In this document: in pieces, positions 1-64,000 of the stretch
Position numbering within the stretch: position 1 is the stretch's first letter
Layout: every line of letters starts with the position of its first letter
Origin: a virus
DNA length: 64,000 bases
IMG/VR virus record: IMGVR_UViG_3300010430_000007
Location: 1 to 64,000 of that record
Strand: one strand, 5' to 3'
Program-made: the position numbers and the translations under genes
The notes under the pieces: generated by a model
Databases searched by the model: none
What the model saw: the letters and a program-made list of their open reading frames with translations, nothing else
Told to the model about the DNA's origin: nothing

Positions 1-1278
1 CATTTGCATTAGCTTGTGTGTGAATAACGGTAGTAATCCTTTATCAATTAGTTTCTGTAGAGCCTTTCTGTGACAGTAATGGAATTTATTTAATAATTCA
101 ACATGCTCTTTTACTAATGATAAGAATTTGGTTTTATCTCCGTTAGATAATAACGCCATTCTAACTAGATTTAAAGTCACTACCTTCGTAGAGCCCACGT
201 TTAATTCAGAACCTCCAATAGAATTAAAAATCTTATCTCTGTTTAGTTCTTTTGTATTATTAACCATTCTACAGCAACTTGCAACGGAAGTAACCTCTGG
301 AACTGTCATGATATTGATATCATTGAACCCAAACTTCCAATTATGCTCAACAACATTGTCAAATGTTTCTTCGTCTACATAATTACCATCCTCATACAAT
401 AGTGTTGCCGAAATTACGGGGAATGTGTGCCATTTTTCTTTTCTTAATTCCCCAATATAATTCATAAAGTCTTTTTGAAAATCTAAAATTCCATCCATGT
501 GAGTTACGATATCAGTTCCGTCTGGGTACTTTTCTTCCATAAAGAACTTAGCGATGTGAGCATAGTCTAGAATAGATACATTTGTATATGCACTTTGAAT
601 TCCTCCTTTTAAATAAGGTTGATTCAAATTAAATATAAACTCTTGAAACTTTTGGTCTCTATATTTCTCAGACTCTTCTTTGGTCATATTTTTTGTGTCA
701 TTGATATAGAAATAATACGCATATACAAAGTAGTCAGGCAGTCCAACGGCTCCTGCTTGCATATTCGTAGCATAACTAATGAACTCTAAAATGTGATGAT
801 TAAATGTATCCCAGTGTTTCGGTGCTTTTGCCTTCATTTCACCTATGAAAAATAGTCCTTTTTCAACAATTGGCTTGATTGAATATGCAAAGCAATAAGG
901 CATAAAACTTGTACTGTGTGAATCATGTTCATACAATGCACCAGATACGCAAGCTTCTAAATATGCGTCAGCAACATCTTTGCCGAATTCCTCTTTCATT
1001 TCAATATAAATTTTGTTTTTAGAAAGAAGCTTCGTGTGTGATTTCGTGGATTCATTAATCATGGTATTTATATTTTTACTACTAACATTCGCATTATCGT
1101 CGATACTTGCATCTGCAACCGTAGCTGTCCTCATAAAGTTTTTAAAAAACATACAGGTGTCCAATTGGTGCGGAGCGAGTCCTTCAATTGTAAGCATTTC
1201 AGTTCCATACTTATCATGTAATTCCTCTAATTTGTTTTTGAATTGTCTGTCTAATGTCATTGGAAAGTTATACTTCAT
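1..1278 (-). CDS. nrdD: Anaerobic (class III) ribonucleoside-triphosphate reductase, N-terminal part; runs off the window start
   Basis: My translation from ATG 1278: MKYNFPMTLDRQF...LYEHDSHSTSFMPYCFAYS...QAGAVGLPD...NQPYLKGGIQSAYTNVSILD...TFPVISA...SCCRM...SIGGSELNVGSTKVVTLNLVR, which are NrdD-type motifs. Lies directly downstream of nrdG. Missing from the ORF track because it has no stop in the window. Confidence 0.85.
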   Translation of the reverse strand, partial: MKYNFPMTLDRQFKNKLEELHDKYGTEMLTIEGLAPHQLDTCMFFKNFMRTATVADASIDDNANVSSKNINTMINESTKSHTKLLSKNKIYIEMKEEFGKDVADAYLEACVSGALYEHDSHSTSFMPYCFAYSIKPIVEKGLFFIGEMKAKAPKHWDTFNHHILEFISYATNMQAGAVGLPDYFVYAYYFYINDTKNMTKEESEKYRDQKFQEFIFNLNQPYLKGGIQSAYTNVSILDYAHIAKFFMEEKYPDGTDIVTHMDGILDFQKDFMNYIGELRKEKWHTFPVISATLLYEDGNYVDEETFDNVVEHNWKFGFNDINIMTVPEVTSVASCCRMVNNTKELNRDKIFNSIGGSELNVGSTKVVTLNLVRMALLSNGDKTKFLSLVKEHVELLNKFHYCHRKALQKLIDKGLLPLFTHKLMQM

Positions 1279-1293
1279 TAAATCTATCTCCTT

Positions 1294-1791
1294 TTATTTG
1301 TCCAAATTAATATTGTCTACAATACTGTGATTCTTAAAATCATAAATAATTTGATTGGTACTAGACGGTAATTGATTCTCAACATGTAGTTCTTTTACAT
1401 ATTCTCCTAATACACCATAATCGATACTGCCATATACTTCATGACTTATTCTATCTAGTCTTTTCCAGCTATAAACTATAATTATACTGTCAACATAAAT
1501 ACTTTTTATTTTGTTTGATAAATAACATAGTTTATCAATGTTGTGCTTTGCTGTAGGCTCTCCTCCAACAAAAGACACCCTTATTTGTTTGTGGAATTTT
1601 TTAAAGTTTTCAATTTCAGCCATTAATTCTTTTTCAATGGCATATTTATCACTCGTTACTTTTGGAATATCTAATAGCTCTCTATTATGGCAACCACTAC
1701 ACGGAATTGGCTTGTCACATCCGTAAAGATATACTTCTAATGAAGGTTTTCCAAGCCCACTTTTAGTAGAATACTGTATACTATATCCCAT
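1294..1791 (-). CDS. nrdG: Anaerobic RNR-activating radical SAM protein
   Basis: YLYGCDKPIPCSGCHN (CxxxxxCxxC variant), SFVGGEP and VLGEYVKEL...STNQII motifs; adjacent to nrdD. Confidence 0.85.
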   Translation of the reverse strand: MGYSIQYSTKSGLGKPSLEVYLYGCDKPIPCSGCHNRELLDIPKVTSDKYAIEKELMAEIENFKKFHKQIRVSFVGGEPTAKHNIDKLCYLSNKIKSIYVDSIIIVYSWKRLDRISHEVYGSIDYGVLGEYVKELHVENQLPSSTNQIIYDFKNHSIVDNINLDK

Positions 1792-1851
1792 TTCTCACCT
1801 CCTTTAATCAATAAACATAGCAGACTGCTCTCTCCAACAGCCTACTAATAC

Positions 1852-1880
1852 ATCATACCATAAATATCAACGTTTGTCAA
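1852..1880 (-). promoter_or_regulatory. sigma-A promoter for nrdG-nrdD
   Basis: Minus strand reads TTGACA-17 bp-TATGAT. Confidence 0.7.
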
Positions 1881-1892
1881 TACCTATTTCAA

Positions 1893-2144
1893 TTATTTTT
1901 CAACTAACATAAAATATTTTCCGTTCCCACCTTTATCCATAAATAAAGATTCTCCCTTATTGTCGATAATCTCATACACAGGTGGCACATCTCTAATATC
2001 ACTATCCCCATTCATCAGTTCAACTTCGGCATCTTTTCTGCCATCGTATTGACTAACTACCTCATACTCTTTACCTGCTTTTACATGTGCTCTACCAAAC
2101 TTATATTCTGCATCTTTAGTCATTTCTAAATATAGTTTTTTCAT
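1893..2144 (-). CDS. Hypothetical protein
   Basis: 83 aa with SD (GGAGG); part of the minus-strand operon. Confidence 0.7.
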   Translation of the reverse strand: MKKLYLEMTKDAEYKFGRAHVKAGKEYEVVSQYDGRKDAEVELMNGDSDIRDVPPVYEIIDNKGESLFMDKGGNGKYFMLVEK

Positions 2145-2152
2145 AATACCTC

Positions 2153-2407
2153 CTATAGTTCAATAATCTTACCAAAGTAATCTCTGTTGAGGATGTCGAT
2201 TCTAAGTGGTACTACAATTACATTTTCAACTTTATTGTTGACGTGAGTAATCATAATTACCTCGTATAGATTCTTTCCAATAGACACAGCACTATCTTCC
2301 AATCGTGCATTGGTCAGATATTTACCATGCTTGTCTCTCACGGTTCTTAATAATTCCTTACCCAATAATTCGTCTTCTTCTGTAGGACAATAAAATACAT
2401 ATCTCAT
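2153..2407 (-). CDS. Hypothetical protein
   Basis: 84 aa with SD. Confidence 0.7.
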   Translation of the reverse strand: MRYVFYCPTEEDELLGKELLRTVRDKHGKYLTNARLEDSAVSIGKNLYEVIMITHVNNKVENVIVVPLRIDILNRDYFGKIIEL

Positions 2408-2418
2408 ACTTTCCCTCC

Positions 2419-2682
2419 TTAATTCTTAGACTTTATTAAATCACTCGTAAGTGTTTTCAATATCTGTTTCAACTCATATTTCTTAGTCTTTATATTTTCT
2501 CCATTTAAATAACTCAGCATTTTAATTTCATACTCAATACACTCTATCCACTGTTTAATCTCTCGTTGTTTGAATTGATGTTTAATCTCTTCATATTCTT
2601 CCATAACGTCAAATACAGTTTCTAATGGTCTATTGAGTGCATATTTAAATGCATAAGTTAACATTAAAACTTGTCTATTCAC
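2419..2682 (-). CDS. Hypothetical protein
   Basis: 87 aa with SD. Confidence 0.7.
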   Translation of the reverse strand: MNRQVLMLTYAFKYALNRPLETVFDVMEEYEEIKHQFKQREIKQWIECIEYEIKMLSYLNGENIKTKKYELKQILKTLTSDLIKSKN

Positions 2683-2693
2683 ATATTTCCTCC

Positions 2694-3140
2694 TTACTTT
2701 TTAATAAAACTTTCAATTGGATATCTATTAACTCTAACTCCTTTTGGAATAGAATCCAATATAATTCTACTCTCTTCTTTTGTGTGAGCTTTGACTTCGA
2801 CTTTTAGAATACTATTAACATCACCAGTATAGTTCTCTCCAGTAATTACGTCTAGATTTTTAAGTTTTAATTTATCTGAAATCATTTTACTCATAGTTCT
2901 ATCTTGTGCTATTAATTCATATTTCCATAACTCTTCCACATTCGATTTCTTGATATTCTTTCTGTATACATTGTAAGCAACAACTAACGCCGATAGAATT
3001 GCTGTAGCAAATAACGTATAGATATCTGCATCTTTTCCCAACTTAATCATGAATAGAAACATTACGCCTTGTAGGAAGGAAAATACGAATGTCTTCTTGT
3101 AGTCCAAATCATGAAGACTCAGGCTTTTGTTGGAACTCAC
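2694..3140 (-). CDS. Hypothetical membrane protein
   Basis: Two N-terminal hydrophobic segments. Confidence 0.6.
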   Translation of the reverse strand: MSSNKSLSLHDLDYKKTFVFSFLQGVMFLFMIKLGKDADIYTLFATAILSALVVAYNVYRKNIKKSNVEELWKYELIAQDRTMSKMISDKLKLKNLDVITGENYTGDVNSILKVEVKAHTKEESRIILDSIPKGVRVNRYPIESFIKK

Positions 3141-3606
3141 CCAACTATCAATACACTTTAAAAATATTAACTCTATATTACTCCACCTCCTTGATACAAT
3201 CGAACAATTTCATACATTCAATACAGCTTAAAACACTGCATACTTTATTTGTAAGTGGATGTAAATCAAACATTGGACAAATAGTTGAATCCTCACCAGT
3301 TAAGTCATTGTGATTTAAAATTGTACCAATTCTAATTTCTTTATCTTTCTCTAATCCATCATCATATCCACAATGACCGATTATTTCATACTTAATGTAT
3401 TCCATATTTCCTCCTATCGAACATTGAACTTTGGAATTTCTTCAAAGGAAATTTTATCTTTTAAATTATTCCCGCATTCACTACAGTATTTGTCTTCACA
3501 ATCAACTGTTTGGTCACATTTTTCACATTTACATCTACTTACTGTTATTATTTTAATCATTTAGTTCCTCCTTTAATATTGTGATGAAATAGTGTTTTTA
3601 TTTGGT

Positions 3607-3726
3607 TTAATTAGAAATCAAAACTAACACCAACCAAATCATCAAATAAATCATTATAAAATTCCAACTAAACGCAAATGCTCCTGCACTGCACATTAGT
3701 AAATATAGTACCAATATCCAAATCAT
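3607..3726 (-). CDS. 39-aa hydrophobic membrane peptide bracketed by two palindromic sites
   Basis: GGGAGG SD then MIWILVLYLLMCSAGAFAFSWNFIMIYLMIWLVLVLISN*; below the ORF-track size cut-off. Confidence 0.55.
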   Translation of the reverse strand: MIWILVLYLLMCSAGAFAFSWNFIMIYLMIWLVLVLISN

Positions 3727-3990
3727 ACTCCACCTCCCAATGAAACTCACAATTCATGTGTTTTCTACTCATAGTCATTCAATAATCTACAATATTCATC
3801 TGCCAATTCTTTTTGTCTAACGTCTAAATGTTCATATTTTATTCTAAACGAGACTTCCCATTCACAATTTAATACTGTAAATGGGTAGAACTGAATATTC
3901 ATAAACTTTGAAAGTTCTCTTCTATTCTTCTTTAAGAATTTTTTCATCTTAGATTGCTTTCTAAAAAACATTTTATCACCTCTCTATAAT

Positions 3991-4019
3991 ACTATACCAC
4001 AAGACATAGTATATGTCAA
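3991..4019 (-). promoter_or_regulatory. sigma-A promoter
   Basis: TTGACA-17-TATAGT with an extended TG. Confidence 0.75.
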
Positions 4020-4844
4020 GTGTTAATTTTATTTATTTATAAACTTATTTATGCAATCATTACAATATAATCCAAGTTTTTCACTTGTTTCATAATATTC
4101 ACTACAGTGGTTGCACTGGACAACAGATAATACTTTAAATTTATCTACGTCATACGTCGTAGATATTCCAAATACATAATCGATTACAGCAGTAAAAATA
4201 TCACCTCTACTTAAGTCTTCCATATTAGATTCAAACTCTTTAACAATTTCATCTTCATATTTTAGGTAGTCCAAATAATCTTTATTTGTTTTCATATTAC
4301 CTCCTCACCTTCTTAAATGGATACCCTCCACCATCTTCGTCTAAGCAGTAGATAATCCTATAATTATCAGTATCATCTTTGTGTCTCTCATATTCACCCA
4401 TGGTTATTAATTCCCAATCGTCTTCTCTGCTTTTAATAATCCTCGGCTTGTATTGTTCACATTCACCATCTTTGCATTTTCCTACTATTGGGTATCCATC
4501 AGCACAATGTCCAATATACCAAGCACATATACGCCTAATTTTGCAATTCTCGTTCATGCAAGTATATTTATCCGGCATTCCTTTCATTTCTTTCACTCCT
4601 TCTTGACATTTGGTGTCTCTCATAAAGTCTAACCATAACTTCAAACTCACTTTTATTATACATCAATTTTTCCAATTTGTCAAGAGATAATTTATTTAAT
4701 TTCAAAATTAATTCTGCGTCTTTAGCCTCCACATAAAAACTTTCAAGAGACTTTGCATTGTATATTTTTTCTGCGCACATTTTAAATAGTGCAAGTTTTT
4801 CATGTGAAGACATATCTACCTCCTATCTATATATTTGATAATTA

Positions 4845-5276
4845 TTATAGCCTCCGTAGCATTATCGCACCGACAATTTCATTACTTCTACTAACTCTTA
4901 CTGGTGCTAGTTTGCCATGTCTACTGTCAGGCAATGTAATGTGCAATCCGTTCTTTTCTATGATGTCGTACAGATATTTATAAGTATAATACACACCATC
5001 TGTAACTAAATCGAAACTCTCCTTTTCTAACTCTAATATTGACGTATCGATATGTTTAAATTTTTGAGTATTCTGACAATTCACAACAGAAGAAGTCAAT
5101 AAAATCACTCTTTCATCATAATCACTTTGGCTATATTGCTTGATTGTAGCCTTTAGGTTTTTCGTCTTAACCTTGTCTAAAAAAAGGATTAACCCATTAT
5201 AGCAATAGATGAATTTATCTGTCTTCTCATGTCTAAATTTTGGGTCACTCCATTTATTATTCTTAAATTCTACCAT
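4845..5276 (-). CDS. Hypothetical protein
   Basis: 143 aa with SD; no recognisable motif. Confidence 0.7.
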   Translation of the reverse strand: MVEFKNNKWSDPKFRHEKTDKFIYCYNGLILFLDKVKTKNLKATIKQYSQSDYDERVILLTSSVVNCQNTQKFKHIDTSILELEKESFDLVTDGVYYTYKYLYDIIEKNGLHITLPDSRHGKLAPVRVSRSNEIVGAIMLRRL

Positions 5277-5323
5277 ATTATTTCTCCTTTACATAATATA
5301 TTTTATTTACAACAAAAAGCAAC

Positions 5324-5351
5324 AAAAAGGCGAGTCACTTTTCGACTCACC
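5324..5351 (-). terminator. Intrinsic terminator after recJ
   Basis: GGTGAGTC-loop-GACTCGCC followed by TTTTT on the minus strand. Confidence 0.8.
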
Positions 5352-5371
5352 TAATACTAACATACTTTTAT

Positions 5372-7084
5372 TTAGTTGTCAATAGTATTTTTATAATCTT
5401 TTAACATAAATTGAATACTTTTTCTTCCTCTAAACTCATTTACATCTAATGTGACAATCATATCGATTCTATTTCCAATTGTCAACTCTTCTGTCATCTC
5501 TGAATTAAACATTATTGCATCAAATTCTTTTACACCTTGTAATACTTTTAGCTTAACATGGTTACTATCTTTTCCAATAGTTCTAGAGTCTAATATTTTC
5601 ATATCATTTATTCTAAACATTGGTCTTGCATTTCCAACTCCATGAGGTTCCAGCCATGCAAGTTCTTTCATTAAGTTAAAATCAATCACATCTTCATCAA
5701 TCACACATTCATATTTAAGCTTTGGTATCATATCTTCTTCTGTCAATACTGAATCTGTATATAGATTAATTTGCTTTCTAAATTCATCTACATTTTCTAA
5801 TTTAATAGCCATTCCACAAGCTTGTTCATGCCCACCAAAACTAGATGTTAATTCTCTAATACTATCAACTGCTTTGTGCAAATCAAACCCATCTATACTA
5901 CGACCTGAACCTTTACACATTCCATCTTCTACATCTAGAAGGATTGTCGGCTTATAGTACTTGTCACAAATCTTTGAAGTAGCAATACCTAATATTCCAG
6001 TATGCCATCCCTCACTAGCGACTATTAGAAATTTATCATCTTCATATGATGGGTCTGATTCTATAATCTCAATAGCTTCTGCGACAATTCTGCGTTCAAT
6101 TTCTTGACGTTCTTCGTTTAGCTCTTTCAACTGCTTACTGATAAATGTAGACTCATTCAAATCATCACTCATTAATAATTCTACTGCCAAATCTGCTTGA
6201 CCTATCCTTCCAGTCGCATTGAGTTGTGGAGCTAATTTAAATCCTATGTCTCCGGATGTGATTTTTTTATCTTGTAACCCAGATTCATTAACTAAACTTC
6301 TTAATCCAATCATGTTGGATTTATTCATATTCTTTAGTCCATGATACGCAATCGTTCTATTCTCATCATAGATTGGGGCGATATCGGCTATGCTTCCGAG
6401 TGAAACTATTTCTAAGAAATCAATGAAGTCATCGTGATCTGGCAAGTCTGGAATTAATGCACAGGCTAGTTTAAATGCAACTCCGACTCCTGCAAGCATG
6501 CCAAATGGATATCCACAATCTTCTTGTTGAGGGTCGATTACAGCAACTGCATCAGGAATCAAACTGGAAGGTAGATGATGGTCTGTCAGAATGACATCTA
6601 TTCCAAGTGACTTTGCATACTCAACTTCTTCAACTCCACTTATTCCACAATCGACAGTAATAATCAATGTTGAGCCAGATTCTTTGATTTTGTCGATAGC
6701 TTTGTTGTTAAGTCCATACCCTTCTTCTAATCTGTTTGGTAAGTAGAAATTTACTGGGTGTTTTAATTTATTAAATGTTTTTAATAGTATAGTAGTGCTG
6801 GTCTCGCCATCGACTCAGACATCGTAGTCGCCATACACGACTACACTTTCTCCTTTCTGAATTGCTTTTTTAATTCTAGCGACTGCACGTTTCATACCTT
6901 TCATTAAATAAGGATTATATAACTTACTTATGTCAGGTCTGAGATATTGTCGAGCATCTTCTTTATTATAAATCTTTCTATTTACTAACGATGTCGCCAT
7001 AGGGAAAGAATGAGTAGTTTCATTCGCCAGTTGAACAATTTTCATCAAGTCATAATCTTTTTGTATCCATGTTTTTTTATTCAT
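5372..7084 (-). CDS. recJ: ssDNA-specific exonuclease RecJ (DHH/DHHA1), one reading frame with an internal TGA at 6815-6817
   Basis: Track ORFs 6815..7138 and 5372..6667 are in the same frame (YGDYDV*VDGETST...RLEEGYGL...ITVDCG...TDHH...LNATGR...GSGRS...GGH). SD GGAGAG precedes ATG 7084. Confidence 0.9.
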
Positions 7085-7580
7085 TATACTCTCCTTTATT
7101 TTTTCTAGCATAATCCCCAAAATATTTCGCTTCGGCATTCAATCTTGCAGATATTGCGTCTTATATTAATTCGTACCTACCTAGATTAATTTTCTTCTTG
7201 TTTACAGTGATATATGATTCCCATTTTTCTCTGTCATTTGCCCATGAAACGCCAGTTGTTCCACTAGTATTATTTTTCTTTTTTTTAAAATTCAATCCAT
7301 TTTGCCTAGGTGTACATATTCTTAAATTTTTATAAGTGTTTATTAAAGTATTTCCGTCGATGTGGTCAACATAAGCCCATCTGTCAGTCACTCCCATTAT
7401 AAATCTGTGAAAATAAAGCTTGTTTCCATCCACACTTGCATATACATAGCCATCAGCATAACACCATTTATGCTTTGAAATTTTTTCCAAGCATTTTACA
7501 TCGCACACGCAATGAATAGGATTCGAATTACTCTCTATTTCTATAAAAAGTTTATCTCCTCGTATACATGTTTTATTCAT
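7077..7580 (-). pseudogene. HNH-AP2 homing-type endonuclease with a premature TAA at 7161-7163
   Basis: YFHRFIM...VDHIDGNTLIN...NLR...NNTSGTTGVSW. The frame continues past the TAA as DAISARLNAEAKYFGDYA, the typical AP2 end, to a stop overlapping the recJ start. Confidence 0.75.
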
Positions 7581-8112
7581 ATAAACTCCCTTTCAGCACC
7601 TCTTTTAAATAGTATTCGAAATAGGTATAAATAAACACTGGCATTGCTTCTGCTGACATATGTTTAAATACAACCCCATACCTATGCTCAAAAGTCTGTA
7701 CCGAACTTATAAACGCCCTTCTACCATATTTAGACCTGTAATTTCCCATAAATAGATTATCCCACTTATCTTCAACACATATTACCATTTTACCTTTGAA
7801 CGTAGCCAATTCTTCTTCAAATCTAGTTCTATGTTTTACCATATTTTGAGACAATTCATCAAGTGAATTCTTTCTTTCTACCACCACTTTTTTATCAAAG
7901 AATAATTTCTCATGTATTCCCAATTCTGGAATAGGTTTCACATAAAAGCTATAATCTCCATTGTCAAGCTTCATTCTTTCGTATTTAACTCTGTTTTTAT
8001 AGTCCATCCATTTCGTTATAGTGTCAGCTTTTTCTCTGGAATCAACTAATATTATCATATTTTTCACAATTAAATCTATTTCTTCTTTTGTAAATTTTCT
8101 ATATTCTAACAT
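7573..8112 (-). CDS. ERCC4-domain nuclease
   Basis: ILVDSREK...GDYSF...VVVERKNSLDEL is the ERCC4/Mus81 signature. Confidence 0.8.
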   Translation of the reverse strand: MLEYRKFTKEEIDLIVKNMIILVDSREKADTITKWMDYKNRVKYERMKLDNGDYSFYVKPIPELGIHEKLFFDKKVVVERKNSLDELSQNMVKHRTRFEEELATFKGKMVICVEDKWDNLFMGNYRSKYGRRAFISSVQTFEHRYGVVFKHMSAEAMPVFIYTYFEYYLKEVLKGSLYE

Positions 8113-8122
8113 AAACCATCTC

Positions 8123-11100
8123 CTATTCTATTTTAGTGTAATTTAACGCCCACCATTCGGTTTCTGGCAAATCAATCCAACCGTCATCAGTTTTCTTTCT
8201 TTTATGTTCTTTTGAAAACTTATTGATATAAATCATATCCCCATTTTTGAATGGTGCATCTTGAAAATAAGTAATTTCTTTTTTTGCATAAAACTTAGAT
8301 TTAGGTTTGTTTTTTATCTTTAAATCTACTGTACCACCATTATTCAAACAATACCCTACAAATCTAGGGGAATACTTTGTATCTAGCCTTGTAACTAATG
8401 TATATCTTTTGTCCATGGATGGGTCTGTAAAATTAATATAACCCAGATGCTTACTTTGCACATCTATCTTGTCCTTTATTGACAGGTCAACGTCTTCTAG
8501 TGTGTTTTCAATCTCTTCTATAACTGACACAAAATCCACACCACTGTATTGCTTTTCTGTTTCTTTTGCTGAGTGTTTGGCAACTAACTCTTCTGGGAAA
8601 ATCATCGAATCTTTTTTCATTGTTTTTTTAGAATATTGTTTTTTAAAATAAAACATATCCGCTATGTCTAGTAGCTTTTTAGCCATTCCAAAGTCGCTAA
8701 AAAAATCAAGTTTAATTAATATTTTTACTTGCGATTGGTTAACTGATGTTTTTGCAGTTATATCATGCAATAGTCTTGTAAGTGATTCGTACGTGTTGTC
8801 TCTTAGCTCAAATAGTTCTTCCCCATTTTTTACACCAATATCTTTTATAGAAGCCATACCTTTGTAGATTGTATTTTCTTCTAAATCAAAAGTATACCTG
8901 GATGTAGATTTGCCAAACTTAATACTTTGAATCTTAATGTCAGTATGCTCTTTTATAAAGTCGGTTATATTCTGTGTTTTTTCAAATTTTCCATCGTTTA
9001 CATTTAACTGATTACAAAGATATTGAAGTGGATAGTAACATCTATAGTAAGCATTTTTAAAACCAAGCAAAGTGTATGGTGTCGAATGGTTAATTGAGAA
9101 TCCGTAATCGCTGGAATCGATTATTATTTGTACAAATTTGTCAATCGCAAGTATCGATTCTTCCTCAGTTGCTCCGTAATCTTCGATGAAATGTTTCATA
9201 AATTTCTCTCTTATTTCAGGAACAAATGCATCTGTTCCACCTTTTTTCGCAATCCCTCTTCTAACACTATCGCTCTGAGAGCCTGTATAATGACAGAACT
9301 TCTCCAAAAATAGCATTATCTGCTCTTGGAAGATGCAGTAGTTATTCATATTTGAGAAGAACTCATTTATGGCACTGTGCCCATTGTCGTTCGGTATGCC
9401 TTGTAGAAAATCTTCTCTAAAACTTGAACAAGATGGTCTTATTACTCCGTTTAATGCAAGCATGATAAAAAATCTATTTACACTTGGGTTGTTTTTTACA
9501 AAGTCCTCGAAATTTTCCAATGCTCTTCTTAATGAAAACCATCCGCTTTTTTCAAACTGAAATATACCAAGCCCGGACTTTAACATCTCGTTCCACACAT
9601 TGATGTCGTCTAAATCCAAATCATCATTATGGAGTGCAACACCAGTATCTTTTTCAGTATCACCAACTATTTGTATGTTGTCTACTGAAAGTAAATCCAT
9701 TTTTACAAAATTTACAGAGTCAATAGCCTTCATATCATTTTGAGAAATCACCCATTTAGAATCTTTATTTCTAAAAGTTCCTATTTCTTCATTTATTTCA
9801 CCATCATATGTCACAAACCCACATGCATGAGTTGAAGTGCCTGTAATAATACCAACTGCCTTATATGTTAGCTCTATCCATTCCGGATATTTTTCTCTCC
9901 ACTTCTCTTCGTTATGAAATGTAGAAATGACTGTAGTTGTTTCGTCTTCATTTTCTATTTTCTTTTCTTCTATCTCTTTTGCTACTAGGTTTTCTGTTTC
10001 TAGGTCATATCCAAGACCTTTTGCCACAAGCCTACAAGCACCTCTGAGTGCTAATTTAGAAAAGGTTACAATTGCCGAACATTGTAAGCCTTCACGATTG
10101 TATAGATAATCTTTTACCAACGGTCTTTTTGCACCTGCCATGTCAATATCCACATCGGCGAGTGATATTCTCTCAGGATTCATAAATCTAAAGAATAATG
10201 TTCCATATTTTATAGGGTCAACGTCTGTTATATCTAACACCCATAAACTTTGTGAGCCATTACATGAACCTCTTGGTGAGGTTGCTATGTTGTTATCTCT
10301 ACAAAATTTAACCATGTCATCGAGCAATACAAAATAATCACAATTGCCCAGCTTTACATAGGTATCATATTCAAATTTTATTGCGTCTAGATATTTTTTT
10401 CGCTTCTCTGGTTCAAAATCATTTATCCTTTTATCTTCTATGCCTTTTAATATTCTATTCCACAATTCTTTTTCTGGGTCATTTGAAATCTTTGGGTATT
10501 TATGAGAAAAATCTAGTTCCCAATTGTCGCACATATCAGATAATACACAAGTGTTATTGATTGCCTCAAAAATCTCACCATCAGACAGTATACCTTGTTG
10601 TTGAAATTCTTCGAAAAGTTCATCGTATGTTCGCATGTGTAATTCAAAATCTTCTTCTCCTGCTTCACCAGTATCTTTTTTTCCTGCTTGTAAAACAGCT
10701 CTCAATCTGTTATCTTCTTTATTTAAAACATGTGTATCTGTTCCTGCGATAATTCTGATACCAGTTTTTTTAGAAAAAGAAATTAATAGTTCGTTATATG
10801 TTTTTTGGTCTTCTGAACGTACATGTGGTTGCACTTCAAGAAAACATCTGTCTTTGTTTTCTACGAGCCATTCTGTGTACTTGTCGCACTCATGTTTCCC
10901 ATGTAACTTCCATAATGGTGATGCCAAACATGCAGTAGATACTAATATATTTTTTGAAGTAGCACACAACTGTTCAAAAGAAATCCTAGGTCTGTAGTAA
11001 TATTGTATTCCGGGATACCATTTCTCGCCCTTACCAATAAAAGATTTAGAAGATAGTTTATTTAATTCTCTCACGCCCTCGATGTTTTTTGCATATAAAG

Positions 11101-11365
11101 ATATATGAAAGTTTTGCCTCTCTTGTTTTTCTAAGTCAAACGACATATAAAATTCACAACCATGTATATATTTTATTCCTAATTTATCTGCTACTTGTTT
11201 CTTTTTAATCCACTGAAAAACATTTCCATGCTCTGTAAAAGCGATTGAATCTAAATTCATCTCCTTGGCTTTTTTTAAATAGTCTTCGAAATTAACAGTC
11301 GAATCAAAATACGTGTCGTTTGATAATGTTGTGTGTACGTGAATTGGAACTTGTCTTTTTGTCAT
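8123..11365 (-). CDS. dnaE: DNA polymerase III alpha subunit (DnaE-type)
   Basis: PHP domain (HVHT, FTEHGN, HGCE, GTDTH), PRGSCNGS, F.RFMNPERISLADVDID, KMDLL, FSINHS. Confidence 0.95.
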   Translation of the reverse strand: MTKRQVPIHVHTTLSNDTYFDSTVNFEDYLKKAKEMNLDSIAFTEHGNVFQWIKKKQVADKLGIKYIHGCEFYMSFDLEKQERQNFHISLYAKNIEGVRELNKLSSKSFIGKGEKWYPGIQYYYRPRISFEQLCATSKNILVSTACLASPLWKLHGKHECDKYTEWLVENKDRCFLEVQPHVRSEDQKTYNELLISFSKKTGIRIIAGTDTHVLNKEDNRLRAVLQAGKKDTGEAGEEDFELHMRTYDELFEEFQQQGILSDGEIFEAINNTCVLSDMCDNWELDFSHKYPKISNDPEKELWNRILKGIEDKRINDFEPEKRKKYLDAIKFEYDTYVKLGNCDYFVLLDDMVKFCRDNNIATSPRGSCNGSQSLWVLDITDVDPIKYGTLFFRFMNPERISLADVDIDMAGAKRPLVKDYLYNREGLQCSAIVTFSKLALRGACRLVAKGLGYDLETENLVAKEIEEKKIENEDETTTVISTFHNEEKWREKYPEWIELTYKAVGIITGTSTHACGFVTYDGEINEEIGTFRNKDSKWVISQNDMKAIDSVNFVKMDLLSVDNIQIVGDTEKDTGVALHNDDLDLDDINVWNEMLKSGLGIFQFEKSGWFSLRRALENFEDFVKNNPSVNRFFIMLALNGVIRPSCSSFREDFLQGIPNDNGHSAINEFFSNMNNYCIFQEQIMLFLEKFCHYTGSQSDSVRRGIAKKGGTDAFVPEIREKFMKHFIEDYGATEEESILAIDKFVQIIIDSSDYGFSINHSTPYTLLGFKNAYYRCYYPLQYLCNQLNVNDGKFEKTQNITDFIKEHTDIKIQSIKFGKSTSRYTFDLEENTIYKGMASIKDIGVKNGEELFELRDNTYESLTRLLHDITAKTSVNQSQVKILIKLDFFSDFGMAKKLLDIADMFYFKKQYSKKTMKKDSMIFPEELVAKHSAKETEKQYSGVDFVSVIEEIENTLEDVDLSIKDKIDVQSKHLGYINFTDPSMDKRYTLVTRLDTKYSPRFVGYCLNNGGTVDLKIKNKPKSKFYAKKEITYFQDAPFKNGDMIYINKFSKEHKRKKTDDGWIDLPETEWWALNYTKIE

Positions 11366-12376
11366 TTAACCCCTCCTTCTCTCTTTATACAAATGATTCC
11401 ACACCTCAATCCCTTGGTCTATCGGAGCATCTTTTTTACTTAACAACCCATCAGAGTCCAATAAATAACTAACATTAGTGATATGATTTAACTTATCACA
11501 CTCTTTCTTTAGTTCTGATTCATTCACATCCTCATCAAATGCCAGTACTACATCGACTCTCAGTTCCTTAATTTTTGGTAGTAAGTGTGGATTTACACCC
11601 TTCTTGCCTACCGCAATTACATTCTTAACATCATTCGAAAACAGTTTCATGACAGATTTCTCTCCCTCAACTAATATCACTTCACCTTTTTCTCTGATAT
11701 ATTCTTCTGTCAAGTGAAATCCATACATAATATCGTTCCTGCCAATTTTAGGCATATATAGGTACTTCATCAACCCTAATTGTTTCCAATTCTTATTCGA
11801 CACCCTGCCCTTAAATGAACGTAGTCCAATTTCATCATATAAAGGAAAACACCATCTACCATTGCTTTTATTTACACATACTTCAAATAATCTTTGTGTG
11901 TCTTCATTTATTCCTTCATCTAGCCAATCTTGAACTATAGCTGATTCGTATTTATCATATTCTTCTAATGAAAGATACTCTGGACTGAACTCACTTGTGT
12001 CTTCTTTTATTTTGAAGTTTCTAATAGTCTGAAGGATATTGCTTTTATTTCTGTTGATTGGCTTATACTCATATGTCATACCAGTTTTAAAACATAAATA
12101 CTTTTCAACTTCTTTTAAGTTCTTGCCTGACACGAACATTATAAGAGTGAATATATCCCTAATGTCGTAGTCGTCAAATGAACTTCTAGTATATATTTCT
12201 GCATTTAACCATTGATTTAACTTTATAGAGACGCTTGATGGATTGTCACCATTTGGAAGACAGGCTCTTATTTCTTTCTTGCTCCACATTTTAATTTCAT
12301 GAAATCCAAGCTCCTCTAAGATGTCAACTATAATCAAAGGGTCATCTCTTAATATGTCTTTTATAGCATTTTTCAT
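11366..12376 (-). CDS. dnaG: DNA primase (Zn-binding domain plus Toprim)
   Basis: RACLPNGDNPSS, FKGR, VILVEGEKSV, LAFDED; lies between the helicase and DnaE. Confidence 0.85.
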   Translation of the reverse strand: MKNAIKDILRDDPLIIVDILEELGFHEIKMWSKKEIRACLPNGDNPSSVSIKLNQWLNAEIYTRSSFDDYDIRDIFTLIMFVSGKNLKEVEKYLCFKTGMTYEYKPINRNKSNILQTIRNFKIKEDTSEFSPEYLSLEEYDKYESAIVQDWLDEGINEDTQRLFEVCVNKSNGRWCFPLYDEIGLRSFKGRVSNKNWKQLGLMKYLYMPKIGRNDIMYGFHLTEEYIREKGEVILVEGEKSVMKLFSNDVKNVIAVGKKGVNPHLLPKIKELRVDVVLAFDEDVNESELKKECDKLNHITNVSYLLDSDGLLSKKDAPIDQGIEVWNHLYKERRRG

Positions 12377-12393
12377 TTAATCACCTCTATTTT

Positions 12394-12422
12394 AGTATAA
12401 CAAAAGTAAAATACAATGTCAA
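12394..12422 (-). promoter_or_regulatory. sigma-A promoter for primase-dnaE
   Basis: TTGACA-17-TATACT. Confidence 0.75.
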
Positions 12423-12429
12423 GTATAAA

Positions 12430-13812
12430 CTAATCTTTTTTAAAATTTTCTGGCATTTGTGCTTCGTGCTGTCTTGCCTCATGGACACGTAGATTCATTT
12501 TTGGAGGGTCTTGTTCTACATAGAAATCTAAATAGTCTCCCTCTTGTGTTTTTCCACCATTTCTATTAAAATTAACTTCTAGTGCATGATTTCCACACTC
12601 TACCCCGTCCGCTTGTATTTCCTCAAAAGTCTTTTCTCTCCAAACCATTCCTGCGGTGGCGTATCTAGCAATGATATCCGAGTTAGCTATTTCATCCGAC
12701 CTATTTAATTGTACTGCCGACAATACTGGGATTCCATACCTTCCTGCTATGCCGTTCTTTAAATAGTCTGTGAAATTTCCCAAGTAAGAGCTTAACTCAC
12801 TCGCACTTGCATTTTTCTTATTAAGGTCTTTAATATAGTCGAATATAAAGAAGTCTATATTTCCTAATTTGTGCTTTGTTAATTCAAATCTTTGTTGTAT
12901 AGAATATTCATCCCATGCATGGCTATATTCTCTGTGAAACGGTGCATTCTTTAAAAAGTGAATTGCGTCTTGATATTTTTGTGCGTTATGTTCTCCAATC
13001 TTTCCAGCCTTGATGTCATCTATTGGGATTCCAGAAACAATACTTAAAAGTCTTAGGGTAACAAGTTCGTCATCTAATTCTGTGTCAAAAAGAACTGTTT
13101 TTAGCCCCATTTGGGCTTTTTCTACTTGCTCTTCTGCCAAAAGCAAACTCTTCCCTTTCTTGTATCTTGCCATAATAAGATATAAATCTCCTGAAACATA
13201 TGAGATGTATTGTTTAAGTTTATCCCATTTTACAGGAATTCCATAAGTTCCATCTGCATTCCTTCTACTTTCAATAGTTTCTAGTATTTGGTCTACCTTT
13301 TCTCCGTATAGTTTGAATTCATTATTTCCTACATAAGCATTTCCGATTTCTGATAAGTCAGTAATAATATCACTATTCAACTGATTTAAAGGTTTGCTCA
13401 AATCTAAACATTGTTGCTCATAGCCTCTAACGGATTCATATAATTTTCTTCTAAAACCTAATGAACTAACTGTCTTTGCTAAGTCTTTGTATTCTTCAAC
13501 ATTCGTTCTTGCTGTATATCCAGCATCTTGAATTAGTTTTCTAATGTGCTCATCCCCACCAGAATCACTCAGTCTGGCTTGTGTACTTTTTGTAGACGCA
13601 ATCATTTGAGATAAATTGAACATATCTATCTCTTTGACTCCTTTTTTTGATAGTTCAGAGATAGCCCAATAAATAGCTTGATTTCCAGTATCATAGAAAT
13701 GCCTTGGTTGTAAAAATTCTGAATGCGATATCATTGATGGATTCTTAATTAGAGTGGTGATTACACCAGCTTCCGCTCTCTTGTCTTGTACATCTTCTAG
13801 TTTTTTTGTCAT
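12430..13812 (-). CDS. dnaB: Replicative DnaB-like helicase
   Basis: DKRAEAGVITTLI N-terminal domain, Walker A ARYKKGKS, FDTEL, FDYIK, AVQLNR, NRNGG. Confidence 0.9.
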   Translation of the reverse strand: MTKKLEDVQDKRAEAGVITTLIKNPSMISHSEFLQPRHFYDTGNQAIYWAISELSKKGVKEIDMFNLSQMIASTKSTQARLSDSGGDEHIRKLIQDAGYTARTNVEEYKDLAKTVSSLGFRRKLYESVRGYEQQCLDLSKPLNQLNSDIITDLSEIGNAYVGNNEFKLYGEKVDQILETIESRRNADGTYGIPVKWDKLKQYISYVSGDLYLIMARYKKGKSLLLAEEQVEKAQMGLKTVLFDTELDDELVTLRLLSIVSGIPIDDIKAGKIGEHNAQKYQDAIHFLKNAPFHREYSHAWDEYSIQQRFELTKHKLGNIDFFIFDYIKDLNKKNASASELSSYLGNFTDYLKNGIAGRYGIPVLSAVQLNRSDEIANSDIIARYATAGMVWREKTFEEIQADGVECGNHALEVNFNRNGGKTQEGDYLDFYVEQDPPKMNLRVHEARQHEAQMPENFKKD

Positions 13813-13826
13813 ATTACACCTTCTTT

Positions 13827-14282
13827 CTAATCAAATAAATCTCCCCATAATTTAACTTCCTTTTTGAATGGTTTGATTTCAACCTTGTCTTTTTCTACAA
13901 TCTCTACTTTGTCCCAATCTATTTTAGTCCTACTTGCAACGTATTTTCTATATTCTTCTTCATTCTTTTTATAACCAAGGGTGAAACTTAGCCCATATAA
14001 ACTATTTAAATTTACACTAGGCAATCCTAGACACCATAGTACATATCCACTGTCAAAACCTTCTTTATCTATAAATTTGCTAATGGCCCCATTAACTGCT
14101 GTCGCGGGTTCTTTACTTTTAAATCTTTCATAATACTTTTCTCTTATTGCTTTTTTATCCAGCTTAATTTGGTAGCATTGTTGATGATAATAACTACCAT
14201 CTTTGATAGCTTCAGACTTCATTACTTTACCACCATGTTTACAATATTTATATGCACATTTTAATTCTCTATCCTTAACCAT
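13827..14282 (-). CDS. Hypothetical protein upstream of the helicase (possible loader/initiator)
   Basis: CxxxxC...HxxC at the N-terminus; occupies the slot of the SPbeta gene preceding its helicase. Confidence 0.55.
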   Translation of the reverse strand: MVKDRELKCAYKYCKHGGKVMKSEAIKDGSYYHQQCYQIKLDKKAIREKYYERFKSKEPATAVNGAISKFIDKEGFDSGYVLWCLGLPSVNLNSLYGLSFTLGYKKNEEEYRKYVASRTKIDWDKVEIVEKDKVEIKPFKKEVKLWGDLFD

Positions 14283-14299
14283 TTAATCACCTCTCAATA

Positions 14300-14325
14300 C
14301 AAAACTAGAGGGGACGAATCCCCTC
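14300..14325 (-). terminator. Intrinsic terminator after ssb
   Basis: GAGGGGA-TTCG-TCCCCTC followed by TAGTTTT. Confidence 0.7.
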
Positions 14326-14342
14326 ATAAAAATTAAATGTGT

Positions 14343-14687
14343 CTAGTACGGGATGTCGTCCTCAGCCTCAACTTCATTTCCACCGTATCCATCCTCAAAC
14401 TCGAAGTCAAACACAGTTACATTAATCCATAACTTATTCGCCTCTTTATCGAATGTGTTTTCTACGTATCCATTTGTAATTTTAATCTTATCGTTTCTTT
14501 GTAATGTTTTTGCCATGTCTACGCAGTTTCCAACAAATCTAATGTTCCAAGATGAATTTTTATACCCAGTTGATTCTCTATCATCTTTTCTTCCAGTGCT
14601 AGTTTTCGCATCTACATATTTGCCCTTGTCTGCTGATTCCCAAATAGTGACGAATTTTGATTCTCTATTTCCGATTGATAATGACAT
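14343..14687 (-). CDS. ssb: Single-stranded DNA-binding protein
   Basis: OB-fold-like pattern and acidic C-terminal tail EAEDDIPY. Confidence 0.8.
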   Translation of the reverse strand: MSLSIGNRESKFVTIWESADKGKYVDAKTSTGRKDDRESTGYKNSSWNIRFVGNCVDMAKTLQRNDKIKITNGYVENTFDKEANKLWINVTVFDFEFEDGYGGNEVEAEDDIPY

Positions 14688-14744
14688 AATATAATCTCCT
14701 TTTGCCCTTTGGCTTGTTTTTTTATTTTATCATCTGTTGTTTTT

Positions 14745-15539
14745 TTATTTCTTTGGTTCTTCCTTGCTTTCTTCTACTTTCTTGATTTCTGAAATTTCTT
14801 TCTTAACTTTTTTAGCCAACTCTAAATCTGTAATCTTGTTATGATTTTTTACATCATTTAATTTCATAACTTCACTTACCGCCTCTTTGTTGATTTTAAC
14901 TTTTTCATTTACTAATTTAGTAATATCTGCAATCGCTAACTGTAAAGGAGTCTTCTTTGGCGGAGTCTTCTTTCCAGTTGCTGGTGGTTTGTTTCCATTT
15001 CCTAACCCACTTGCGTTTTCTCCATCGTCATCTGGCTCTGAGGCAATACCACCAATAGCTGAAGCAGAATATCTTTTTAAGTATGTTATAGTCGAACCTA
15101 CACCTTGTACATCATTTTTAGTTGGTCTTGCTGAAATTGATTCATAAACAAAATAAGCACCGTCCTTATGTGTTAAAATATTATTGATTGCAACATCTCC
15201 ACCGTTTAATGTCGGGAATTGAATCAATGCTAAACCATTCTTACTTAATGCTGGTTTAATACAATCAAACACTTCATTTAGAGGTGCATAGTTAGCACCA
15301 TGAACACCTTTCTTAATTGTTTTTGGAGTCTCAACTTCTCCGCTATACTTTGCGTAACTAGTAAATAATGCTTTAATTTGTTCGCTTGTTCCATGTAGTG
15401 TTGTTTTCTTGAATGACAATTCATGAACGTCTTTATTTAATTCAGTTAATTCCATCTTTTCCATTGCGTTTTTAAACGCTTCATTTAAAACCTCTGACAA
15501 TTCTTGTACTTGCAAGATGTTTGGTGTATTATTTTCCAT
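14745..15539 (-). CDS. ERF-family ssDNA annealing protein
   Basis: YAPLNEV...KPALSKNGL...QGVGSTITYLKRYS...DDDG. Confidence 0.85.
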   Translation of the reverse strand: MENNTPNILQVQELSEVLNEAFKNAMEKMELTELNKDVHELSFKKTTLHGTSEQIKALFTSYAKYSGEVETPKTIKKGVHGANYAPLNEVFDCIKPALSKNGLALIQFPTLNGGDVAINNILTHKDGAYFVYESISARPTKNDVQGVGSTITYLKRYSASAIGGIASEPDDDGENASGLGNGNKPPATGKKTPPKKTPLQLAIADITKLVNEKVKINKEAVSEVMKLNDVKNHNKITDLELAKKVKKEISEIKKVEESKEEPKK

Positions 15540-16289
15540 CTCTCTCTCCTTTTAATTTAAATACTTTTGTCTACTCGATGTTGTCTTATAATTTTTCAAG
15601 CTTTTCAATTAATTCATACTTAATCACATGTCCAATATTCATTTCGTCTGTCAATGTGAATTCTTTTTTAGTTGGTTTGCTCATGATACCAGTGTAAAGC
15701 ATTCCACCACTGTTCAAGATAATAGCTTTTAAATTCTCTCCTTCTCTGTAAAGAACATTGTCTAATTCAACAGCCTTTCCTTTTTCTTCTGGATTCAATA
15801 ATTCTTCACCTTCATTGTCTAAATAAATCTTTACTACTTGTTCTGCCTCCATATTTACCTCCATTTATATTTGTTTTAACTTACCACTCTATCTTAACAC
15901 ACTTTGAAGTGTTTGTCAAGCATTATTTTAATTATTTTTCAACTAAAATCTTGTCAATCGTTTCTTCGTCGTATCCCAAATCCAATAACCAAGTTCTAAT
16001 TAATTCTCTAACTTCTACTGCATCAGTATCAGTCAAGAATTTAACCTCTCTGACTGGTAAAGTTTCATCGAATAATGATTTTGCCGAAAATGTAATTTCC
16101 TCTGCATAGTTGTCAAATTTGTTTTCTGTTGTCTCTTGATTTAGTTCTTCACATTTTGTTGTCATAATCTCTCTCCTCTATGTTTTATTTTAATTAATCT
16201 ACTCTTATATACTAGCATATCTAATCGATATTGTCAATAGTTTTTATGATATTTATTTAATTAATTTTCAGAACCACTTGAAATGGTAA

Positions 16290-16922
16290 TCATTTAGTAT
16301 TTATGTTAATCCACTTATGAATCTTGTTAAGTCTTCTTTTACTAAAGAAAGATTTACTAGAATACCATTCTTCCATTTCGCTCGTATGTTTGCTACTATT
16401 GCATATTTTACAGCTTGGGACACAATTATCAATTCCGTTTGAACCATTATGGTCAACGTGCTCTTTATGAAGAACTTGATTGTATTTATCCTTATGTTCT
16501 TCTTCGCTCATTCCACAATATGCACAGGAGTTGCCAAAGAATTCTAAGCACTCTTTCCACTTATTTATTGTAAATGTGTGCTTCTTCTCTCTCCTATCCT
16601 CTCTATACTTCTTTATCTTATCTTTGTTATTTCTTTGCCAGTCTACATACTTACCATTTGCTCTTCTTTTTCTTTCGCTATTTTTTATATTTTGTCTTCT
16701 ATTGTGTGCATTTTCTTTGTAATATTTCTTACACAATTCATTGTGTCTTTCATTATTATCCTTTAGCCACTTGGAAGACTTCTTAATATCACACTCTTTG
16801 CATGTGGGATGATAGTAAACATAGTCGCCTTTTGTTTTAGAATTCTTTTTTGAACTATAGTATTCTGACAAAGGTTTATTTTCCCCACACTTTGTGCACG
16901 CTTTGCACTCTATATAAATCAC
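16290..16922 (-). CDS. HNH endonuclease with N-terminal Zn ribbon
   Basis: CTKCGENKPLSEYY; CAYCG...EHVDH...NCVPSCKICNSSK. Confidence 0.8.
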   Translation of the reverse strand: MIYIECKACTKCGENKPLSEYYSSKKNSKTKGDYVYYHPTCKECDIKKSSKWLKDNNERHNELCKKYYKENAHNRRQNIKNSERKRRANGKYVDWQRNNKDKIKKYREDRREKKHTFTINKWKECLEFFGNSCAYCGMSEEEHKDKYNQVLHKEHVDHNGSNGIDNCVPSCKICNSSKHTSEMEEWYSSKSFFSKRRLNKIHKWININTK

Positions 16923-16954
16923 ATCCTTTTAATATCTATATTCTATATCACACA

Positions 16955-17269
16955 CTACATTCTTGATTTCTTATAATCTTCAATTAATTCATCTTTAGAT
17001 ACATTTAAAACCTCTAAAGCAAAATTGAGCAACTTTTCGTCTTCCACTGATTCTCCTCTACAGAAGACACACGATGACTCTAATTCCCACTTCCCATTTT
17101 TATGCATCGGAATTTCACCTTCATACTCTTCATCGTATCTGATAAACCCATTATCATTTGCACACTCTTGGGAACAATAGTGCTTACCACACTCACACAT
17201 CTCATATCCGTCCCAGTAATCACCGAATGCTTCTCCGCAATGGTCACAGCTATAATAATCTATTCCCAT
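16955..17269 (-). CDS. Cys-rich hypothetical protein
   Basis: Several CxxC motifs; SD present. Confidence 0.65.
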   Translation of the reverse strand: MGIDYYSCDHCGEAFGDYWDGYEMCECGKHYCSQECANDNGFIRYDEEYEGEIPMHKNGKWELESSCVFCRGESVEDEKLLNFALEVLNVSKDELIEDYKKSRM

Positions 17270-17270
17270 A

Positions 17271-17630
17271 TTAATTCTCCTTTATGTTTTTAACAGCTTC
17301 TTCAATGGCTTCGGTCAGTCCACACCCACCATTATAGTACATCACATGAAATTCAATTTTACCATCAAATCTTCTGTTTGCTTCGTAAAATTCAAAGTCA
17401 CAATCCATTTCTTCTTTTTCAATTTTATAAAGTTGGTTTTCTATAATAGTGTGGCTGTTCCATAATTCCTCATGAATCATTTCATAGGCATTATCATAAT
17501 CTTTTGGGTCGAATTCGTATGAGTTGTTTCTATTCTCAACACATGTTCTGACACACAACTCATAAAATGATTCTCCTTTCAACCTTGGTACTTTAGAAAG
17601 TACACCTTTATATCTTACTGTTTCGCTCAT
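17271..17630 (-). CDS. Hypothetical protein
   Basis: 119 aa with SD. Confidence 0.7.
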   Translation of the reverse strand: MSETVRYKGVLSKVPRLKGESFYELCVRTCVENRNNSYEFDPKDYDNAYEMIHEELWNSHTIIENQLYKIEKEEMDCDFEFYEANRRFDGKIEFHVMYYNGGCGLTEAIEEAVKNIKEN

Positions 17631-19310
17631 GAAACCTCCTATAAATCTTTTGGAGAACTCAATATATCTACTTTCAACTCTCCGTCTTCTTCTGAAATCA
17701 TAACTTCAAATTCAATTTCATATCCTAAATATTTCAATTTATTCGCAGACTCTTCTGAAAATCCTAGCTCTATAGCTTCGTCTACCAATTCATAATTTTC
17801 ATCTTTTTCTCTGTTAAAATAAATTTTCTTTTTAAACATAGGCTTTCCCATAATTACTCCTCTCAAAACTCTATATAAAAGATTCATCACATATATTTAA
17901 AGAGCTCTTGTGACTTCTCTTTGTGTCATCTGTAACATATACGATAACTCCATGTCATCATCTGCATCCCATTCAATTTGAACTTCTACAGAACCATCTT
18001 TATAGTTTAATCCTCCAAGTAAAAATGCATCTGTATCAATCGTTTCCGTCTTATTCTCTTCTAAATTTTCAATTGTAATTTTAAATCTCTTCATAATTAT
18101 TCTCCTCTACCAATGAAATCAAAGTTTTATCTACTTTTTAATCTTTCCTCTACTAGTTGAGCCTTTTGCTATGTCAACTCCAACAATAGCCGAACCATTT
18201 GTAAATTTAAGTTCATTTTTAGTTGCCATTCCATTAAACTCATCCATACACTCATCGCTACAGATTCTAGCATGTGAGAAATCAACTATATCAGTCATTT
18301 TACCACAAATTAGACAAGGCTTTTCATCTTCGGCTATCAATAAGTACTTTTTCTGTTCTTCTGGAATTGCATCTTCAATAATTCCATTATTTCTTCTCAA
18401 TCCTCTTTTCATGATTACTCCTTTCTAAATAAAACAATTCTTTCATGTGGTTTATTCTTCGGTGTCTTTCAACAATTCTTCCGCATTTTTAACCATGTAT
18501 TTACTCAGTTGATTATATCCATTATTGATTTGCTCTTCACCAAAACCTCTAAATCTAGTTAAGGCTGGTTTAATCTCATCAGTTTCTGGATTCCAAGTTA
18601 ATGCCATACCTAATAAATGCAGTTGCTGATTAACAAAGAACAAAGCTCCAGATTCTCTGAACTCTTTGCCTGTGATTTCTTTTACATATTCGTCTTTTCC
18701 AAATTCTCTATTCATAATTACTCTCCTTTTAATTTGTCTTGAAATAACTATTTTATCGTGTTTTATTCTTTAATCTCAAATAAGCTATCATCACGTTTAG
18801 CTTTTGGTTTATCCCACACATGTCTATTTCTTTCGATTCTTTCTTGTGCCTCCTCATGTTCTCTTAACATATGTTCAACTCCATGTTCTTCATAAATAAC
18901 AGCACAATCCTCGCAAACATCTAAATCTTCCCCATCCACTTCAACCGCTTCTCCACATTCGATACACATATATTTAGAACAACCGCACTCTAATTGCTCT
19001 TCATCTTCTAGAAATTCATGTCCGCAACAATTACAATATGTTGGGTCAATTTCAAAATCTAAATTCCAACTCATACCAACCCTCCTATAGACTATCTCTA
19101 ATCTCTCTAATAAATCCTTCAATCTGACAATATTCACACGGATTGATTTCAATTTCTACATTTACATAGCCTTCACTTCCACAAGCTTCACAGCTTTGCC
19201 AATTGTCGCCATTTAGTTGAAGAGTCCCATTTTGATACTTGCAATCTTTATACGGACATCTCCACTTACAATAATCCTCAAACTCTTTTAATAATTTCTC
19301 TTCCATTTTA

Positions 19311-19883
19311 TCACCTCATACATCTAATTGATTCTAAATCTGGTATAAATTCTTTTAAAAATTTATCTAAATCACGCTTAACTGTATAAAACATACTCAC
19401 TTTATCCATGTCTTCATAATCTCCGAAGTTGAAAATTGGAATATTATAATCTTTCGCAATTCTTAATGCTTGAGATGTTCCGCCTTTCATTTTACCATTC
19501 TTTGTATAGCATAAAATAAAATCACATGGAGTCTCTAAGTCTAATCCCAATACTTGATGACTATTTCTTGCTTGCAACTTTCTAGCTCCTTGCTTTAAAT
19601 TATGCCAATACGGATGATACTTTTCTGCAATCTCAAATGCTTTTGGATTAGATACGATTAATTTCGAACCGTTATTCTCAAATCCATACCAAGGCAAGTA
19701 TATTTCTTTGTCTCCACAATGTGTGTCACATCCTTTTTCAAATAATGAATCACTACCTTTTGCACCACCACTTCTTAGCACTGAATTGCATCTTGATAGT
19801 AATTTCGCATATGATGCCATCAATACTCCAACATATTCTGGAACCTCTCTACTTCCAATTCCTGCATAATAAATTTTATTCAA
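19311..19883 (-). CDS. SLOG/DprA-like superfamily protein
   Basis: YAGIGSRE...LRSGGAKGSD...GGTSQALRIA. Confidence 0.7.
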   Translation of the reverse strand: MNKIYYAGIGSREVPEYVGVLMASYAKLLSRCNSVLRSGGAKGSDSLFEKGCDTHCGDKEIYLPWYGFENNGSKLIVSNPKAFEIAEKYHPYWHNLKQGARKLQARNSHQVLGLDLETPCDFILCYTKNGKMKGGTSQALRIAKDYNIPIFNFGDYEDMDKVSMFYTVKRDLDKFLKEFIPDLESIRCMR

Positions 19884-19961
19884 TCTTGCCTCCTAACTCA
19901 CCATGAAATACACGTTTCATCACAATTTTCGTCCTCTACAAGTATTGCAAATGCTACATTC

Positions 19962-20588
19962 TTATTTTTCGACATCTTCTCTTTTGTATCCCAATAACGA
20001 AAGCATATCAATACCAAACTCACTGTCAATTTTATCAATCCATTCTAGAGTCAATTCGTCACTATATCTTTGAGGTCTATTCTTTTTAATCTTGATTGCG
20101 TCTTCAATAATTTCTCTGCATGTCATCCAATACACTTGGTCGCATTCACAACAATGAAAGAACTGTAGTCCGAGCTTAGTTTCAATAGATAATCTAACTC
20201 CATGTGCTAATTCCATCTTGTCATAGTTTTTTAGATAAAATTCTTGGACAGTGTTTCCAAATTTTCTACCCATCGCTTTCCAATCACAAATCATTTGATT
20301 TACATATTTATTGGGCATTTCTAGATTCCTCTCACTCCAATAATCCCAGTGATGTTTATTTCTATCTTTGTGGTGTTGCCAAGCCTTATTGAATCTCTGA
20401 GTATCGACCTTTGAATTTTCTCCATTAAAATCATAATTTGCAAATCCTATAAATTCCGTCAAACAAAATTTACTTAAGTCATGAGTGAATGCATGGACAA
20501 GTAGTCCTGCTTTGCAACATTCAATAAATACATTTTTCTTGTGCTCTAATACGTATTTTAAATAAACCCAATATTTTTTCATGACCAC
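19962..20588 (-). CDS. HD-like protein (DUF5662-like)
   Basis: VLEHKKNV...HDLSKF...WQHHKDRNKHHWDYW...CDW. Confidence 0.65.
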   Translation of the reverse strand: MVMKKYWVYLKYVLEHKKNVFIECCKAGLLVHAFTHDLSKFCLTEFIGFANYDFNGENSKVDTQRFNKAWQHHKDRNKHHWDYWSERNLEMPNKYVNQMICDWKAMGRKFGNTVQEFYLKNYDKMELAHGVRLSIETKLGLQFFHCCECDQVYWMTCREIIEDAIKIKKNRPQRYSDELTLEWIDKIDSEFGIDMLSLLGYKREDVEK

Positions 20589-21213
20589 TACTCCTCCTCA
20601 ACTTTCATTCCGCCATTTACCAACAACTCTAGTTTACCATAGCATTCTTCATTTGTCAACCCTTTATAATTATTTTTGCCTAAATAAAATCCACCCTCAT
20701 AAAAATATATTTGTAGATTATATGAAACCAAATCCGTTGCGATTGATACATACCTAGTAACTCTATCTTCATCATCGTTTAATTGATAATCTAGCTTATA
20801 AGTTCCTTGATACTTATGTCTGTATCCGAAATTCTTAAGTAGATTAATCATATCTTTCCACATTTTTATCCTCCTTTCACCACGAAACTTGCGCTTCATT
20901 TAGTCTCACTCTACACTTCGTAGTCATTACCAAAGTCTGACTTATCATCTCCAAACAACAACCAATTCGCTAATTCACATAAAATGTCGTCAAATTCAGC
21001 ATCATCAAAGTTCCATGCAATGTCGTTGATTTCATCCTGTGCTAATTGTATTTGATTATCTAGTACTTCCCAGTTGTTGTCACCAAACGCACTGTACTCT
21101 GGCAATCTATCTCTTTCCTGCTGTAGTGCTTTCACTAACTTTTCAATTCTTTCTTTTGTTGGTTTCATATTGACCTCCTATCATTCACTTGAAATATCGA
21201 TTTCATTGTGTTA

Positions 21214-21534
21214 TTATTCTCTATTTTTACTTCTTTCACTTGAAAACCCATCTGGATATCTAAGCTTTAATTTTTCAATATTTTCTTCAGTTATCTCATC
21301 CATGGAAAGACTTAGTGCATCGCACAATAAAGCAATATACCACATCACATCTCCAAGCTCTTTCTTGATTTTATCTACTTCTAAATCGTGGTCGTGAAAT
21401 GCTACTTTCTTGATTAAATCTGCAACTTCTCCAGCTTCACCAGCAATTCCCAGTCCTCCACAGATAATTTGTTCTGCATCAGATAGACCACCTTTAGTTC
21501 TCATTGCCAAGACTTGATATTCTTTTAATTCCAT
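21214..21534 (-). CDS. MazG-like nucleotide pyrophosphohydrolase
   Basis: GIAGEAGEVADLIKK...KELGDVMWY...NIEKLKLRYPDGF. Confidence 0.9.
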   Translation of the reverse strand: MELKEYQVLAMRTKGGLSDAEQIICGGLGIAGEAGEVADLIKKVAFHDHDLEVDKIKKELGDVMWYIALLCDALSLSMDEITEENIEKLKLRYPDGFSSERSKNRE

Positions 21535-21543
21535 ATACCCTCC

Positions 21544-22164
21544 CTAACTATACACTAGTTCATAAAACGTTTGAATTTCTCTTATGATATCTTCAGTACT
21601 CGTGCACTCAACATATTTAAAACTATCGTCGCACTCATTCCATTCTTTACCAGACCCTCTATCTGCATAGCATAACTTCAACAATGCATTAGACATCTTG
21701 AGATTCTTTACACAATCGTCAATGAAACAATCTCCATGCATATTAACATGTTTTTTAGCATCAGATAAGAATTTGACCTCTCCATCTTTCTTTGGAAACG
21801 TTGGGTTTAAATACATATCAAAATAAGGCAAGTTATCTTCTATGAATTTTTCTTTATTTCTCATATTTCTTCTACTACCATTAGACACCATAATTAAATT
21901 AAACCTATCATCTTTAGATAGCTTCTCTAACATTTCTTCAAAACCATCGTTTACGAGTGTATAGTCCCAAAAATCTAAACTAGAAAATGCTTTTTCTACA
22001 TCATTCGCCGTCCACTCAGTGAACACGTCCTGAAAATCCCATCGTGTTACTGTATTCGGGTCTACATATATACCTGTATCTAATTCATATAGAGTACATA
22101 TGGTTTGAATCGAGTCAACCAAAACACTGTCACAATCAAAGTAAACGTTAACCTTATCCATCAT
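21544..22164 (-). CDS. HAD-family 5'(3')-deoxyribonucleotidase
   Basis: YFDCDSVLVDS (DxD), FIDDC. Confidence 0.8.
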   Translation of the reverse strand: MMDKVNVYFDCDSVLVDSIQTICTLYELDTGIYVDPNTVTRWDFQDVFTEWTANDVEKAFSSLDFWDYTLVNDGFEEMLEKLSKDDRFNLIMVSNGSRRNMRNKEKFIEDNLPYFDMYLNPTFPKKDGEVKFLSDAKKHVNMHGDCFIDDCVKNLKMSNALLKLCYADRGSGKEWNECDDSFKYVECTSTEDIIREIQTFYELVYS

Positions 22165-22729
22165 ATTCCTCCAATTCTAATAATCTAAGTAAATCAATTG
22201 TTTTATTTTTCAGAGAATCAAGAGTAGAATCGTTACCGATTATATAATCAAATCTGAAATTATCTAAATCAGTTTCTGAAACATGTTGCAATCTCTCTTT
22301 GTTTTTCAAATCTGTGAAATCGGGTCTAACTACTCTGATTGTAATTAATTCATCAATATTCCCATTGCCAAGCAACTCTTTATAATAGTCATAATTTTGC
22401 TTCTCTCTTAAACTCTCAACTACCACTAAGTTGTCTTTTGAATTGTCAATGAATGGTAAATTATCTCTTTCCCAAACTCTTCTGCTCATATGATATGGAT
22501 ATAATTTAGTTCCTAATCTATAAACTTCTCCAGCAAACTCTCTAAATTCATCGGTATCGTTACCGTCCCAGAAGAAATCATCTTTTGCAATTTGCCTAAT
22601 GTATGTTGATAGACTACTTTGAATCTTGTTTAAATTTTGATTTGAATGCTCAATGATGAAGTCGGCAACTGCGCCTTTCCCATTATGACTTTTGCCACCA
22701 ATCATTATAACTATTCTTTTTCCTCTCAT
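22154..22729 (-). CDS. Deoxynucleoside monophosphate kinase-like P-loop protein
   Basis: IGGKSHNGKG...VESLR...HVSETDLD...IGND. Confidence 0.75.
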   Translation of the reverse strand: MRGKRIVIMIGGKSHNGKGAVADFIIEHSNQNLNKIQSSLSTYIRQIAKDDFFWDGNDTDEFREFAGEVYRLGTKLYPYHMSRRVWERDNLPFIDNSKDNLVVVESLREKQNYDYYKELLGNGNIDELITIRVVRPDFTDLKNKERLQHVSETDLDNFRFDYIIGNDSTLDSLKNKTIDLLRLLELEEYDG

Positions 22730-22765
22730 TCACATCACCTCAATAATATATTATCATACTTTCTT

Positions 22766-23416
22766 TTATTTGTCAATACCAATTCTTAAATTATTTAGTT
22801 CATTATAATATTTTGTAACTTTTTTAGTATGAGCACTAGTTAAGTTGCCTTTTGGGCTACCTACATTATAAACGTAAATTGCATTAATATCAGTTAATTT
22901 ATACCTGTTTTCAATCCACCTTAATTGAGCCAAACTCATAGAAACATTGTCTTCAATGTCCATAATATTGTATGAGTCTAGACCTGCTAATTTTGCTTGC
23001 CAATCATGGTATCGTTCATTTAATTGAGCAACCCCATAATCTCTAGTTCCATTGTTGTTCATTGCTCCAACGATATTTTTGTAGTTTGACTCCTGTCTAA
23101 GCATAGCTAGATACCATTGAAAATCGAATCCAAATTCACTGCATTTGTTTTGAATCATGATTTGCTCATGAACTGTCAAAGGAACATCATACAACACATA
23201 TTTTGACATGTTTTTATATTCATTTAATTCTTCTAAAACTTTGTTTAGCTCATCTTCTAACTCAATCAATTCTGTCTCTTGAATAACCAATTTTCTTTTC
23301 AATTCTTGGTTCTGCTCGACTATCTTATCATTCTGCCTAGTCTCACTCGCTCCTGCTACAACTGTAAACAAGAGCACAACTACTAATACATAATTTAAAA
23401 TTTTACTTCTATTCAT
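22766..23416 (-). CDS. Membrane-anchored lytic transglycosylase (SLT domain)
   Basis: N-terminal TM helix, coiled coil, then AMLRQESNY...DYGVAQLN...YN. Confidence 0.8.
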   Translation of the reverse strand: MNRSKILNYVLVVVLLFTVVAGASETRQNDKIVEQNQELKRKLVIQETELIELEDELNKVLEELNEYKNMSKYVLYDVPLTVHEQIMIQNKCSEFGFDFQWYLAMLRQESNYKNIVGAMNNNGTRDYGVAQLNERYHDWQAKLAGLDSYNIMDIEDNVSMSLAQLRWIENRYKLTDINAIYVYNVGSPKGNLTSAHTKKVTKYYNELNNLRIGIDK

Positions 23417-23426
23417 TGTAATCCTC

Positions 23427-24254
23427 CTATCTACCTAATTTTCCAATCGCATTATTTCTACTCTTTCTACTTGAATGAGCATAGTTCTCCATTACTGTAG
23501 AAACCTTATCTCCCAATAAATCTGCTACAACTTTTGGATTTTCTCCATTATCCAACAATTCAGTAGCAAATGAATGTCTTAGACTATGATACACATGTCC
23601 CGTTTCTTGATTCCAAACAAGACCAACTTTCTCATATCTTTTCTTTAGGTAGTCTCTTACACCATTTTCTTTCATACTAAATAATTTACCTTCAGTAATA
23701 TTTTCCTCTTCAATATACTGCTTCAAACATGATTCAAGTCTTTCTGTCATTGGAACAACTCTAGTTTTGTCTCTCTTACTTTTACGAACTGTGAATTCAT
23801 GAGTATAGAAATTAATATCTGATAATTCTAGTGCTAATGGCTCTGAAATTCTTAAGCCCGAATCGCACCCGAATAGTACAATTGCTTTATATTTGGTGTT
23901 GCACAATTCAATAATCTCATCAATCTGCTCAATTGGAATTGTCTCATAATGCTTTTCTTCCTTCTTTGGTCTAGGAAGTTCTTTTGAAATATTTTTACAG
24001 ATTTCCTTTTTCTCTAACCAAGTAAACAAAGTTTGAATAGCACTAATTTTTCTATTTACCGTAGATGCTTTTCTTCCCAATTCATTCATACTTTCAATCC
24101 ACTTCTCTAGGTCGTCCCTGACCACTGAAATGACATCCTTATCTGTAAATTGAAGTAGCTGTCTAATATCAGTCATATATCCCTTAACTGTAGTGTCTGG
24201 ATTCTTAACTTGCTTTCTCATATATTGTTCAAATTCATTTAAATACATTGTCAT
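23427..24254 (-). CDS. Tyrosine recombinase (XerC/D-like), with an N-terminal SAM-like domain
   Basis: GLRISE (R), RKSKRDKTR (K), HSLRHSFAT (HxxR), LLGD (H replaced by D), NYAH (Y). Start refined to ATG 24254 from SD AAAGGAG. Confidence 0.9.
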   Translation of the reverse strand: MTMYLNEFEQYMRKQVKNPDTTVKGYMTDIRQLLQFTDKDVISVVRDDLEKWIESMNELGRKASTVNRKISAIQTLFTWLEKKEICKNISKELPRPKKEEKHYETIPIEQIDEIIELCNTKYKAIVLFGCDSGLRISEPLALELSDINFYTHEFTVRKSKRDKTRVVPMTERLESCLKQYIEEENITEGKLFSMKENGVRDYLKKRYEKVGLVWNQETGHVYHSLRHSFATELLDNGENPKVVADLLGDKVSTVMENYAHSSRKSRNNAIGKLGR

Positions 24255-24280
24255 TTGTCTCACTCCTTTATCTTGATTTA

Positions 24281-24309
24281 AGTATAGCATGTGAAGTGAG
24301 ACCTGTCAA
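24281..24309 (-). promoter_or_regulatory. sigma-A promoter of the recombinase
   Basis: TTGACA-17-TATACT with an extended TG. Confidence 0.75.
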
Positions 24310-24323
24310 CAATTATTTTGAAA

Positions 24324-24677
24324 TTATCCAATGATATCATAAGTTTTTATAAACTTGTCAATCTTGCAAGGATACAATTCTCCATCTACTCCTTTTATTA
24401 ATACGTCTGCAAATGTCATTTTATGAAATCCTTCTAGCGTGATGATGTAAAACATATTCTTTCTGTAGTTCAATCTAACATCACAATTCTCATTATATAA
24501 TCCAATCACATCTTGTAAATTAGTGCACCCAAACGACTTTTGTGGTAAATCTCCAACCCATGACTCAATCTGATTGAACTTTAAACTTTTCATTAAGTCG
24601 GTGTATTCAAAATAATCTCTTTCGACTGGCTTGTTTTTACATTTCCCCATAATTTCACTCCTTGAATTCAACATCAT
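24324..24677 (-). CDS. Hypothetical phage protein (PGDYII-like family)
   Basis: TLEG...ADVLIKGVDGELYPCKIDKFIKTY. Confidence 0.65.
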   Translation of the reverse strand: MMLNSRSEIMGKCKNKPVERDYFEYTDLMKSLKFNQIESWVGDLPQKSFGCTNLQDVIGLYNENCDVRLNYRKNMFYIITLEGFHKMTFADVLIKGVDGELYPCKIDKFIKTYDIIG

Positions 24678-24938
24678 TTAATATTGAGATACTTTTATTG
24701 TTTTCATCTACATACTTTTCAAATCCACATTTACAATTTATGTGTATAATTTCATGAAGAAGATTTACTTTCAATTTTGTATCTTTCCAACTAGAGCCAC
24801 AATCGGGACACTTTTTATATTTTCTCACTACTTGATTAAATTTTCTATAATCCATAATTACCTCCTAACTCCTGATGAAATATGTCTTTCATCCACTTTT
24901 TCAAACTCTACAAGTGTTGCAAATGCTATATTCTTGAT

Positions 24939-25277
24939 TTACGAATAATGATTGAAAACCATAAATTTAATCTGGACATCTTCACTCATTAATCTGAGTT
25001 TAATTAACTCTGTTTCTACTTCTGTAATCAGTGATTTCATATCAACCAAATCCATTTCTGCACTTTCAAATGCTTCATAGTCTCCAAATTTTTCTAATGT
25101 CTTACCAAAATATAAATAATTTCCACACATACCATCATATACAGCGTCAAATTTTACGTCTTTGTGTCCTTCCACATAAGGAATTAATTCTTCTGCGTAT
25201 ACATCACTGTATTCACTAAACACATTCTTCATAACTTCTGCATAAACTCCAATATAGGTTTTAATATTAACTGACAT
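24939..25277 (-). CDS. Hypothetical protein
   Basis: 112 aa with SD. Confidence 0.7.
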   Translation of the reverse strand: MSVNIKTYIGVYAEVMKNVFSEYSDVYAEELIPYVEGHKDVKFDAVYDGMCGNYLYFGKTLEKFGDYEAFESAEMDLVDMKSLITEVETELIKLRLMSEDVQIKFMVFNHYS

Positions 25278-25290
25278 GCAATATCTCCTT

Positions 25291-25644
25291 TTATTTTAAT
25301 TCCCAAGTTTTACACTTATCATATCTTTTAAAAACAAGCAATACTCCTCTATCAAATGGCTTCATGTATTTCAATTTATGCTTACTTCTATTTGATAATA
25401 AACAAGCTGTCTCCAATGCACTTTTATATCTAGAATATATAATCACATAGATATAATTATTTTTGTTTAAATTAAAATACAATTTAGATGCATCAAATTC
25501 ATAATCCTCTCTTCTTAATAATCCGTTTATTTTTTCTGGGTCATAATATTCAACTCCTTCAAAATGATTGTTTTCAAAATAATTAAAATTCTCCCCATCT
25601 TCTCTTAGTGCGAGTCTGTTTACTATACTATTATTGTCTATCAC
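25291..25644 (-). CDS. Hypothetical protein
   Basis: 117 aa with SD. Confidence 0.65.
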   Translation of the reverse strand: MIDNNSIVNRLALREDGENFNYFENNHFEGVEYYDPEKINGLLRREDYEFDASKLYFNLNKNNYIYVIIYSRYKSALETACLLSNRSKHKLKYMKPFDRGVLLVFKRYDKCKTWELK

Positions 25645-26545
25645 ATTATCTCTCCTTTCTAATTGTCATAAAACAAGCATTTCGAGTGGTCTTAATACCA
25701 CACTTCTTCATTTTTATCTATCTTTGCTAACTTCAATATATCTTGTAGGTCGCACGCTTTGATTACTACATCTACATCTTCGTTTAGAGTCATGATTGAC
25801 CATTCTTCGCCTTTTAAATATAACCATGTTTCGTCGAAATTTAAATCGTTTTGAGCATTCTCAACGATACTAAACCTACTACATAACCTATTGATGGTTT
25901 GTTGTTGTAGTTTAATCGTGTGTGCTAATGCCGTACATTTATTACATTCTGCCATGATTTCTCCTTTCTGATTTTCCTCATGAATCTAACTTAAGTTCCC
26001 CTTAAATTCATTCACAATATCTTCCATTGGTTTGTTCTCTAATCTCAACATTTTAATATCTCTATTGCAGTTCCCAATGTAGAGATGATTATTAAAAATC
26101 ATAGATTCTATTTCAAAATTTTCAAACTTTGTTTCTTGTTCATAATAAGATTCATATTTTTTAATCTCTTTCTCTAATTCAGATACTTTATTCTTTAGCT
26201 TCTGTATTTTTCTATTGTTTACATCTAAATCATTTTGAACTACTAGCACTTCATTAAAATCCATAATAAACCCCCTCTTCTAACTCACCATGAAATCTCA
26301 GTTTCATCTACTTTATACTACGTCACAATCGAATCCCTCATAACTCATCATTTGAAAAATAAAACTATTTCCATGTTCATTAAAAGTGTGGACTGGTTTG
26401 GAATCATTATTCACCACAAATATATCCAAGTATCCAATTATAACTTCATACTTTTCTGGATTAAGTTTTGCTAATTTATACCACTTTTCATCTTCTTTGT
26501 TAAACATAGTTTATCATCCTCATCTCTTTGAAACTTTTATTTCAT

Positions 26546-27142
26546 CTATTTAATTTCAATTACTCTATTGTCTTTTGTATTGATAATATAAAAGGGTCTC
26601 TGCACTCCACACGCATATTTTTCAGCTGACTCTAGTGCAATCTTAATTCTTTCCGATGGAAGTAAATTGTCCTCCGTATTTTCTAATGCACTTAAGGCAC
26701 CAATGGCATGACACTCTCCACTTCCGCAAGCATCAAAATGCTCCATATTTTCTACTACCTGAAAGTCGTCTTCGATTTTCCATAGTTTGTCTTTTATTGC
26801 AATTAAAAAAGTTCCACCCTTTAGCTCACCATCATTATACTTCTTATAGAAGCCGTTATTTGAATACAGGTCAATTAATTTAGGAACAAACTTATTTACC
26901 ATATATTTATGATTAATCTCTGTATCTTTAAGTAAATCAATTTCTGGAAATAAAGATTCAGAGTACATTAGAAGCTGACCCATTCTGTATGATGAAGTGA
27001 ACCCGATTGCGATTTCATCTTTTTCATTAAATTTAAATAGTTTCTTGTCATTTCTTACTGCCTTGCTGAATCCATTACTTCCCAAGCTATCAGCACCCAA
27101 CCATGTTACTCCATTTTCTGTATATCCTACGATACAAGTCAT
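26546..27142 (-). CDS. HslV/proteasome-beta-like Ntn-hydrolase peptidase
   Basis: N-terminal MTCIVG (Thr nucleophile), GADS, K, ACGSG...AIGAL. Confidence 0.8.
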   Translation of the reverse strand: MTCIVGYTENGVTWLGADSLGSNGFSKAVRNDKKLFKFNEKDEIAIGFTSSYRMGQLLMYSESLFPEIDLLKDTEINHKYMVNKFVPKLIDLYSNNGFYKKYNDGELKGGTFLIAIKDKLWKIEDDFQVVENMEHFDACGSGECHAIGALSALENTEDNLLPSERIKIALESAEKYACGVQRPFYIINTKDNRVIEIK

Positions 27143-27741
27143 ATAATTCCTCCTATTTTGTCTTAGTTTTATTTTACTATATCATACTACTTAATATTTG
27201 TCAACTTAAATTCCAAATGAAATCAACATTTCATCACCTGCTTAATGTATCAATCATATTTCTCAACATCTCATCTGTTCTTTTCTTACTGTATAGATAC
27301 CCATCCATGTATATTATATCCATTAAAGGCTCAATTATTCCTACGCAGACAATCTTATTTGTGTCTACATCATCACTCTGCTGTTTGTCTAAAATAATTT
27401 CTCTAAGTGTAATTTTATCTTGCATCTTTTCTATTGCATAAAAATAAGTTGGCAACTCGTTCATAAATACCTCCTTTTATCCTACATGAAATCGAACTTT
27501 CATTTGCTATTTGCTAAATAAAGCAACGCAACATAAGATACAATAGTCTCTTGTTTCTAAAGTTTCTACTACTTCTTCTTTGGTAAGCCCATTATTATCA
27601 AATGTAAGTCCATTAGGCTCTGGCGTTACTAGTTGAATCGATTCATCTTCTTTAATTATTTCGCCACAATGGTCACAGTATATTGTTTCTATTCTCATAA
27701 CTCTCTCCTCTCATTTGAATGAAATTGACCTTTTATGTTGT

Positions 27742-28941
27742 TTACTTCTTTAAAAACTCATACCAATCACAACCGTCAGCTCTAATATTTGTTGAAACAT
27801 TGTCATTCAGCAATGCACTCGTGCAATTATCGTAATCGTCCGCATCATGTCTAAATCCATTAATTTTAATATCGTGACCTTGTTCAAACTTCTGCAACAT
27901 CTGAATCAAAGTACAATTAATCCACTCTTCTTTCTTCTCTTCGATAATTTCAAATGTTGCATTCAGTACGTCCAACTGACTATAACTCAAATCGAAAATG
28001 CTATTATTTGGAATTTCTTCAGAGTACAGCAATGGCAAATATTCGTCGTCATAAAGTCCATCTTCTTGGACGATTACCAAATCATCATTTTTGTTTAGCA
28101 CGACCAATTCCCTCTTATTGCTAATTAAAACTTCTGCTAAAGTATACTTAGGTCTCTCATCTCTTAAAACTCTAATTACATCATAAATATTCATTGGTCT
28201 TTCTGTCTTCATTTTGTCCTCCTGTTTTTCTTTTCTAATATCCATCATTTCTTTTATGCTTTCTTTTAATCCATCCATTGAAGGTGGCATTTCTTCATTA
28301 TCTGTGCAAATAAAATCTTTAAAAGGGGCATCGCTAACTTGTCTGCTTGCCAACTCATCGTCCCTATAAATATATAAATTTTTATCATCTGTTCTTACTT
28401 CATATGAATCACATGTAAATACCAAATTTCCTTTTTTAATATTTTTGCATGAAATTTCTCTTTCATGTGGCTTTGACAATTGTTTTATATATTCATCAAG
28501 TTTCTTTTCAGTCTTATATCCAACTGTGATTTTATGCTTAGACAGTAGCTCTTTTATCTCCATGAAGTCGTCAATGTATAATTCCTCCATAACACGACCA
28601 TTATATCTAAATTTTTCTGGGTCATCGCTGTTACTGAATGTTATTTTTCTTTTAGTGTTTTTATCTGTTATAGTTAAAACTGGTTCTCCAATTTTAAATT
28701 TAGTCTTTTCACTCGCTTTTGCGAAATCATCTTTTCCAATCAAACTAGACACTTTGATTTTCTCTTTTTGAGTATTTTCTTCCTTTTGATTATGAAGGAA
28801 TCCTTTTGGTTCAAAAACCATTTCCCCATTTAGGGATAAATCTGGTCTAGGGTTATAGTCTTTTAATAAATCTTTAAAATAACATTGCACACATTCACCG
28901 AAAGGTGTAGCCATTTGATTTCCACATTCACATTTAAACAT
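27742..28941 (-). CDS. Hypothetical protein (399 aa)
   Basis: Long ORF with SD and an N-terminal Zn ribbon; no family recognised. Confidence 0.7.
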   Translation of the reverse strand: MFKCECGNQMATPFGECVQCYFKDLLKDYNPRPDLSLNGEMVFEPKGFLHNQKEENTQKEKIKVSSLIGKDDFAKASEKTKFKIGEPVLTITDKNTKRKITFSNSDDPEKFRYNGRVMEELYIDDFMEIKELLSKHKITVGYKTEKKLDEYIKQLSKPHEREISCKNIKKGNLVFTCDSYEVRTDDKNLYIYRDDELASRQVSDAPFKDFICTDNEEMPPSMDGLKESIKEMMDIRKEKQEDKMKTERPMNIYDVIRVLRDERPKYTLAEVLISNKRELVVLNKNDDLVIVQEDGLYDDEYLPLLYSEEIPNNSIFDLSYSQLDVLNATFEIIEEKKEEWINCTLIQMLQKFEQGHDIKINGFRHDADDYDNCTSALLNDNVSTNIRADGCDWYEFLKK

Positions 28942-29267
28942 AAATATCCTCCTATTTTAAATCATTTTCATCAATTAATATTTCAATTTCAAATGGATTA
29001 TTCTCGTTTAATTGATTCAAATATCCACCAAAAGTCTCCATCATTTCCCATGCTTGAATTGTGTAATATCCTTCTTCATCAAGCTTCAAATTAAATTCTC
29101 CTATATCATAACCCATCGTGTATTTACAGTCGTATCTCATTTCTTCGTGTTCTCGTTTTAATACATCAATCCCAAATTCTGTTAATTTAATTTTTACATT
29201 GCTGTTGATGTTAAATCTATTCATTTAAACCTCCTTTATTATAAACCAAATAAAATAATCATTTCAA

Positions 29268-29705
29268 CTACATTTCAAATCTCAGAATCCTTCTCTTGTC
29301 ATCATTGTTTCTTCTGATACATTTCTCATGAAGTCTATTATCCTCATTTATAAATCCAACTCGTTCTCTCATTTTCTTCACATCTTCTTCATAAATTCCA
29401 CAGAAAAACTCATCTCTAGTCATCTTTTTACAGAATAACTCTAAGTCAATTTGTGAGTATACTGGTTTTTCGCTTCTAATATCTAAGTAATAATAAGCAC
29501 TGAATGAATTAGACCCTGACGACTTAATCACCTCTAAATCATATCTACCATGCTCGGTTAGATTTCTCTTATATAGTGTCAATGTAGACTCATAGTCTAA
29601 TGTGCTCTCGTGCAATAAATAACTTTCGTTGTCGTAAGTAAAGTAAATTGCCCAAGTTTTAACTTTTGTAATTTTTAATAATTTGATATCTTTAATCTCT
29701 AACAT
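29268..29705 (-). CDS. Hypothetical protein
   Basis: 145 aa; its stop abuts the palindromic site at 29250. Confidence 0.65.
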   Translation of the reverse strand: MLEIKDIKLLKITKVKTWAIYFTYDNESYLLHESTLDYESTLTLYKRNLTEHGRYDLEVIKSSGSNSFSAYYYLDIRSEKPVYSQIDLELFCKKMTRDEFFCGIYEEDVKKMRERVGFINEDNRLHEKCIRRNNDDKRRILRFEM

Positions 29706-29982
29706 TTACATCTATCCTTTCATATTTAACTTTTTCAATTCTTCTATAATTTTATCGTTCTGTCTATGTATTTCTGATATTCCAAATACCCATCTGATGA
29801 TAAATATACATCCAAAAACTACAAATATTGGAGATAAAATCATAACAATTTTATCCAATAGTCCAGATACTAAAAACTCTTGCCAATAATTAAATAATAA
29901 TATATTCATTCTCAACACCTCCTAAATATATACTATCATAAAGTAAAAGAGATGTCAAGAAAAATCTCAACATCTCGACTTT

Positions 29983-30654
29983 TTATTTTTTCCCAAATAT
30001 TCTTAATAGGGTTAAGAATAAGTTCATTATATCTAAATATAGTTCTACTGCAACATCAACTGCGTTGTCCAGTGTTTTAGTTATCACACTTGCTCTATAC
30101 ATGTCATATCCAATGTACAAAGAGAATAATCCTGCTGAAAAATAATCGATTAAAATCATCTCTCTCAAGAATGGTATAAATAGCCCTAAAATTCTAACAA
30201 CAACTAACCCAGATAACGCAATAAATAAAGCTCCTCCAATTGATTCGTAGAACTTTGGAAAAATAAATCCACTTACTCCCATTACTGTGGTTATTAAAAA
30301 TGTAAGCGTCATAGCATTGTGAATTATCGTTGGGCTATATATAGAACCAATATTTGATAATAGTAGTCCGAAAGCTCCACTAATCATACCTAGTCCCAAC
30401 AAGCTCACTGGTGCATAGTCACTTTTTACCGACACAATTACTCCCAATATAGAAACTCCAAACAACCCTAGAACTCCAATTAGATTTAAATCGTTTGCAT
30501 AGTTCGGAAACAAACTAATCATCAGTGCAGTAAAAGCTAATGAGAGTGCAGTGAACAATCCAATAGAGCCATAAAATCCTCTCGGGCTCAATGTGTCTTT
30601 TCCTCCTCTTTTGTCAAATATCCCCGTTGTAATCTTATCATTCTTTTTAGCCAT
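29983..30654 (-). CDS. Bax inhibitor-1/YccA-family membrane protein
   Basis: About 7 TM helices; LFSLYIGYD...AVELYLDIMNLFLTLLRIFG C-terminus; own promoter with -35 at 30718. Confidence 0.85.
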   Translation of the reverse strand: MAKKNDKITTGIFDKRGGKDTLSPRGFYGSIGLFTALSLAFTALMISLFPNYANDLNLIGVLGLFGVSILGVIVSVKSDYAPVSLLGLGMISGAFGLLLSNIGSIYSPTIIHNAMTLTFLITTVMGVSGFIFPKFYESIGGALFIALSGLVVVRILGLFIPFLREMILIDYFSAGLFSLYIGYDMYRASVITKTLDNAVDVAVELYLDIMNLFLTLLRIFGKK

Positions 30655-32143
30655 AATTTCTCTCCTCTTTTCTTTTATTATTAAGCTCAATATTATAATA
30701 ACATACCAAGCCTAATCTGTCAATGCTATTTTGAAAATAAATTAAATTATTTTACCACTCTTTTCCACGAGCTTCTGTCAACTCTCTTTCTTTCTTCCAT
30801 GATTTGTTGACTTCGTAACAACAAAATGAAATCAATCCAATCACCACAAATAAGAATAATCCTGTCATATTATCACCTCCTAATCACTCCAAATGAAATG
30901 CATATTTTATCACTATTCTTCTAATTCAATCTCGCATCTATCACATCTTATTCCAACCTCTCCGTCGTATCCGGTAGGATAAAATTCAATAGTATTATTT
31001 TCTTCAGAGTCTTTAAATTCTAAAAAACCACTTCCAAGACTTACTGTGACGATATTCCCACAATTGTTGCATTTTATTTCAAACGTTTTATTCATTATAA
31101 ACTTCTCCTCTATTATTTTACCACGAACCTACAATTTCGTTCTAATTAATAAACAAAGTCAATCCTAAAATCTTTTGCTGAAACCGTATGACTAAATAAA
31201 CCTAATCCTTTGGTTGATTGCTTTAATTCTACAGTCCACTTACCACCATACGTATAATCTCCTAGCTTACCATAGCTACCTATAAATTCTTCTGGAACAC
31301 TATTGCTACCTGTAATAACTACGTACGTCGGTGCGTACATTTTTGCGTCTGAACATTCTTCACATTCGTATTCCTGAAATACTTCCCCTGAAACAACTGG
31401 GCAATCTTTATCTCCATACTTGCACCCGTGAATTGCACAACAGTGAGATTTGTGTACTCCATAGTTTTCTTTATCCATTCAACTTACCTCCTTATTTACA
31501 GTCTAGTAATTTCTATTAATTCCATCATTACCAGTTGGTATTTTAATGTCAAAACTCTCTCTTATAAAACTTCTTCCTACGGGACTATTTAACCACCCAA
31601 TAATAGTATCAGCTACTATTTCCGCACATTCTGGATTCTTGTTTACAATGCTTGTCCACTCATCGCTATATGGATTATCCTCATAATATCTAAAAATAAC
31701 TGAGTCCATAATCGATTGTTTGTATTCGTTTAGCCAAGTTTGTACTACTTTACTTTCTTTTCTATTTTCTCTATATTGAGACATATCTTTGTTCATGTTT
31801 AGACTCTCCTTTCACCTCGAAATACTTATTTCATCACTTTTAATTGTTTTCAATATCTTTCTTAATTAGTCTTTCGCACCAATCTCTTGCACCTCTCCTA
31901 GTTGAGAACTCTTTTATGTCACAATCATTATTTAAATTCACCTCTGCTTCAAACTCGCTACCATACTTTCTTATAGAAGCACTTCTATCTTCTTTATATG
32001 CCTGTTCTAAAATAACCTCACCATTCATTGTCGATTCAACACATTCCCAAGGTAAATATCTACCTTCTATTCCTTTTAAATATTGTTTAACACTCATACT
32101 TTCTCCTCTCTACATATCAAATGAAACCGTTGTTTCATGTCTT

Positions 32144-32698
32144 TTAAATCCCTTGACTATTTTCCAACATATGTTGCCTAAATTCATCTATCTTGTCTGC
32201 AAATTCAAGAGCTTTACTTTCTTCAAGTTGAAACTTGTATCCTTTACCATTGTAATCATGCCAAATAAAGAAATCATAATAACTCTCATATTCTTTCTCG
32301 TCACCCTCGTACCAGTTGGATATTGATTCAAAAGATTCTCTAGTGAACTTTTTAATCATCCAACAAGTTCCATTTCCGCTTGGACGACATCTTTCTACAA
32401 CATCTTCTGCTAATGAGTCCATGTTTCTAATATGGTGTGCCACCACATCAATACAACTGCATTCGTCGAATGTTTCTCTATACATGGTTTCGCAATATTC
32501 TTTTTCACCACATTCTTTATCTTCTTTATGTAATTTTAAAATAGAAAATGCAAAATAAGTCTTATATACTTCATTCCAATTTTTTGGTGACCCATTATCA
32601 AAACCATGCACGCTTGAATTCTTAGGATAGAATCTAAAAGTTAGTCTATCATCTTTAAAGTCTCTCATTACAAAATCTATTTTTCTTTTCTTTTTCAT
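32144..32698 (-). CDS. Hypothetical protein
   Basis: 184 aa; bracketed by sites 32121 and 32719. Confidence 0.7.
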   Translation of the reverse strand: MKKKRKIDFVMRDFKDDRLTFRFYPKNSSVHGFDNGSPKNWNEVYKTYFAFSILKLHKEDKECGEKEYCETMYRETFDECSCIDVVAHHIRNMDSLAEDVVERCRPSGNGTCWMIKKFTRESFESISNWYEGDEKEYESYYDFFIWHDYNGKGYKFQLEESKALEFADKIDEFRQHMLENSQGI

Positions 32699-33212
32699 GT
32701 TTCCTCCTTTAACTTACGATGAAACGCTCATTTTATCACTTCTATATCTTCAATTCATATCTATTAGATTTATCAATTTCAAATTCGTATGGATAAATTT
32801 CTTGTAAATATGGTTTACTTTTTAGTTCGATTATCCTTTTGCAAAACTCAACCTCATCAGAAAATAGTTCGGTTTCGCTTCTGTCTTTAAATAATAATAT
32901 ATTTGCAGTGCCTCCGACTGCGTAGACATTATAATCTATTCCGTATAATTTCATTTAATACCCTCCTAATTAACTTCAACGATATTTCCTTCTGGTAAAA
33001 GTTCTCCACCAGTTTCCAGCGCATAATCAAGCTGTTTGCTTAAAACTGTATTCCATCTAACCTGACCTAAAAACAGAGCTAATATACTTTCAACTTCTTC
33101 ATAGGTCACCACACCAGTCTGTAATTTTGATTTAATAGCCATTACTTGCTCTGTTACTTTCAATTCATAATCACTCATTTTACCTCCCTTATGAAATTCA
33201 GATTTTATCTGT

Positions 33213-33554
33213 TTATTCTTTCTCTAAATTATACTCAATCAATTTAACTCCATATTGCAAGTTTCTCTTACCAAACTTTACTTCTAAATAATTCAAATCA
33301 CTTGAATTCTTGCAATAGTTCATCATTTTTGACACAAGTTCTTCGTAGGTTCTGTACTTTCCATTCATATGATAATGTCTGTGCAACATTGTTAGTACTG
33401 TATGGATTAGCCTCTCTTCATAATATTCATAAGACCCATATATATTGTTTCCGTTCATTCTATATGCTGTCATCTGTATATCTCTAACTACTTCATATAC
33501 ATTTGAACCAGAGGCTTCACATATTGGAAATAGTCTTGTAACATATTTATCCAT
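33213..33554 (-). CDS. Hypothetical protein
   Basis: 113 aa with SD. Confidence 0.65.
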   Translation of the reverse strand: MDKYVTRLFPICEASGSNVYEVVRDIQMTAYRMNGNNIYGSYEYYEERLIHTVLTMLHRHYHMNGKYRTYEELVSKMMNYCKNSSDLNYLEVKFGKRNLQYGVKLIEYNLEKE

Positions 33555-33556
33555 AA

Positions 33557-33847
33557 TTACTCCTCCTTAATCAAATCTCTAATATCCTTACTTAAATCCC
33601 TAACCGCTTTAGTGCTTCCTTCCAGCTCTCTCAGCTCTGTATTGATTAATTTTAAAGAGTCGCTGAAAATATTTCCAATTTCAGACATTTCATTTCCAGC
33701 TTCGCCGAGTCTGGCTACACTGATTTTAATGTTAATGCTTAGATTATTTAATTGTTTAACCTGCTTCTCGATTAGCTTCAGTTTATCAAATGATGACGTA
33801 CTACCTTCAAATAATTGTATACTAATATTGTTTAATTCATTCTTCAT
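33557..33847 (-). CDS. Small coiled-coil protein resembling a chemoreceptor (MCP) signalling tip
   Basis: QLNNLSINIKISVARLGEAG compared with MCP consensus [20 protein letters not shown]; own promoter. Confidence 0.55.
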   Translation of the reverse strand: MKNELNNISIQLFEGSTSSFDKLKLIEKQVKQLNNLSINIKISVARLGEAGNEMSEIGNIFSDSLKLINTELRELEGSTKAVRDLSKDIRDLIKEE

Positions 33848-34295
33848 TTAACTCCCTCCCTTTGAATACATCATATCATAACAAAAGCACAAAGTCAATA
33901 CCTTGTGCTAAAGTTTTTTATTTAATTAATCTTAATTTATTTGTATTACAGTATAAAACAAAGTCGTCTGCATGCATTTTCTTTTGTAAATCTTCGAAGG
34001 TGTAATATAATATTTCATTAACTTCAGCTTCAATCATCTCTACAGATAAGCTTCCTAAACTTCTTATGATTGTGTCTCCTATATTGTATGGAAAACGTTC
34101 ATTTCTTGTATGAAATTTCATTCTTGCTTCTTGTTCATCTTCGGCAAAAATCCACTCATTCCAAAAATAATCATAATCATTCTTTTTAGACAATAAAAAC
34201 TTTGTCTTTCCACTCACTTTATAATACGCTTCATATACTTTCATAATATAACCTCCTATTATTTAAAACTCGATAAAACAATCTTTTCATGCAGT

Positions 34296-35477
34296 TTATG
34301 CTTTGAAATTATAAATTGGCTTAATAATCTCAATAATTTCTACTGTGTCCCGAACATTGTCAATTATCTCTTGCATAGGCTTGTAAGCCATTGGAGATTC
34401 ATCTATTGTAGATTCATTGACTGAAGTCGAATAAACATCCTTCATTGATTTCTCAAATTCTTCTAGATTGACTAGCTCTTTTGCTTGACCTCTGCTCATA
34501 ATTCTACCTGCTCCATGCGGTGCTGACATATTCCAATCAACATTTCCTTTCCCTAAAGCAATAATACATCCATCTCTCATATTCATGGGAATAATAACCT
34601 TTTCTCCTAGTTTAGCTGAAATAGCACCTTTTCTTAACACCATCTCACCTGTATTAATATAATTATGGATTGTCTCGAATTGGTCTACAATATTCAAATC
34701 GAATTTTCGAATAATTCTCTCAGCCATCTTCTTTCTATTTAAACTTGCGTACTCTTGAACAATTTTCATATCATGAATATAATCTTTAAAGTTATCTCCT
34801 TCAACATATGATAACGCCTTCTTAACTTTTGGAACGTCTCGTTTGATAACACTGATTGCATATTCAATTTCTTTACTTCTATTCTTAGACTTTAAAAATT
34901 CAATTGTTTCTTTAATCTTTTCTTTTTGGTAATTCGAACTCTGGAATGCTTTCTCTTGATAATGGTCGGCAACTTGCTTTCCTAAATATCTACTTCCACT
35001 ATGGATGACCAAATATTTATCTCCATTCTCAGCGATATCGATTTCTATAAAGTGATTCCCTCCACCTAGACTACCAATTGATTTCTTTGCTCTACTTAGA
35101 TTAATACTTTTAAAACATCTTAAGTTATATAGTTTTTCAAATTCGTCTTCTCTTGTGTTAACATCTTGCCCATAGGGAATATTTTTTCTAATATAATTAT
35201 CTAAATCTTCTAAGTTTAAATCCACTTGTCCTAGATTCACAACGTACATCCCACAACCAATATCAACTCCCACTAAATTTGGAACAACTTTATCTTCAAT
35301 ATTCATAGTAGTGCCAATAACACATCCTGCTCCAGCATGGAAGTCTGGCATGATTTTAATATTCAAGTCTTTAGTCCACTCTTCATTTAACAACTCAATT
35401 ATTTGAGAGCTCGCCTTGTCGTTATAACTATTTGAAAAAACAGTAGCCTCTCCATATTTCCCTCTTAATTCATACAT
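34296..35477 (-). CDS. rtcB: RtcB-family RNA ligase
   Basis: MPDFHAGAGCVIG, VGVDIGCG, SLGGGNHFIE, HSGSR, HNY, RKGA, SAPHGAGR, DESPMAYK. Confidence 0.95.
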   Translation of the reverse strand: MYELRGKYGEATVFSNSYNDKASSQIIELLNEEWTKDLNIKIMPDFHAGAGCVIGTTMNIEDKVVPNLVGVDIGCGMYVVNLGQVDLNLEDLDNYIRKNIPYGQDVNTREDEFEKLYNLRCFKSINLSRAKKSIGSLGGGNHFIEIDIAENGDKYLVIHSGSRYLGKQVADHYQEKAFQSSNYQKEKIKETIEFLKSKNRSKEIEYAISVIKRDVPKVKKALSYVEGDNFKDYIHDMKIVQEYASLNRKKMAERIIRKFDLNIVDQFETIHNYINTGEMVLRKGAISAKLGEKVIIPMNMRDGCIIALGKGNVDWNMSAPHGAGRIMSRGQAKELVNLEEFEKSMKDVYSTSVNESTIDESPMAYKPMQEIIDNVRDTVEIIEIIKPIYNFKA

Positions 35478-35577
35478 ATTTAAATCCTCCTTATATATTC
35501 ATTATACACTAATCAGAATAAAAGTCAAGCATTATTTTATACTTGACTTAAATATTTTTGTTTTTGTTACTATGTTT

Positions 35578-36132
35578 CTAAAACATATTTCTGGCAATTC
35601 CATCTCCAGCTTCAAACATCTCTTTGAATTTGTCGCTATTTCTAAATTGTTCTTGATTTATATTGTCTAGCGTTGCCAACTCTTCCTTTGATTTTTCAAT
35701 GCCTAATTCTTCACATAAAATTGCATATACTTCCATATTCGGAGCATATCCATGTTGTTTAAACAACTTTTTAGAATCGCATTTGTTAAAGTATTCTTCT
35801 AATGCAAACGCAACGGCTGAAGACCTACTGATTCCAGCATGACAGTGAACAATTAATCCACATTCGAAGTCTGTGATTAAGTCTACAAAAGTTTTAATTT
35901 TATATGCTATTTCTTTAGTGAAAAATTTTAAATTTCGTTTGTTTATATAATCTTCTGGAATATTGTCTGTAGTTTCAATATCACTAAATACTAGCCTCTT
36001 TGTAGCTATTGACGTTTGAAACAATGGCTTTATTTCATCGAAATCAGTTATTGATACACATGCCCATTCTTTTTCGTGGCTGTATGAAAAGAAGTCTTCT
36101 GCATTATCCTTACTCATTATTCTTATATCCAT
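35578..36132 (-). CDS. Protein-tyrosine/dual-specificity phosphatase-like protein
   Basis: VHCHAGISRSSA matches the CX5R motif. Confidence 0.85.
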   Translation of the reverse strand: MDIRIMSKDNAEDFFSYSHEKEWACVSITDFDEIKPLFQTSIATKRLVFSDIETTDNIPEDYINKRNLKFFTKEIAYKIKTFVDLITDFECGLIVHCHAGISRSSAVAFALEEYFNKCDSKKLFKQHGYAPNMEVYAILCEELGIEKSKEELATLDNINQEQFRNSDKFKEMFEAGDGIARNMF

Positions 36133-36566
36133 ATTTTCTCCTATCCAAATGAAAGCTTGATTTCATCGGTTTACTTTTTATCTTGGATATAAACATCTTT
36201 TGCTCTTATTCCAAATCTATATGGGTTAATATAAAAAGAGTATTTTATATTACTAAAGAAGTGTTTTGTAAATCCAATTATCGTGTAAACCCACACTATT
36301 GGATTGTATATATTTTCTAAAACTCTTATATCATAAACTTCATCATAGTTCTCATAGATACTATCAACCAAATCCTCATTTTCCAATTTCTGAACTTCTA
36401 TGTTTACAATTTTAAGGTTGTTTAATCTTCTTAACCAATCTTTATTAGACAAATAACTTTTCTTTATATTATTCATATTTTCCTCCTATTCTACATTTTT
36501 AATAATCTAGTAATTTCAATACTTACGGCGATTACAAAACCTCATGAAATTTCGATTTCAAATGGT

Positions 36567-36917
36567 TTATAAAAAATCAATAATTGATTCCCAAATTTCT
36601 TCCGCTACTTCTTTTTTAGTTACATCATAATCATCCAAATAATTTTTAAAATCTGGCAGTCTGTTGATGAGTCTATCTACGACAATATCACATAGATTTT
36701 CATCATCGGTTCCGACTATTTCAAAATTAAACATGCTTTGTGGTAAAATTTTACCATATAATTCTCTAGACGTAATTCTAACATTTCCTCTCTTGTCTAT
36801 AATTCCTTGACTTCCTGCCGGAAGAACTACCTTATCTTCTCCCAACATTGATACTAATTCTACATCTTTGTCAAATGTTATTGTCTGGCACACTTTTACT
36901 TTTAATTTTTCTTCCAT
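36567..36917 (-). CDS. Hypothetical protein
   Basis: 116 aa; bracketed by sites 36544 and 36945. Confidence 0.7.
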   Translation of the reverse strand: MEEKLKVKVCQTITFDKDVELVSMLGEDKVVLPAGSQGIIDKRGNVRITSRELYGKILPQSMFNFEIVGTDDENLCDIVVDRLINRLPDFKNYLDDYDVTKKEVAEEIWESIIDFL

Positions 36918-37665
36918 ATTTATCTCTCCTTTTTATATAAGTCCTTGAAATGACGGTTTTATTTACTTTAATAGTCCATATATCTATATTCACCTGATGC
37001 AACCTCATAATCAATGTCTTTTGTTTTTAAAATATCACACATAATTTTGGTCAAACCAGTCATACTTCTAAACTCTGGTATTTCATAATATCCATGACAA
37101 CCATTATAAAAATCTCCACTATTTCCCTCCATAATAGAAACTCCATTAAGTGTTAGCATATGCATATCACAAGAGTTGTCATGCAGTTTTTTAATCAAAT
37201 TAACACTCCATTCGGGTATCTTTTTAGTTTTTGTTTCTGATAGTTTAATTTCAATATAATTCATATACAACCTCCTCTTGTTCTAAATGAAATTGCTGTT
37301 TCATGGTCTGTCAAAATATCCATCTACATCAAAATATTCACTGCCTTGCCACATTACCGTATATAGTCCAGCACCACACTTTAGTCTCACTCCTTGTATT
37401 CCATTTGATAACACTTGAATTGATTCAACTTTATAAGCGAACCCTTTCTTAAACACTTTACAGACATCATTCAATTGAAAGTTTTTTATACATAGTACCT
37501 TTTTCATCTAAGCCCTCCCGAATATAACATTCTCCAATAAATCCTGCAACCCTCTCACATCATGCTCATCAAAATTTACATTGATATCGCTCTTAACTCT
37601 TTTAATTTCTTCAATTAATCCTTGTCTAATATTTAAACTCATATTTTATCTCCTATAATTAAATT

Positions 37666-37772
37666 CTAGTCCATCTAACAGCGTGGTCGTTGCCTTACGC
37701 AATCACTGTCGCCCATATAGGTCTCAGGGTTACTGGTTTATGGACTGCCTACTGGAAACCCTTTTTCGGCTA
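37666..37772 (-). ncRNA. Candidate structured RNA (GC-rich intergenic element with pseudoknot-type pairings)
   Basis: Pairings GGGUUUC/GAGACCU, AGUCCAU/AUGGACU, ACAG/CUGU and UUGC-GUAAG-GCAA; family not recognised. Confidence 0.5.
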
Positions 37773-38510
37773 ATATTATCTATAAATATCTATAGTAGTC
37801 CAACTCTCTCCATATTGACCATTGTAATATCTTTGTTTAATTTTATAACTTGACAGCCAAATTAGTTCATAATTAATTCTTTTGGGAATCCAAGCAAACT
37901 TCTTGACTTCTCTGATAGTACCGTCTTTAATTTTCTTATATTTTTTAATTCTCATATTATCACCTCAATTACATGTTAACACACTTATTATTATTTGTCA
38001 ACTATAAATTTCTGAATAAATTGTGCATTTCATCGTCTTATTGATTTTTTATTCCATAAAATATATTTTGGATTCCTGTCTTCATAATTTGCAATTATCC
38101 ACTCAAGAATATCGTAGTTTCCTCTACTATAGTCAGATGCAAGAACACCTGTTTTCTCTAGGTATTTCTTTTGTTTTCTAGCTAGCCTAGTTAAATTTCT
38201 AACCGTGGGTTTTCTATATTTTCTTCTTCTCATATTATCTCCTTTCCAAATGAAATACATCTTTCATCGTTTCTTACAATCAACCCATATATAACCATTT
38301 TGAGAATCTACTTTTGTCACAATGTAATCATCGAAATCTCCGTACGGTATATTTTTTCCAATCATATCTTTCCAAGCTTTTAATGCAACTTCCTCTGGTA
38401 TAAAATCTCCATTTCTCTGAAGTCCAATCGGAACAGAAAAACAAATTGAATCTGAGTTTGGTATGGCTAAATCTACCCCTATTACATATTCATTGTTATT
38501 TGAAATCATA

Positions 38511-38981
38511 TTACTCCTCCATCACAGTCGAAATGCATTTATCAAATCCATCGCTATTATAAAACTCATCAATTTTATCGTCTAATTCTCTTACCTGCTG
38601 TTTTAATTCTGATTGTTTCTTAATACTGTCCGTCTTATTATGTTTTTCCCATAAATCTTTTCTGTTGTTCTTTAACGAAAAATATCTATCACTCAAATCA
38701 ACAATATCTACAATCTCAACTTCAATTTTTTCTTGACAAAATGGACAGTAATCAATTTTGCTATACAGGTAATCTATGTCTGTATCACTCTCATAATAAT
38801 CATAATCAACAGTTGTTTCTACGAGTTTTACAGAATATCCAACTTTGCCCAATAACTCGCAGCATGCTTTATTCAAATCAACGGAATCATGATTTAATAT
38901 GCTGTCACAACATTTTTCAAATCCTACTACTTTATACGATTTCTCTCCATCAAACCTAATTTCCTGTGCTTGTATTTTCAT
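38511..38981 (-). CDS. Hypothetical protein
   Basis: 156 aa; CC motifs and IDYCPFC. Confidence 0.7.
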   Translation of the reverse strand: MKIQAQEIRFDGEKSYKVVGFEKCCDSILNHDSVDLNKACCELLGKVGYSVKLVETTVDYDYYESDTDIDYLYSKIDYCPFCQEKIEVEIVDIVDLSDRYFSLKNNRKDLWEKHNKTDSIKKQSELKQQVRELDDKIDEFYNSDGFDKCISTVMEE

Positions 38982-39028
38982 ATTTTATACTCCTTAATCT
39001 TCAAATGAAAGTCTTATTTCATGTTGAC

Positions 39029-39610
39029 TTATAATTCTCTTAATTGCCTTTCTATTTCTAACTTTTGATTTTCCAATTTCTTTCTGCACTCTTCTTTTAT
39101 TGATTTTTCAAGTTCTAAGTTGTCCATCTTCCATTTGTCCATCAATTGTTTTGAGCGTTCGATTTGATTTGTGTCTGAGAATCTTGAAAAATAGAACGTG
39201 TCGTTGTTTCTAATTCTTTTGATAATTATGCTTGGAATATAGACTTCACAATGGTCTTCAACCATTTTAAATTCCATCTCATAAAGACATCCATTGTCTG
39301 TCTCGTCGTAGTAGTCGTAAAACTCCATATATTCATACCCATCACTATTTAAAAGCTGACTTTCTTTTGCAAATCTAATATAAATACGAAACATGTCTGT
39401 CTCATATATATTACATTCTTCATCTTCATGGCGTGAGTCTATTCCTAAGTCTATCTCAAACCTTTCACCAAGTTCAATCATTTCATCTTTTATCTCTGAT
39501 TTAACGTCGTCAAAACACACTTTCATTTGAGCCATATGCATTGATGTTTGTGTAGTGTTATTTCCGTTCGGTATAAAGCACTTGTCTAACATTTTTAAAA
39601 ACTTACTCAT
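39029..39610 (-). CDS. Hypothetical protein
   Basis: 193 aa; bracketed by sites 39005 and 39635. Confidence 0.7.
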   Translation of the reverse strand: MSKFLKMLDKCFIPNGNNTTQTSMHMAQMKVCFDDVKSEIKDEMIELGERFEIDLGIDSRHEDEECNIYETDMFRIYIRFAKESQLLNSDGYEYMEFYDYYDETDNGCLYEMEFKMVEDHCEVYIPSIIIKRIRNNDTFYFSRFSDTNQIERSKQLMDKWKMDNLELEKSIKEECRKKLENQKLEIERQLREL

Positions 39611-40636
39611 AATTCGCCTCCTAATCTAATTTAGATGAAAGAACAATTTCATCATATTCCGAATAATCTATATGCTCTTTCTTCTCCCAAAGACGTATGG
39701 CTATCTTCAATTTTAGCATTTAAAATCCTATCATCACTATCAAAACACTCCTTACAGCAAGTTTGGCCTCCATATGGATGACCTTGTATCCTATGGTAAG
39801 TATTTTTACGCTTGCAAAATGAGCATGTAACCATATTTGTCAACTTTTTAATTTTTACCAACTTCATATTGTACCTCCTAATCAGTCCCTAAATAATATT
39901 GACTCCATCTTCTCTGTAGTTCACAACCTTCAATCTCTCTAAATTCACCATCATTACTTGCAAATGCAATTATGTTGTAGTCTGCTTTATAAACAGTTCC
40001 ACCTTCTACGTTCTGAACTTTGTCGTTTTCAAATTCTTTTAGAAAATCCATATAATCTCTACTCATGATTATCTCCTCTCATTTTTATACCACTCAGTTA
40101 ATTTCTCCAACTCATTCTCGTTTACAGAATCACCTTCTCTGACTTTGTTCTGTAGCTTCAATAATACTACTGTATATTCTAATACATTACCATCCAACTC
40201 TAGACACCTCCATTTTAATGTCGCTGTGTCCATTGTGCCTCATCTCAGTAGCATATTTAACTTCACTATATGTTAAACCTGCTTCGCTTTGATAATGTTC
40301 GTCTGGGTGGAAATAAATATATCCACTAGCAAACAGTACCAATAATATAATTCCTATAATAACTGCTTTCATATTAATCATCTTCAAACCCCTCCTGTTT
40401 AATTCTATTTACTTCTTCTGGTTCTATGCCTAGAAAACCTGCAACATATACTTCTGGATATTCGTCTATAGTTTTGTCGTTATAATCTCTCCATTTAAAC
40501 CATTTTTCTTTAAGTGTTAATTCGTTAAATGGCTTCTTTTTCTTTTTAAATAAATTCATATCAACTCCTCCTTTTGATAATATAAGTATATATCATTGAA
40601 ATGGGTTTGTCAATAGGTAAATGAAAATTAATATAA

Positions 40637-40664
40637 GAAAAAAAGATAGAAATTAATCTACCTT
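40637..40664 (-). terminator. Intrinsic terminator
   Basis: AAGGTAGA-loop-TCTATCTT plus a T-run, followed by a new promoter (-35 at 40608). Confidence 0.6.
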
Positions 40665-41138
40665 TATCTTAATAGTTTTCTAATGTCAATTATTCTAAGT
40701 GGATATAAGAATAAATGAAATAAGAACCATAAAAATATTTCAATAAATGTAGCACTATGAGCATACATAAACATTGCCCAATACAATGCAACTAATAATC
40801 CTATTCCTAAATAAATACACAACCCAATCATAAACACACCTCCTTTTAACAACTAGTTAAAATATGAATTTTATTTGATTGCTATTCAGCTCTTACTAGT
40901 ATTGTATTCATACTCTTAAATTCCACTTCAATTATACCATATTCTTGGTCATCAAACTTATTTCCACAATCGTAACAAGAATATCTCGGATACACTCTTT
41001 TTCTCCTCTTTCCGTTAATTGGTTGTCTGTCTATCCATTCTTCTCTAATACTCTTAGATTTAAATATTGTTGTTCCACTACATTTTGGACACTTCATAAG
41101 TCCTCCTTTATTCAAAATAAAATTGTAATTTCATGTTG

Positions 41139-41540
41139 TTATTCATCGTCTTTATCTTTATCCTTTTCTCTCAATCCAAACATTACAAACATAACAGATA
41201 AAATAACATAAGTCCAAAATCCATTAATTGTGAAATCATTAAATATTGATTCACAAATCCATAATCTCATTGGTGTGATAAGTAATGCCAAAGGAAGTCC
41301 AATTGCGACTACAATACACCCTAGACATCCTGCCGTTTCGCCCTCTCCATTTTTTACAGCACTCTTCATAGAATTTGTCAATCCTTTAATAAATAAGCTT
41401 AAAATGGAGCTAATAACAGTCATTAATAGTGTTGATAAAATTAATGTTTGTTCGCTCCCTACTTGAATTTGATTTGGAAAATAAATATCCCCAAAATAAA
41501 ACGTTAATGCAATGACTATAAATCCAATAATTCTCTTCAT
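41139..41540 (-). CDS. 4-TM membrane protein, YvlD/holin superfamily IV-like
   Basis: ...LWICESIFNDFTINGFWTYVILS; bracketed by sites 41117 and 41564. Confidence 0.6.
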   Translation of the reverse strand: MKRIIGFIVIALTFYFGDIYFPNQIQVGSEQTLILSTLLMTVISSILSLFIKGLTNSMKSAVKNGEGETAGCLGCIVVAIGLPLALLITPMRLWICESIFNDFTINGFWTYVILSVMFVMFGLREKDKDKDDE

Positions 41541-42861
41541 AATTCTCCTCCTTTTAATTTGCCATGAAATAGATGTTTCATTTACTTTATAACTTGTTTT
41601 ACACATTCCCATAATGCGTCACACAAACAACTAGAGTCCTCTCTCCATAGTAATTGTCTATTTGTCAAATAAATGTCGTTCTTATCATCATTTTCTACAT
41701 ACTCAATTACAATCCAGTTGTTTGCTTTCTTACTTCTCTTTATATCATAAGTATGAATAGATTCATCTAGAATTTCCATCATTTTGCCAATATTAATATC
41801 TTGGGGTTTCATCATAAATGTGCTTTTCCCAACTAATTCAGAAAGTAATCTAAATCTTCTAGATGTTCTAACAACCGTTTCATATGGTCTTCCTTCTGGA
41901 CTGTAGTCGTCTTCTCTTTCTAGCTCTTTCAACTGCTCTTTTGTAATGTGTTGCTTCATAAGTCTCTCCTTTCTAAATCTAAATAAAATCGCCATTTCAT
42001 CACTATTTAAAAAAAATCTTCTTTCGTTTTTTTAATGGCACTCATAAATAAACAATAACATTCTTCGCATAAATCAACCTCGTCATCAATTACATTTACC
42101 TCTCTTTTTTCGTAGTAAGAAATTTCCTCTTTGCATTTTCTACACTTAAACATTTTTCTATCTGCCCAATCCATTATTCTTCCTCCTTATATCCTAATTT
42201 ACGTCTCAAATACCTAACTTCTGCCTTTAGAACCATATTTTCAACTCCCATTTTCGCTATGTTGGAAAATATATAATATAAGTATCCAATTAAAATCAAA
42301 CCAATTAAAATATAAACCCCAACTTCAGATACATCAGCCATAATCCCAACCTCCTATTCTACATGAAATTTAACTTTCATCTATTTTACAGCTTCTCAAT
42401 TATTTTAAACATTGCGTAAGACGTACATGGGATTGCGATTATTAGCTCAATTGTGTATATTTGAAAAATATCGCCATCCAGTATAAACTTCACCAACATT
42501 AAAATCATTAATATCAATAACACAACCAAGATAAACAATAATATCATAGTCATAATATCACCCTCCTTAACTCCACATGAAAGATTCATTTCATGGTGTT
42601 ATACCTTATTAATGGTTTCGCAAACTGGACACCATAACACACTCTCAACATCTCTCCAATCTGTATGGACATCTTTACTTGTATATTGAACAACAGACTT
42701 GCAATACCAACACTTACATATCTTACCTAATTTTCTTTTGCCGTATCCTTTTCCGTATTTGATTACTTTCACATCTCTCATCTCCTCTCAATACCATTAT
42801 ATCAAATCAATTCCATTTGTCAAGTGTTTTATGTAAATTAATTCAAGAAAAGACCGATTAT

Positions 42862-43416
42862 TTATCGGTCTAGTTTGTTATTTTCGCCATAATACTTCTT
42901 TCTCATTTCTTTTGCATATTCACCAGCTTCCTCTAGCTTATCTAAAGGAAATTTCTTTAAGATAGTATTTTTACCGTTCACTTGAAGCTGAACTTTCCAC
43001 CATTTTCCACCCTTGGACACATTTCTGTATCCCGACTTGTTGTTTGAATTTTTGCCATTTCTATTCATTGCGTTTTTGCTTCTGCTTTTAGGCTCTAAAT
43101 TAAATTTTCTATTATCTAAAGTATTGTGGTCTTTGTGGTCTACGTGAACTTCTCTGCTTTTGGCACCAATTATTAGCCTGTGCATGTACATTGTACTTTT
43201 TCTGTAGGTTCCATCATTATTGTAAATTTTATATATGCATTTTGCATAATAAGATTTTGTGTCAAAATTCCACCCAGCACACCATTTGCTTTGGAAGCTT
43301 AACACTTTATCGAAATCATCATTGTCAATATAGCACTCAAAACAACTTCCATCTTTTCTATCCAAATATATAATTGTATATTCGTCTAGTTTTTTAAATC
43401 TATTTTTGTATTCTAT
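42862..43416 (-). CDS. HNH endonuclease (HNH plus AP2-like domain), probable ATA start
   Basis: YMHRLII...VDHKDHNTLDNRKFNL...NNKSGYRNV. The frame is open upstream to ATA after AGGAGG. Confidence 0.8.
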   Translation of the reverse strand: MEYKNRFKKLDEYTIIYLDRKDGSCFECYIDNDDFDKVLSFQSKWCAGWNFDTKSYYAKCIYKIYNNDGTYRKSTMYMHRLIIGAKSREVHVDHKDHNTLDNRKFNLEPKSRSKNAMNRNGKNSNNKSGYRNVSKGGKWWKVQLQVNGKNTILKKFPLDKLEEAGEYAKEMRKKYYGENNKLDR

Positions 43417-46278
43417 TATTACTCCTCCTTATTCAACTTCAATCTCTCTGATTCTATAATCATGCAAATCATAAATAAAACTCTGTAAATCATAAAATTC
43501 ATCACATAATTTACATTTGTCTTTTTCACATTCCTCTACATGTTCAGCCAAAACATTAAATCTCTCAGTATCATCCTTTATTTTGTGGTTCAAGTCGCCC
43601 AAAATCTTTTTAGCTTCATCTTCATTAAACCTAGCACAATGAATATACTCATGATAATCTTCCCATTCTCCATGAGAGCCCATAATTAAATATACTTTAG
43701 TCATTTAAGTTACCTATATTTACGATAATATCACTCTCGGTTATTTGATATTTATCAAATACCTCTAATTCCCATAATGAACAATACATAGGAAACTCAT
43801 CAATATCTGCTAAATCTCCAATCATACTTTTTCTATCTGAGCAATTAGATAAAATTCCATTTATCATCACTTCTGCATCATAAGTATCTGCTAATCTAAT
43901 CACTACATTTGCCTTGTAAAACTTCTCATTAAAATTATTCATCTTTACTCTCCTTTCACAATCCCATGTTCTTCCAAAGCTTCAATTGTTTTATCAATCC
44001 AAACACCACGTTCTTTACATTCTCTCAATAGTCCACCAATTAAATATGTCATTGCTTTGCCTTTTTCAAAACTCACTGCGTGCGGATAGATATAAGTTGA
44101 ATAACTATTTAAACAATCCATATGAATAATGTTTCTATTTGGAATAACATTCTTATCCATACATTCAAAATAAACACTCTCTCCAACTATTTCTTTTACT
44201 TCTATTTCACACTCTTCAATTTTAAAGTCTTTCATTTTTGCCACATATAATGTATTCATCTCATCCTCCTATACATAAAATAACATTTTCATGTCCTACC
44301 ACTCAATTAAAATGTGTTCTGGAGTGCCATAATCCATAGGTTCCATTGATGTAGCCGGTTCATATGAAAAATACTTGGCATCGAAGTCATAAATGTTTAT
44401 TAGGTCGTGAATAACTTCGTTGACAACTTCTTCCTTTATATCTTCATCCACATAAGTTGGAACATAGAACATTAAATGATTCAAATTATCCGATTCTCTA
44501 AGCTCTCTTTCAATTCCACCTAACATCATTTGTTTTTGTCTTGTAATTAATCCTAATTTTCTATCGTTACTTATTTTAATCATTTCGTCTCTGTTAATCA
44601 TTTTAAACTACTCCTTTCATTCACTATTTTAGAACCTGAATCCCACTAATTTCACTATAACTAAATCCTTTGACTTCTGTACAATGTTCAACCCATTCTT
44701 TACCAATATAATCAAGATAAACAGAGCAATTAATCATAAGTCTATCTCTACCAATTCTAAATACTTTGCCAATATATACACTATTTTCTGTATGGAGACA
44801 TAGCATATCATCCATATAGATATTAGTGTCTGATACCCCATATTTATCAACTAGATGCACGAATTGACCATCTACACTATTTATGTTTAGTATATTTACC
44901 TCCTACCATCACTTGAAACACACGTTTCATCTACCTAACGCTTCCAATTTCTCTTAAATAATAAGTAATTGATACAATCACTGCACTAAATGACATTACT
45001 TGCGGAACTTCATGTGCCCAAATTGAATATAGTAGAGTTAGAATCCATACACACAAGCAAATCCAATCTAAAGCCTTCATAGTTTTTTCATTCATATTAT
45101 TTCCTCCTCAAATTAACCATACACTAATTTATTCTATTTGTCAACCATTATTTCCTGATGAAATGTAGTTTTCATGTGGTTTGATTCATTTTTATTTTGG
45201 CTTCTTTTACAATATTATTCAAATAATCTACACTTGCAATCATCCCGCTTTTCAAGGCTTCATAAATACTATCGCAACTTTCACTGTGTATATATCTACC
45301 ATCTTTTTCAACATACACTGTATAGGTATATTTTGGAATTGCGCCAGACTCAACCTTTTCTGAATTGCCATTTTCAATTTGATTAATTGTCTCATATGTT
45401 ATAATTATACCGAATTCATTAGCAAATTTTTCAATGTCTCTTAATATAATATAAGTGTTTCTAACGTCTTCCATTATGCCTCCTTTTCATCATCAAACTC
45501 ATGTTTACAACCGTCACAGAAAAATCCAGCAACACAGTCAATGTCTTTATTGTATGGACATTTTTCAAGAGGAATTTCTTCTCCCTTATTATTTAAAATT
45601 GTGTGTACTGGATCAATACAGTCAATTATTTTTATACCCATATCTTTAGTGATTTTTAATATATCATCCAATATCATTTTCTTTCTCCCATCTTCTGATA
45701 GCTCGTCTTTCAATTCGTTGTAGTCTAGTGTTTTCTTTCTTGAGTTTCTTATTTTCTTCTTGTAAATGATATTTTTGAACCAACAATGACGAGTGTTTCC
45801 TGCACCAAATTAAAGTTTGTTCTAGCGATTCTGAAAACTCCTCCTCGTATTTTGCTTTTTCATCTTCTGCAATGTTCAAAATGTCTTCTGTAAATATCTT
45901 TAATTGACTCCAAAATAATTCAACTTCTTCATTAAATTCTTCGTTTGCTGTTTCTGATGCATAGTCAAAAATAAAACTATTTCTATCAATCAATTTTTTA
46001 AAACTCTCTGTGGCTTTAATTAGTTTTTTCACAGCTTCTCCTCCTTAATACTTAACAAATTCAATCTACGTGTCCGCTTCACGGCACTACTATATACCAT
46101 TTGAAATGAAGATTTTATTTGGTCTAGTCATTGCTGGTAATTCCCATATACCAATTTAAAAATGCTAATAATAACTGTATTGCGACCCAAATTGCATCTC
46201 CTTTGATTAATGCCGAAAATCCTCCAGCCAAACAAAAACCACTCACAAACATATTAAATCTTCCATAATTAAACATAA

Positions 46279-46566
46279 TCATACCTCCCTCTCATCTTCA
46301 TATATACTCACATTTACAATACTTAATCGTCTCATATCATAATTATTCAGCCTGTATCTGCCTCCATGATACTGTTGTACGATTAATCCTTCACTCTCTA
46401 ACTTCTTCATCTTTCTACTTATAGAGTGTATTGCATTTTCAAACTCTTCAGCTATTTCTGTTAATGTCGGAAAGAACAAGCTCTCTTCAAAGTAGTCACA
46501 GATGAATTTAAATACAGCTTCCATAGTTGCTTCTTTATAATTAATGTCATATTTATCTACTGTCAT
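46279..46566 (-). CDS. LexA-type winged-helix DNA-binding-domain protein
   Basis: VFKFICDYFEESLFFPTLTEIAEEF...KLESEGLI matches the LexA N-terminal pattern; no peptidase domain. Confidence 0.7.
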   Translation of the reverse strand: MTVDKYDINYKEATMEAVFKFICDYFEESLFFPTLTEIAEEFENAIHSISRKMKKLESEGLIVQQYHGGRYRLNNYDMRRLSIVNVSIYEDEREV

Positions 46567-46567
46567 A

Positions 46568-46849
46568 TTAATTCTCTCTTCCGTTTTTACCAACATTATT
46601 CTCAGCCAACTCAATCATCTTGCTGTTACTCAATCTCCATGAGCCTCCATGAAATTGTTGAATAATCAAACCTCTGTCTTCCAGATTATTCATTCTACGT
46701 TTAATTTCTCTCATTGACATTCCACCAAACTCATATGCAATTTCTCTGTAGTTTGGAAAGAATAAGAACTCCTCATAATATTCACATATGAATTCATAAA
46801 TTGTAGTCGCTCCATCTGTGATTTGTTGCTCAGTTTGTTTTAATCTCAT
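46568..46849 (-). CDS. LexA-type winged-helix DNA-binding-domain protein (tandem paralog)
   Basis: IYEFICEYYEEFLFFPNYREIAYEF...NLEDRGLIIQQFHGG. Confidence 0.7.
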   Translation of the reverse strand: MRLKQTEQQITDGATTIYEFICEYYEEFLFFPNYREIAYEFGGMSMREIKRRMNNLEDRGLIIQQFHGGSWRLSNSKMIELAENNVGKNGREN

Positions 46850-46922
46850 TTGATTCACCTCTACAAATAGTATATCATAATATATGTTAGAATTCAATCA
46901 TTATTTTATGAATTCCAAAATT

Positions 46923-47531
46923 TTATTTAATAGTGTTGCGAAATAAATTACCTCTTGGCTTAGTACATATAATTGTGTTTGAACTTCCATTGACTTCAAC
47001 GCTTTTCCATTGAAGTTTAAGAGTTCTTTTTAATCTTTCAAGCTCTTTCCTTGTTGTGTACCTAACTTCGTGTCTATTAATAGGTTTTTTATTTTCATCT
47101 TTGTTATCAATGAACTCAACAGGATTTTCTTCAATTTTTTCGTTAATTGCTTCTCTTACTTCTTTTCTAACTCTTGGCTCATATTTATAATTATCCATCT
47201 TAGACTCTTCTATTGTACTTTTACCTTGAGCTTTTCTTATCTCATTTGAAATACTGGGAACTTTACTCAATGTTTCATATAGCGGTTTCAGTGTTCTTAG
47301 TTCATTTTTTAGCATTCTTCTTTCTTTTCTTAACTCTCTGATTTCTTTATAAACATTGAATCCAGTTACGACATCATAAGAACTTTCTTCTATTTCATGA
47401 AGTACATCTTGCAATAATCCATTAACCTCTGACAATCTTTCTTCGTCCTTTTCATATAATTCAACAGTCATTTCCATTTGAGTTGCTATATCATTTGCTA
47501 CCGAACTTCCTTTTATAATTTCTCTACACAT
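46923..47531 (-). CDS. Coiled-coil hypothetical protein
   Basis: 202 aa; promoter upstream with -35 TTGCAA near 47590. Confidence 0.7.
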   Translation of the reverse strand: MCREIIKGSSVANDIATQMEMTVELYEKDEERLSEVNGLLQDVLHEIEESSYDVVTGFNVYKEIRELRKERRMLKNELRTLKPLYETLSKVPSISNEIRKAQGKSTIEESKMDNYKYEPRVRKEVREAINEKIEENPVEFIDNKDENKKPINRHEVRYTTRKELERLKRTLKLQWKSVEVNGSSNTIICTKPRGNLFRNTIK

Positions 47532-47631
47532 TTTATTACTCCTCCTCTTTCGTTATCTTCTATAATCATTATAGCATACTGAAATAGAATTGCAAGCGAT
47601 TTTGAAAAGTTTTTTAAATTATTTTTATAGT

Positions 47632-47656
47632 AAAAAAAGAACCCGAAATGGGCTCT
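47632..47656 (-). terminator. Intrinsic terminator
   Basis: AGAGCCC-ATTTC-GGGTTCT plus T7. Confidence 0.8.
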
Positions 47657-48038
47657 AATTGTTATTCCTATTGTCGAGCGATGCTTTTAATTGACAAGAT
47701 GTAAAAACTTTATATACTTCCAATTCACTCAAAGCATGAAGCAGTTCGCTCTCTTCAAAATCATACCTCTCATTCCATCCATCCACAATCAGTATTTCTG
47801 GTTTTCCTGCATCTTTAATTATTGACTGTATACCTTTAACATCAATATCGTCAAATTCTCTGAACTCTATTTGTGATTCTTCTAAATTTACATTCATAAA
47901 ATCAGCTTTTCTAATCAATTCTTCTATTGAAATCTCATTACTTAAAAACAAAGCTCTCCCAGTAAAATTGTCTAACTCTTTAATTAGCTCATTTGTTTTT
48001 CCGCTTCCTGCGGTTCCATAAATCTTTTTGTATAACAT
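47655..48038 (-). CDS. Small RecA-like P-loop protein
   Basis: IYGTAGSGKT Walker A, FLSNE, LIVDG Walker B. Confidence 0.65.
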   Translation of the reverse strand: MLYKKIYGTAGSGKTNELIKELDNFTGRALFLSNEISIEELIRKADFMNVNLEESQIEFREFDDIDVKGIQSIIKDAGKPEILIVDGWNERYDFEESELLHALSELEVYKVFTSCQLKASLDNRNNN

Positions 48039-48094
48039 ATTTTTCCTCCTAAATTTTGTTTTAGCCCCACATAAAACTAATGTTTCATTTGGTT

Positions 48095-48553
48095 TTACCA
48101 CTCAAAAGACTTCTCAAAATCGCTAACGGTAATTAAATCTTCTCCTATAGAAATTCTAAACTGCTTAAGGTATTCATAAATTTCATCATGACTAAATTGT
48201 TTGTCGATATGCTCTATTTTGTATGATGTATAATAGCTACTCCCAAATCCACCACCTGCAATTTCAGATGATAAGTGCTCAAGTAGCTCGTTGGATACTA
48301 ATGGATAATCCTCTTCGCTATCATCTTCCTCTAATACATATAGGTCGATAGAGCTCATTCCAAGTATATCTAGAATAGTTCCACTACTTGTACTTGTGTC
48401 TCCTGCACACTCGTAACACCCTCTTCCATTGTTTTTGGTAATTCTGAATTTTGCTGATTCTATACCAACATCTGACAAAATCAATATCAATTCAGAAAGT
48501 TTTAAATCTCCATGTTTTTGTTTAAGTTCTTTAATTTCATTTAAAATACTCAT
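48095..48553 (-). CDS. Hypothetical protein
   Basis: SD GGAGG before MSILNEIK; promoter -35 at 48605. Confidence 0.65.
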   Translation of the reverse strand: MSILNEIKELKQKHGDLKLSELILILSDVGIESAKFRITKNNGRGCYECAGDTSTSSGTILDILGMSSIDLYVLEEDDSEEDYPLVSNELLEHLSSEIAGGGFGSSYYTSYKIEHIDKQFSHDEIYEYLKQFRISIGEDLITVSDFEKSFEW

Positions 48554-51538
48554 AATTAATCCTCCTAATATTTTATAATTTATTCTAACATAATTACTTT
48601 TATTTGTCAAGTGTTGTTTTAGTTGATTTTCTAATCATTAATCCTCCTCACTAAAATGCCATCTGTATCACAATAATAATGACATGTTGGACACGCAACT
48701 CTCGATTGAGTGTATAATCCTTTGTCTATGATTTCTATGTCTGACGCATTAAAAGAGAACTGCGTACTACACTTTATGCATGTCGTTTTTCTATCGTCTA
48801 GATTTAATATCTTCATAAGCCCTCCTTTTATTTTACACATGAATTATCAATTTCATGTTGTTTATTCTACTGTGGATACATCCCAGTCGTATTCTTCTCC
48901 AATTACATAAGAATCTTCTTCATAGTCTTCAATATTATCTCCGTCTATAAATTTCTCTAAAGCTTCGGCTTTATTTTCTGCTTCAATTATAGAGACTCTT
49001 GTCTGCCTACAATCATATTTTATAATATATTTCATACTATCTCCTTTCTACGTCTATGAAATAACTGTTTCATTTGGTTTATTTACCTGCCTCTATGTAA
49101 TACCCGTTGGTGTTATTTTTAGAGACTCCAAGAACTTTCTCTACAATTCTTCTTTCATCAATCCACTTTACAGTAAGTCTAGTTGTATTAGAAGCGTCAA
49201 CTCTTACTCCACATCCAGAACATGCATGACTGCATTGATATGTTGGATATGGCTCACCACATTTATTACACACATTGACCTCGTGAAAATTTCCATCTGT
49301 AAATCTGTATTTTGCTCTTACTCCTTTTGGTTTGATTGTATTCATCTTGTCCTCCTTCATCTTATATATAATTATACCATGACCAAAACTTATTTGTCAA
49401 GGATTATTTCTAGCCTTTTAGTTATAAAATTATTATAAGTCTGTGGTCTATCAATTAATTTATTTATACCATCTAACTGACCCTCTATGTTTTTACATAA
49501 ATCAATCAGAGCAGAAAACCTATTTCTCTCATTTTTGTCAAAAGCTTCGTACATTTCTTTGTCGTAATTTTCTCCGTTAAACAGTTTCTTTCTTTCATTG
49601 ATTGCATTTTCTTTATCTTTTTCAAGTCTCTCTATAAGCCTCAATATTTCTTTAGTATCTTGTAGCATAATTACCTCCATTTTTCTATTTTTAACTTTAT
49701 AGTATTTCCAACACTTGTAGCCATTCAAACTCACGATGAAATAGCCGTTTCAAGTGGTTATTAGTAATAATCAACAACTTCAACCTTCACGAAAGATGTT
49801 TTAGAAATATTGATTACGCCTACATTTTCTATGTTTATTTGTCCATTTAATCCTTTTTGATAGCAATCTTTAACTAGTTGTTCAAAATCCTGTCTTTGTT
49901 GATTTGTATCTTCGAGTTCGTTTTCGAAAAAATCAGTGTCATACGTTTCTTTTACACCACTATCATACAAAACAATAAATCTTAATGCATATTTGTTCAT
50001 ATTATTTACCACCTTTCTTAAATCTTCTCATCATAATTCCAATTTTAATCTTATTACTCATCACAATCCTCCTAAATATCCAACATATAACCAGTTGGAG
50101 TGTAGCCAAATCTTTCACAAATTCTATCAATAATACTTTTAACTGTATAAACATTGACATCTAAATCGCCCAAGCTGACAGTAACTACTTCTTCACGAAT
50201 CATTACATTTTGTACATCAATGTCATAGAAATACAATTCGTTATATATTACCTTTTCAAGATTGTTCATCATAATCCTCCTATTTCAATAACTCAGCCAA
50301 TTCGTCTTCCAGTCTAGTCTTCTGTAAGTTCCAGTATTCTTTTAAAACTTCTAAGTCCCTAGGCAATAACTCTGTTTTAGACATATGCTCCGAGAATTCT
50401 TCGCCATAAGCAAGATAGAACTCATCCATATAACTTCTTGTAGCAAAATCAATTTTCTTTTCTATATCCTCTATTTGACTACAAATACTTGCAATTTCTT
50501 TAGCTTTTTTAATTTGTTCATCTTTACTCATCATAATCCTCCTCAAATAATCCTCTTAACGACTCCAGCTCTTCCTTCCCTAAGTTTTTAACAGCATCTA
50601 AATCCATTTCGTCCAACTCTCCAATTGCTTCGTCATAACTGTATTGTTTCAACGCGTCCTCAATAATCATAGCACAATCTACACACTCGTTGTCGCTGTT
50701 TAATGCTGTATAGTTTCCACATGTTACGCAAGTTCCTTCATGATTCATATTAATTTTCCTCCTTTGACAAGTCTTCCAATATCTTAGCAATCTCATTGTA
50801 TGCAGATAGTTTGTGATTCAAATCATCCATCATATCAGAATAATAGTCTCTGTTCTCCAAAAGCTCTCTGTATTGCGAATAAGAAATTTCTTCTCCTTTT
50901 GAATGCTCTTCTCTAATTTCTATTAGTCTATCATCTGCCTCATTCCATAGTGTGTTGTAATGAGTTCTGTAACTAGCTATATCGTCTCTCTGCTTTTTAA
51001 TGATTACAACTGCACTTTCTAAATTCATTTCATTTCCTCCTCAATCTCTCTTATTAATTATATTATACTGCTTGTTTAATCGTGTGTCAATGGTTATTTT
51101 AATCTTTTATCATTTTAATTCCAGTTTCTTTTTCTAGCATTCTCACCACATCATGTTTTTTGATGACTTTTCTTACGTTCATATGTTTCAACAACACATT
51201 TTTCATATCTTCTTTTGTATTCATAGTTCCAACAATTCTACAACATGATTCACAATATAGAGACCATTTGTCTGAGCAACCAGTATGCTTTACAACTCTG
51301 TAAACTATATGAAGACCTCTTTCATCTATTGGTGAACATATAATCATATCACCGTGATAAAACTTGAGTCTTCGTTTTTGATTCTTGAAATCTAAATAAT
51401 ATTCTTTCACATTCTTACCTCCGTTTTATTTTATAATTAATTTTACCACGTATAGTATACCATGTCAACACTTTTATGTAATTTATTTTGATTATTTTTA
51501 ACTTCAGATGAAAGCAAGATTTCATGTGGTTTTTGTAA

Positions 51539-51566
51539 TAAAAAAGAGCCCTAATATAAGGACTCT
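51539..51566 (-). terminator. Intrinsic terminator
   Basis: AGAGTCCT-loop-AGGGCTCT plus a T-run. Confidence 0.75.
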
Positions 51567-51983
51567 AGTTTCAAATTTTTTAACTGTTTTATTCTGCCTG
51601 TTGATTCAATATCATAGCACTCTTCGCACAACTCTAATTTTGCTCTTGCAACATAACTAACTTTATCTTTCAAATCTTTTTGCCTCAATCGTCTTCCGCA
51701 TCTATCACAACTTGATATTGAGTTAGATTCTACTCATTTGGTATCGACTTCTTTTTCTTGCCAATCATATTGCCCCAACGTCTTAAAAACTTTTATATGC
51801 CCTATCTCATCACACCCAGAAAACTGTGACCTAAACCTAGAGTGTTCAAACCATATAGTGTAATCACTGTCTTTTGAGCACAATTTTCGTGGTTGATTGT
51901 CTATCATCCAATTAATACATTCTTTAACACCTGTCATATTTTATCTCCTTTAATTAAAACCCAATGAAATTGGCATTTTATCA

Positions 51984-52718
51984 TTACTTGTTTAACTCCA
52001 TAATTACCTTTGCACCGTGCTTTTCTATAAAAGTGAATGTATATCCATTTATCGGACTTTTTCTTTTTCCGCTTAAATACATGCTTATATCAGGTGCTCT
52101 TATATTTAAGGCTTTTCCAGCTTTACATTGCGAATCAAATATCTCACCGGTTTCATTGCATAGAATTCTTTGTTTTCTCGTACTTATAAATTTGAAGTTC
52201 GGGTCATCGAATTTTGTTCTAATCCAATCCTCTTTTACCTCATCATAATATCTAACCTTTACACCATTCGAGTCGCATGCTTTACCTCTACAAGAGTACG
52301 CTATACTTCTATGGTCTATTCCCATCTTTACAGCCAATGCCTTTCCCGTTGGGTATATCTTAATTACTTTGTCATCTTCTACAATACAACATTGTTTACT
52401 CTTAGGGTATAATCCATTATTTCTTACGTGCGTCATGTTTTCTAGAGGGGTACACCATTCAAGATTGTCCACCCTATTATTTGACTTGTTTGCATCCTTA
52501 TGATTCACCTGTGGTTTATTTTCTGGATTCGGTATGAACACAGTGGCTATTATTCTATGCCTTCCATGTATGACACCATATCCCATACCTAAGTCTATCG
52601 ATGTTTTTACATATCCATCTTTATCTGGTTTATTTGACAAAGGTTTTCCTTTCTTGCCAATTACAGTGCCATAATTAGATATTTTATACCCATTGATTTC
52701 CTTCCATATTTCTTTGAT
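51984..52718 (-). CDS. NUMOD4-HNH-NUMOD1 homing endonuclease, probable ATC start
   Basis: [15 protein letters not shown] (NUMOD4), [37 protein letters not shown] (HNH), C-terminal NUMOD1-like repeats. Confidence 0.85.
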
Positions 52719-52974
52719 TTATTTATCCTCCTACGATGTTTATTATCTCTGTGGTTTCATTATGTTTAACTAGAATGGTAAATTAAAACCAATTACATCT
52801 CTAGTCAAAACGATATCGCCATCTATTTCTAATTCCATTTTAATACTCTTGTCACTATATTCGTCTGGTTTGACTACGAAATTAATGTCAATATCACAGT
52901 CGTCAAGACATTGCTTAAATAGCTTTAGAAATTCATTTTTGTTCACATTAATCCTCCCTTAAATTGTGTTTAAT

Positions 52975-53367
52975 TTACTTTTGTCTATTCAAATATTCAC
53001 TAACTGAATACAAACTAATAAACGTTTTTCCACCATTAGTCTTAACCATCTTAGAAACTGCTCCAAGTGAACGTCTTTGTCCTTCAGTGAAGAATTCTCC
53101 TCTATCTTCATCTAAAACACAAAATAGCGTCTTTTGTGGTTGTTTATTGCTATCATCTACAACCTCGGCAATTGAATATACACCTGTCATCTTTGGTGTA
53201 ATTACATACAGTACAAAATCACACTCATTGCGTTGTTTAATTTCTTCTTCCATACACTCTGGAGTCCAATCATCTACAACCGGGTTGAAGTAATCAATTT
53301 CCAACATTTCAATTAAATCACTTCTCCATTCGCTTTCATTGCAAGTTCCGCCTAAAAATACTTTCAT
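52975..53367 (-). CDS. Nucleoside 2-deoxyribosyltransferase-like protein
   Basis: KVFLGGTCNESEWR...YFNPVVDDW...YSIAEV. Confidence 0.75.
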   Translation of the reverse strand: MKVFLGGTCNESEWRSDLIEMLEIDYFNPVVDDWTPECMEEEIKQRNECDFVLYVITPKMTGVYSIAEVVDDSNKQPQKTLFCVLDEDRGEFFTEGQRRSLGAVSKMVKTNGGKTFISLYSVSEYLNRQK

Positions 53368-53377
53368 AATACTCCTC

Positions 53378-53836
53378 CTAAATAGTCTCTCCATCCCAAT
53401 TTTTAATAATCACATTGAATCCACATTTTTGCAACTGATGAGTTGATTCTCTATACGTTTTTACATTTGCCCCGTAGAAGGTATGGGTACTGAGGTACGT
53501 CCCCCAGCTATCATCATCTTCTTTTGATTTAATCCATCCATTACAAACTCTTCCGCCGATTTTGTCTTCTTCGTCAAATCTTAGGTAATGTGTATCAGAC
53601 TCAATTCCACAATTAACCAATTCATCCCAATTATTAATTAATGTCGCATCTGGATATAATTCAAATAATGGAGTATCTCTCAGTCTAATCTCTTCTTCTG
53701 TCAGTTCTATTGGCTTCTCTTGTGGAGCTCCAAACTCAATGTAGTCACTAAATTGCTCATATTTTTTACTTGAGCTTCTGTTGTTACTTTTATTCATTCT
53801 ACTGAAGCTCTGATTGTTCCTTCTGTGTTTAGCCAT
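53378..53836 (-). CDS. Hypothetical protein
   Basis: 152 aa. Confidence 0.6.
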   Translation of the reverse strand: MAKHRRNNQSFSRMNKSNNRSSSKKYEQFSDYIEFGAPQEKPIELTEEEIRLRDTPLFELYPDATLINNWDELVNCGIESDTHYLRFDEEDKIGGRVCNGWIKSKEDDDSWGTYLSTHTFYGANVKTYRESTHQLQKCGFNVIIKNWDGETI

Positions 53837-55160
53837 TTTTATTCTCCTTTAAATGTCTTTCAACGGAATATAGTCTATTATCTATATTTTTTAAATGTCT
53901 AACTACTTCTTCGTTAATCTCTATCAGTTTACCTATACCCAAAAAATATCTTACAAGTTGTGACAGAATCGCAATTGCAATAAATAATCCAAGGATTATG
54001 ACAATAGCAACCAAAGTTTCTTTCATTTTAATCCTCCTAAGTCCAAATCCAACCTTTTTCACTATTAATAACCAACTCATACAATTCATCATCTGTAATC
54101 TCAACCAACTCAACAGAACCAGTTCTCCAAAAATATTCTTGATTACCTTTAGTATACATGTGTTTTATACCTACTTCTAATAGTTCTTTTGATATCGCAT
54201 ATAAATGTCCATCTGGTCTAGAACCAAACTCATATTCAGTTACAGGCGTTCTATATAATGCTCTAATCATAATAATCCTCCTAGTAAACAATATTGATAT
54301 AGTATAATTCCAAGTAATCCAGCTAAAAATAGCGTTGCTCCAACCTTTTTCTTTGTTGGTTTTATTGAAAATTCTTCACTACAGCTAAAGCAATACATTA
54401 GAGCTATAGATGCAATATAATATATAAAAATCATTTTAATCCTCCTTTAAAATTCCACTTGAAATCTATGTTTTATCGTGTTTTAATAATCTTCTTGATT
54501 AATCACAATTACATTCGTTGCATTTGGATTTAAGATTAGCTTTGCATCTCCCATAATTCTTAAGCTACCATCTTTGTCTTGAGTGATTGAAATCTCATTT
54601 CCATTAACGTCAAATCTAACAACATTAGTTTCAACCTCTTTAATTTCGTCCTTGTAATTATCTAATTTTACAGTTGTTTTCATAACATCTCCTCCTTATA
54701 AATCAATCATATCACAATATTGATGTGGTTGCAAGTGTTTATTTAACAATATTAATTATTTTATATCCTCTATGTTTCATTTCGCTTCTGATTATTTTAT
54801 CAGAAATTAAATAGTTATACTCGTTCATAATTTGAAATTTTAATTGTTGTAGGTTTTCAATCTGGGAATCAATATTCTTAATTATTCTAATATTGTTGGT
54901 TGTTTTATACTCGTTTAACTTAAACTTTTCACTCATTAAAATAGCAATTTCCTTTTGAGTTTTTAAATAAGTTATATCCTCTTCGATTGACGATATTTTA
55001 TCCTTTGCACTCTTTATAAAGTTTATACTTTTATTTAAGTTGTCTTTGTATATTCTAGTCTTTATCTTTCTTCTAATAGTCGTGTTTGATGAAAATCCAT
55101 CACTATAAATCTTATATAGGTTTGACAACGCTTTTTTATCCATATTACCCATATTCCCTC

Positions 55161-55562
55161 CTATTTCAATCTCATTTCCACACCATTTCTAGCCCACTTA
55201 TACTCATAATCTGTATCGCAATGTCTACATTTCCATTCTCTGAAGTCTTTATTAACCTCGTCAAAGAAATATCTATCGTTATATCCACTAAGCCTCATCA
55301 TGTTATAATCTCCATTAGAATGACAAATAGGACACCACGCTTTAGCATGCAAGTCGTTTCTATGTTGGCTATACTTAAACTCAAATATTACTTCAAAATC
55401 ACCTTTTTGAAATACTCTATCCTTTATGAATATGTCATTTCTCCAATATTCTAATACAAAGTTACCTGCTTTATTTCTCTTAGTAATTTCAACAATTTTT
55501 CCATCTGCTTTATTTGGGACTCTGTTTTTATTGTTTTCATTTTGAATCAATTTTATTTTCAT
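55161..55562 (-). CDS. Zn-ribbon hypothetical protein
   Basis: WCPICH and WKCRHC pairs. Confidence 0.65.
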   Translation of the reverse strand: MKIKLIQNENNKNRVPNKADGKIVEITKRNKAGNFVLEYWRNDIFIKDRVFQKGDFEVIFEFKYSQHRNDLHAKAWCPICHSNGDYNMMRLSGYNDRYFFDEVNKDFREWKCRHCDTDYEYKWARNGVEMRLK

Positions 55563-55579
55563 AATCTCCTCCTATTAAA

Positions 55580-55951
55580 TTAATATTCTTTTAAATTTAA
55601 AACATAATAAGCACACACTTTCTTTCCGACAAATCTTTCAATTGGATTTATTAAATCTGATTTTATAGAACATCCTCCTAAGTCAACTTTGTGTTTTATA
55701 TCATCATGTGTTTTTCCCTCATAAATATGAAACATCCATGTCTCATAGAAACAAACCACATAATCTACTCCTTTTACATGAAGTCTAAAGTATTCATCAC
55801 CATGTGGCAATGACATTGGCTCTAGTTTTTCAATATGTTTTAAGATAAACACACTCCACTTAAAGTCTTCTATAAACTTAGGTACAAAAAGCTCCCATAA
55901 AATACTAATTAATAATATCAAAGATGAAATAAATAATACGATTTCAAACAT
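55580..55951 (-). CDS. Membrane-anchored hypothetical protein
   Basis: N-terminal TM helix; SD present. Confidence 0.6.
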   Translation of the reverse strand: MFEIVLFISSLILLISILWELFVPKFIEDFKWSVFILKHIEKLEPMSLPHGDEYFRLHVKGVDYVVCFYETWMFHIYEGKTHDDIKHKVDLGGCSIKSDLINPIERFVGKKVCAYYVLNLKEY

Positions 55952-56372
55952 AATTTCCTCCTATTTTCTAAAATCAACTTTGTAGTGTTTTCAACGGTTA
56001 CAGCGTTTCAAAAACCACATGAAACGACGATTTTATCAGTTCTGCTAATTCATTCCTCTGAAATCAAAGTCAATTTTATTTTTGAATATATATTCCAACT
56101 CAGAAATCACATATACATCATCAATTTTTTGTGAAATCCATTCATTATCCAAGTCTAAAGTTTCTCTATAGAATAAATCCTTTACTTTGTCATAGTAAAT
56201 ATCTCTTCTGACTCTTCCATCAATATAACATAAAATATCTCCATCTGCAACTTGTCTAAAAACATTAATCAATTTGTTCATTTCCAACTCCTCCTCTTAT
56301 CTTCTTAACTACATTATATCATTCTATACTCTATTGTCAATACCTTTTTGAAAATAATTTAATTTATTTATA

Positions 56373-56397
56373 GAAGAAAAGAGCCGTTTAAGGCTCT
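56373..56397 (-). terminator. Intrinsic terminator ending the radical SAM operon
   Basis: AGAGCC-loop-GGCTCT plus TTTCTT. Confidence 0.75.
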
Positions 56398-56402
56398 ATC
56401 TT

Positions 56403-56816
56403 TTAATGATTATCATTGTCTATAATAATTGTATTCTTGTCATTAAAAACAATATCAATTATTGATTGTTTGTCAGAAATGTATTCGGTAATCATCCCTT
56501 TAGACCCATGGTCAATATATCCTTTTTCATACCATTCATCATCGCATTCTTTTATGATTAATTCAGCTCCAGTATAGTCCATTACAGCCTCTTTTACTAA
56601 GTCCAACATACTATCATTGTCTGAATACTCAGTGACAATGTAGCTTAACTTTTCGAGCGGACTTCTTAATGTTTCATAGCCCCACCCAAACTCTCCAAAG
56701 CTTACTTCAATCTCATCTCTAGAAAACTCTCTCATTCTGTCTGAACCAATGATAGACAAGCTGTGCATTGAACTAGAGTTTGTCTCAAATACATTTCTTC
56801 TAATTTGTTATTTCAT
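56403..56816 (-). pseudogene. FETNSSSMHSL-motif protein with TAA at codon 3
   Basis: AGGAGG SD then ATG AAA TAA CAA ATT AGA AGA AAT GTA TTT GAG ACA AAC, i.e. MK*QIRRNVFETNSSSMHSL; paralog of the next gene. Confidence 0.65.
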
Positions 56817-56824
56817 AATTCCTC

Positions 56825-57163
56825 CTAACCGAAACCGTAGTATCCAAATGCAACAACTTTATCGCCATTTTTAGTAGTATGTCTTTGCTCAAACTCTTCA
56901 TAATCTCCACCAAAATTATTATATGTTGAAAATTCATTGTCTCTTAGTAACTCTTCAATCTCATCATCGTCCAATCCTTTTACATTCTCTCCATCTTTTT
57001 TAATTTTGGAAAGCGCTTCGTCTTTTGTTATTAGTTCATCTCTCCAAGTTAATAACATCTCACCTTTTTTAAATCTTTCAAATTCCTCCTCACTTACAAT
57101 AGTTAAACTATGCATAGAACTACTGTTTGTTTCAAATACTCCAAATCTAATTTGTCTCTTCAT
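56825..57163 (-). CDS. FETNSSSMHSL-motif protein
   Basis: MKRQIRFGVFETNSSSMHSL N-terminus. Confidence 0.75.
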   Translation of the reverse strand: MKRQIRFGVFETNSSSMHSLTIVSEEEFERFKKGEMLLTWRDELITKDEALSKIKKDGENVKGLDDDEIEELLRDNEFSTYNNFGGDYEEFEQRHTTKNGDKVVAFGYYGFG

Positions 57164-58097
57164 TTCTTTCTCCCTTCACAACCTTAAACATTTCGTCAAC
57201 AGTTTTTAATAATTTATATCTACTATTAGTAGCACAAGAGTTCAGTGAAAATTCTTCTTCTACTAAATCAATATACATAGTGTGTTGTCCATCATCACCC
57301 ATATAAAATTCTTCCCATTTTTCTGTGGTAAACATTCTTCTAACATTTAGTTGTTCAATAGCCATATTATCAAAACTAACCACTTTAAACGATTCTGCTA
57401 TTTTGTGCAAATTATCGTAAATTGACTTTTGATTTAACTTGATTTTATCGTTTTCACTCTTTCTAAATTCAATACCACGTCTTACGTCTTTGTATCCTAA
57501 AATTAGTATTTTAATTCCTCTATTTGATAATTTCATAATATCTTCGTATGAATGAACCCCATTTATAACATGAATTACAAAGTTATTGGTGTTAATATTT
57601 TCTTTTTTACAGTCATTATAAAACTTGATTAATCCGTCACTATCACCATTGTAAGATATTCCAATGCCATTTAACAATCCTCTATCATGAAGTGGATATA
57701 ACTTAGAATAAATAGATTCACTTTCTCCCCACTTGTGAATGTCATAAGCATGGGATTGGTTAATTGTAATATTTGCGATTATACCTCTATTTCTACAGAA
57801 CAATAAAAAATCTTCAAATTGAGGATTTTCAAATACATTGCCTCCTCCTATAGCAAGCTCTGTTCCGGGTCTTAGAGACCATAAGAATTCTTGGTCAAAT
57901 TTTGAATTATCTCCATCTACAGTTGAATTTTCATGGCAGAATGCACATCCCAAATCACATCTGTTGGATATTTTTATGTCAATATTCTCTGGGAACTCTG
58001 CAATAAATTCATCCTCTTCGGTTTCTCTGACTTTCGTGCCGTCATCGTAAATCTTTACGTTGTAGTTGCCATTTTTATACTCGTTTAATAATTTCAT
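57147..58097 (-). CDS. Radical SAM protein
   Basis: CDLGCAFCHE (CxxxCxxC), AIGGGN, NITINQ. Confidence 0.9.
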   Translation of the reverse strand: MKLLNEYKNGNYNVKIYDDGTKVRETEEDEFIAEFPENIDIKISNRCDLGCAFCHENSTVDGDNSKFDQEFLWSLRPGTELAIGGGNVFENPQFEDFLLFCRNRGIIANITINQSHAYDIHKWGESESIYSKLYPLHDRGLLNGIGISYNGDSDGLIKFYNDCKKENINTNNFVIHVINGVHSYEDIMKLSNRGIKILILGYKDVRRGIEFRKSENDKIKLNQKSIYDNLHKIAESFKVVSFDNMAIEQLNVRRMFTTEKWEEFYMGDDGQHTMYIDLVEEEFSLNSCATNSRYKLLKTVDEMFKVVKGERNEETN

Positions 58098-58146
58098 AAT
58101 ACTCCTCCTTTTAAAATTCACCATGAAACCTATATTTCATCATAAG

Positions 58147-58857
58147 TTATTCTTCTAGTGTAATATCATCAATCATAGATTCGATAACTTTACTCATAGA
58201 TTTAATCTTTGGTGAGTAAAATCTAGAAACCTGTTCTTCACATCTTCTCTTCTCTTCATTGTTATATAAATTTGCTTCTTCTACTAATTTTTGAGTTAGT
58301 ATATAATAATTTGATAATAGTTCATATATTTCATTGTTTAAAATATGATTCGTGTCTATTTTTGCATCTTTTTCATAATTCAACAATATAGTAAACATTT
58401 CTTGAATCATAATATTAATTGATTCAATCTTCTCTTTGTCATAATGGTTGTCTATTAGCCATTCATGATTTGACAATACATCGAAAAATAAAATACCGTT
58501 ATCATTTCGTATTCTAGATTTTTCTGTCTTATGTCTATATCCCCATCTGTCATCTGGATAATACTCAACACTGCCGTTTGTTAAAAATCTCATACATGAA
58601 TTACATTTACTTCTATAGTCGTCTAATTCATTTGATTTTATTTCAGATAGCCTTTTTTTAACATATTCTTTCAATTCATCATAGGTGTTGTTTGTAAAAG
58701 AATTAAGAACCGATATATTAAAAAATGGTATTAAATAAACAATAAAAACTATTTTATAATCTTCAAATTTGACATTTTTTTCAATACATTTTTTCACTGT
58801 TAAAATCAACATAATTGATGCTATAATATATGAATATAAAATTGAACTAATTAACAT
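58147..58857 (-). CDS. Membrane-anchored hypothetical protein
   Basis: Two N-terminal TM segments and a helical C-terminus; in the telA operon. Confidence 0.6.
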   Translation of the reverse strand: MLISSILYSYIIASIMLILTVKKCIEKNVKFEDYKIVFIVYLIPFFNISVLNSFTNNTYDELKEYVKKRLSEIKSNELDDYRSKCNSCMRFLTNGSVEYYPDDRWGYRHKTEKSRIRNDNGILFFDVLSNHEWLIDNHYDKEKIESINIMIQEMFTILLNYEKDAKIDTNHILNNEIYELLSNYYILTQKLVEEANLYNNEEKRRCEEQVSRFYSPKIKSMSKVIESMIDDITLEE

Positions 58858-59470
58858 AAGTCACCTCTCCCCACTTTAAAAACAACCCTATTTCATGAAA
58901 AGTTTGAAACGGTTTTTGATTAACTGCTTCCTTGTCCTTATAACCAATTTCTTTTATGAAATGAAATTTTCCAGAAAACTGTATTTTTTCTCCTTTTTCT
59001 AGTTGCTTTACAAAATCATCTTGTTTGTCGAACGGTACTCTAATTGCTATAAAATCAATCTTTCCCCATTCATTAAGTCTTTTTACAATTATTGAATAAT
59101 TAAATCTCAACTCAATGATGTCATAAACTTCACCTTCTCCAATGACTGTTATATTCTTATTTTCTAATCTACTACTAAGATTCGAATATTCATTCAAAGA
59201 AGAACTTTTTAAATCAGATTTAAATTTTTTATAGATTTCATCCATTGATTTTATTGTGCCTTCTCCATTTTCAGTGTACGTGAAATTTATACCACTATCT
59301 TTTCTTAGGTCGAGTGGGTCTAAGTTAATAGCTTGTGTACAAACAATAATTAAGAATACTATTAAAATCTCCAATGTCAAATAATCTTTTATACACCAAT
59401 ACCCACTACTATAGTCTTTTGATTTTGTCGTCATATTTAAAAGTTCTTTTAGTCCGATTTTAATTTTCAT
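58847..59470 (-). CDS. Membrane-anchored hypothetical protein
   Basis: One TM helix and a possible OB-like C-terminus. Confidence 0.6.
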   Translation of the reverse strand: MKIKIGLKELLNMTTKSKDYSSGYWCIKDYLTLEILIVFLIIVCTQAINLDPLDLRKDSGINFTYTENGEGTIKSMDEIYKKFKSDLKSSSLNEYSNLSSRLENKNITVIGEGEVYDIIELRFNYSIIVKRLNEWGKIDFIAIRVPFDKQDDFVKQLEKGEKIQFSGKFHFIKEIGYKDKEAVNQKPFQTFHEIGLFLKWGEVTYVN

Positions 59471-60407
59471 TGTTTTCCTCCAATAATATTAATTTTAAAG
59501 AGTCAAGTTTTAACTTTTCTATATTGTCTAACTGAGCCTTACCTTGTTTTATAATATTCTTAGCCTCTTGGATTACCGCCACTGCATTTTCATTTCCTTG
59601 TAACATTTCTATTGATTTCATACTTACATCTACTAAATTCTTAGCCCCATCAACTAGTAGTTTATCTCTAAGTTGGTCTAAATAATTTAAGTCGTCAATC
59701 TTCTTTTGATGTTTAGATGTTATGGCCTGTAAGGAAATTTGCTGTTGAATTACTGGTAATACACTATCATAGGCAGAAAACATTTTTCTGTAAATTTGAT
59801 AGTTTGTCTTCTTCATGATATCAGTGTTTTCAATTGCTTGTTCTGCTACAGCTTTTTGCATTTCAAAATCCGAAATTTTTTGTCTTAAAATTGATTGCTT
59901 TTCAATATCTACCATCGTTTGGCCTTCGCTCTTAATCATATCTTTGAGTTGTTCTTTAGCTACGTCAATGTGCGTATTTAAGCCTTCTACTGTGTCCAAA
60001 CAGTCTTTTTTAATTGTATTAAGAACATTATTTACAGTCTCTAGTTCATTCTCCCATTGTTTAATTGTGGCATAGCTAGAACGCATCTCGCTTGCAATAT
60101 TGGTGTACTTGTTAACCAATTGATTTGTTTTTCCAGAAATATTTGCTATAAACTTTTTTATTCCTTTGGCATTTTGATTTAATTTCACGATTTCGTTAGT
60201 GTCAATCTTCTTCATTACTTTTTCTAAATTCTTTACAATATCGTTGTCGCTAGAACTTGATTCAATAATATTCATTACTTGTTCACTTGAATTTCTAACC
60301 GAATCATTTAGTTCTCTTCCAAACTGAACTATGCTCATCGTGTCTCCAGAATTTATTGCAATCTGTAAATCGTTTTTAGTTTTGTCATATAATACTACAG
60401 TGTTCAT
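59460..60407 (-). CDS. Toxic anion resistance (TelA/YaaN)-like coiled-coil protein
   Basis: Helical protein with SIVQFG, KGIKKF, LVNKYTNI, ISDFEMQKAVAEQ and LPVIQQQI, matching the TelA pattern. Promoter -35 at 60457. Confidence 0.65.
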   Translation of the reverse strand: MNTVVLYDKTKNDLQIAINSGDTMSIVQFGRELNDSVRNSSEQVMNIIESSSSDNDIVKNLEKVMKKIDTNEIVKLNQNAKGIKKFIANISGKTNQLVNKYTNIASEMRSSYATIKQWENELETVNNVLNTIKKDCLDTVEGLNTHIDVAKEQLKDMIKSEGQTMVDIEKQSILRQKISDFEMQKAVAEQAIENTDIMKKTNYQIYRKMFSAYDSVLPVIQQQISLQAITSKHQKKIDDLNYLDQLRDKLLVDGAKNLVDVSMKSIEMLQGNENAVAVIQEAKNIIKQGKAQLDNIEKLKLDSLKLILLEENNEN

Positions 60408-60479
60408 ATGTAATTCCTCCTCTATTTTTCTTAATATTATCATAATATAATAAATTTGTCAAGTAGCTGGTATAAAATA

Positions 60480-60835
60480 ATTTGTGTTCAGTGGTCATTT
60501 TGTCCTGCTGTTATAGAGCTCGTGTTCTACAACCTAGTGATACCAACGTTTTCAGAAGCACTACTTCTTTGGCTGTTATAGTGTGGTGCGAAATTTCTAA
60601 TCGTGTTAAGTGAAATTTGCTCGCTCTCAAATAAATTTCTGTTACGGAAGTCAACAACGTCAGAACTAAATCTGTTACGTGAGACTATTCACAACTTTGA
60701 ATAAGTTTTCAAAATCTCAGTGATGAAAATTAGCTGGTGTTCTATAAGCTAAAAACGTCAGACTTCGAACTGTTACCGAAACCTAGTAATTGCAACGCGT
60801 TGCCCATGGTTATTTTTCGAATCTGTTACCGTGAG
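60480..60835 (-). ncRNA. Candidate promoter-driven non-coding RNA or iterated binding-site array
   Basis: Ten same-orientation [C/G]TGTT[A/C] cores and no ORF; promoter TTGATA-17-TG.GATAAT at about 60840-60868. Confidence 0.45.
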
Positions 60836-60942
60836 CCATATTATCACATCCACCACAATAAATATCAATACTCATAAATATTCATACATATAAACATTTA
60901 CATGTATCTATGAATACAATTTCGACTCATATTGATGATTAT

Positions 60943-61164
60943 CTAATCGCCTGCATGAAGTAACTCAGACATTTTGCTCATGTGAACTCTAATCTCTTGA
61001 AGCTCCTCAATCCAATCACGTACATTATCATACGTAATCTCTTGATTGTTTCTCATTAGCCTATGCATTTCTGGACTCATATGGTTAACTATCTTTTGGT
61101 TAACCTTAAATATCTCTTGTGTAATCTCTTGTAATTCTTCCTTAGTAAATACTGTAACTTTCAT
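60943..61164 (-). CDS. Hypothetical protein
   Basis: 73 aa with SD GGAGGG. Confidence 0.65.
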   Translation of the reverse strand: MKVTVFTKEELQEITQEIFKVNQKIVNHMSPEMHRLMRNNQEITYDNVRDWIEELQEIRVHMSKMSELLHAGD

Positions 61165-61353
61165 CTCATACCCTCCATATCTTTATATTATACTCTCTAA
61201 CAATTCTTACTATCTACTCTAATCAACTACCGCTTTAAACTCGCTACCTTACAACTCAATTTCTAGCCCTATAACACCACTGCGTAATCTATTCTATTAT
61301 TCCGCTTTGGTGTAGTGTTGGCGGTAAAATGGTGATTGTCTTGTGTGACGTGG

Positions 61354-63720
61354 CTATTTATCAATAACCACAATCACAGTTTTAATTTTTGTATGACTAA
61401 ATTGGTCGTCATTATTATACCATTCAGCACAATTATTATCAATAAACGCTCTGAAATCTTGACTCTCCTTGTCATTTGCAAAAGTCCAATGTGGTGACAT
61501 AATCGCAACAAGTCTACCACCTTCTTCTAGTAATTCATAGGCGTGTAATACATGTTTGATGTCTTGATTTTTGCTAAAAGGCGGATTCATTAAAACCTTA
61601 TTAAACTTAATGTTAGTTTCATACTCTAAGAAGTCACCATTATTTACACTATAACCACTATCTTTTAGATACTCACAAAACTCATATGAATACTCACAAC
61701 AAGTTATGTTTTCTTTGCTTGTAATATACGCTATTTTATCGGCAATATTTCCAAGTCCAGCAGACGGCTCAAGAACGGTGTCGCCATCATTTAAATTTGC
61801 ATAGTCAATCATCTTATCAACTAATGAGTCGGGCGTAAAATGAACGTCACCTTTTTGACTCGATTGCTCAAGTTGCTGTCTTTTTAATTTTCTTTGAGCC
61901 TGTGCTTTTGCTTCTGGGTTATCAATATATTCAAGAATCATTTTATAAATATAAACTAATTCAATCAATTCAGATTTATTATTGATTCCTTTTTGTTGTA
62001 ATTTCTTGATTCTTTTTTTCTGGTCATCATTAAACCACTCTGCGTTTGATGGGCTTACTGTTGGATATTCCAAAGTACCTCTATTATCAGAATACATATA
62101 TCTTTGAGTTAGCTCTCTGAATGATGACACAATGAATAATTTAATCTTTGGGTTATAGTCACCACTGATTAATTTTTCTTTGATGTATATTAACACATTT
62201 TTATCATCTTCAAGCACCTCAATTTTTCGCACCCTTTCCGCTTGTTCTCTCATTCTTTTTGGTGTGTTTGTTAAATAATCACCACTTAAAGCATTGATTT
62301 TTTTATCAAGTGAGGCAATTTGTTTTTCAATTTGGGCAAGTTCTTTTGTGTTATCGTCAACTTTTACTTTTGTTTCTTTTTTCTTTACTTCATCTTGAAT
62401 AATTTCAGAAGATTGAAGAGACTCTACGAAGCCTCTTTTTTCTTCTGTATCTTTAGTGTACCATATTTTATTAACTCTGTGCCATCTAAAACCATTATCT
62501 TTCAACTGCTTTCTAACTTCTTCCGAAGGCTTGCCAGTGAATGAAAGTTCAATACCATTTTTTTCATCGTTGAAATTAACTGTCATTTCTAAATCATTAT
62601 TATCTGATTCAGTTTTTAAGCTTGTTTTAACTGATTCTTTTTTAGTTGACTTTTGAGGCTTCGCAGTTTCCCACGCTTCATATTCTTCTATGATTTCCTC
62701 GTCAATAATATCACATGCAACAATAGCACCTTTTGAAATCCATTGGTTTAATCTTTCAATATCTCCAGTGAATCTATTTGAGCGTGTAGCACTACCAGTT
62801 AACATTTTTGTTAATTTTCCGTTCATTTTGAAAGCTCTATCAAATCCTAGTTCATTGTCTAATTTATAAATGAATCCACTACGACAACCATAGTTAAAAC
62901 TAGATACTAGTTTAAAATATTTAGCATCTTTCATATCTTTAACTTCTAGAAGCTCAACAACCTTTTTAACTGTTGTTTTTTTAGTCTTAATTACTTTTAC
63001 AAGTTTATCATCTTCTTGAGCTTGTAATCCTTCTTTTTCAGTTTTTTCTGTGCCGTCTCCAACAACTGTTTTTGTTGATACAATTTTATTCATCTTGTTA
63101 ATGAATTTTTCAAAACTGTCAATCAATTTTTGTTCATCAAGTGAAGGCTCTGAAGCTTTTCTGACTTGGTTTCCGTTTTCGTCGTGTTCTCCAGTCCATC
63201 TATTGCGTGATTCGTATTTCATTTCATGACAGTTATAGTCCCAAGTTAATGAGCCAAATTTATAAATACCATTGCCTTTTGCTACAACTCCGCCATCTTT
63301 TTCTATATGCCATTTTGTAGTTTTGCCAACTTCTTTCGATGTCATATAAGTAGGGTAAATATCAACTACAACTTTTCCAGCTTCAGCGGATGCATTGATT
63401 TTGTCTATCATATTTTGAGCGTTAGCTTTTTCGCCTTCACTCGCCGCGTGGTTGTCTCTAAGTGCTTCAAGTTTTGAAATCTTTGAAAAGTCTACATTTT
63501 TAGTATTTTCTATAATTTCTTTTCCGCTTTCACTTTTTGACCAAGCGTCAACAACAAGAGTAAACCCATTTTTAGTTGCAATTCCATTCCAGTATGCAGG
63601 TGAGTAATAATCTGTCATTGAGTCACTTTCGTCTGCTCTATATCCGTAAATCTTCCACCCTTGATTTTTTAATGCGTGTGCTATATTTGTTTTTGCTTTT
63701 CTTTCGTCATGATATCCCAT
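61354..63720 (-). CDS. Large multidomain (polyvalent-type) protein with a C-terminal N6-adenine methyltransferase-like domain
   Basis: C-terminal HFTP...VLEPSAGLG...MNPPF...GGRLVAI; central GIELSFTGKPSEEVRKQLKDNGFRWH...WY module. Confidence 0.8.
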   Translation of the reverse strand: MGYHDERKAKTNIAHALKNQGWKIYGYRADESDSMTDYYSPAYWNGIATKNGFTLVVDAWSKSESGKEIIENTKNVDFSKISKLEALRDNHAASEGEKANAQNMIDKINASAEAGKVVVDIYPTYMTSKEVGKTTKWHIEKDGGVVAKGNGIYKFGSLTWDYNCHEMKYESRNRWTGEHDENGNQVRKASEPSLDEQKLIDSFEKFINKMNKIVSTKTVVGDGTEKTEKEGLQAQEDDKLVKVIKTKKTTVKKVVELLEVKDMKDAKYFKLVSSFNYGCRSGFIYKLDNELGFDRAFKMNGKLTKMLTGSATRSNRFTGDIERLNQWISKGAIVACDIIDEEIIEEYEAWETAKPQKSTKKESVKTSLKTESDNNDLEMTVNFNDEKNGIELSFTGKPSEEVRKQLKDNGFRWHRVNKIWYTKDTEEKRGFVESLQSSEIIQDEVKKKETKVKVDDNTKELAQIEKQIASLDKKINALSGDYLTNTPKRMREQAERVRKIEVLEDDKNVLIYIKEKLISGDYNPKIKLFIVSSFRELTQRYMYSDNRGTLEYPTVSPSNAEWFNDDQKKRIKKLQQKGINNKSELIELVYIYKMILEYIDNPEAKAQAQRKLKRQQLEQSSQKGDVHFTPDSLVDKMIDYANLNDGDTVLEPSAGLGNIADKIAYITSKENITCCEYSYEFCEYLKDSGYSVNNGDFLEYETNIKFNKVLMNPPFSKNQDIKHVLHAYELLEEGGRLVAIMSPHWTFANDKESQDFRAFIDNNCAEWYNNDDQFSHTKIKTVIVVIDK

Positions 63721-64000
63721 TTTATTCTCTCCTTTTAATAAACCGATGAAATTCTAATTTCAAGAGGTTTTATCTCTTCTTTAACTATCTTTATTATACC
63801 ACTTTTAACACTCTGTGTCTATAGTTTTTAACAAGTTTTTTAAATTAATTTTTCTTTCTCTGTATTCATTATATGCACAGGCTAGCAATACAACCGTCGC
63901 AGTTCCCCAAGTCCAACTCATTCTATATAAGAATAATGCTACGTCTTTATAGTCCATTTTTAAACCTCCTATGCATCTGGATACATTTCATAAAAACAAT

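Follow-up and report, generated by a model that had tools for sequence, protein, structure and literature searches.

The early genome of a marine-sediment phage, which we class as SPbeta-like because it encodes a YonO-type RNA polymerase, carries about 49 copies of an 18-bp site in the window analysed here (the first 64,000 nt of a 133,911-bp record, G000), each copy consisting of two inverted arms and its own 6-bp centre. The site is a double-stranded DNA target of two inverted half-sites around an asymmetric centre found at no other site in that genome, and the same site class lies exactly where gene blocks were exchanged in related phages, among them SPbeta, the Bacillus model phage, so that the sites are most likely built-in crossover points. 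We judge the chances to be about even that they are addressed recombination sites at which site-specific crossover would allow cassette exchange.

Architecture and placement of the sites

The pattern WTRAAA-N6-TTTYAW has 47 exact matches in the window, against a mean of 1.65 (maximum 5) in 100 dinucleotide-preserving shuffles of the same sequence, and two further copies (3740 and 48839) lie one mismatch from this core. These figures agree with a first-pass annotation of the DNA, which had counted about 51 copies with around two expected by chance, and confirm its observation of repeated two-armed sites at gene junctions. Scanning the full record, as that annotation had proposed, yielded 56 copies versus two for a reversed control, with only four beyond 70 kb. 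Spacer length is fixed at 6 bp: exact arms occur 22 times at this spacing and no more than once at each other spacing from 0 to 12. The longer 11-6-11 architecture previously suggested was only partly borne out: the half-sites carry a weak, symmetric, C-rich flank consensus (aaaCCAC / GTGG), but the two flanks of a given site show no greater complementarity than shuffled pairs (1.37 versus 1.50 ± 0.13 pairs of 5).

All genes between 1.3 and 66.3 kb lie on the minus strand and, read in that direction, the junctions follow the order already described, in which a stop codon is followed by the site, the SD (ribosome-binding site) and the next start. The stop-to-site gap is −4 to +8 nt in about 43 copies and the site-to-start gap 12–28 nt for most (Table 1), with the stop lying, as first noted, either in the arm (TGA at 37287, 38250 and 45158) or against the site (18113, 26528, 27217, 29250, 39635 and 41564). 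In total, 46 copies occupy junctions within an early/accessory block that spans 66 kb and 147 genes. Their density is not equal in coding regions, which upholds the earlier boundary claim: allowing one mismatch, 48 of 51 copies fall in intergenic DNA, which makes up 14.5% of the genome, and the three in-ORF matches (5099, 28449 and 36231) are probably chance or atypical copies. Junction sites are absent, again as originally reported, from the 5.2–18.1 kb replication core and from 21.2–24.8 kb. The sites are confined to the early block transcribed by host RNA polymerase (RNAP), with nearly none in the YonO-type late block, and sigma-A-like promoters, where present, lie 12–45 nt after a site and do not overlap it. 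The proposal that the sites partition the accessory genes into modules, and that they have the geometry of a recombinase core site, is likewise supported.

Table 1. Sites, in-ORF matches and candidate recombinase genes (window coordinates unless marked G000; gaps in nt)
Feature	Position	Strand	Stop-to-site	Site-to-start	Remarks
Junction dyad site, 18 bp	3584-3601	.	5	23	
Junction dyad site	3740-3757	.	7	13	one mismatch
In-ORF match	5099-5116	.			atypical, probably chance; >250 nt from any gene end
Dyad site	18113-18130	.	0	18	stop abutting
Dyad site	18429-18446	.	5	16	
Dyad site	18739-18756	.	6	23	
Dyad site	19903-19920	.	41	19	in roughly 100-nt repeated intergenic block, 74% identical to 24875 block
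Dyad site	21189-21206	.	7	20	
YopP-like tyrosine recombinase gene, early block	23427-24254	-			candidate enzyme for sites; Pfam PF00589, 1.8e-23
Dyad site	24875-24892	.	46	19	spacer same in L010, genes replaced both sides
Dyad site	26290-26307	.	5	25	
Dyad site	26528-26545	.	0	20	stop abutting
Dyad site	27217-27234	.	-1	74	then sigma-A-like promoter
Dyad site	27486-27503	.	3	21	
Dyad site	27719-27736	.	5	20	
In-ORF match	28449-28466	.			within 399-aa ORF, atypical
Dyad site	29250-29267	.	0	25	stop abutting
Dyad site	30893-30910	.	2	24	
Dyad site	32121-32138	.	5	23	
Dyad site	32719-32736	.	5	20	
Dyad site	33191-33208	.	4	12	
Dyad site	34273-34290	.	5	28	directly after RtcB
Dyad site	36149-36166	.	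4	16	
In-ORF match	36231-36248	.			atypical, both arms weak form
Dyad site	36544-36561	.	5	67	then second conserved element (about 45 nt)
Dyad site	36945-36962	.	5	27	
Dyad site	37287-37304	.	-4	16	upstream TGA inside arm
Dyad site	38250-38267	.	-4	16	upstream TGA inside arm
Dyad site	39005-39022	.	6	23	
Dyad site	39635-39652	.	-1	24	stop overlapping
Dyad site	40857-40874	.	7	19	both arms weak form
Dyad site	41117-41134	.	4	19	
Dyad site	41564-41581	.	0	23	stop abutting
Dyad site	41983-42000	.	6	23	
Dyad site	42363-42380	.	5	21	
Dyad site	42577-42594	.	4	23	
Dyad site	44275-44292	.	3	15	
Dyad site	44913-44930	.	0	52	stop abutting
Dyad site	45158-45175	.	-4	62	TGA in arm, then sigma-A-like promoter
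Dyad site	46101-46118	.	5	68	long leader after
Dyad site	48071-48088	.	6	32	
Dyad site	48839-48856	.	5	22	one mismatch
Dyad site	49056-49073	.	5	20	
Dyad site	49736-49753	.	7	67	then second conserved element
Dyad site	51508-51525	.	25	97	then sigma-A-like promoter
Dyad site	51964-51981	.	2	26	
Dyad site	54459-54476	.	6	24	
Dyad site	56019-56036	.	8	67	then second conserved element
Dyad site	58123-58140	.	6	25	
Dyad site	63746-63763	.	41	25	upstream of 788-aa methyltransferase-domain gene
YomM orthologue	G000 107602-108624				candidate enzyme

Arms and spacers

Variation within the arms bears on whether the site acts as DNA or as RNA. At the variable arm position, the G000 copies comprise 31 (G,C), 15 (A,C), 11 (G,T) and 2 (A,T) pairs; when two further IMG/VR phages (G005 and G006) are included, the counts are 58 (A,C), 36 (G,T) and 7 (A,T), with about 13 (A,T) expected. 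Base-pair covariation between the arms is absent, and the site is accordingly a double-stranded DNA element of two independent half-sites, neither a terminator nor an RNA hairpin; pairing of the flanks does not exceed that of shuffled pairs, in G000 or across the three genomes. The location between stop codon and SD, with the stop frequently within the 5' arm and the following ATG, in some G006 copies, within the 3' arm, would suit intercistronic hairpins serving RNA processing, stability, termination or translational coupling. We regard such a role as highly improbable, given that the commonest variant is a coding-strand (A,C) mismatch rather than the compensated (A,T) pair, that a 6-bp A-U stem would be unstable and gains no extension from its flanks, that no U-tract follows the site, and that the sites lie upstream of promoters where these exist, so that transcripts from such promoters lack the site.

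Among 261 spacers from four genomes, compared within each genome, none were identical, none formed reverse-complement pairs and none were palindromic, where column shuffling predicts 6.8, 6.9 and 7.1, respectively (P about 0.001 each); a second null, built on G000, G005 and G006 (227 sites), gives expectations of 7.5, 7.0 and 4.1. Orthologous junctions retain the same spacers, a comparison that the first-pass annotation had proposed for the flanks of orthologous genes. In the mechanism that we propose, the sites would form the seams between modules in the early/accessory block. When related genomes meet in one cell (by co-infection, or as a phage meeting a prophage), sites that share a centre would pair and a crossover would be made within the 18 bp. 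Two crossovers at different ‘addresses’ would then swap the intervening block, even if it held unrelated genes. Because no centre recurs within its genome in either orientation, and palindromic centres do not occur, a phage's own modules would be neither deleted nor inverted. Such an exchange would resemble recombinase-mediated cassette exchange with heterospecific lox or FRT sites.

Breakpoints in related phages

Across SPbeta, phi3T, Goe11 and SPR, a homology breakpoint was found at 36 of 51 site junctions versus 53 of 223 junctions with no site (odds ratio 7.7, P = 7e-10), and site junctions also exceeded the 41 of 115 broken no-site gaps of at least 18 nt (P = 4e-5), these P values being optimistic because orthologous junctions enter the counts more than once among the four genomes. 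Homology-block starts pile up at −10 to +1 of the site and ends at +14 to +23; one SPbeta/phi3T block, 99.97% identical, runs from base 1 of one site to base 15 of a second. At the 25 one-sided junctions (only the downstream side shared in 12, only the upstream side in 13), the compared genomes usually share the full 18 bp with its spacer, and homology ends right at the site edge (21 of 25); at about three, the two spacers are not the same and homology breaks off at or close to the left arm-spacer boundary. At nucleotide resolution, mosaic breaks in related phages fall on the sites, but mostly flush with their outer edges rather than visibly inside the spacer, where the first-pass annotation had proposed to look for them. 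Since 24–36% of no-site junctions are likewise broken, the sites are not required for exchange. Between G005 and G006, homologous genes are still adjacent at 1 of 25 and 0 of 22 site junctions, and at 10 of 65 and 11 of 60 no-site junctions, and the whole site usually moves with the downstream module.

The few near relatives of the window's phage do not break inside sites. L010, the only near relative (its recombinase gene is about 85% identical in DNA), keeps an 80-nt intergenic block around site 24875 and breaks at the flanking start and stop codons, and the other end of the replacement is without a site. Among population contigs from four marine-sediment runs, at low coverage, none of those listed diverges in a spacer; divergence sets in at the ends of ORFs or within genes.

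These patterns could also arise by crossover without a dedicated enzyme, if the sites were conserved gene-to-gene linkers with another primary function and their 12–18 bp of identity acted as short homology; the agents would be the general recombination systems of the phage (Sak4-like annealase, RecJ-like exonuclease, Holliday-junction resolvase) or of the host. Crossover in the longest local identity would equally well leave breaks flush with a site whose 18 bp are all shared, many junctions without a site break too, and L010 shares a longer, 80-nt unit. Annealase, exonuclease and resolvase genes are annotated in SPbeta-like phages, laboratory phi3Ts-SPbeta hybrids arise mainly in homologous regions, with 15 of 16 junctions in ordinary homology (bioRxiv 10.1101/2020.05.06.055103), and PeSL cassettes, which shuffle modules in T4-type phages, provide a documented precedent (PMC2839356). 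We nevertheless consider this explanation possible but somewhat unlikely, as homologous exchange would hardly be efficient over only 18 bp, and as this explanation leaves the strict 6-bp spacing, the inverted arms and the conservation at about 25% DnaE identity unexplained. It also accounts poorly for the missing palindromic spacers (0 versus 4–7 expected) and for those breaks at or near the arm-spacer boundary that join sites with differing spacers.

Regulatory alternatives and candidate recombinases

The site class is shared by very distant phages with little gene similarity. G005 and G006 carry 85 and 86 copies and have DnaE proteins only 24–26% identical to that of G000; SPbeta has 34 copies, also N6-specific, Perkons 51 and Kirov 25, and the class is found at two further loci (L011 and L012). 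The sites are not the SPbeta repeated element (SPBRE), the MrpR operator that the first-pass annotation had offered as an alternative: SPBRE differs in sequence and is located at promoters, whereas the sites lie between genes without overlapping promoters.

More generally, the sites might be operators of a dimeric phage DNA-binding protein that controls early/accessory genes, with recombination incidental; such a protein might form a roadblock or silencer behind every module, in the manner of L5 stoperators, or serve as an early shut-off factor. Half-sites that vary independently, with double-weak sites under-represented, fit cooperative dimer binding, and the restriction to the host-RNAP-transcribed block, the movement of the site with the downstream module in G005/G006, like a cis-regulatory head, and the precedent of a recombinase-fold repressor in SPbeta, MrpR (PMC10516654), are all consistent with this role. 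It is unlikely, however, since the sites stand clear of promoters, since an operator gives no reason for spacers that are unique, non-complementary and non-palindromic within a genome or for the pile-up of breakpoints on both site edges, and since MrpR itself acts at a different sequence located at promoters; nor was a lineage-wide regulator found among the proteins common to G000, G005 and G006.

For addressed crossover, the catalyst would most likely be a phage tyrosine recombinase, with one monomer per arm. The candidates are the YopP-like gene and the YomM orthologue (Table 1), with host Xer enzymes as a further candidate. The YopP-like protein has a XerC-like PDB match (9e-19) and YopP as its best SPbeta match (E 7e-8), and keeps R, K, HxxR and Y with the second His replaced by Asp. 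In YopP and YomM of SPbeta, and in the YomM orthologue of G000, Lys stands at the expected second catalytic Arg. Between motif-sharing lineages, YopP-like proteins hardly align (E 7e-8 to 0.008). The original reading of phage recombination sites is supported in part, by geometry, modules, breakpoints in relatives, spacers and the presence of recombinases; the system falls outside the XerCD/dif, pdif and integron families. Most of the motif-rich genomes examined have two tyrosine recombinases. TR-TP1, without the motif, has one classical integrase, and a D-1873 contig in which the motif is not enriched has no tyrosine recombinase; G000, G005, G006, Perkons, Kirov and vB_BcoS-136 have two tyrosine recombinases each, and SPbeta has three recombinase-like genes.

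Intergenic dyad sites of the early region

The 133,911-bp IMG/VR record of which the window forms the first 64 kb (G000) codes for a homologue of YonO, the RNA polymerase of the Bacillus phage SPbeta, and can therefore be regarded as an SPbeta-like phage. Its early/accessory block (66 kb, 147 genes) encodes a DnaE-type polymerase, a DnaB-like helicase, a RecJ-like exonuclease, a primase, RtcB and nucleotide-salvage enzymes, with all 147 genes at 1.3-66.3 kb lying on the minus strand. Sequence from the window was present in four marine-sediment DNA runs, which points to a marine-sediment origin for the phage, and no RNA datasets were listed among the sequencing runs that contain it.

Using dinucleotide-preserving shuffles of the window to set the chance level, we found 47 matches to the 18-bp dyad WTRAAA-N6-TTTYAW, in which two inverted arms enclose a 6-bp spacer, as compared with 1.65 on average, and no more than 5, in the shuffled sequences. 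The first-pass annotation had counted about 51 such sites, and the excess over chance that it described was confirmed (47 exact copies, or 51 with at most one mismatch). The whole record contains 56 matches, against 2 in a reversed control, and just four of these lie beyond 70 kb, outside the early region. The spacing is strict: perfect arms occur 22 times at 6 bp but at most once at each of the other spacings tested (0-12 bp), and when one mismatch is allowed the 51 copies at N6 compare with 0-5 for other spacings. The placement at gene boundaries also held when set against coding density, since 48 of the 51 copies lie between genes, whereas intergenic DNA makes up 14.5% of the genome; the three ORF-internal pattern matches (5099, 28449 and 36231) are atypical. 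On the minus strand the order is constant, with a stop codon followed after 0-8 nt by the site, and then by ~12-28 nt containing the Shine-Dalgarno sequence before the next start codon. In three cases in the window the upstream TGA stop lies inside a site arm. Altogether, 46 junctions of the early/accessory block bear a site, or about one for every three genes. Strong conservation extends over 6-7 bp per arm, and the outer 4 bp form a weak symmetric consensus. The 11-6-11 architecture proposed earlier is only partly borne out: pairing between the two flanks of a site is no better than between flanks combined at random by shuffling.

The pattern of variation within the arms bears on whether these elements act as DNA or as RNA. 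Read on the coding strand, the variable arm position of G000 sites carries the combinations (G,C) 31 times, (A,C) 15 times, (G,T) 11 times and (A,T) twice. When three genomes were pooled, the uncompensated (A,C) was the commonest variant (58 cases), while the compensated (A,T) was depleted (7 seen versus ~13 expected), implying that the half-sites vary independently and that doubly weak sites are avoided. This is the behaviour of a protein-bound duplex dyad, not of a stem. A terminator or other RNA hairpin was rejected on this lack of covariation together with the non-pairing flanks, and there was no U-tract 3' of the dyad sites; an RNA reading is among the less likely ones. A sigma-A promoter was likewise rejected as the identity of the site, because its arms are not correctly spaced for one and because the sigma-A-like promoters that do exist, after sites 27217, 45158, 51508 and 64472, sit 3' of the sites. 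The data lend good support to the view that the sites are duplex dyads that mark the joints between modules.

The site class in distant phages

When IMG/VR was scanned with a single extended form of the dyad, contigs with many copies came to light, including those of two distant site-rich phages: G005 (143 kb, 85 copies, 4 in the control) and G006 (160 kb, 86 copies, 4 in the control); a third contig, G007, is the same phage as G006. These phages have 8 and 14 distant homologues, respectively, in common with G000, their DnaE proteins are 24-26% identical to its own, and both also possess distant homologues of YonO. In both, the sites cluster in long co-oriented arrays of small genes, have the consensus ccCc-arm-N6-arm-gGg and contain the upstream TGA stop inside an arm in about a quarter of cases. 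SPbeta itself carries 34 copies of an A-rich variant, which is the top palindrome of that genome, is specific to the N6 spacing and often has the upstream TAA stop inside an arm. The phages Perkons and Kirov carry 51 and 25 copies of the class, and site variants are borne by two Logan contigs chosen via RtcB (L011 and L012). A literature search found no paper describing such sites. A host-wide repeat was rejected as an explanation, as a scan of genome contigs gave just scattered single matches over many phyla. A 115-kb IMG/VR phage whose DnaE is the closest to that of G000 (G001, 55%) was without G000-type arms; a related dyad, TAAAT-N6-ATTTA, occurs there 13 times, in several cases between stop codon and Shine-Dalgarno sequence at 30-42 kb, and may represent a form of the site peculiar to that lineage.

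The stoperators of cluster A mycobacteriophages, at which the helix-turn-helix repressor L5 gp71 binds, are comparable in that a short element recurs dozens of times in the short intergenic gaps of long co-oriented operons. Stoperators, however, are asymmetric 13-bp sites with one orientation relative to transcription that occur in both genome arms, in early as well as late operons, whereas the dyad site is symmetric and is almost confined to the early region. The SPbeta repeated element (SPBRE) is closer at hand, being a repeated intergenic element of the same phage group that is bound by MrpR, a protein with a tyrosine-recombinase fold that has lost recombinase function (PMC10516654). SPBRE is a 15-bp motif found at about ten SPbeta promoters, overlapping the -10 region in 9 of the 10 MrpR-bound upstream regions examined. 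Its sequence differs from that of the dyad, and the 34 dyad copies of SPbeta lie elsewhere, so the repressor alternative raised in the first-pass annotation by way of MrpR was not upheld. Moreover, the proteins common to G000, G005 and G006 proved to be enzymes only (MazG, dNMP kinase, HNH endonucleases and similar), with no conserved regulator among them. The reading of the sites as operators and nothing else is among the less likely ones, and the spacers are a further difficulty for it.

Spacers and breakpoints

Spacer statistics were calculated over 261 sites of G000, G005, G006 and SPbeta, using column shuffles as the null. Within genomes there were no identical spacer pairs (6.8 expected, P 0.0013), no reverse-complement pairs (6.9 expected, P 0.001) and no self-complementary spacers (7.1 expected, P <0.001). 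A second null made of random intergenic hexamers, applied to the 227 sites of G000, G005 and G006, gave expectations of 7.5, 7.0 and 4.1, respectively. Binding of a regulator would not account for spacers that are unique and asymmetric; a centre that decides recombination partner and direction does explain these statistics.

Comparison of G005 with G006 revealed many blocks of homology that start or stop within a few nucleotides of a site. Adjacency of homologues was kept across 1 of 25 and 0 of 22 site junctions, as compared with 10 of 65 and 11 of 60 site-free junctions, and the entire site mostly accompanies the downstream module. The clearest test came from SPbeta, phi3T, Goe11 and SPR, which are 91-100% identical where homologous. 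One block shared by SPbeta and phi3T at 99.97% identity begins at base 1 of one site and stops at base 15 of another. Across 271 unique block ends in the four phages, starts concentrate between -10 and +1 relative to a site, and block ends proper between +14 and +23. A breakpoint was present at 36 of 51 site junctions versus 53 of 223 others (OR 7.7, p 7e-10), or versus 41 of 115 when only site-free gaps of at least 18 nt were considered (p 4e-5), although these p-values are optimistic because orthologous junctions were counted in several genomes.

Among 25 junction pairs with homology on one side, 12 were homologous downstream only and 13 upstream only. In 21 of the 25, the full 18 bp were identical, spacer included, and the break was flush with the outer edge of the site; about three pairs have differing spacers, with the break at or near the boundary between left arm and spacer. 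The expectation that related junctions keep their spacers was borne out in these SPbeta-like phages, and their breakpoints do fall on sites, mostly at the site edge and seldom at or near the arm-spacer boundary. A given address occurs with different partners to its left and to its right, so that the site is part of both flanks, which is what marks a crossover point. That the sites are preferred crossover points with conserved addresses in these relatives is well supported. An attempt to count, by ungapped identity, how many variants flank each address on its two sides was dropped, because small indels made the number of classes too high.

The near relatives of G000 itself gave a different picture. 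A megablast search of the window against the phage collection returned no match and the IMG/VR scan no close relative of G000, and two loci (L008 and L009) were uninformative, being 100% identical to it. In the single near relative, L010, whose recombinase gene is ~85% identical to that of G000 at the DNA level (87% for the protein), an 80-nt intergenic block around site 24875 is kept with the same spacer between genes that are unrelated on both sides; the breaks coincide with a start and a stop codon, and no site is present where the replacement ends on the other side. Contigs of the marine-sediment population over 26001-46000 diverge at ORF ends or inside genes, in data of low depth with few loose ends, in which the joints listed have sides of 21-22 nt and are likely to be spurious. 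The breaks in L010 and the population contigs hence offer no support from the phage's own relatives, and breakpoints inside the spacer, for which the first-pass annotation proposed a test, were not what this comparison returned. At window position 22292, independent ENA and JGI contigs, both 100% identical to the record, come to an end at the same base, which could reflect either strain variation or a break in assembly.

In laboratory phi3Ts-SPbeta hybrids, the junctions lie mostly in ordinary homology (bioRxiv 10.1101/2020.05.06.055103). The sole junction reported there as ‘non-homologous’, N1, falls by coordinate conversion ~9 nt from an 18-bp site shared by the two phages, the flanks of which are otherwise non-homologous; this is suggestive only.

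Recombinases and a proposed exchange of modules

G000 possesses two tyrosine recombinases. The one encoded mid-block, amid nucleotide-metabolism genes, retains the Arg, Lys, His-x-x-Arg and Tyr residues but has Asp in place of the second His; the other is an orthologue of SPbeta YomM. Two tyrosine recombinases apiece were also found in G005, G006, Perkons, Kirov and vB_BcoS-136, all of which have abundant dyad motifs (weakest in vB_BcoS-136, with 17 versus 6 in the control). In SPbeta, where the motif is likewise abundant, there are three recombinase-like genes (YopP, MrpR and YomM), while the motif is absent from TR-TP1, which has one classical integrase, and is not enriched in the D-1873 contig, which has no tyrosine recombinase; this co-occurrence is drawn from a small sample of phylogenetically non-independent genomes.

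In the lox/FRT systems of Cre and Flp, inverted recombinase-binding arms flank a short asymmetric spacer and only sites with the same spacer recombine, so that a heterospecific pair engineered around a block (13-8-13 sites) allows exchange without deletion. The dyad sites share this layout of inverted arms around a short asymmetric spacer, but they are natural, have a 6-6-6 geometry (weakly ~10-6-10), come with 46-90 different spacers per genome and have candidate enzymes only. In the XerCD/dif and pdif systems, the pdif sites of Acinetobacter plasmids bound modules with 6-bp-spacer sites at which cleavage is presumed to occur at the arm-spacer boundary; XerC and XerD arms differ, the orientation of pdif sites alternates around modules, and host Xer proteins are thought to be used. 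As with pdif, modules in different contexts are here bounded by sites with a strict 6-bp centre. Unlike dif, the dyad arms are alike and there are 56 copies per genome, not one resolution site per replicon; unlike pdif modules, the genes all run in the same direction, and the phages bring their own recombinases. A pdif-type alternation is undefinable, since the arms are indistinguishable. Integron cassettes resemble the arrays in combining a promoterless ORF, an imperfect palindrome, a co-oriented arrangement and a tyrosine recombinase. Integrons have attI and a Pc promoter at the array head, an IntI with a signature domain and attC sites of 57-141 nt, which have paired R''/L'' and L'/R' boxes and are recombined as a folded single strand with extrahelical bases, unlike the dyad element of 18-26 bp, which has no pairing beyond its consensus. 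The presence of integrons in phages has been claimed (PMC9892861).

Taking these observations together, we tentatively propose, with somewhat more doubt than confidence, that SPbeta-like and other large DnaE-encoding Firmicutes siphophages have a natural cassette-exchange system. Such a genome would carry dozens of heterospecific sites, alike in their arms and each with one unique 6-bp address; cutting and rejoining would fall to a YopP- or YomM-type tyrosine recombinase encoded by the phage, and genomes residing together could trade non-homologous modules wherever their addresses match, with no deletion of their own. A site-specific tyrosine recombinase is the candidate agent of crossover that we infer from four features: site geometry, the rule of spacer identity, the statistics of the spacers and the co-occurrence of recombinases. 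Enzymes of this kind cleave at the arm-spacer boundaries through a 3'-phosphotyrosine intermediate. The generic rule for such enzymes, whereby partner spacers are identical and asymmetry sets direction, is followed here indirectly, as judged from the 21 of 25 one-sided junctions and the spacer statistics.

The main rival is that the crossovers arise by short-homology recombination between the sites, without a dedicated enzyme, as in the PeSL (promoter-early stem-loop) cassettes of T4-type phages. These are repeated intergenic elements among small non-essential early genes in hyperplastic regions, each made of a sigma-70 promoter and a terminator hairpin, at which relatives differ by insertions, deletions and replacements through recombination between repeats (PMC2839356). 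The dyad sites are similarly short repeated intergenic elements where related genomes differ, but they are without a promoter or a selected stem and have a fixed 6-bp variable centre with genome-unique spacers; at most sites, the 12-28 nt to the start codon leave no room for a PeSL-type promoter. Several findings count against an enzyme: site-free junctions break too, conservation among the YopP-like proteins is poor, some of their catalytic positions and those of YomM carry substitutions, and the laboratory hybrids mostly join in ordinary homology.

How non-homologous phage genes are exchanged precisely at gene borders is a long-standing question. It becomes directly testable here, as the joints bear a site that can be defined and counted and that also occurs in SPbeta, a Bacillus subtilis model phage amenable to genetics. 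If cassette exchange is real, a dedicated mechanism would underlie phage mosaicism. If it is enzyme-driven, it would represent a new natural mobile-cassette logic, in which many mutually incompatible sites serve as addresses, would assign a function to YopP and YomM, recombinases that are conserved yet unexplained, and would provide a ready set of orthogonal recombination sites for engineering. Even as mere short-homology linkers, the sites would account for the positions at which modules break in this phage group.

Further elements were observed at junctions (listed below with other features). A second conserved element of ~45 nt lies between dyad site and Shine-Dalgarno sequence at three junctions, with a constant site-to-start gap of 67 nt and TTGAAA-like and TAGAAA-like boxes separated by ~20 nt; a non-canonical promoter and a small RNA element are both conceivable. 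Two junction blocks, 74% identical over 108 nt, represent a longer form with 41-46 nt from stop to site, which is kept in L010. In L011, a 72-kb Logan contig, a ~28-nt repeat precedes three dyad sites and is another junction-associated element in that lineage.

Coordinates of recombinase, accessory and junction features
Feature	Sequence	Position	Strand	Remarks
YonO homologue, 860 aa	G000, outside window	78873-81455	+	46% identical to SPbeta YonO; DxDGD motif
Early-block tyrosine recombinase	window	23427-24254		closest in SPbeta is YopP, E 7e-8
YomM orthologue, tyrosine recombinase	G000	107602-108624		53% identical to YomM
788-aa protein	window	61354-63720	-	C-terminal DNA methyltransferase domain; weak primase-like middle stretch
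TelA-like protein	window	59460-60443	-	accessory cargo
RtcB RNA ligase	window	34296-35477	-	accessory cargo
Fe-S oxidoreductase-related protein	window	57147-58124	-	accessory cargo
HNH endonuclease genes	window	7161-7580, 16290-16922, 42862-43365		
~45-nt element	window	36480-36543, 49670-49735, 55955-56018	-	just downstream of sites 36544, 49736, 56019
Longer junction blocks	window	19870-19972, 24850-24960		sites 19903, 24875
~28-nt repeat	L011	12635-12662, 16364-16391, 19344-19371		
Site near N1	SPbeta NC_001884	116414-116431		
Site near N1	phi3T KY030782	107931-107948

Follow-up and report, generated by a model that had tools for sequence, protein, structure and literature searches.

A putative minimal stop-hop element in the metal-binding motif of a phage recJ gene, with similar stop-led interruptions in other phage recJ genes

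The DNA described here belongs to an IMG/VR phage whose genome of 133,911 bp has terminal repeats and a G+C content of 31.9%. The window (the whole stretch of DNA that was analysed) is the first 64 kb of this genome, and the sequence of the phage was matched in marine-sediment sequencing runs. The genes around recJ lie in the order DnaB, a 336-aa protein, Pol III alpha, ERCC4, HNH and recJ. The ERCC4-type nuclease gene (7573..8112, minus strand; Pfam ERCC4, 1.4e-8) is the conserved 5′ neighbour of recJ in the clade to which the phage belongs, and is 63% identical to its counterpart in the nearest relative. Between this gene and recJ lies a gene of 139 aa (7161..7580, minus strand) with an HNH_3 domain and an AP2-like part. 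Its position directly upstream of recJ had been given in the initial annotation and was borne out, with a match to phrog_99 (E 4.8e-29); the match to Pfam HNH_3 (E 4.7e-5) scores 23.4 bits, just under the cut-off of 24.8. On these matches, and on its absence from the ERCC4–recJ junction of the nearest relative, the gene is classed as a free-standing HNH homing endonuclease. Its homologues of 150–170 aa carry AP2, and the length of the window copy suggests that it lacks the end of this domain.

The recJ gene, also on the minus strand, is present as two open reading frames. ORF1, the N-terminal part (6818..7138), has 107 codons counted from the ATG at 7138, ends in VVVYGDYDV and matches phrog_2484, RecJ-like (E 2e-9); gene callers place its start at the ATG at 7084, which gives 89 aa. 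ORF2, the C-terminal part (5372..6811), comprises 479 codons and a TAA, and holds DHH motifs II–IV, DHHA1 and the RecJ OB fold (Pfam DHH 8.9e-21, DHHA1 2.2e-15, RecJ_OB 1.9e-27). ORF2 matches the RecJ structures 8y30, 5f54 and 2zxo. From these matches the interrupted gene is identified as RecJ, the DHH-family 5′–3′ single-stranded DNA exonuclease, the motif I of which is whole only if six nucleotides are skipped. ORF1 and ORF2 are separated by an in-frame TGA (6815..6817), which is preceded by a GTC codon (6818..6820; valine, x82 of the D79-x-D81-x-D83-G motif) and followed by a second, identical GTC (6812..6814) and then by GAT (6811–6809, aspartate). Thus, the minus strand reads TAT GGC GAC TAC GAT GTC TGA GTC GAT GGC (YGDYDV-TGA-VDG), with both halves in one frame, and deletion of exactly six nucleotides gives back the RecJ motif YGDYDVDG, both as first reported for this stretch. 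The frame after the TGA is open for 480 codons (the second GTC plus 479), with no other lesion in ORF2, and the first canonical start in ORF2 is at 6667, 48 codons past the stop and beyond motif I. GTC, remarked on at the outset as GC-rich for so AT-rich a genome, is the rarest valine codon of the phage (7.2% of valine codons).

The six extra bases do not stem from a slip in assembly. Over 9484 bp, insert included, an ENA contig matches the window phage with 100% identity; a JGI contig has two mismatches in 2274 bp, both in ORF2, one of which is synonymous and the other a change from proline to serine; and Logan contigs from three marine-sediment runs cross positions 6804–6850 without a difference, a comparison made on contigs rather than raw reads, with 3.5–5x depth in the runs, so that a minority allele without the insert could go unseen. 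TGA is an ordinary stop in this phage: the terminator is TAA in 112 of the 176 long open reading frames of the genome, TAG in 51 and TGA in 13, and there is no in-frame TGA inside genes of 1080, 800 and 467 codons. The only tRNA in the genome is Ile-TAT and there is no suppressor tRNA, and nothing here indicates stop-codon reassignment, whether by code 4 or 25 or by a suppressor tRNA. No other stop in the whole genome combines identical flanking codons with a long open frame on either side, as the recJ site does, and the 17 codons around this site rank within the top 0.08% genome-wide in codon rarity and G+C.

The position of the insert within the enzyme can be read from the structures. The aspartate after the gap aligns to residue 83 of the RecJ of Deinococcus radiodurans (DrRecJ; 5f54) and to residue 84 of that of Thermus thermophilus (2zxo), and the aspartate two residues ahead of it corresponds to Asp81 of DrRecJ. 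In DrRecJ, metal B is bound by Asp79 and Asp81 and metal A by Asp83, and substitution of the metal ligands by alanine nearly abolishes activity (PMC4846377). The aspartates that flank the gap being the equivalents of Asp81 and Asp83, the six bases therefore part two metal ligands. Motif I is uncut in 80 of 80 mostly bacterial recJ loci and in 85 of 85 non-redundant IMG/VR phage recJ loci. In a pattern scan that took one genome per species for 185,579 prokaryote species, the motif was nowhere interrupted by 1–12 nt, and searches of IMG/VR and of the same species genomes with the pattern TATGGNGAYTAYGAY-gap-GTNGAYGG returned chance matches or normal recJ only.

Four further phage recJ genes are cut within the same five codons as that of the window. 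The nearest relative, L002, is a 3.5-kb Logan contig with the same synteny, in which RecJ is 52% and ERCC4 63% identical to those of the window phage; the other three (L019, L221 and L269) were found by sampling IMG/VR with RecJ profiles. In L002, the sequence is TAT GAC T GAC GTG (GAC-T-GAC, +4), where a tandem duplication of 4 nt puts TGA directly after GAC, with the second GAC 4 nt further on. L019 has GAT CCG TAA TCA GAT GGA (CCG-TAA-TCA, +6), L221 has GAC CCG TAG TCA GAT CCT GAT GGT (CCG-TAG-TCA, +6), and L269 has GAT TAGTTAG GAT TAT GAC GGC (GAT-TAGTTAG-GAT, +10). Each cut gene has a stop directly 3′ of the putative take-off codon, a landing codon that matches it or nearly so, and two intact halves, with no second lesion in the 450–480 downstream codons of any of the five. 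The match is exact in L002 (GAC) and L269 (GAT); in L019 and L221 it is a near match (CCG to TCA), in which a UGG anticodon could re-pair on TCA with one G-U pair at the first position. The RecJ proteins of L221 and L019 are 43.5% identical, and the CCG-stop-TCA-GAT cassette is common to both, offset by one D-P unit. Skipping 4, 6, 6 and 10 nt in L002, L019, L221 and L269, respectively, restores D-x-D-x-D-G. Only a hop repairs all of these gap lengths; readthrough cannot repair +4 or +10, and L002 alone has a start from which the C-terminal fragment could be made separately. A sixth locus, L285, has a plain frameshift of 1–2 nt in the motif and is without a hairpin.

As to whether related phages carry the same insert together with the HNH gene, a check named at the outset, cuts in the motif do recur, but the insert of the nearest relative is a different one and has no HNH gene beside it. 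No close relative of the window phage was found by megablast among 50,697 phage records, nor were relatives found in IMG/VR with RecJ or ERCC4 patterns, and a metagenome scan with generic patterns yielded only RecJ genes of at most 46% identity, most likely bacterial, which served as controls. A search for the N-terminal fragment among short proteins matched the window phage alone. An exhaustive search for such fragments returned mostly truncated or frame-shifted pieces of ordinary recJ, with three matches broken right after DYDV or DYDI, one of which is a mobile-element insertion, in a bacterial recJ that a three-recombinase element splits at DYDI on 19 contigs, and two of which are on 1-kb contigs too short to judge. 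Bacillus phages FADO and 2S-4 and record MT839274, all of which had been suspected from annotation or piece count, have an intact motif I.

Just 5′ of the interruption in the window lies a stem-loop (6823..6845, minus strand), which ends 2 nt ahead of the take-off codon. The 7-bp arms GTAGTCG (6844–6838) and CGACTAC (6830–6824) noticed at the outset are present, and extend to a stem of 9 bp (seven Watson–Crick and two G-U pairs) with a 5-nt loop. The stem is composed of the rare codons GTC, GGC, GAC and TAC. This hairpin is the main signal of the site; a competing stem, CGACT/AGTCG, exists as had been described, but nothing special about it was found. When the 42 nt that lead up to the take-off codon were set against homologous 42-nt segments of uncut recJ, the window hairpin (MFE −12.2 kcal/mol; shuffle z = −3.2 to −4.8) was more stable than 99–100 of 100 mixed and 84–85 of 85 phage segments, and the signal was stable across lengths of 30 to 60 nt.

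All five cut genes have a stable hairpin that ends 0–9 nt 5′ of the take-off codon, and at 42 nt four of the five surpass every one of the 85 phage controls, in energy as well as in z-score. In addition to the comparison with controls, the codons were redrawn from each genome's own usage with the protein fixed. For the window, one of the 100 mixed controls was as low in z and none of the 85 phage controls, and none of 2000 synonymous versions was as stable (p < 0.0005). The corresponding values were −14.8 kcal/mol for L019 (0/100 mixed in z, 0/85 phage; p 0.007), −15.4 kcal/mol for L221 (0/85 phage; p 0.0015) and −12.3 kcal/mol for L269 (0/85 phage; p 0.0095). The hairpin of L002 is the weakest (MFE −7.0; p 0.0375), being equalled in z by 7 of 100 mixed controls (1–3 at 30–48 nt) and by 5 of the 85 phage controls, or 3 by energy. 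Fisher's combination of the five synonymous p values, calculated by hand, is ~5e-8, for tests devised after the hairpin had been noticed and with segment lengths of the analyst's choice. The resampling shows that codon choice builds the hairpins of the cut genes.

On the 3′ side of the stop there is no unusual structure and no signal comparable to the 5′ hairpin, and the region has no match in Rfam, be it to a SECIS, an intron or a frameshift element. By eye, the inserted bases add nothing to the length of the hairpin, and an origin of the insert by template switching at a quasi-palindrome was rejected for this reason. A basic stretch, RIKKAIQK, lies 14–21 residues ahead of the take-off codon; similar residues are found in uncut RecJ, hence it is not diagnostic as a nascent-peptide signal.

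Two of the five cut genes have an endonuclease directly upstream. In addition to the HNH gene of the window, the open reading frame directly upstream of recJ in L269 encodes an endonuclease of the LAGLIDADG type (phrog_4645, E 1e-42; PF14528 above cut-off). Among the upstream neighbours of 83 non-redundant uncut phage recJ genes there is one HNH and no LAGLIDADG or GIY-YIG endonuclease. The difference (2/5 versus 1/83) has a Fisher exact p of ~0.008 by hand calculation, and of 0.09 if the window, which was chosen partly for its HNH gene, is left out. In L002, the ERCC4 gene abuts recJ and the HNH gene is absent at that junction; within 1.5–2.5 kb of recJ, no endonuclease was found in L002, L019 or L221. 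Homologues of the window HNH are scattered in unrelated phage contexts and have no link to recJ. The connection with homing endonucleases that had been suggested for this locus is therefore real, but modest, and it involves two different families. For T4 gene 60, the gap protects against the endonuclease MobA, for which "hit and run" histories have been described (10.1101/2022.08.31.505936), and MobA-like histories of this kind would, by analogy, fit the endonuclease-free L002, L019 and L221.

Taken as a whole, the six bases probably form a minimal translational bypass (stop-hop) element, with which ribosomes would skip the stop and make full-length RecJ. The ribosome would decode GUC as valine and then meet UGA in its A site. 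At this point, with GUC in the P site, release would compete with dissociation of the peptidyl-tRNA-Val, so that the latter could let go of the first GUC, the mRNA slide by 6 nt, and the tRNA re-pair with the second GUC, after which GAU would be decoded. The product would be full-length RecJ with the canonical YGDYDVDG, in which the aspartates on either side of the gap bind the two catalytic metals, and the expected hop-specific tryptic peptide is GESVVVYGDYDVDGETSTTILLK. The 9-bp hairpin may act as the stimulator: at take-off its 3′ arm would still be within the ribosome, and as the stem closed again where the mRNA leaves the ribosome, it would pull the mRNA on until the second GUC was reached, a role like the one put forward for the stem-loop on the 5′ side in T4 gene 60. 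As for its origin or spread, the insert would most likely be an allele in which the target of the neighbouring HNH endonuclease is spoilt while RecJ can still be expressed.

The features of this putative hop can be set beside those of known systems. Synthetic stop-hops in Escherichia coli, as summarised in a review (PMC5009743) of work that includes that of Weiss, Dunn, Atkins and Gesteland (1987), have matched codons around a stop, with nine nucleotides giving one residue. The recJ site is like these in its matched codons around a stop, in the proposed re-pairing 6 nt further on and in its slow A-site codon; the synthetic sites, however, are engineered, of low yield and without a dedicated stimulator, whereas the window site is natural, lies in a catalytic motif and has a hairpin 5′ of it. 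A hop by tRNA-Val itself, on GUG UAA GUU, was reportedly seen by O'Connor et al. in 1989. In general, synthetic stop-hops are inefficient, with a yield of about 1%. On natural in-frame stop-hopping, the same review, published by Atkins and colleagues in 2016, has it that "no occurrences are known" (PMC5009743), and no paper connecting bypassing to recJ came up in full-text literature searches.

T4 gene 60 with its endonuclease gene mobA (Huang 1988; Bonocora 2011; Manning and Atkins, 10.1101/2022.08.31.505936) is another close comparison. [quoted passage not shown] The 5′ stem-loop aids bypassing in gene 60, for which pairing on the exit side has been proposed (PMC11194080; 10.1101/2024.12.09.627546), and the insert has been proposed to block MobA. 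In contrast, the gap in the window is 6 nt rather than 50, the gene is recJ rather than that of a topoisomerase, the endonuclease is HNH-AP2 rather than MobA, and there is no sequence relation; recJ of the window is not split by the endonuclease gene, and neither a take-off stem-loop nor a nascent-peptide signal is known from the sequence here. Judged by sequence, the window element is an analogue of the gene 60/MobA cassette and not a homologous member. Byp elements in the mitochondria of Magnusiomyces capitatus (Lang et al. 2014, as cited in PMC5009743) are similar in that short inserts in coding sequence are skipped and the protein is restored, but, as described there, they are 27–55 nt long, number 81 per genome, and have an unassigned A-site codon in a mitochondrial setting, whereas the window phage has one site and a standard stop.

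In the +1 frameshift of prfB, a slow UGA in the A site prompts realignment of the P-site tRNA on an overlapping codon, with a Shine–Dalgarno stimulator 3 nt upstream. A shift of this type is relevant to the GAC-UGA-C of L002, whereas the window instead needs +6, with a codon that does not overlap and with the frame kept.

Several points limit the case for a hop. All copies of the window phage are at least 99.9% identical, and such near-identity leaves the window allele without time depth; the single synonymous and the single non-synonymous difference among them point neither way. The dN/dS against L002 is ~0.17–0.21 in both halves of recJ, a value that covers the time before the insertions as well and that, because dS is saturated, is uninformative on the period after them. 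In L002, where the 4 nt form a perfect tandem duplication, matched codons come free; in L019 and L221, the landing codon (TCA) differs from the take-off codon (CCG); and for three of the five cut genes, no endonuclease is encoded close by. The phage may be able to do without RecJ, and a null allele could then be carried along in a selfish endonuclease cassette. None of the listed runs that contain the stretch is an RNA sequencing run.

One rival reading is that recJ is a recent pseudogene, in which the six bases are a repair scar or the co-converted immunity allele of a homing endonuclease, and the gene is dead but not yet decayed. This we consider unlikely, though not so unlikely as to be set aside. 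An in-frame stop with no downstream start ahead of codon 48 of ORF2, an adjoining HNH gene, samples too alike to give time depth and a dN/dS that includes the history before the insertion are all compatible with a dead gene, and the DNA of the conserved motif is targeted by other mobile elements as well, such as the three-recombinase element at DYDI in bacterial recJ. A pseudogene would, however, leave unexplained the exceptional, codon-built hairpin just 5′ of the stop in five of five cut genes, and would provide no reason for every insert to start with a stop and finish with a codon that allows re-pairing, for the absence of a second lesion downstream in all five genes, or for a cassette held in common by L019 and L221 at their level of divergence. 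The bypass reading offered by the initial annotation thereby gains strong comparative support, while the inactivating scar, given there as the fallback, is weakened and keeps some probability; the hop itself is what we infer from these comparisons.

Reading of the UGA as an amino acid, be it by near-cognate readthrough, as selenocysteine or under a reassigned code, would place two extra residues, V-X, between the metal ligands, and is improbable. UGA is the leakiest of the stops, and the inserts of the window, L019 and L221 are in frame. However, the phage has no suppressor tRNA and uses TGA to end 13 genes while keeping it out of large ones; for selenocysteine, neither a SECIS nor any other Rfam match nor a 3′ structure is present; none of ~165 uncut recJ genes has extra residues at the motif; L221 and L019 would bear theirs at different places; and the +4 and +10 relatives would not be rescued. 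A RecJ assembled from two polypeptides, with the N-terminal fragment ending at the stop and the C-terminal fragment made by reinitiation, is more improbable still: L002 does have an ATG 14 nt ahead of the stop that opens the C-terminal frame (MEIMTDVDG...), but the window, L019 and L221 lack any in-frame ATG, GTG or TTG until well past motif I, and a C-terminal fragment that starts there would lack Asp83. A sequencing or assembly artefact has a negligible probability, since, despite the metagenomic assembly and a depth of only 3.5–5x in the runs, the same six bases appear in the IMG/VR, ENA and JGI assemblies and in the Logan contigs of all three runs.

Returning to the stop-hop, we lean slightly towards a wider proposal, namely that phage recJ genes harbour a recurrent class of micro-bypass elements (a stop-first gap of 4–10 nt, a landing codon on which the tRNA can re-pair and a hairpin at the exit side), which would have originated time and again in the metal-binding motif, as alleles with immunity to homing endonucleases from different families. 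The GTC-TGA-GTC of the window would be the minimal form of this class and among the first natural stop-hops.

In bacteria and their phages, T4 gene 60 with its homologues is essentially the only natural system of translational bypassing that is known. If the window element works, a stop and a matched codon, together with a hairpin on the exit side, would be all that efficient hopping needs, and the element would provide a small, portable test bed for refolding of the mRNA behind the ribosome as the driver of forward sliding. Homing endonucleases and their targets would then have reached the same solution at least twice, in gene 60 and in recJ, and a short insert with a stop in a conserved motif should not by itself lead to the automatic annotation of a gene as a pseudogene.

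The cassette CCG-TAA/TAG-TCA-GAT, in which the recJ gene is cut, is common to two IMG/VR phages, L019 (positions 2488-2505) and L221 (positions 1483-1506). The RecJ proteins of these two phages are only 43.5% identical, and the placement of the cassette differs between them by one Asp-Pro repeat unit within the D-P-D-P-D-G motif; either the cassette has shifted by one repeat unit, or it has been gained twice. In a further phage recJ, on a 9.5-kb metagenome contig (L285:1480-1510), GAG GAT TGA TGC AGA TGG stands at the place of the D-I-D-A-D-G of its relatives, i.e., either two nucleotides have been lost or one has been gained, yielding GAT-T-GAT. The upstream hairpin is absent from this locus, and the change probably represents either a simple frameshift or an error in sequencing. 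The recJ of the fecal phage record MT839274 (L038:3030-3040) has a frame change near alignment residues 267-318 and, because its motif I is intact, this is possibly an assembly error.

The exhaustive search with the N-terminal RecJ fragment also matched a protein of 1848 amino acids (P0206), in which a RecJ-like unit is repeated three times in tandem; the catalytic motifs of the first and third units are degenerate.

The window phage has two HNH-type genes (42862-43428 and 51984-52640, both on the minus strand) that are related to the HNH gene beside recJ, with 36% identity over parts. Thus, at least three such endonuclease genes are present in this phage. Just downstream of the second of these relatives lies a region (51551-51940, minus strand) in which a 67-amino acid open reading frame is terminated by a TGA (51736-51734; context AAA TGA GTA), past which 60 further codons are open in the same frame and encode a CxxC...CxxC segment. 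The flanking codons, AAA and GTA, are unmatched; this region could contain either a pair of small genes or a further recoding site. The sole tRNA of the 134-kb phage, a tRNA-Ile with anticodon TAT, lies outside the window (109832-109908 of the whole genome).

In bacteria, a chromosomal recJ is interrupted directly after ...YGDYDI by an inserted element (L173:4001-8327; also on contigs L174 and L175), which carries genes for three tyrosine-recombinase-like proteins in a row (of 452, 774 and 604 amino acids). This interruption is present on 19 contigs. Thus, a different mobile element targets the same recJ motif.
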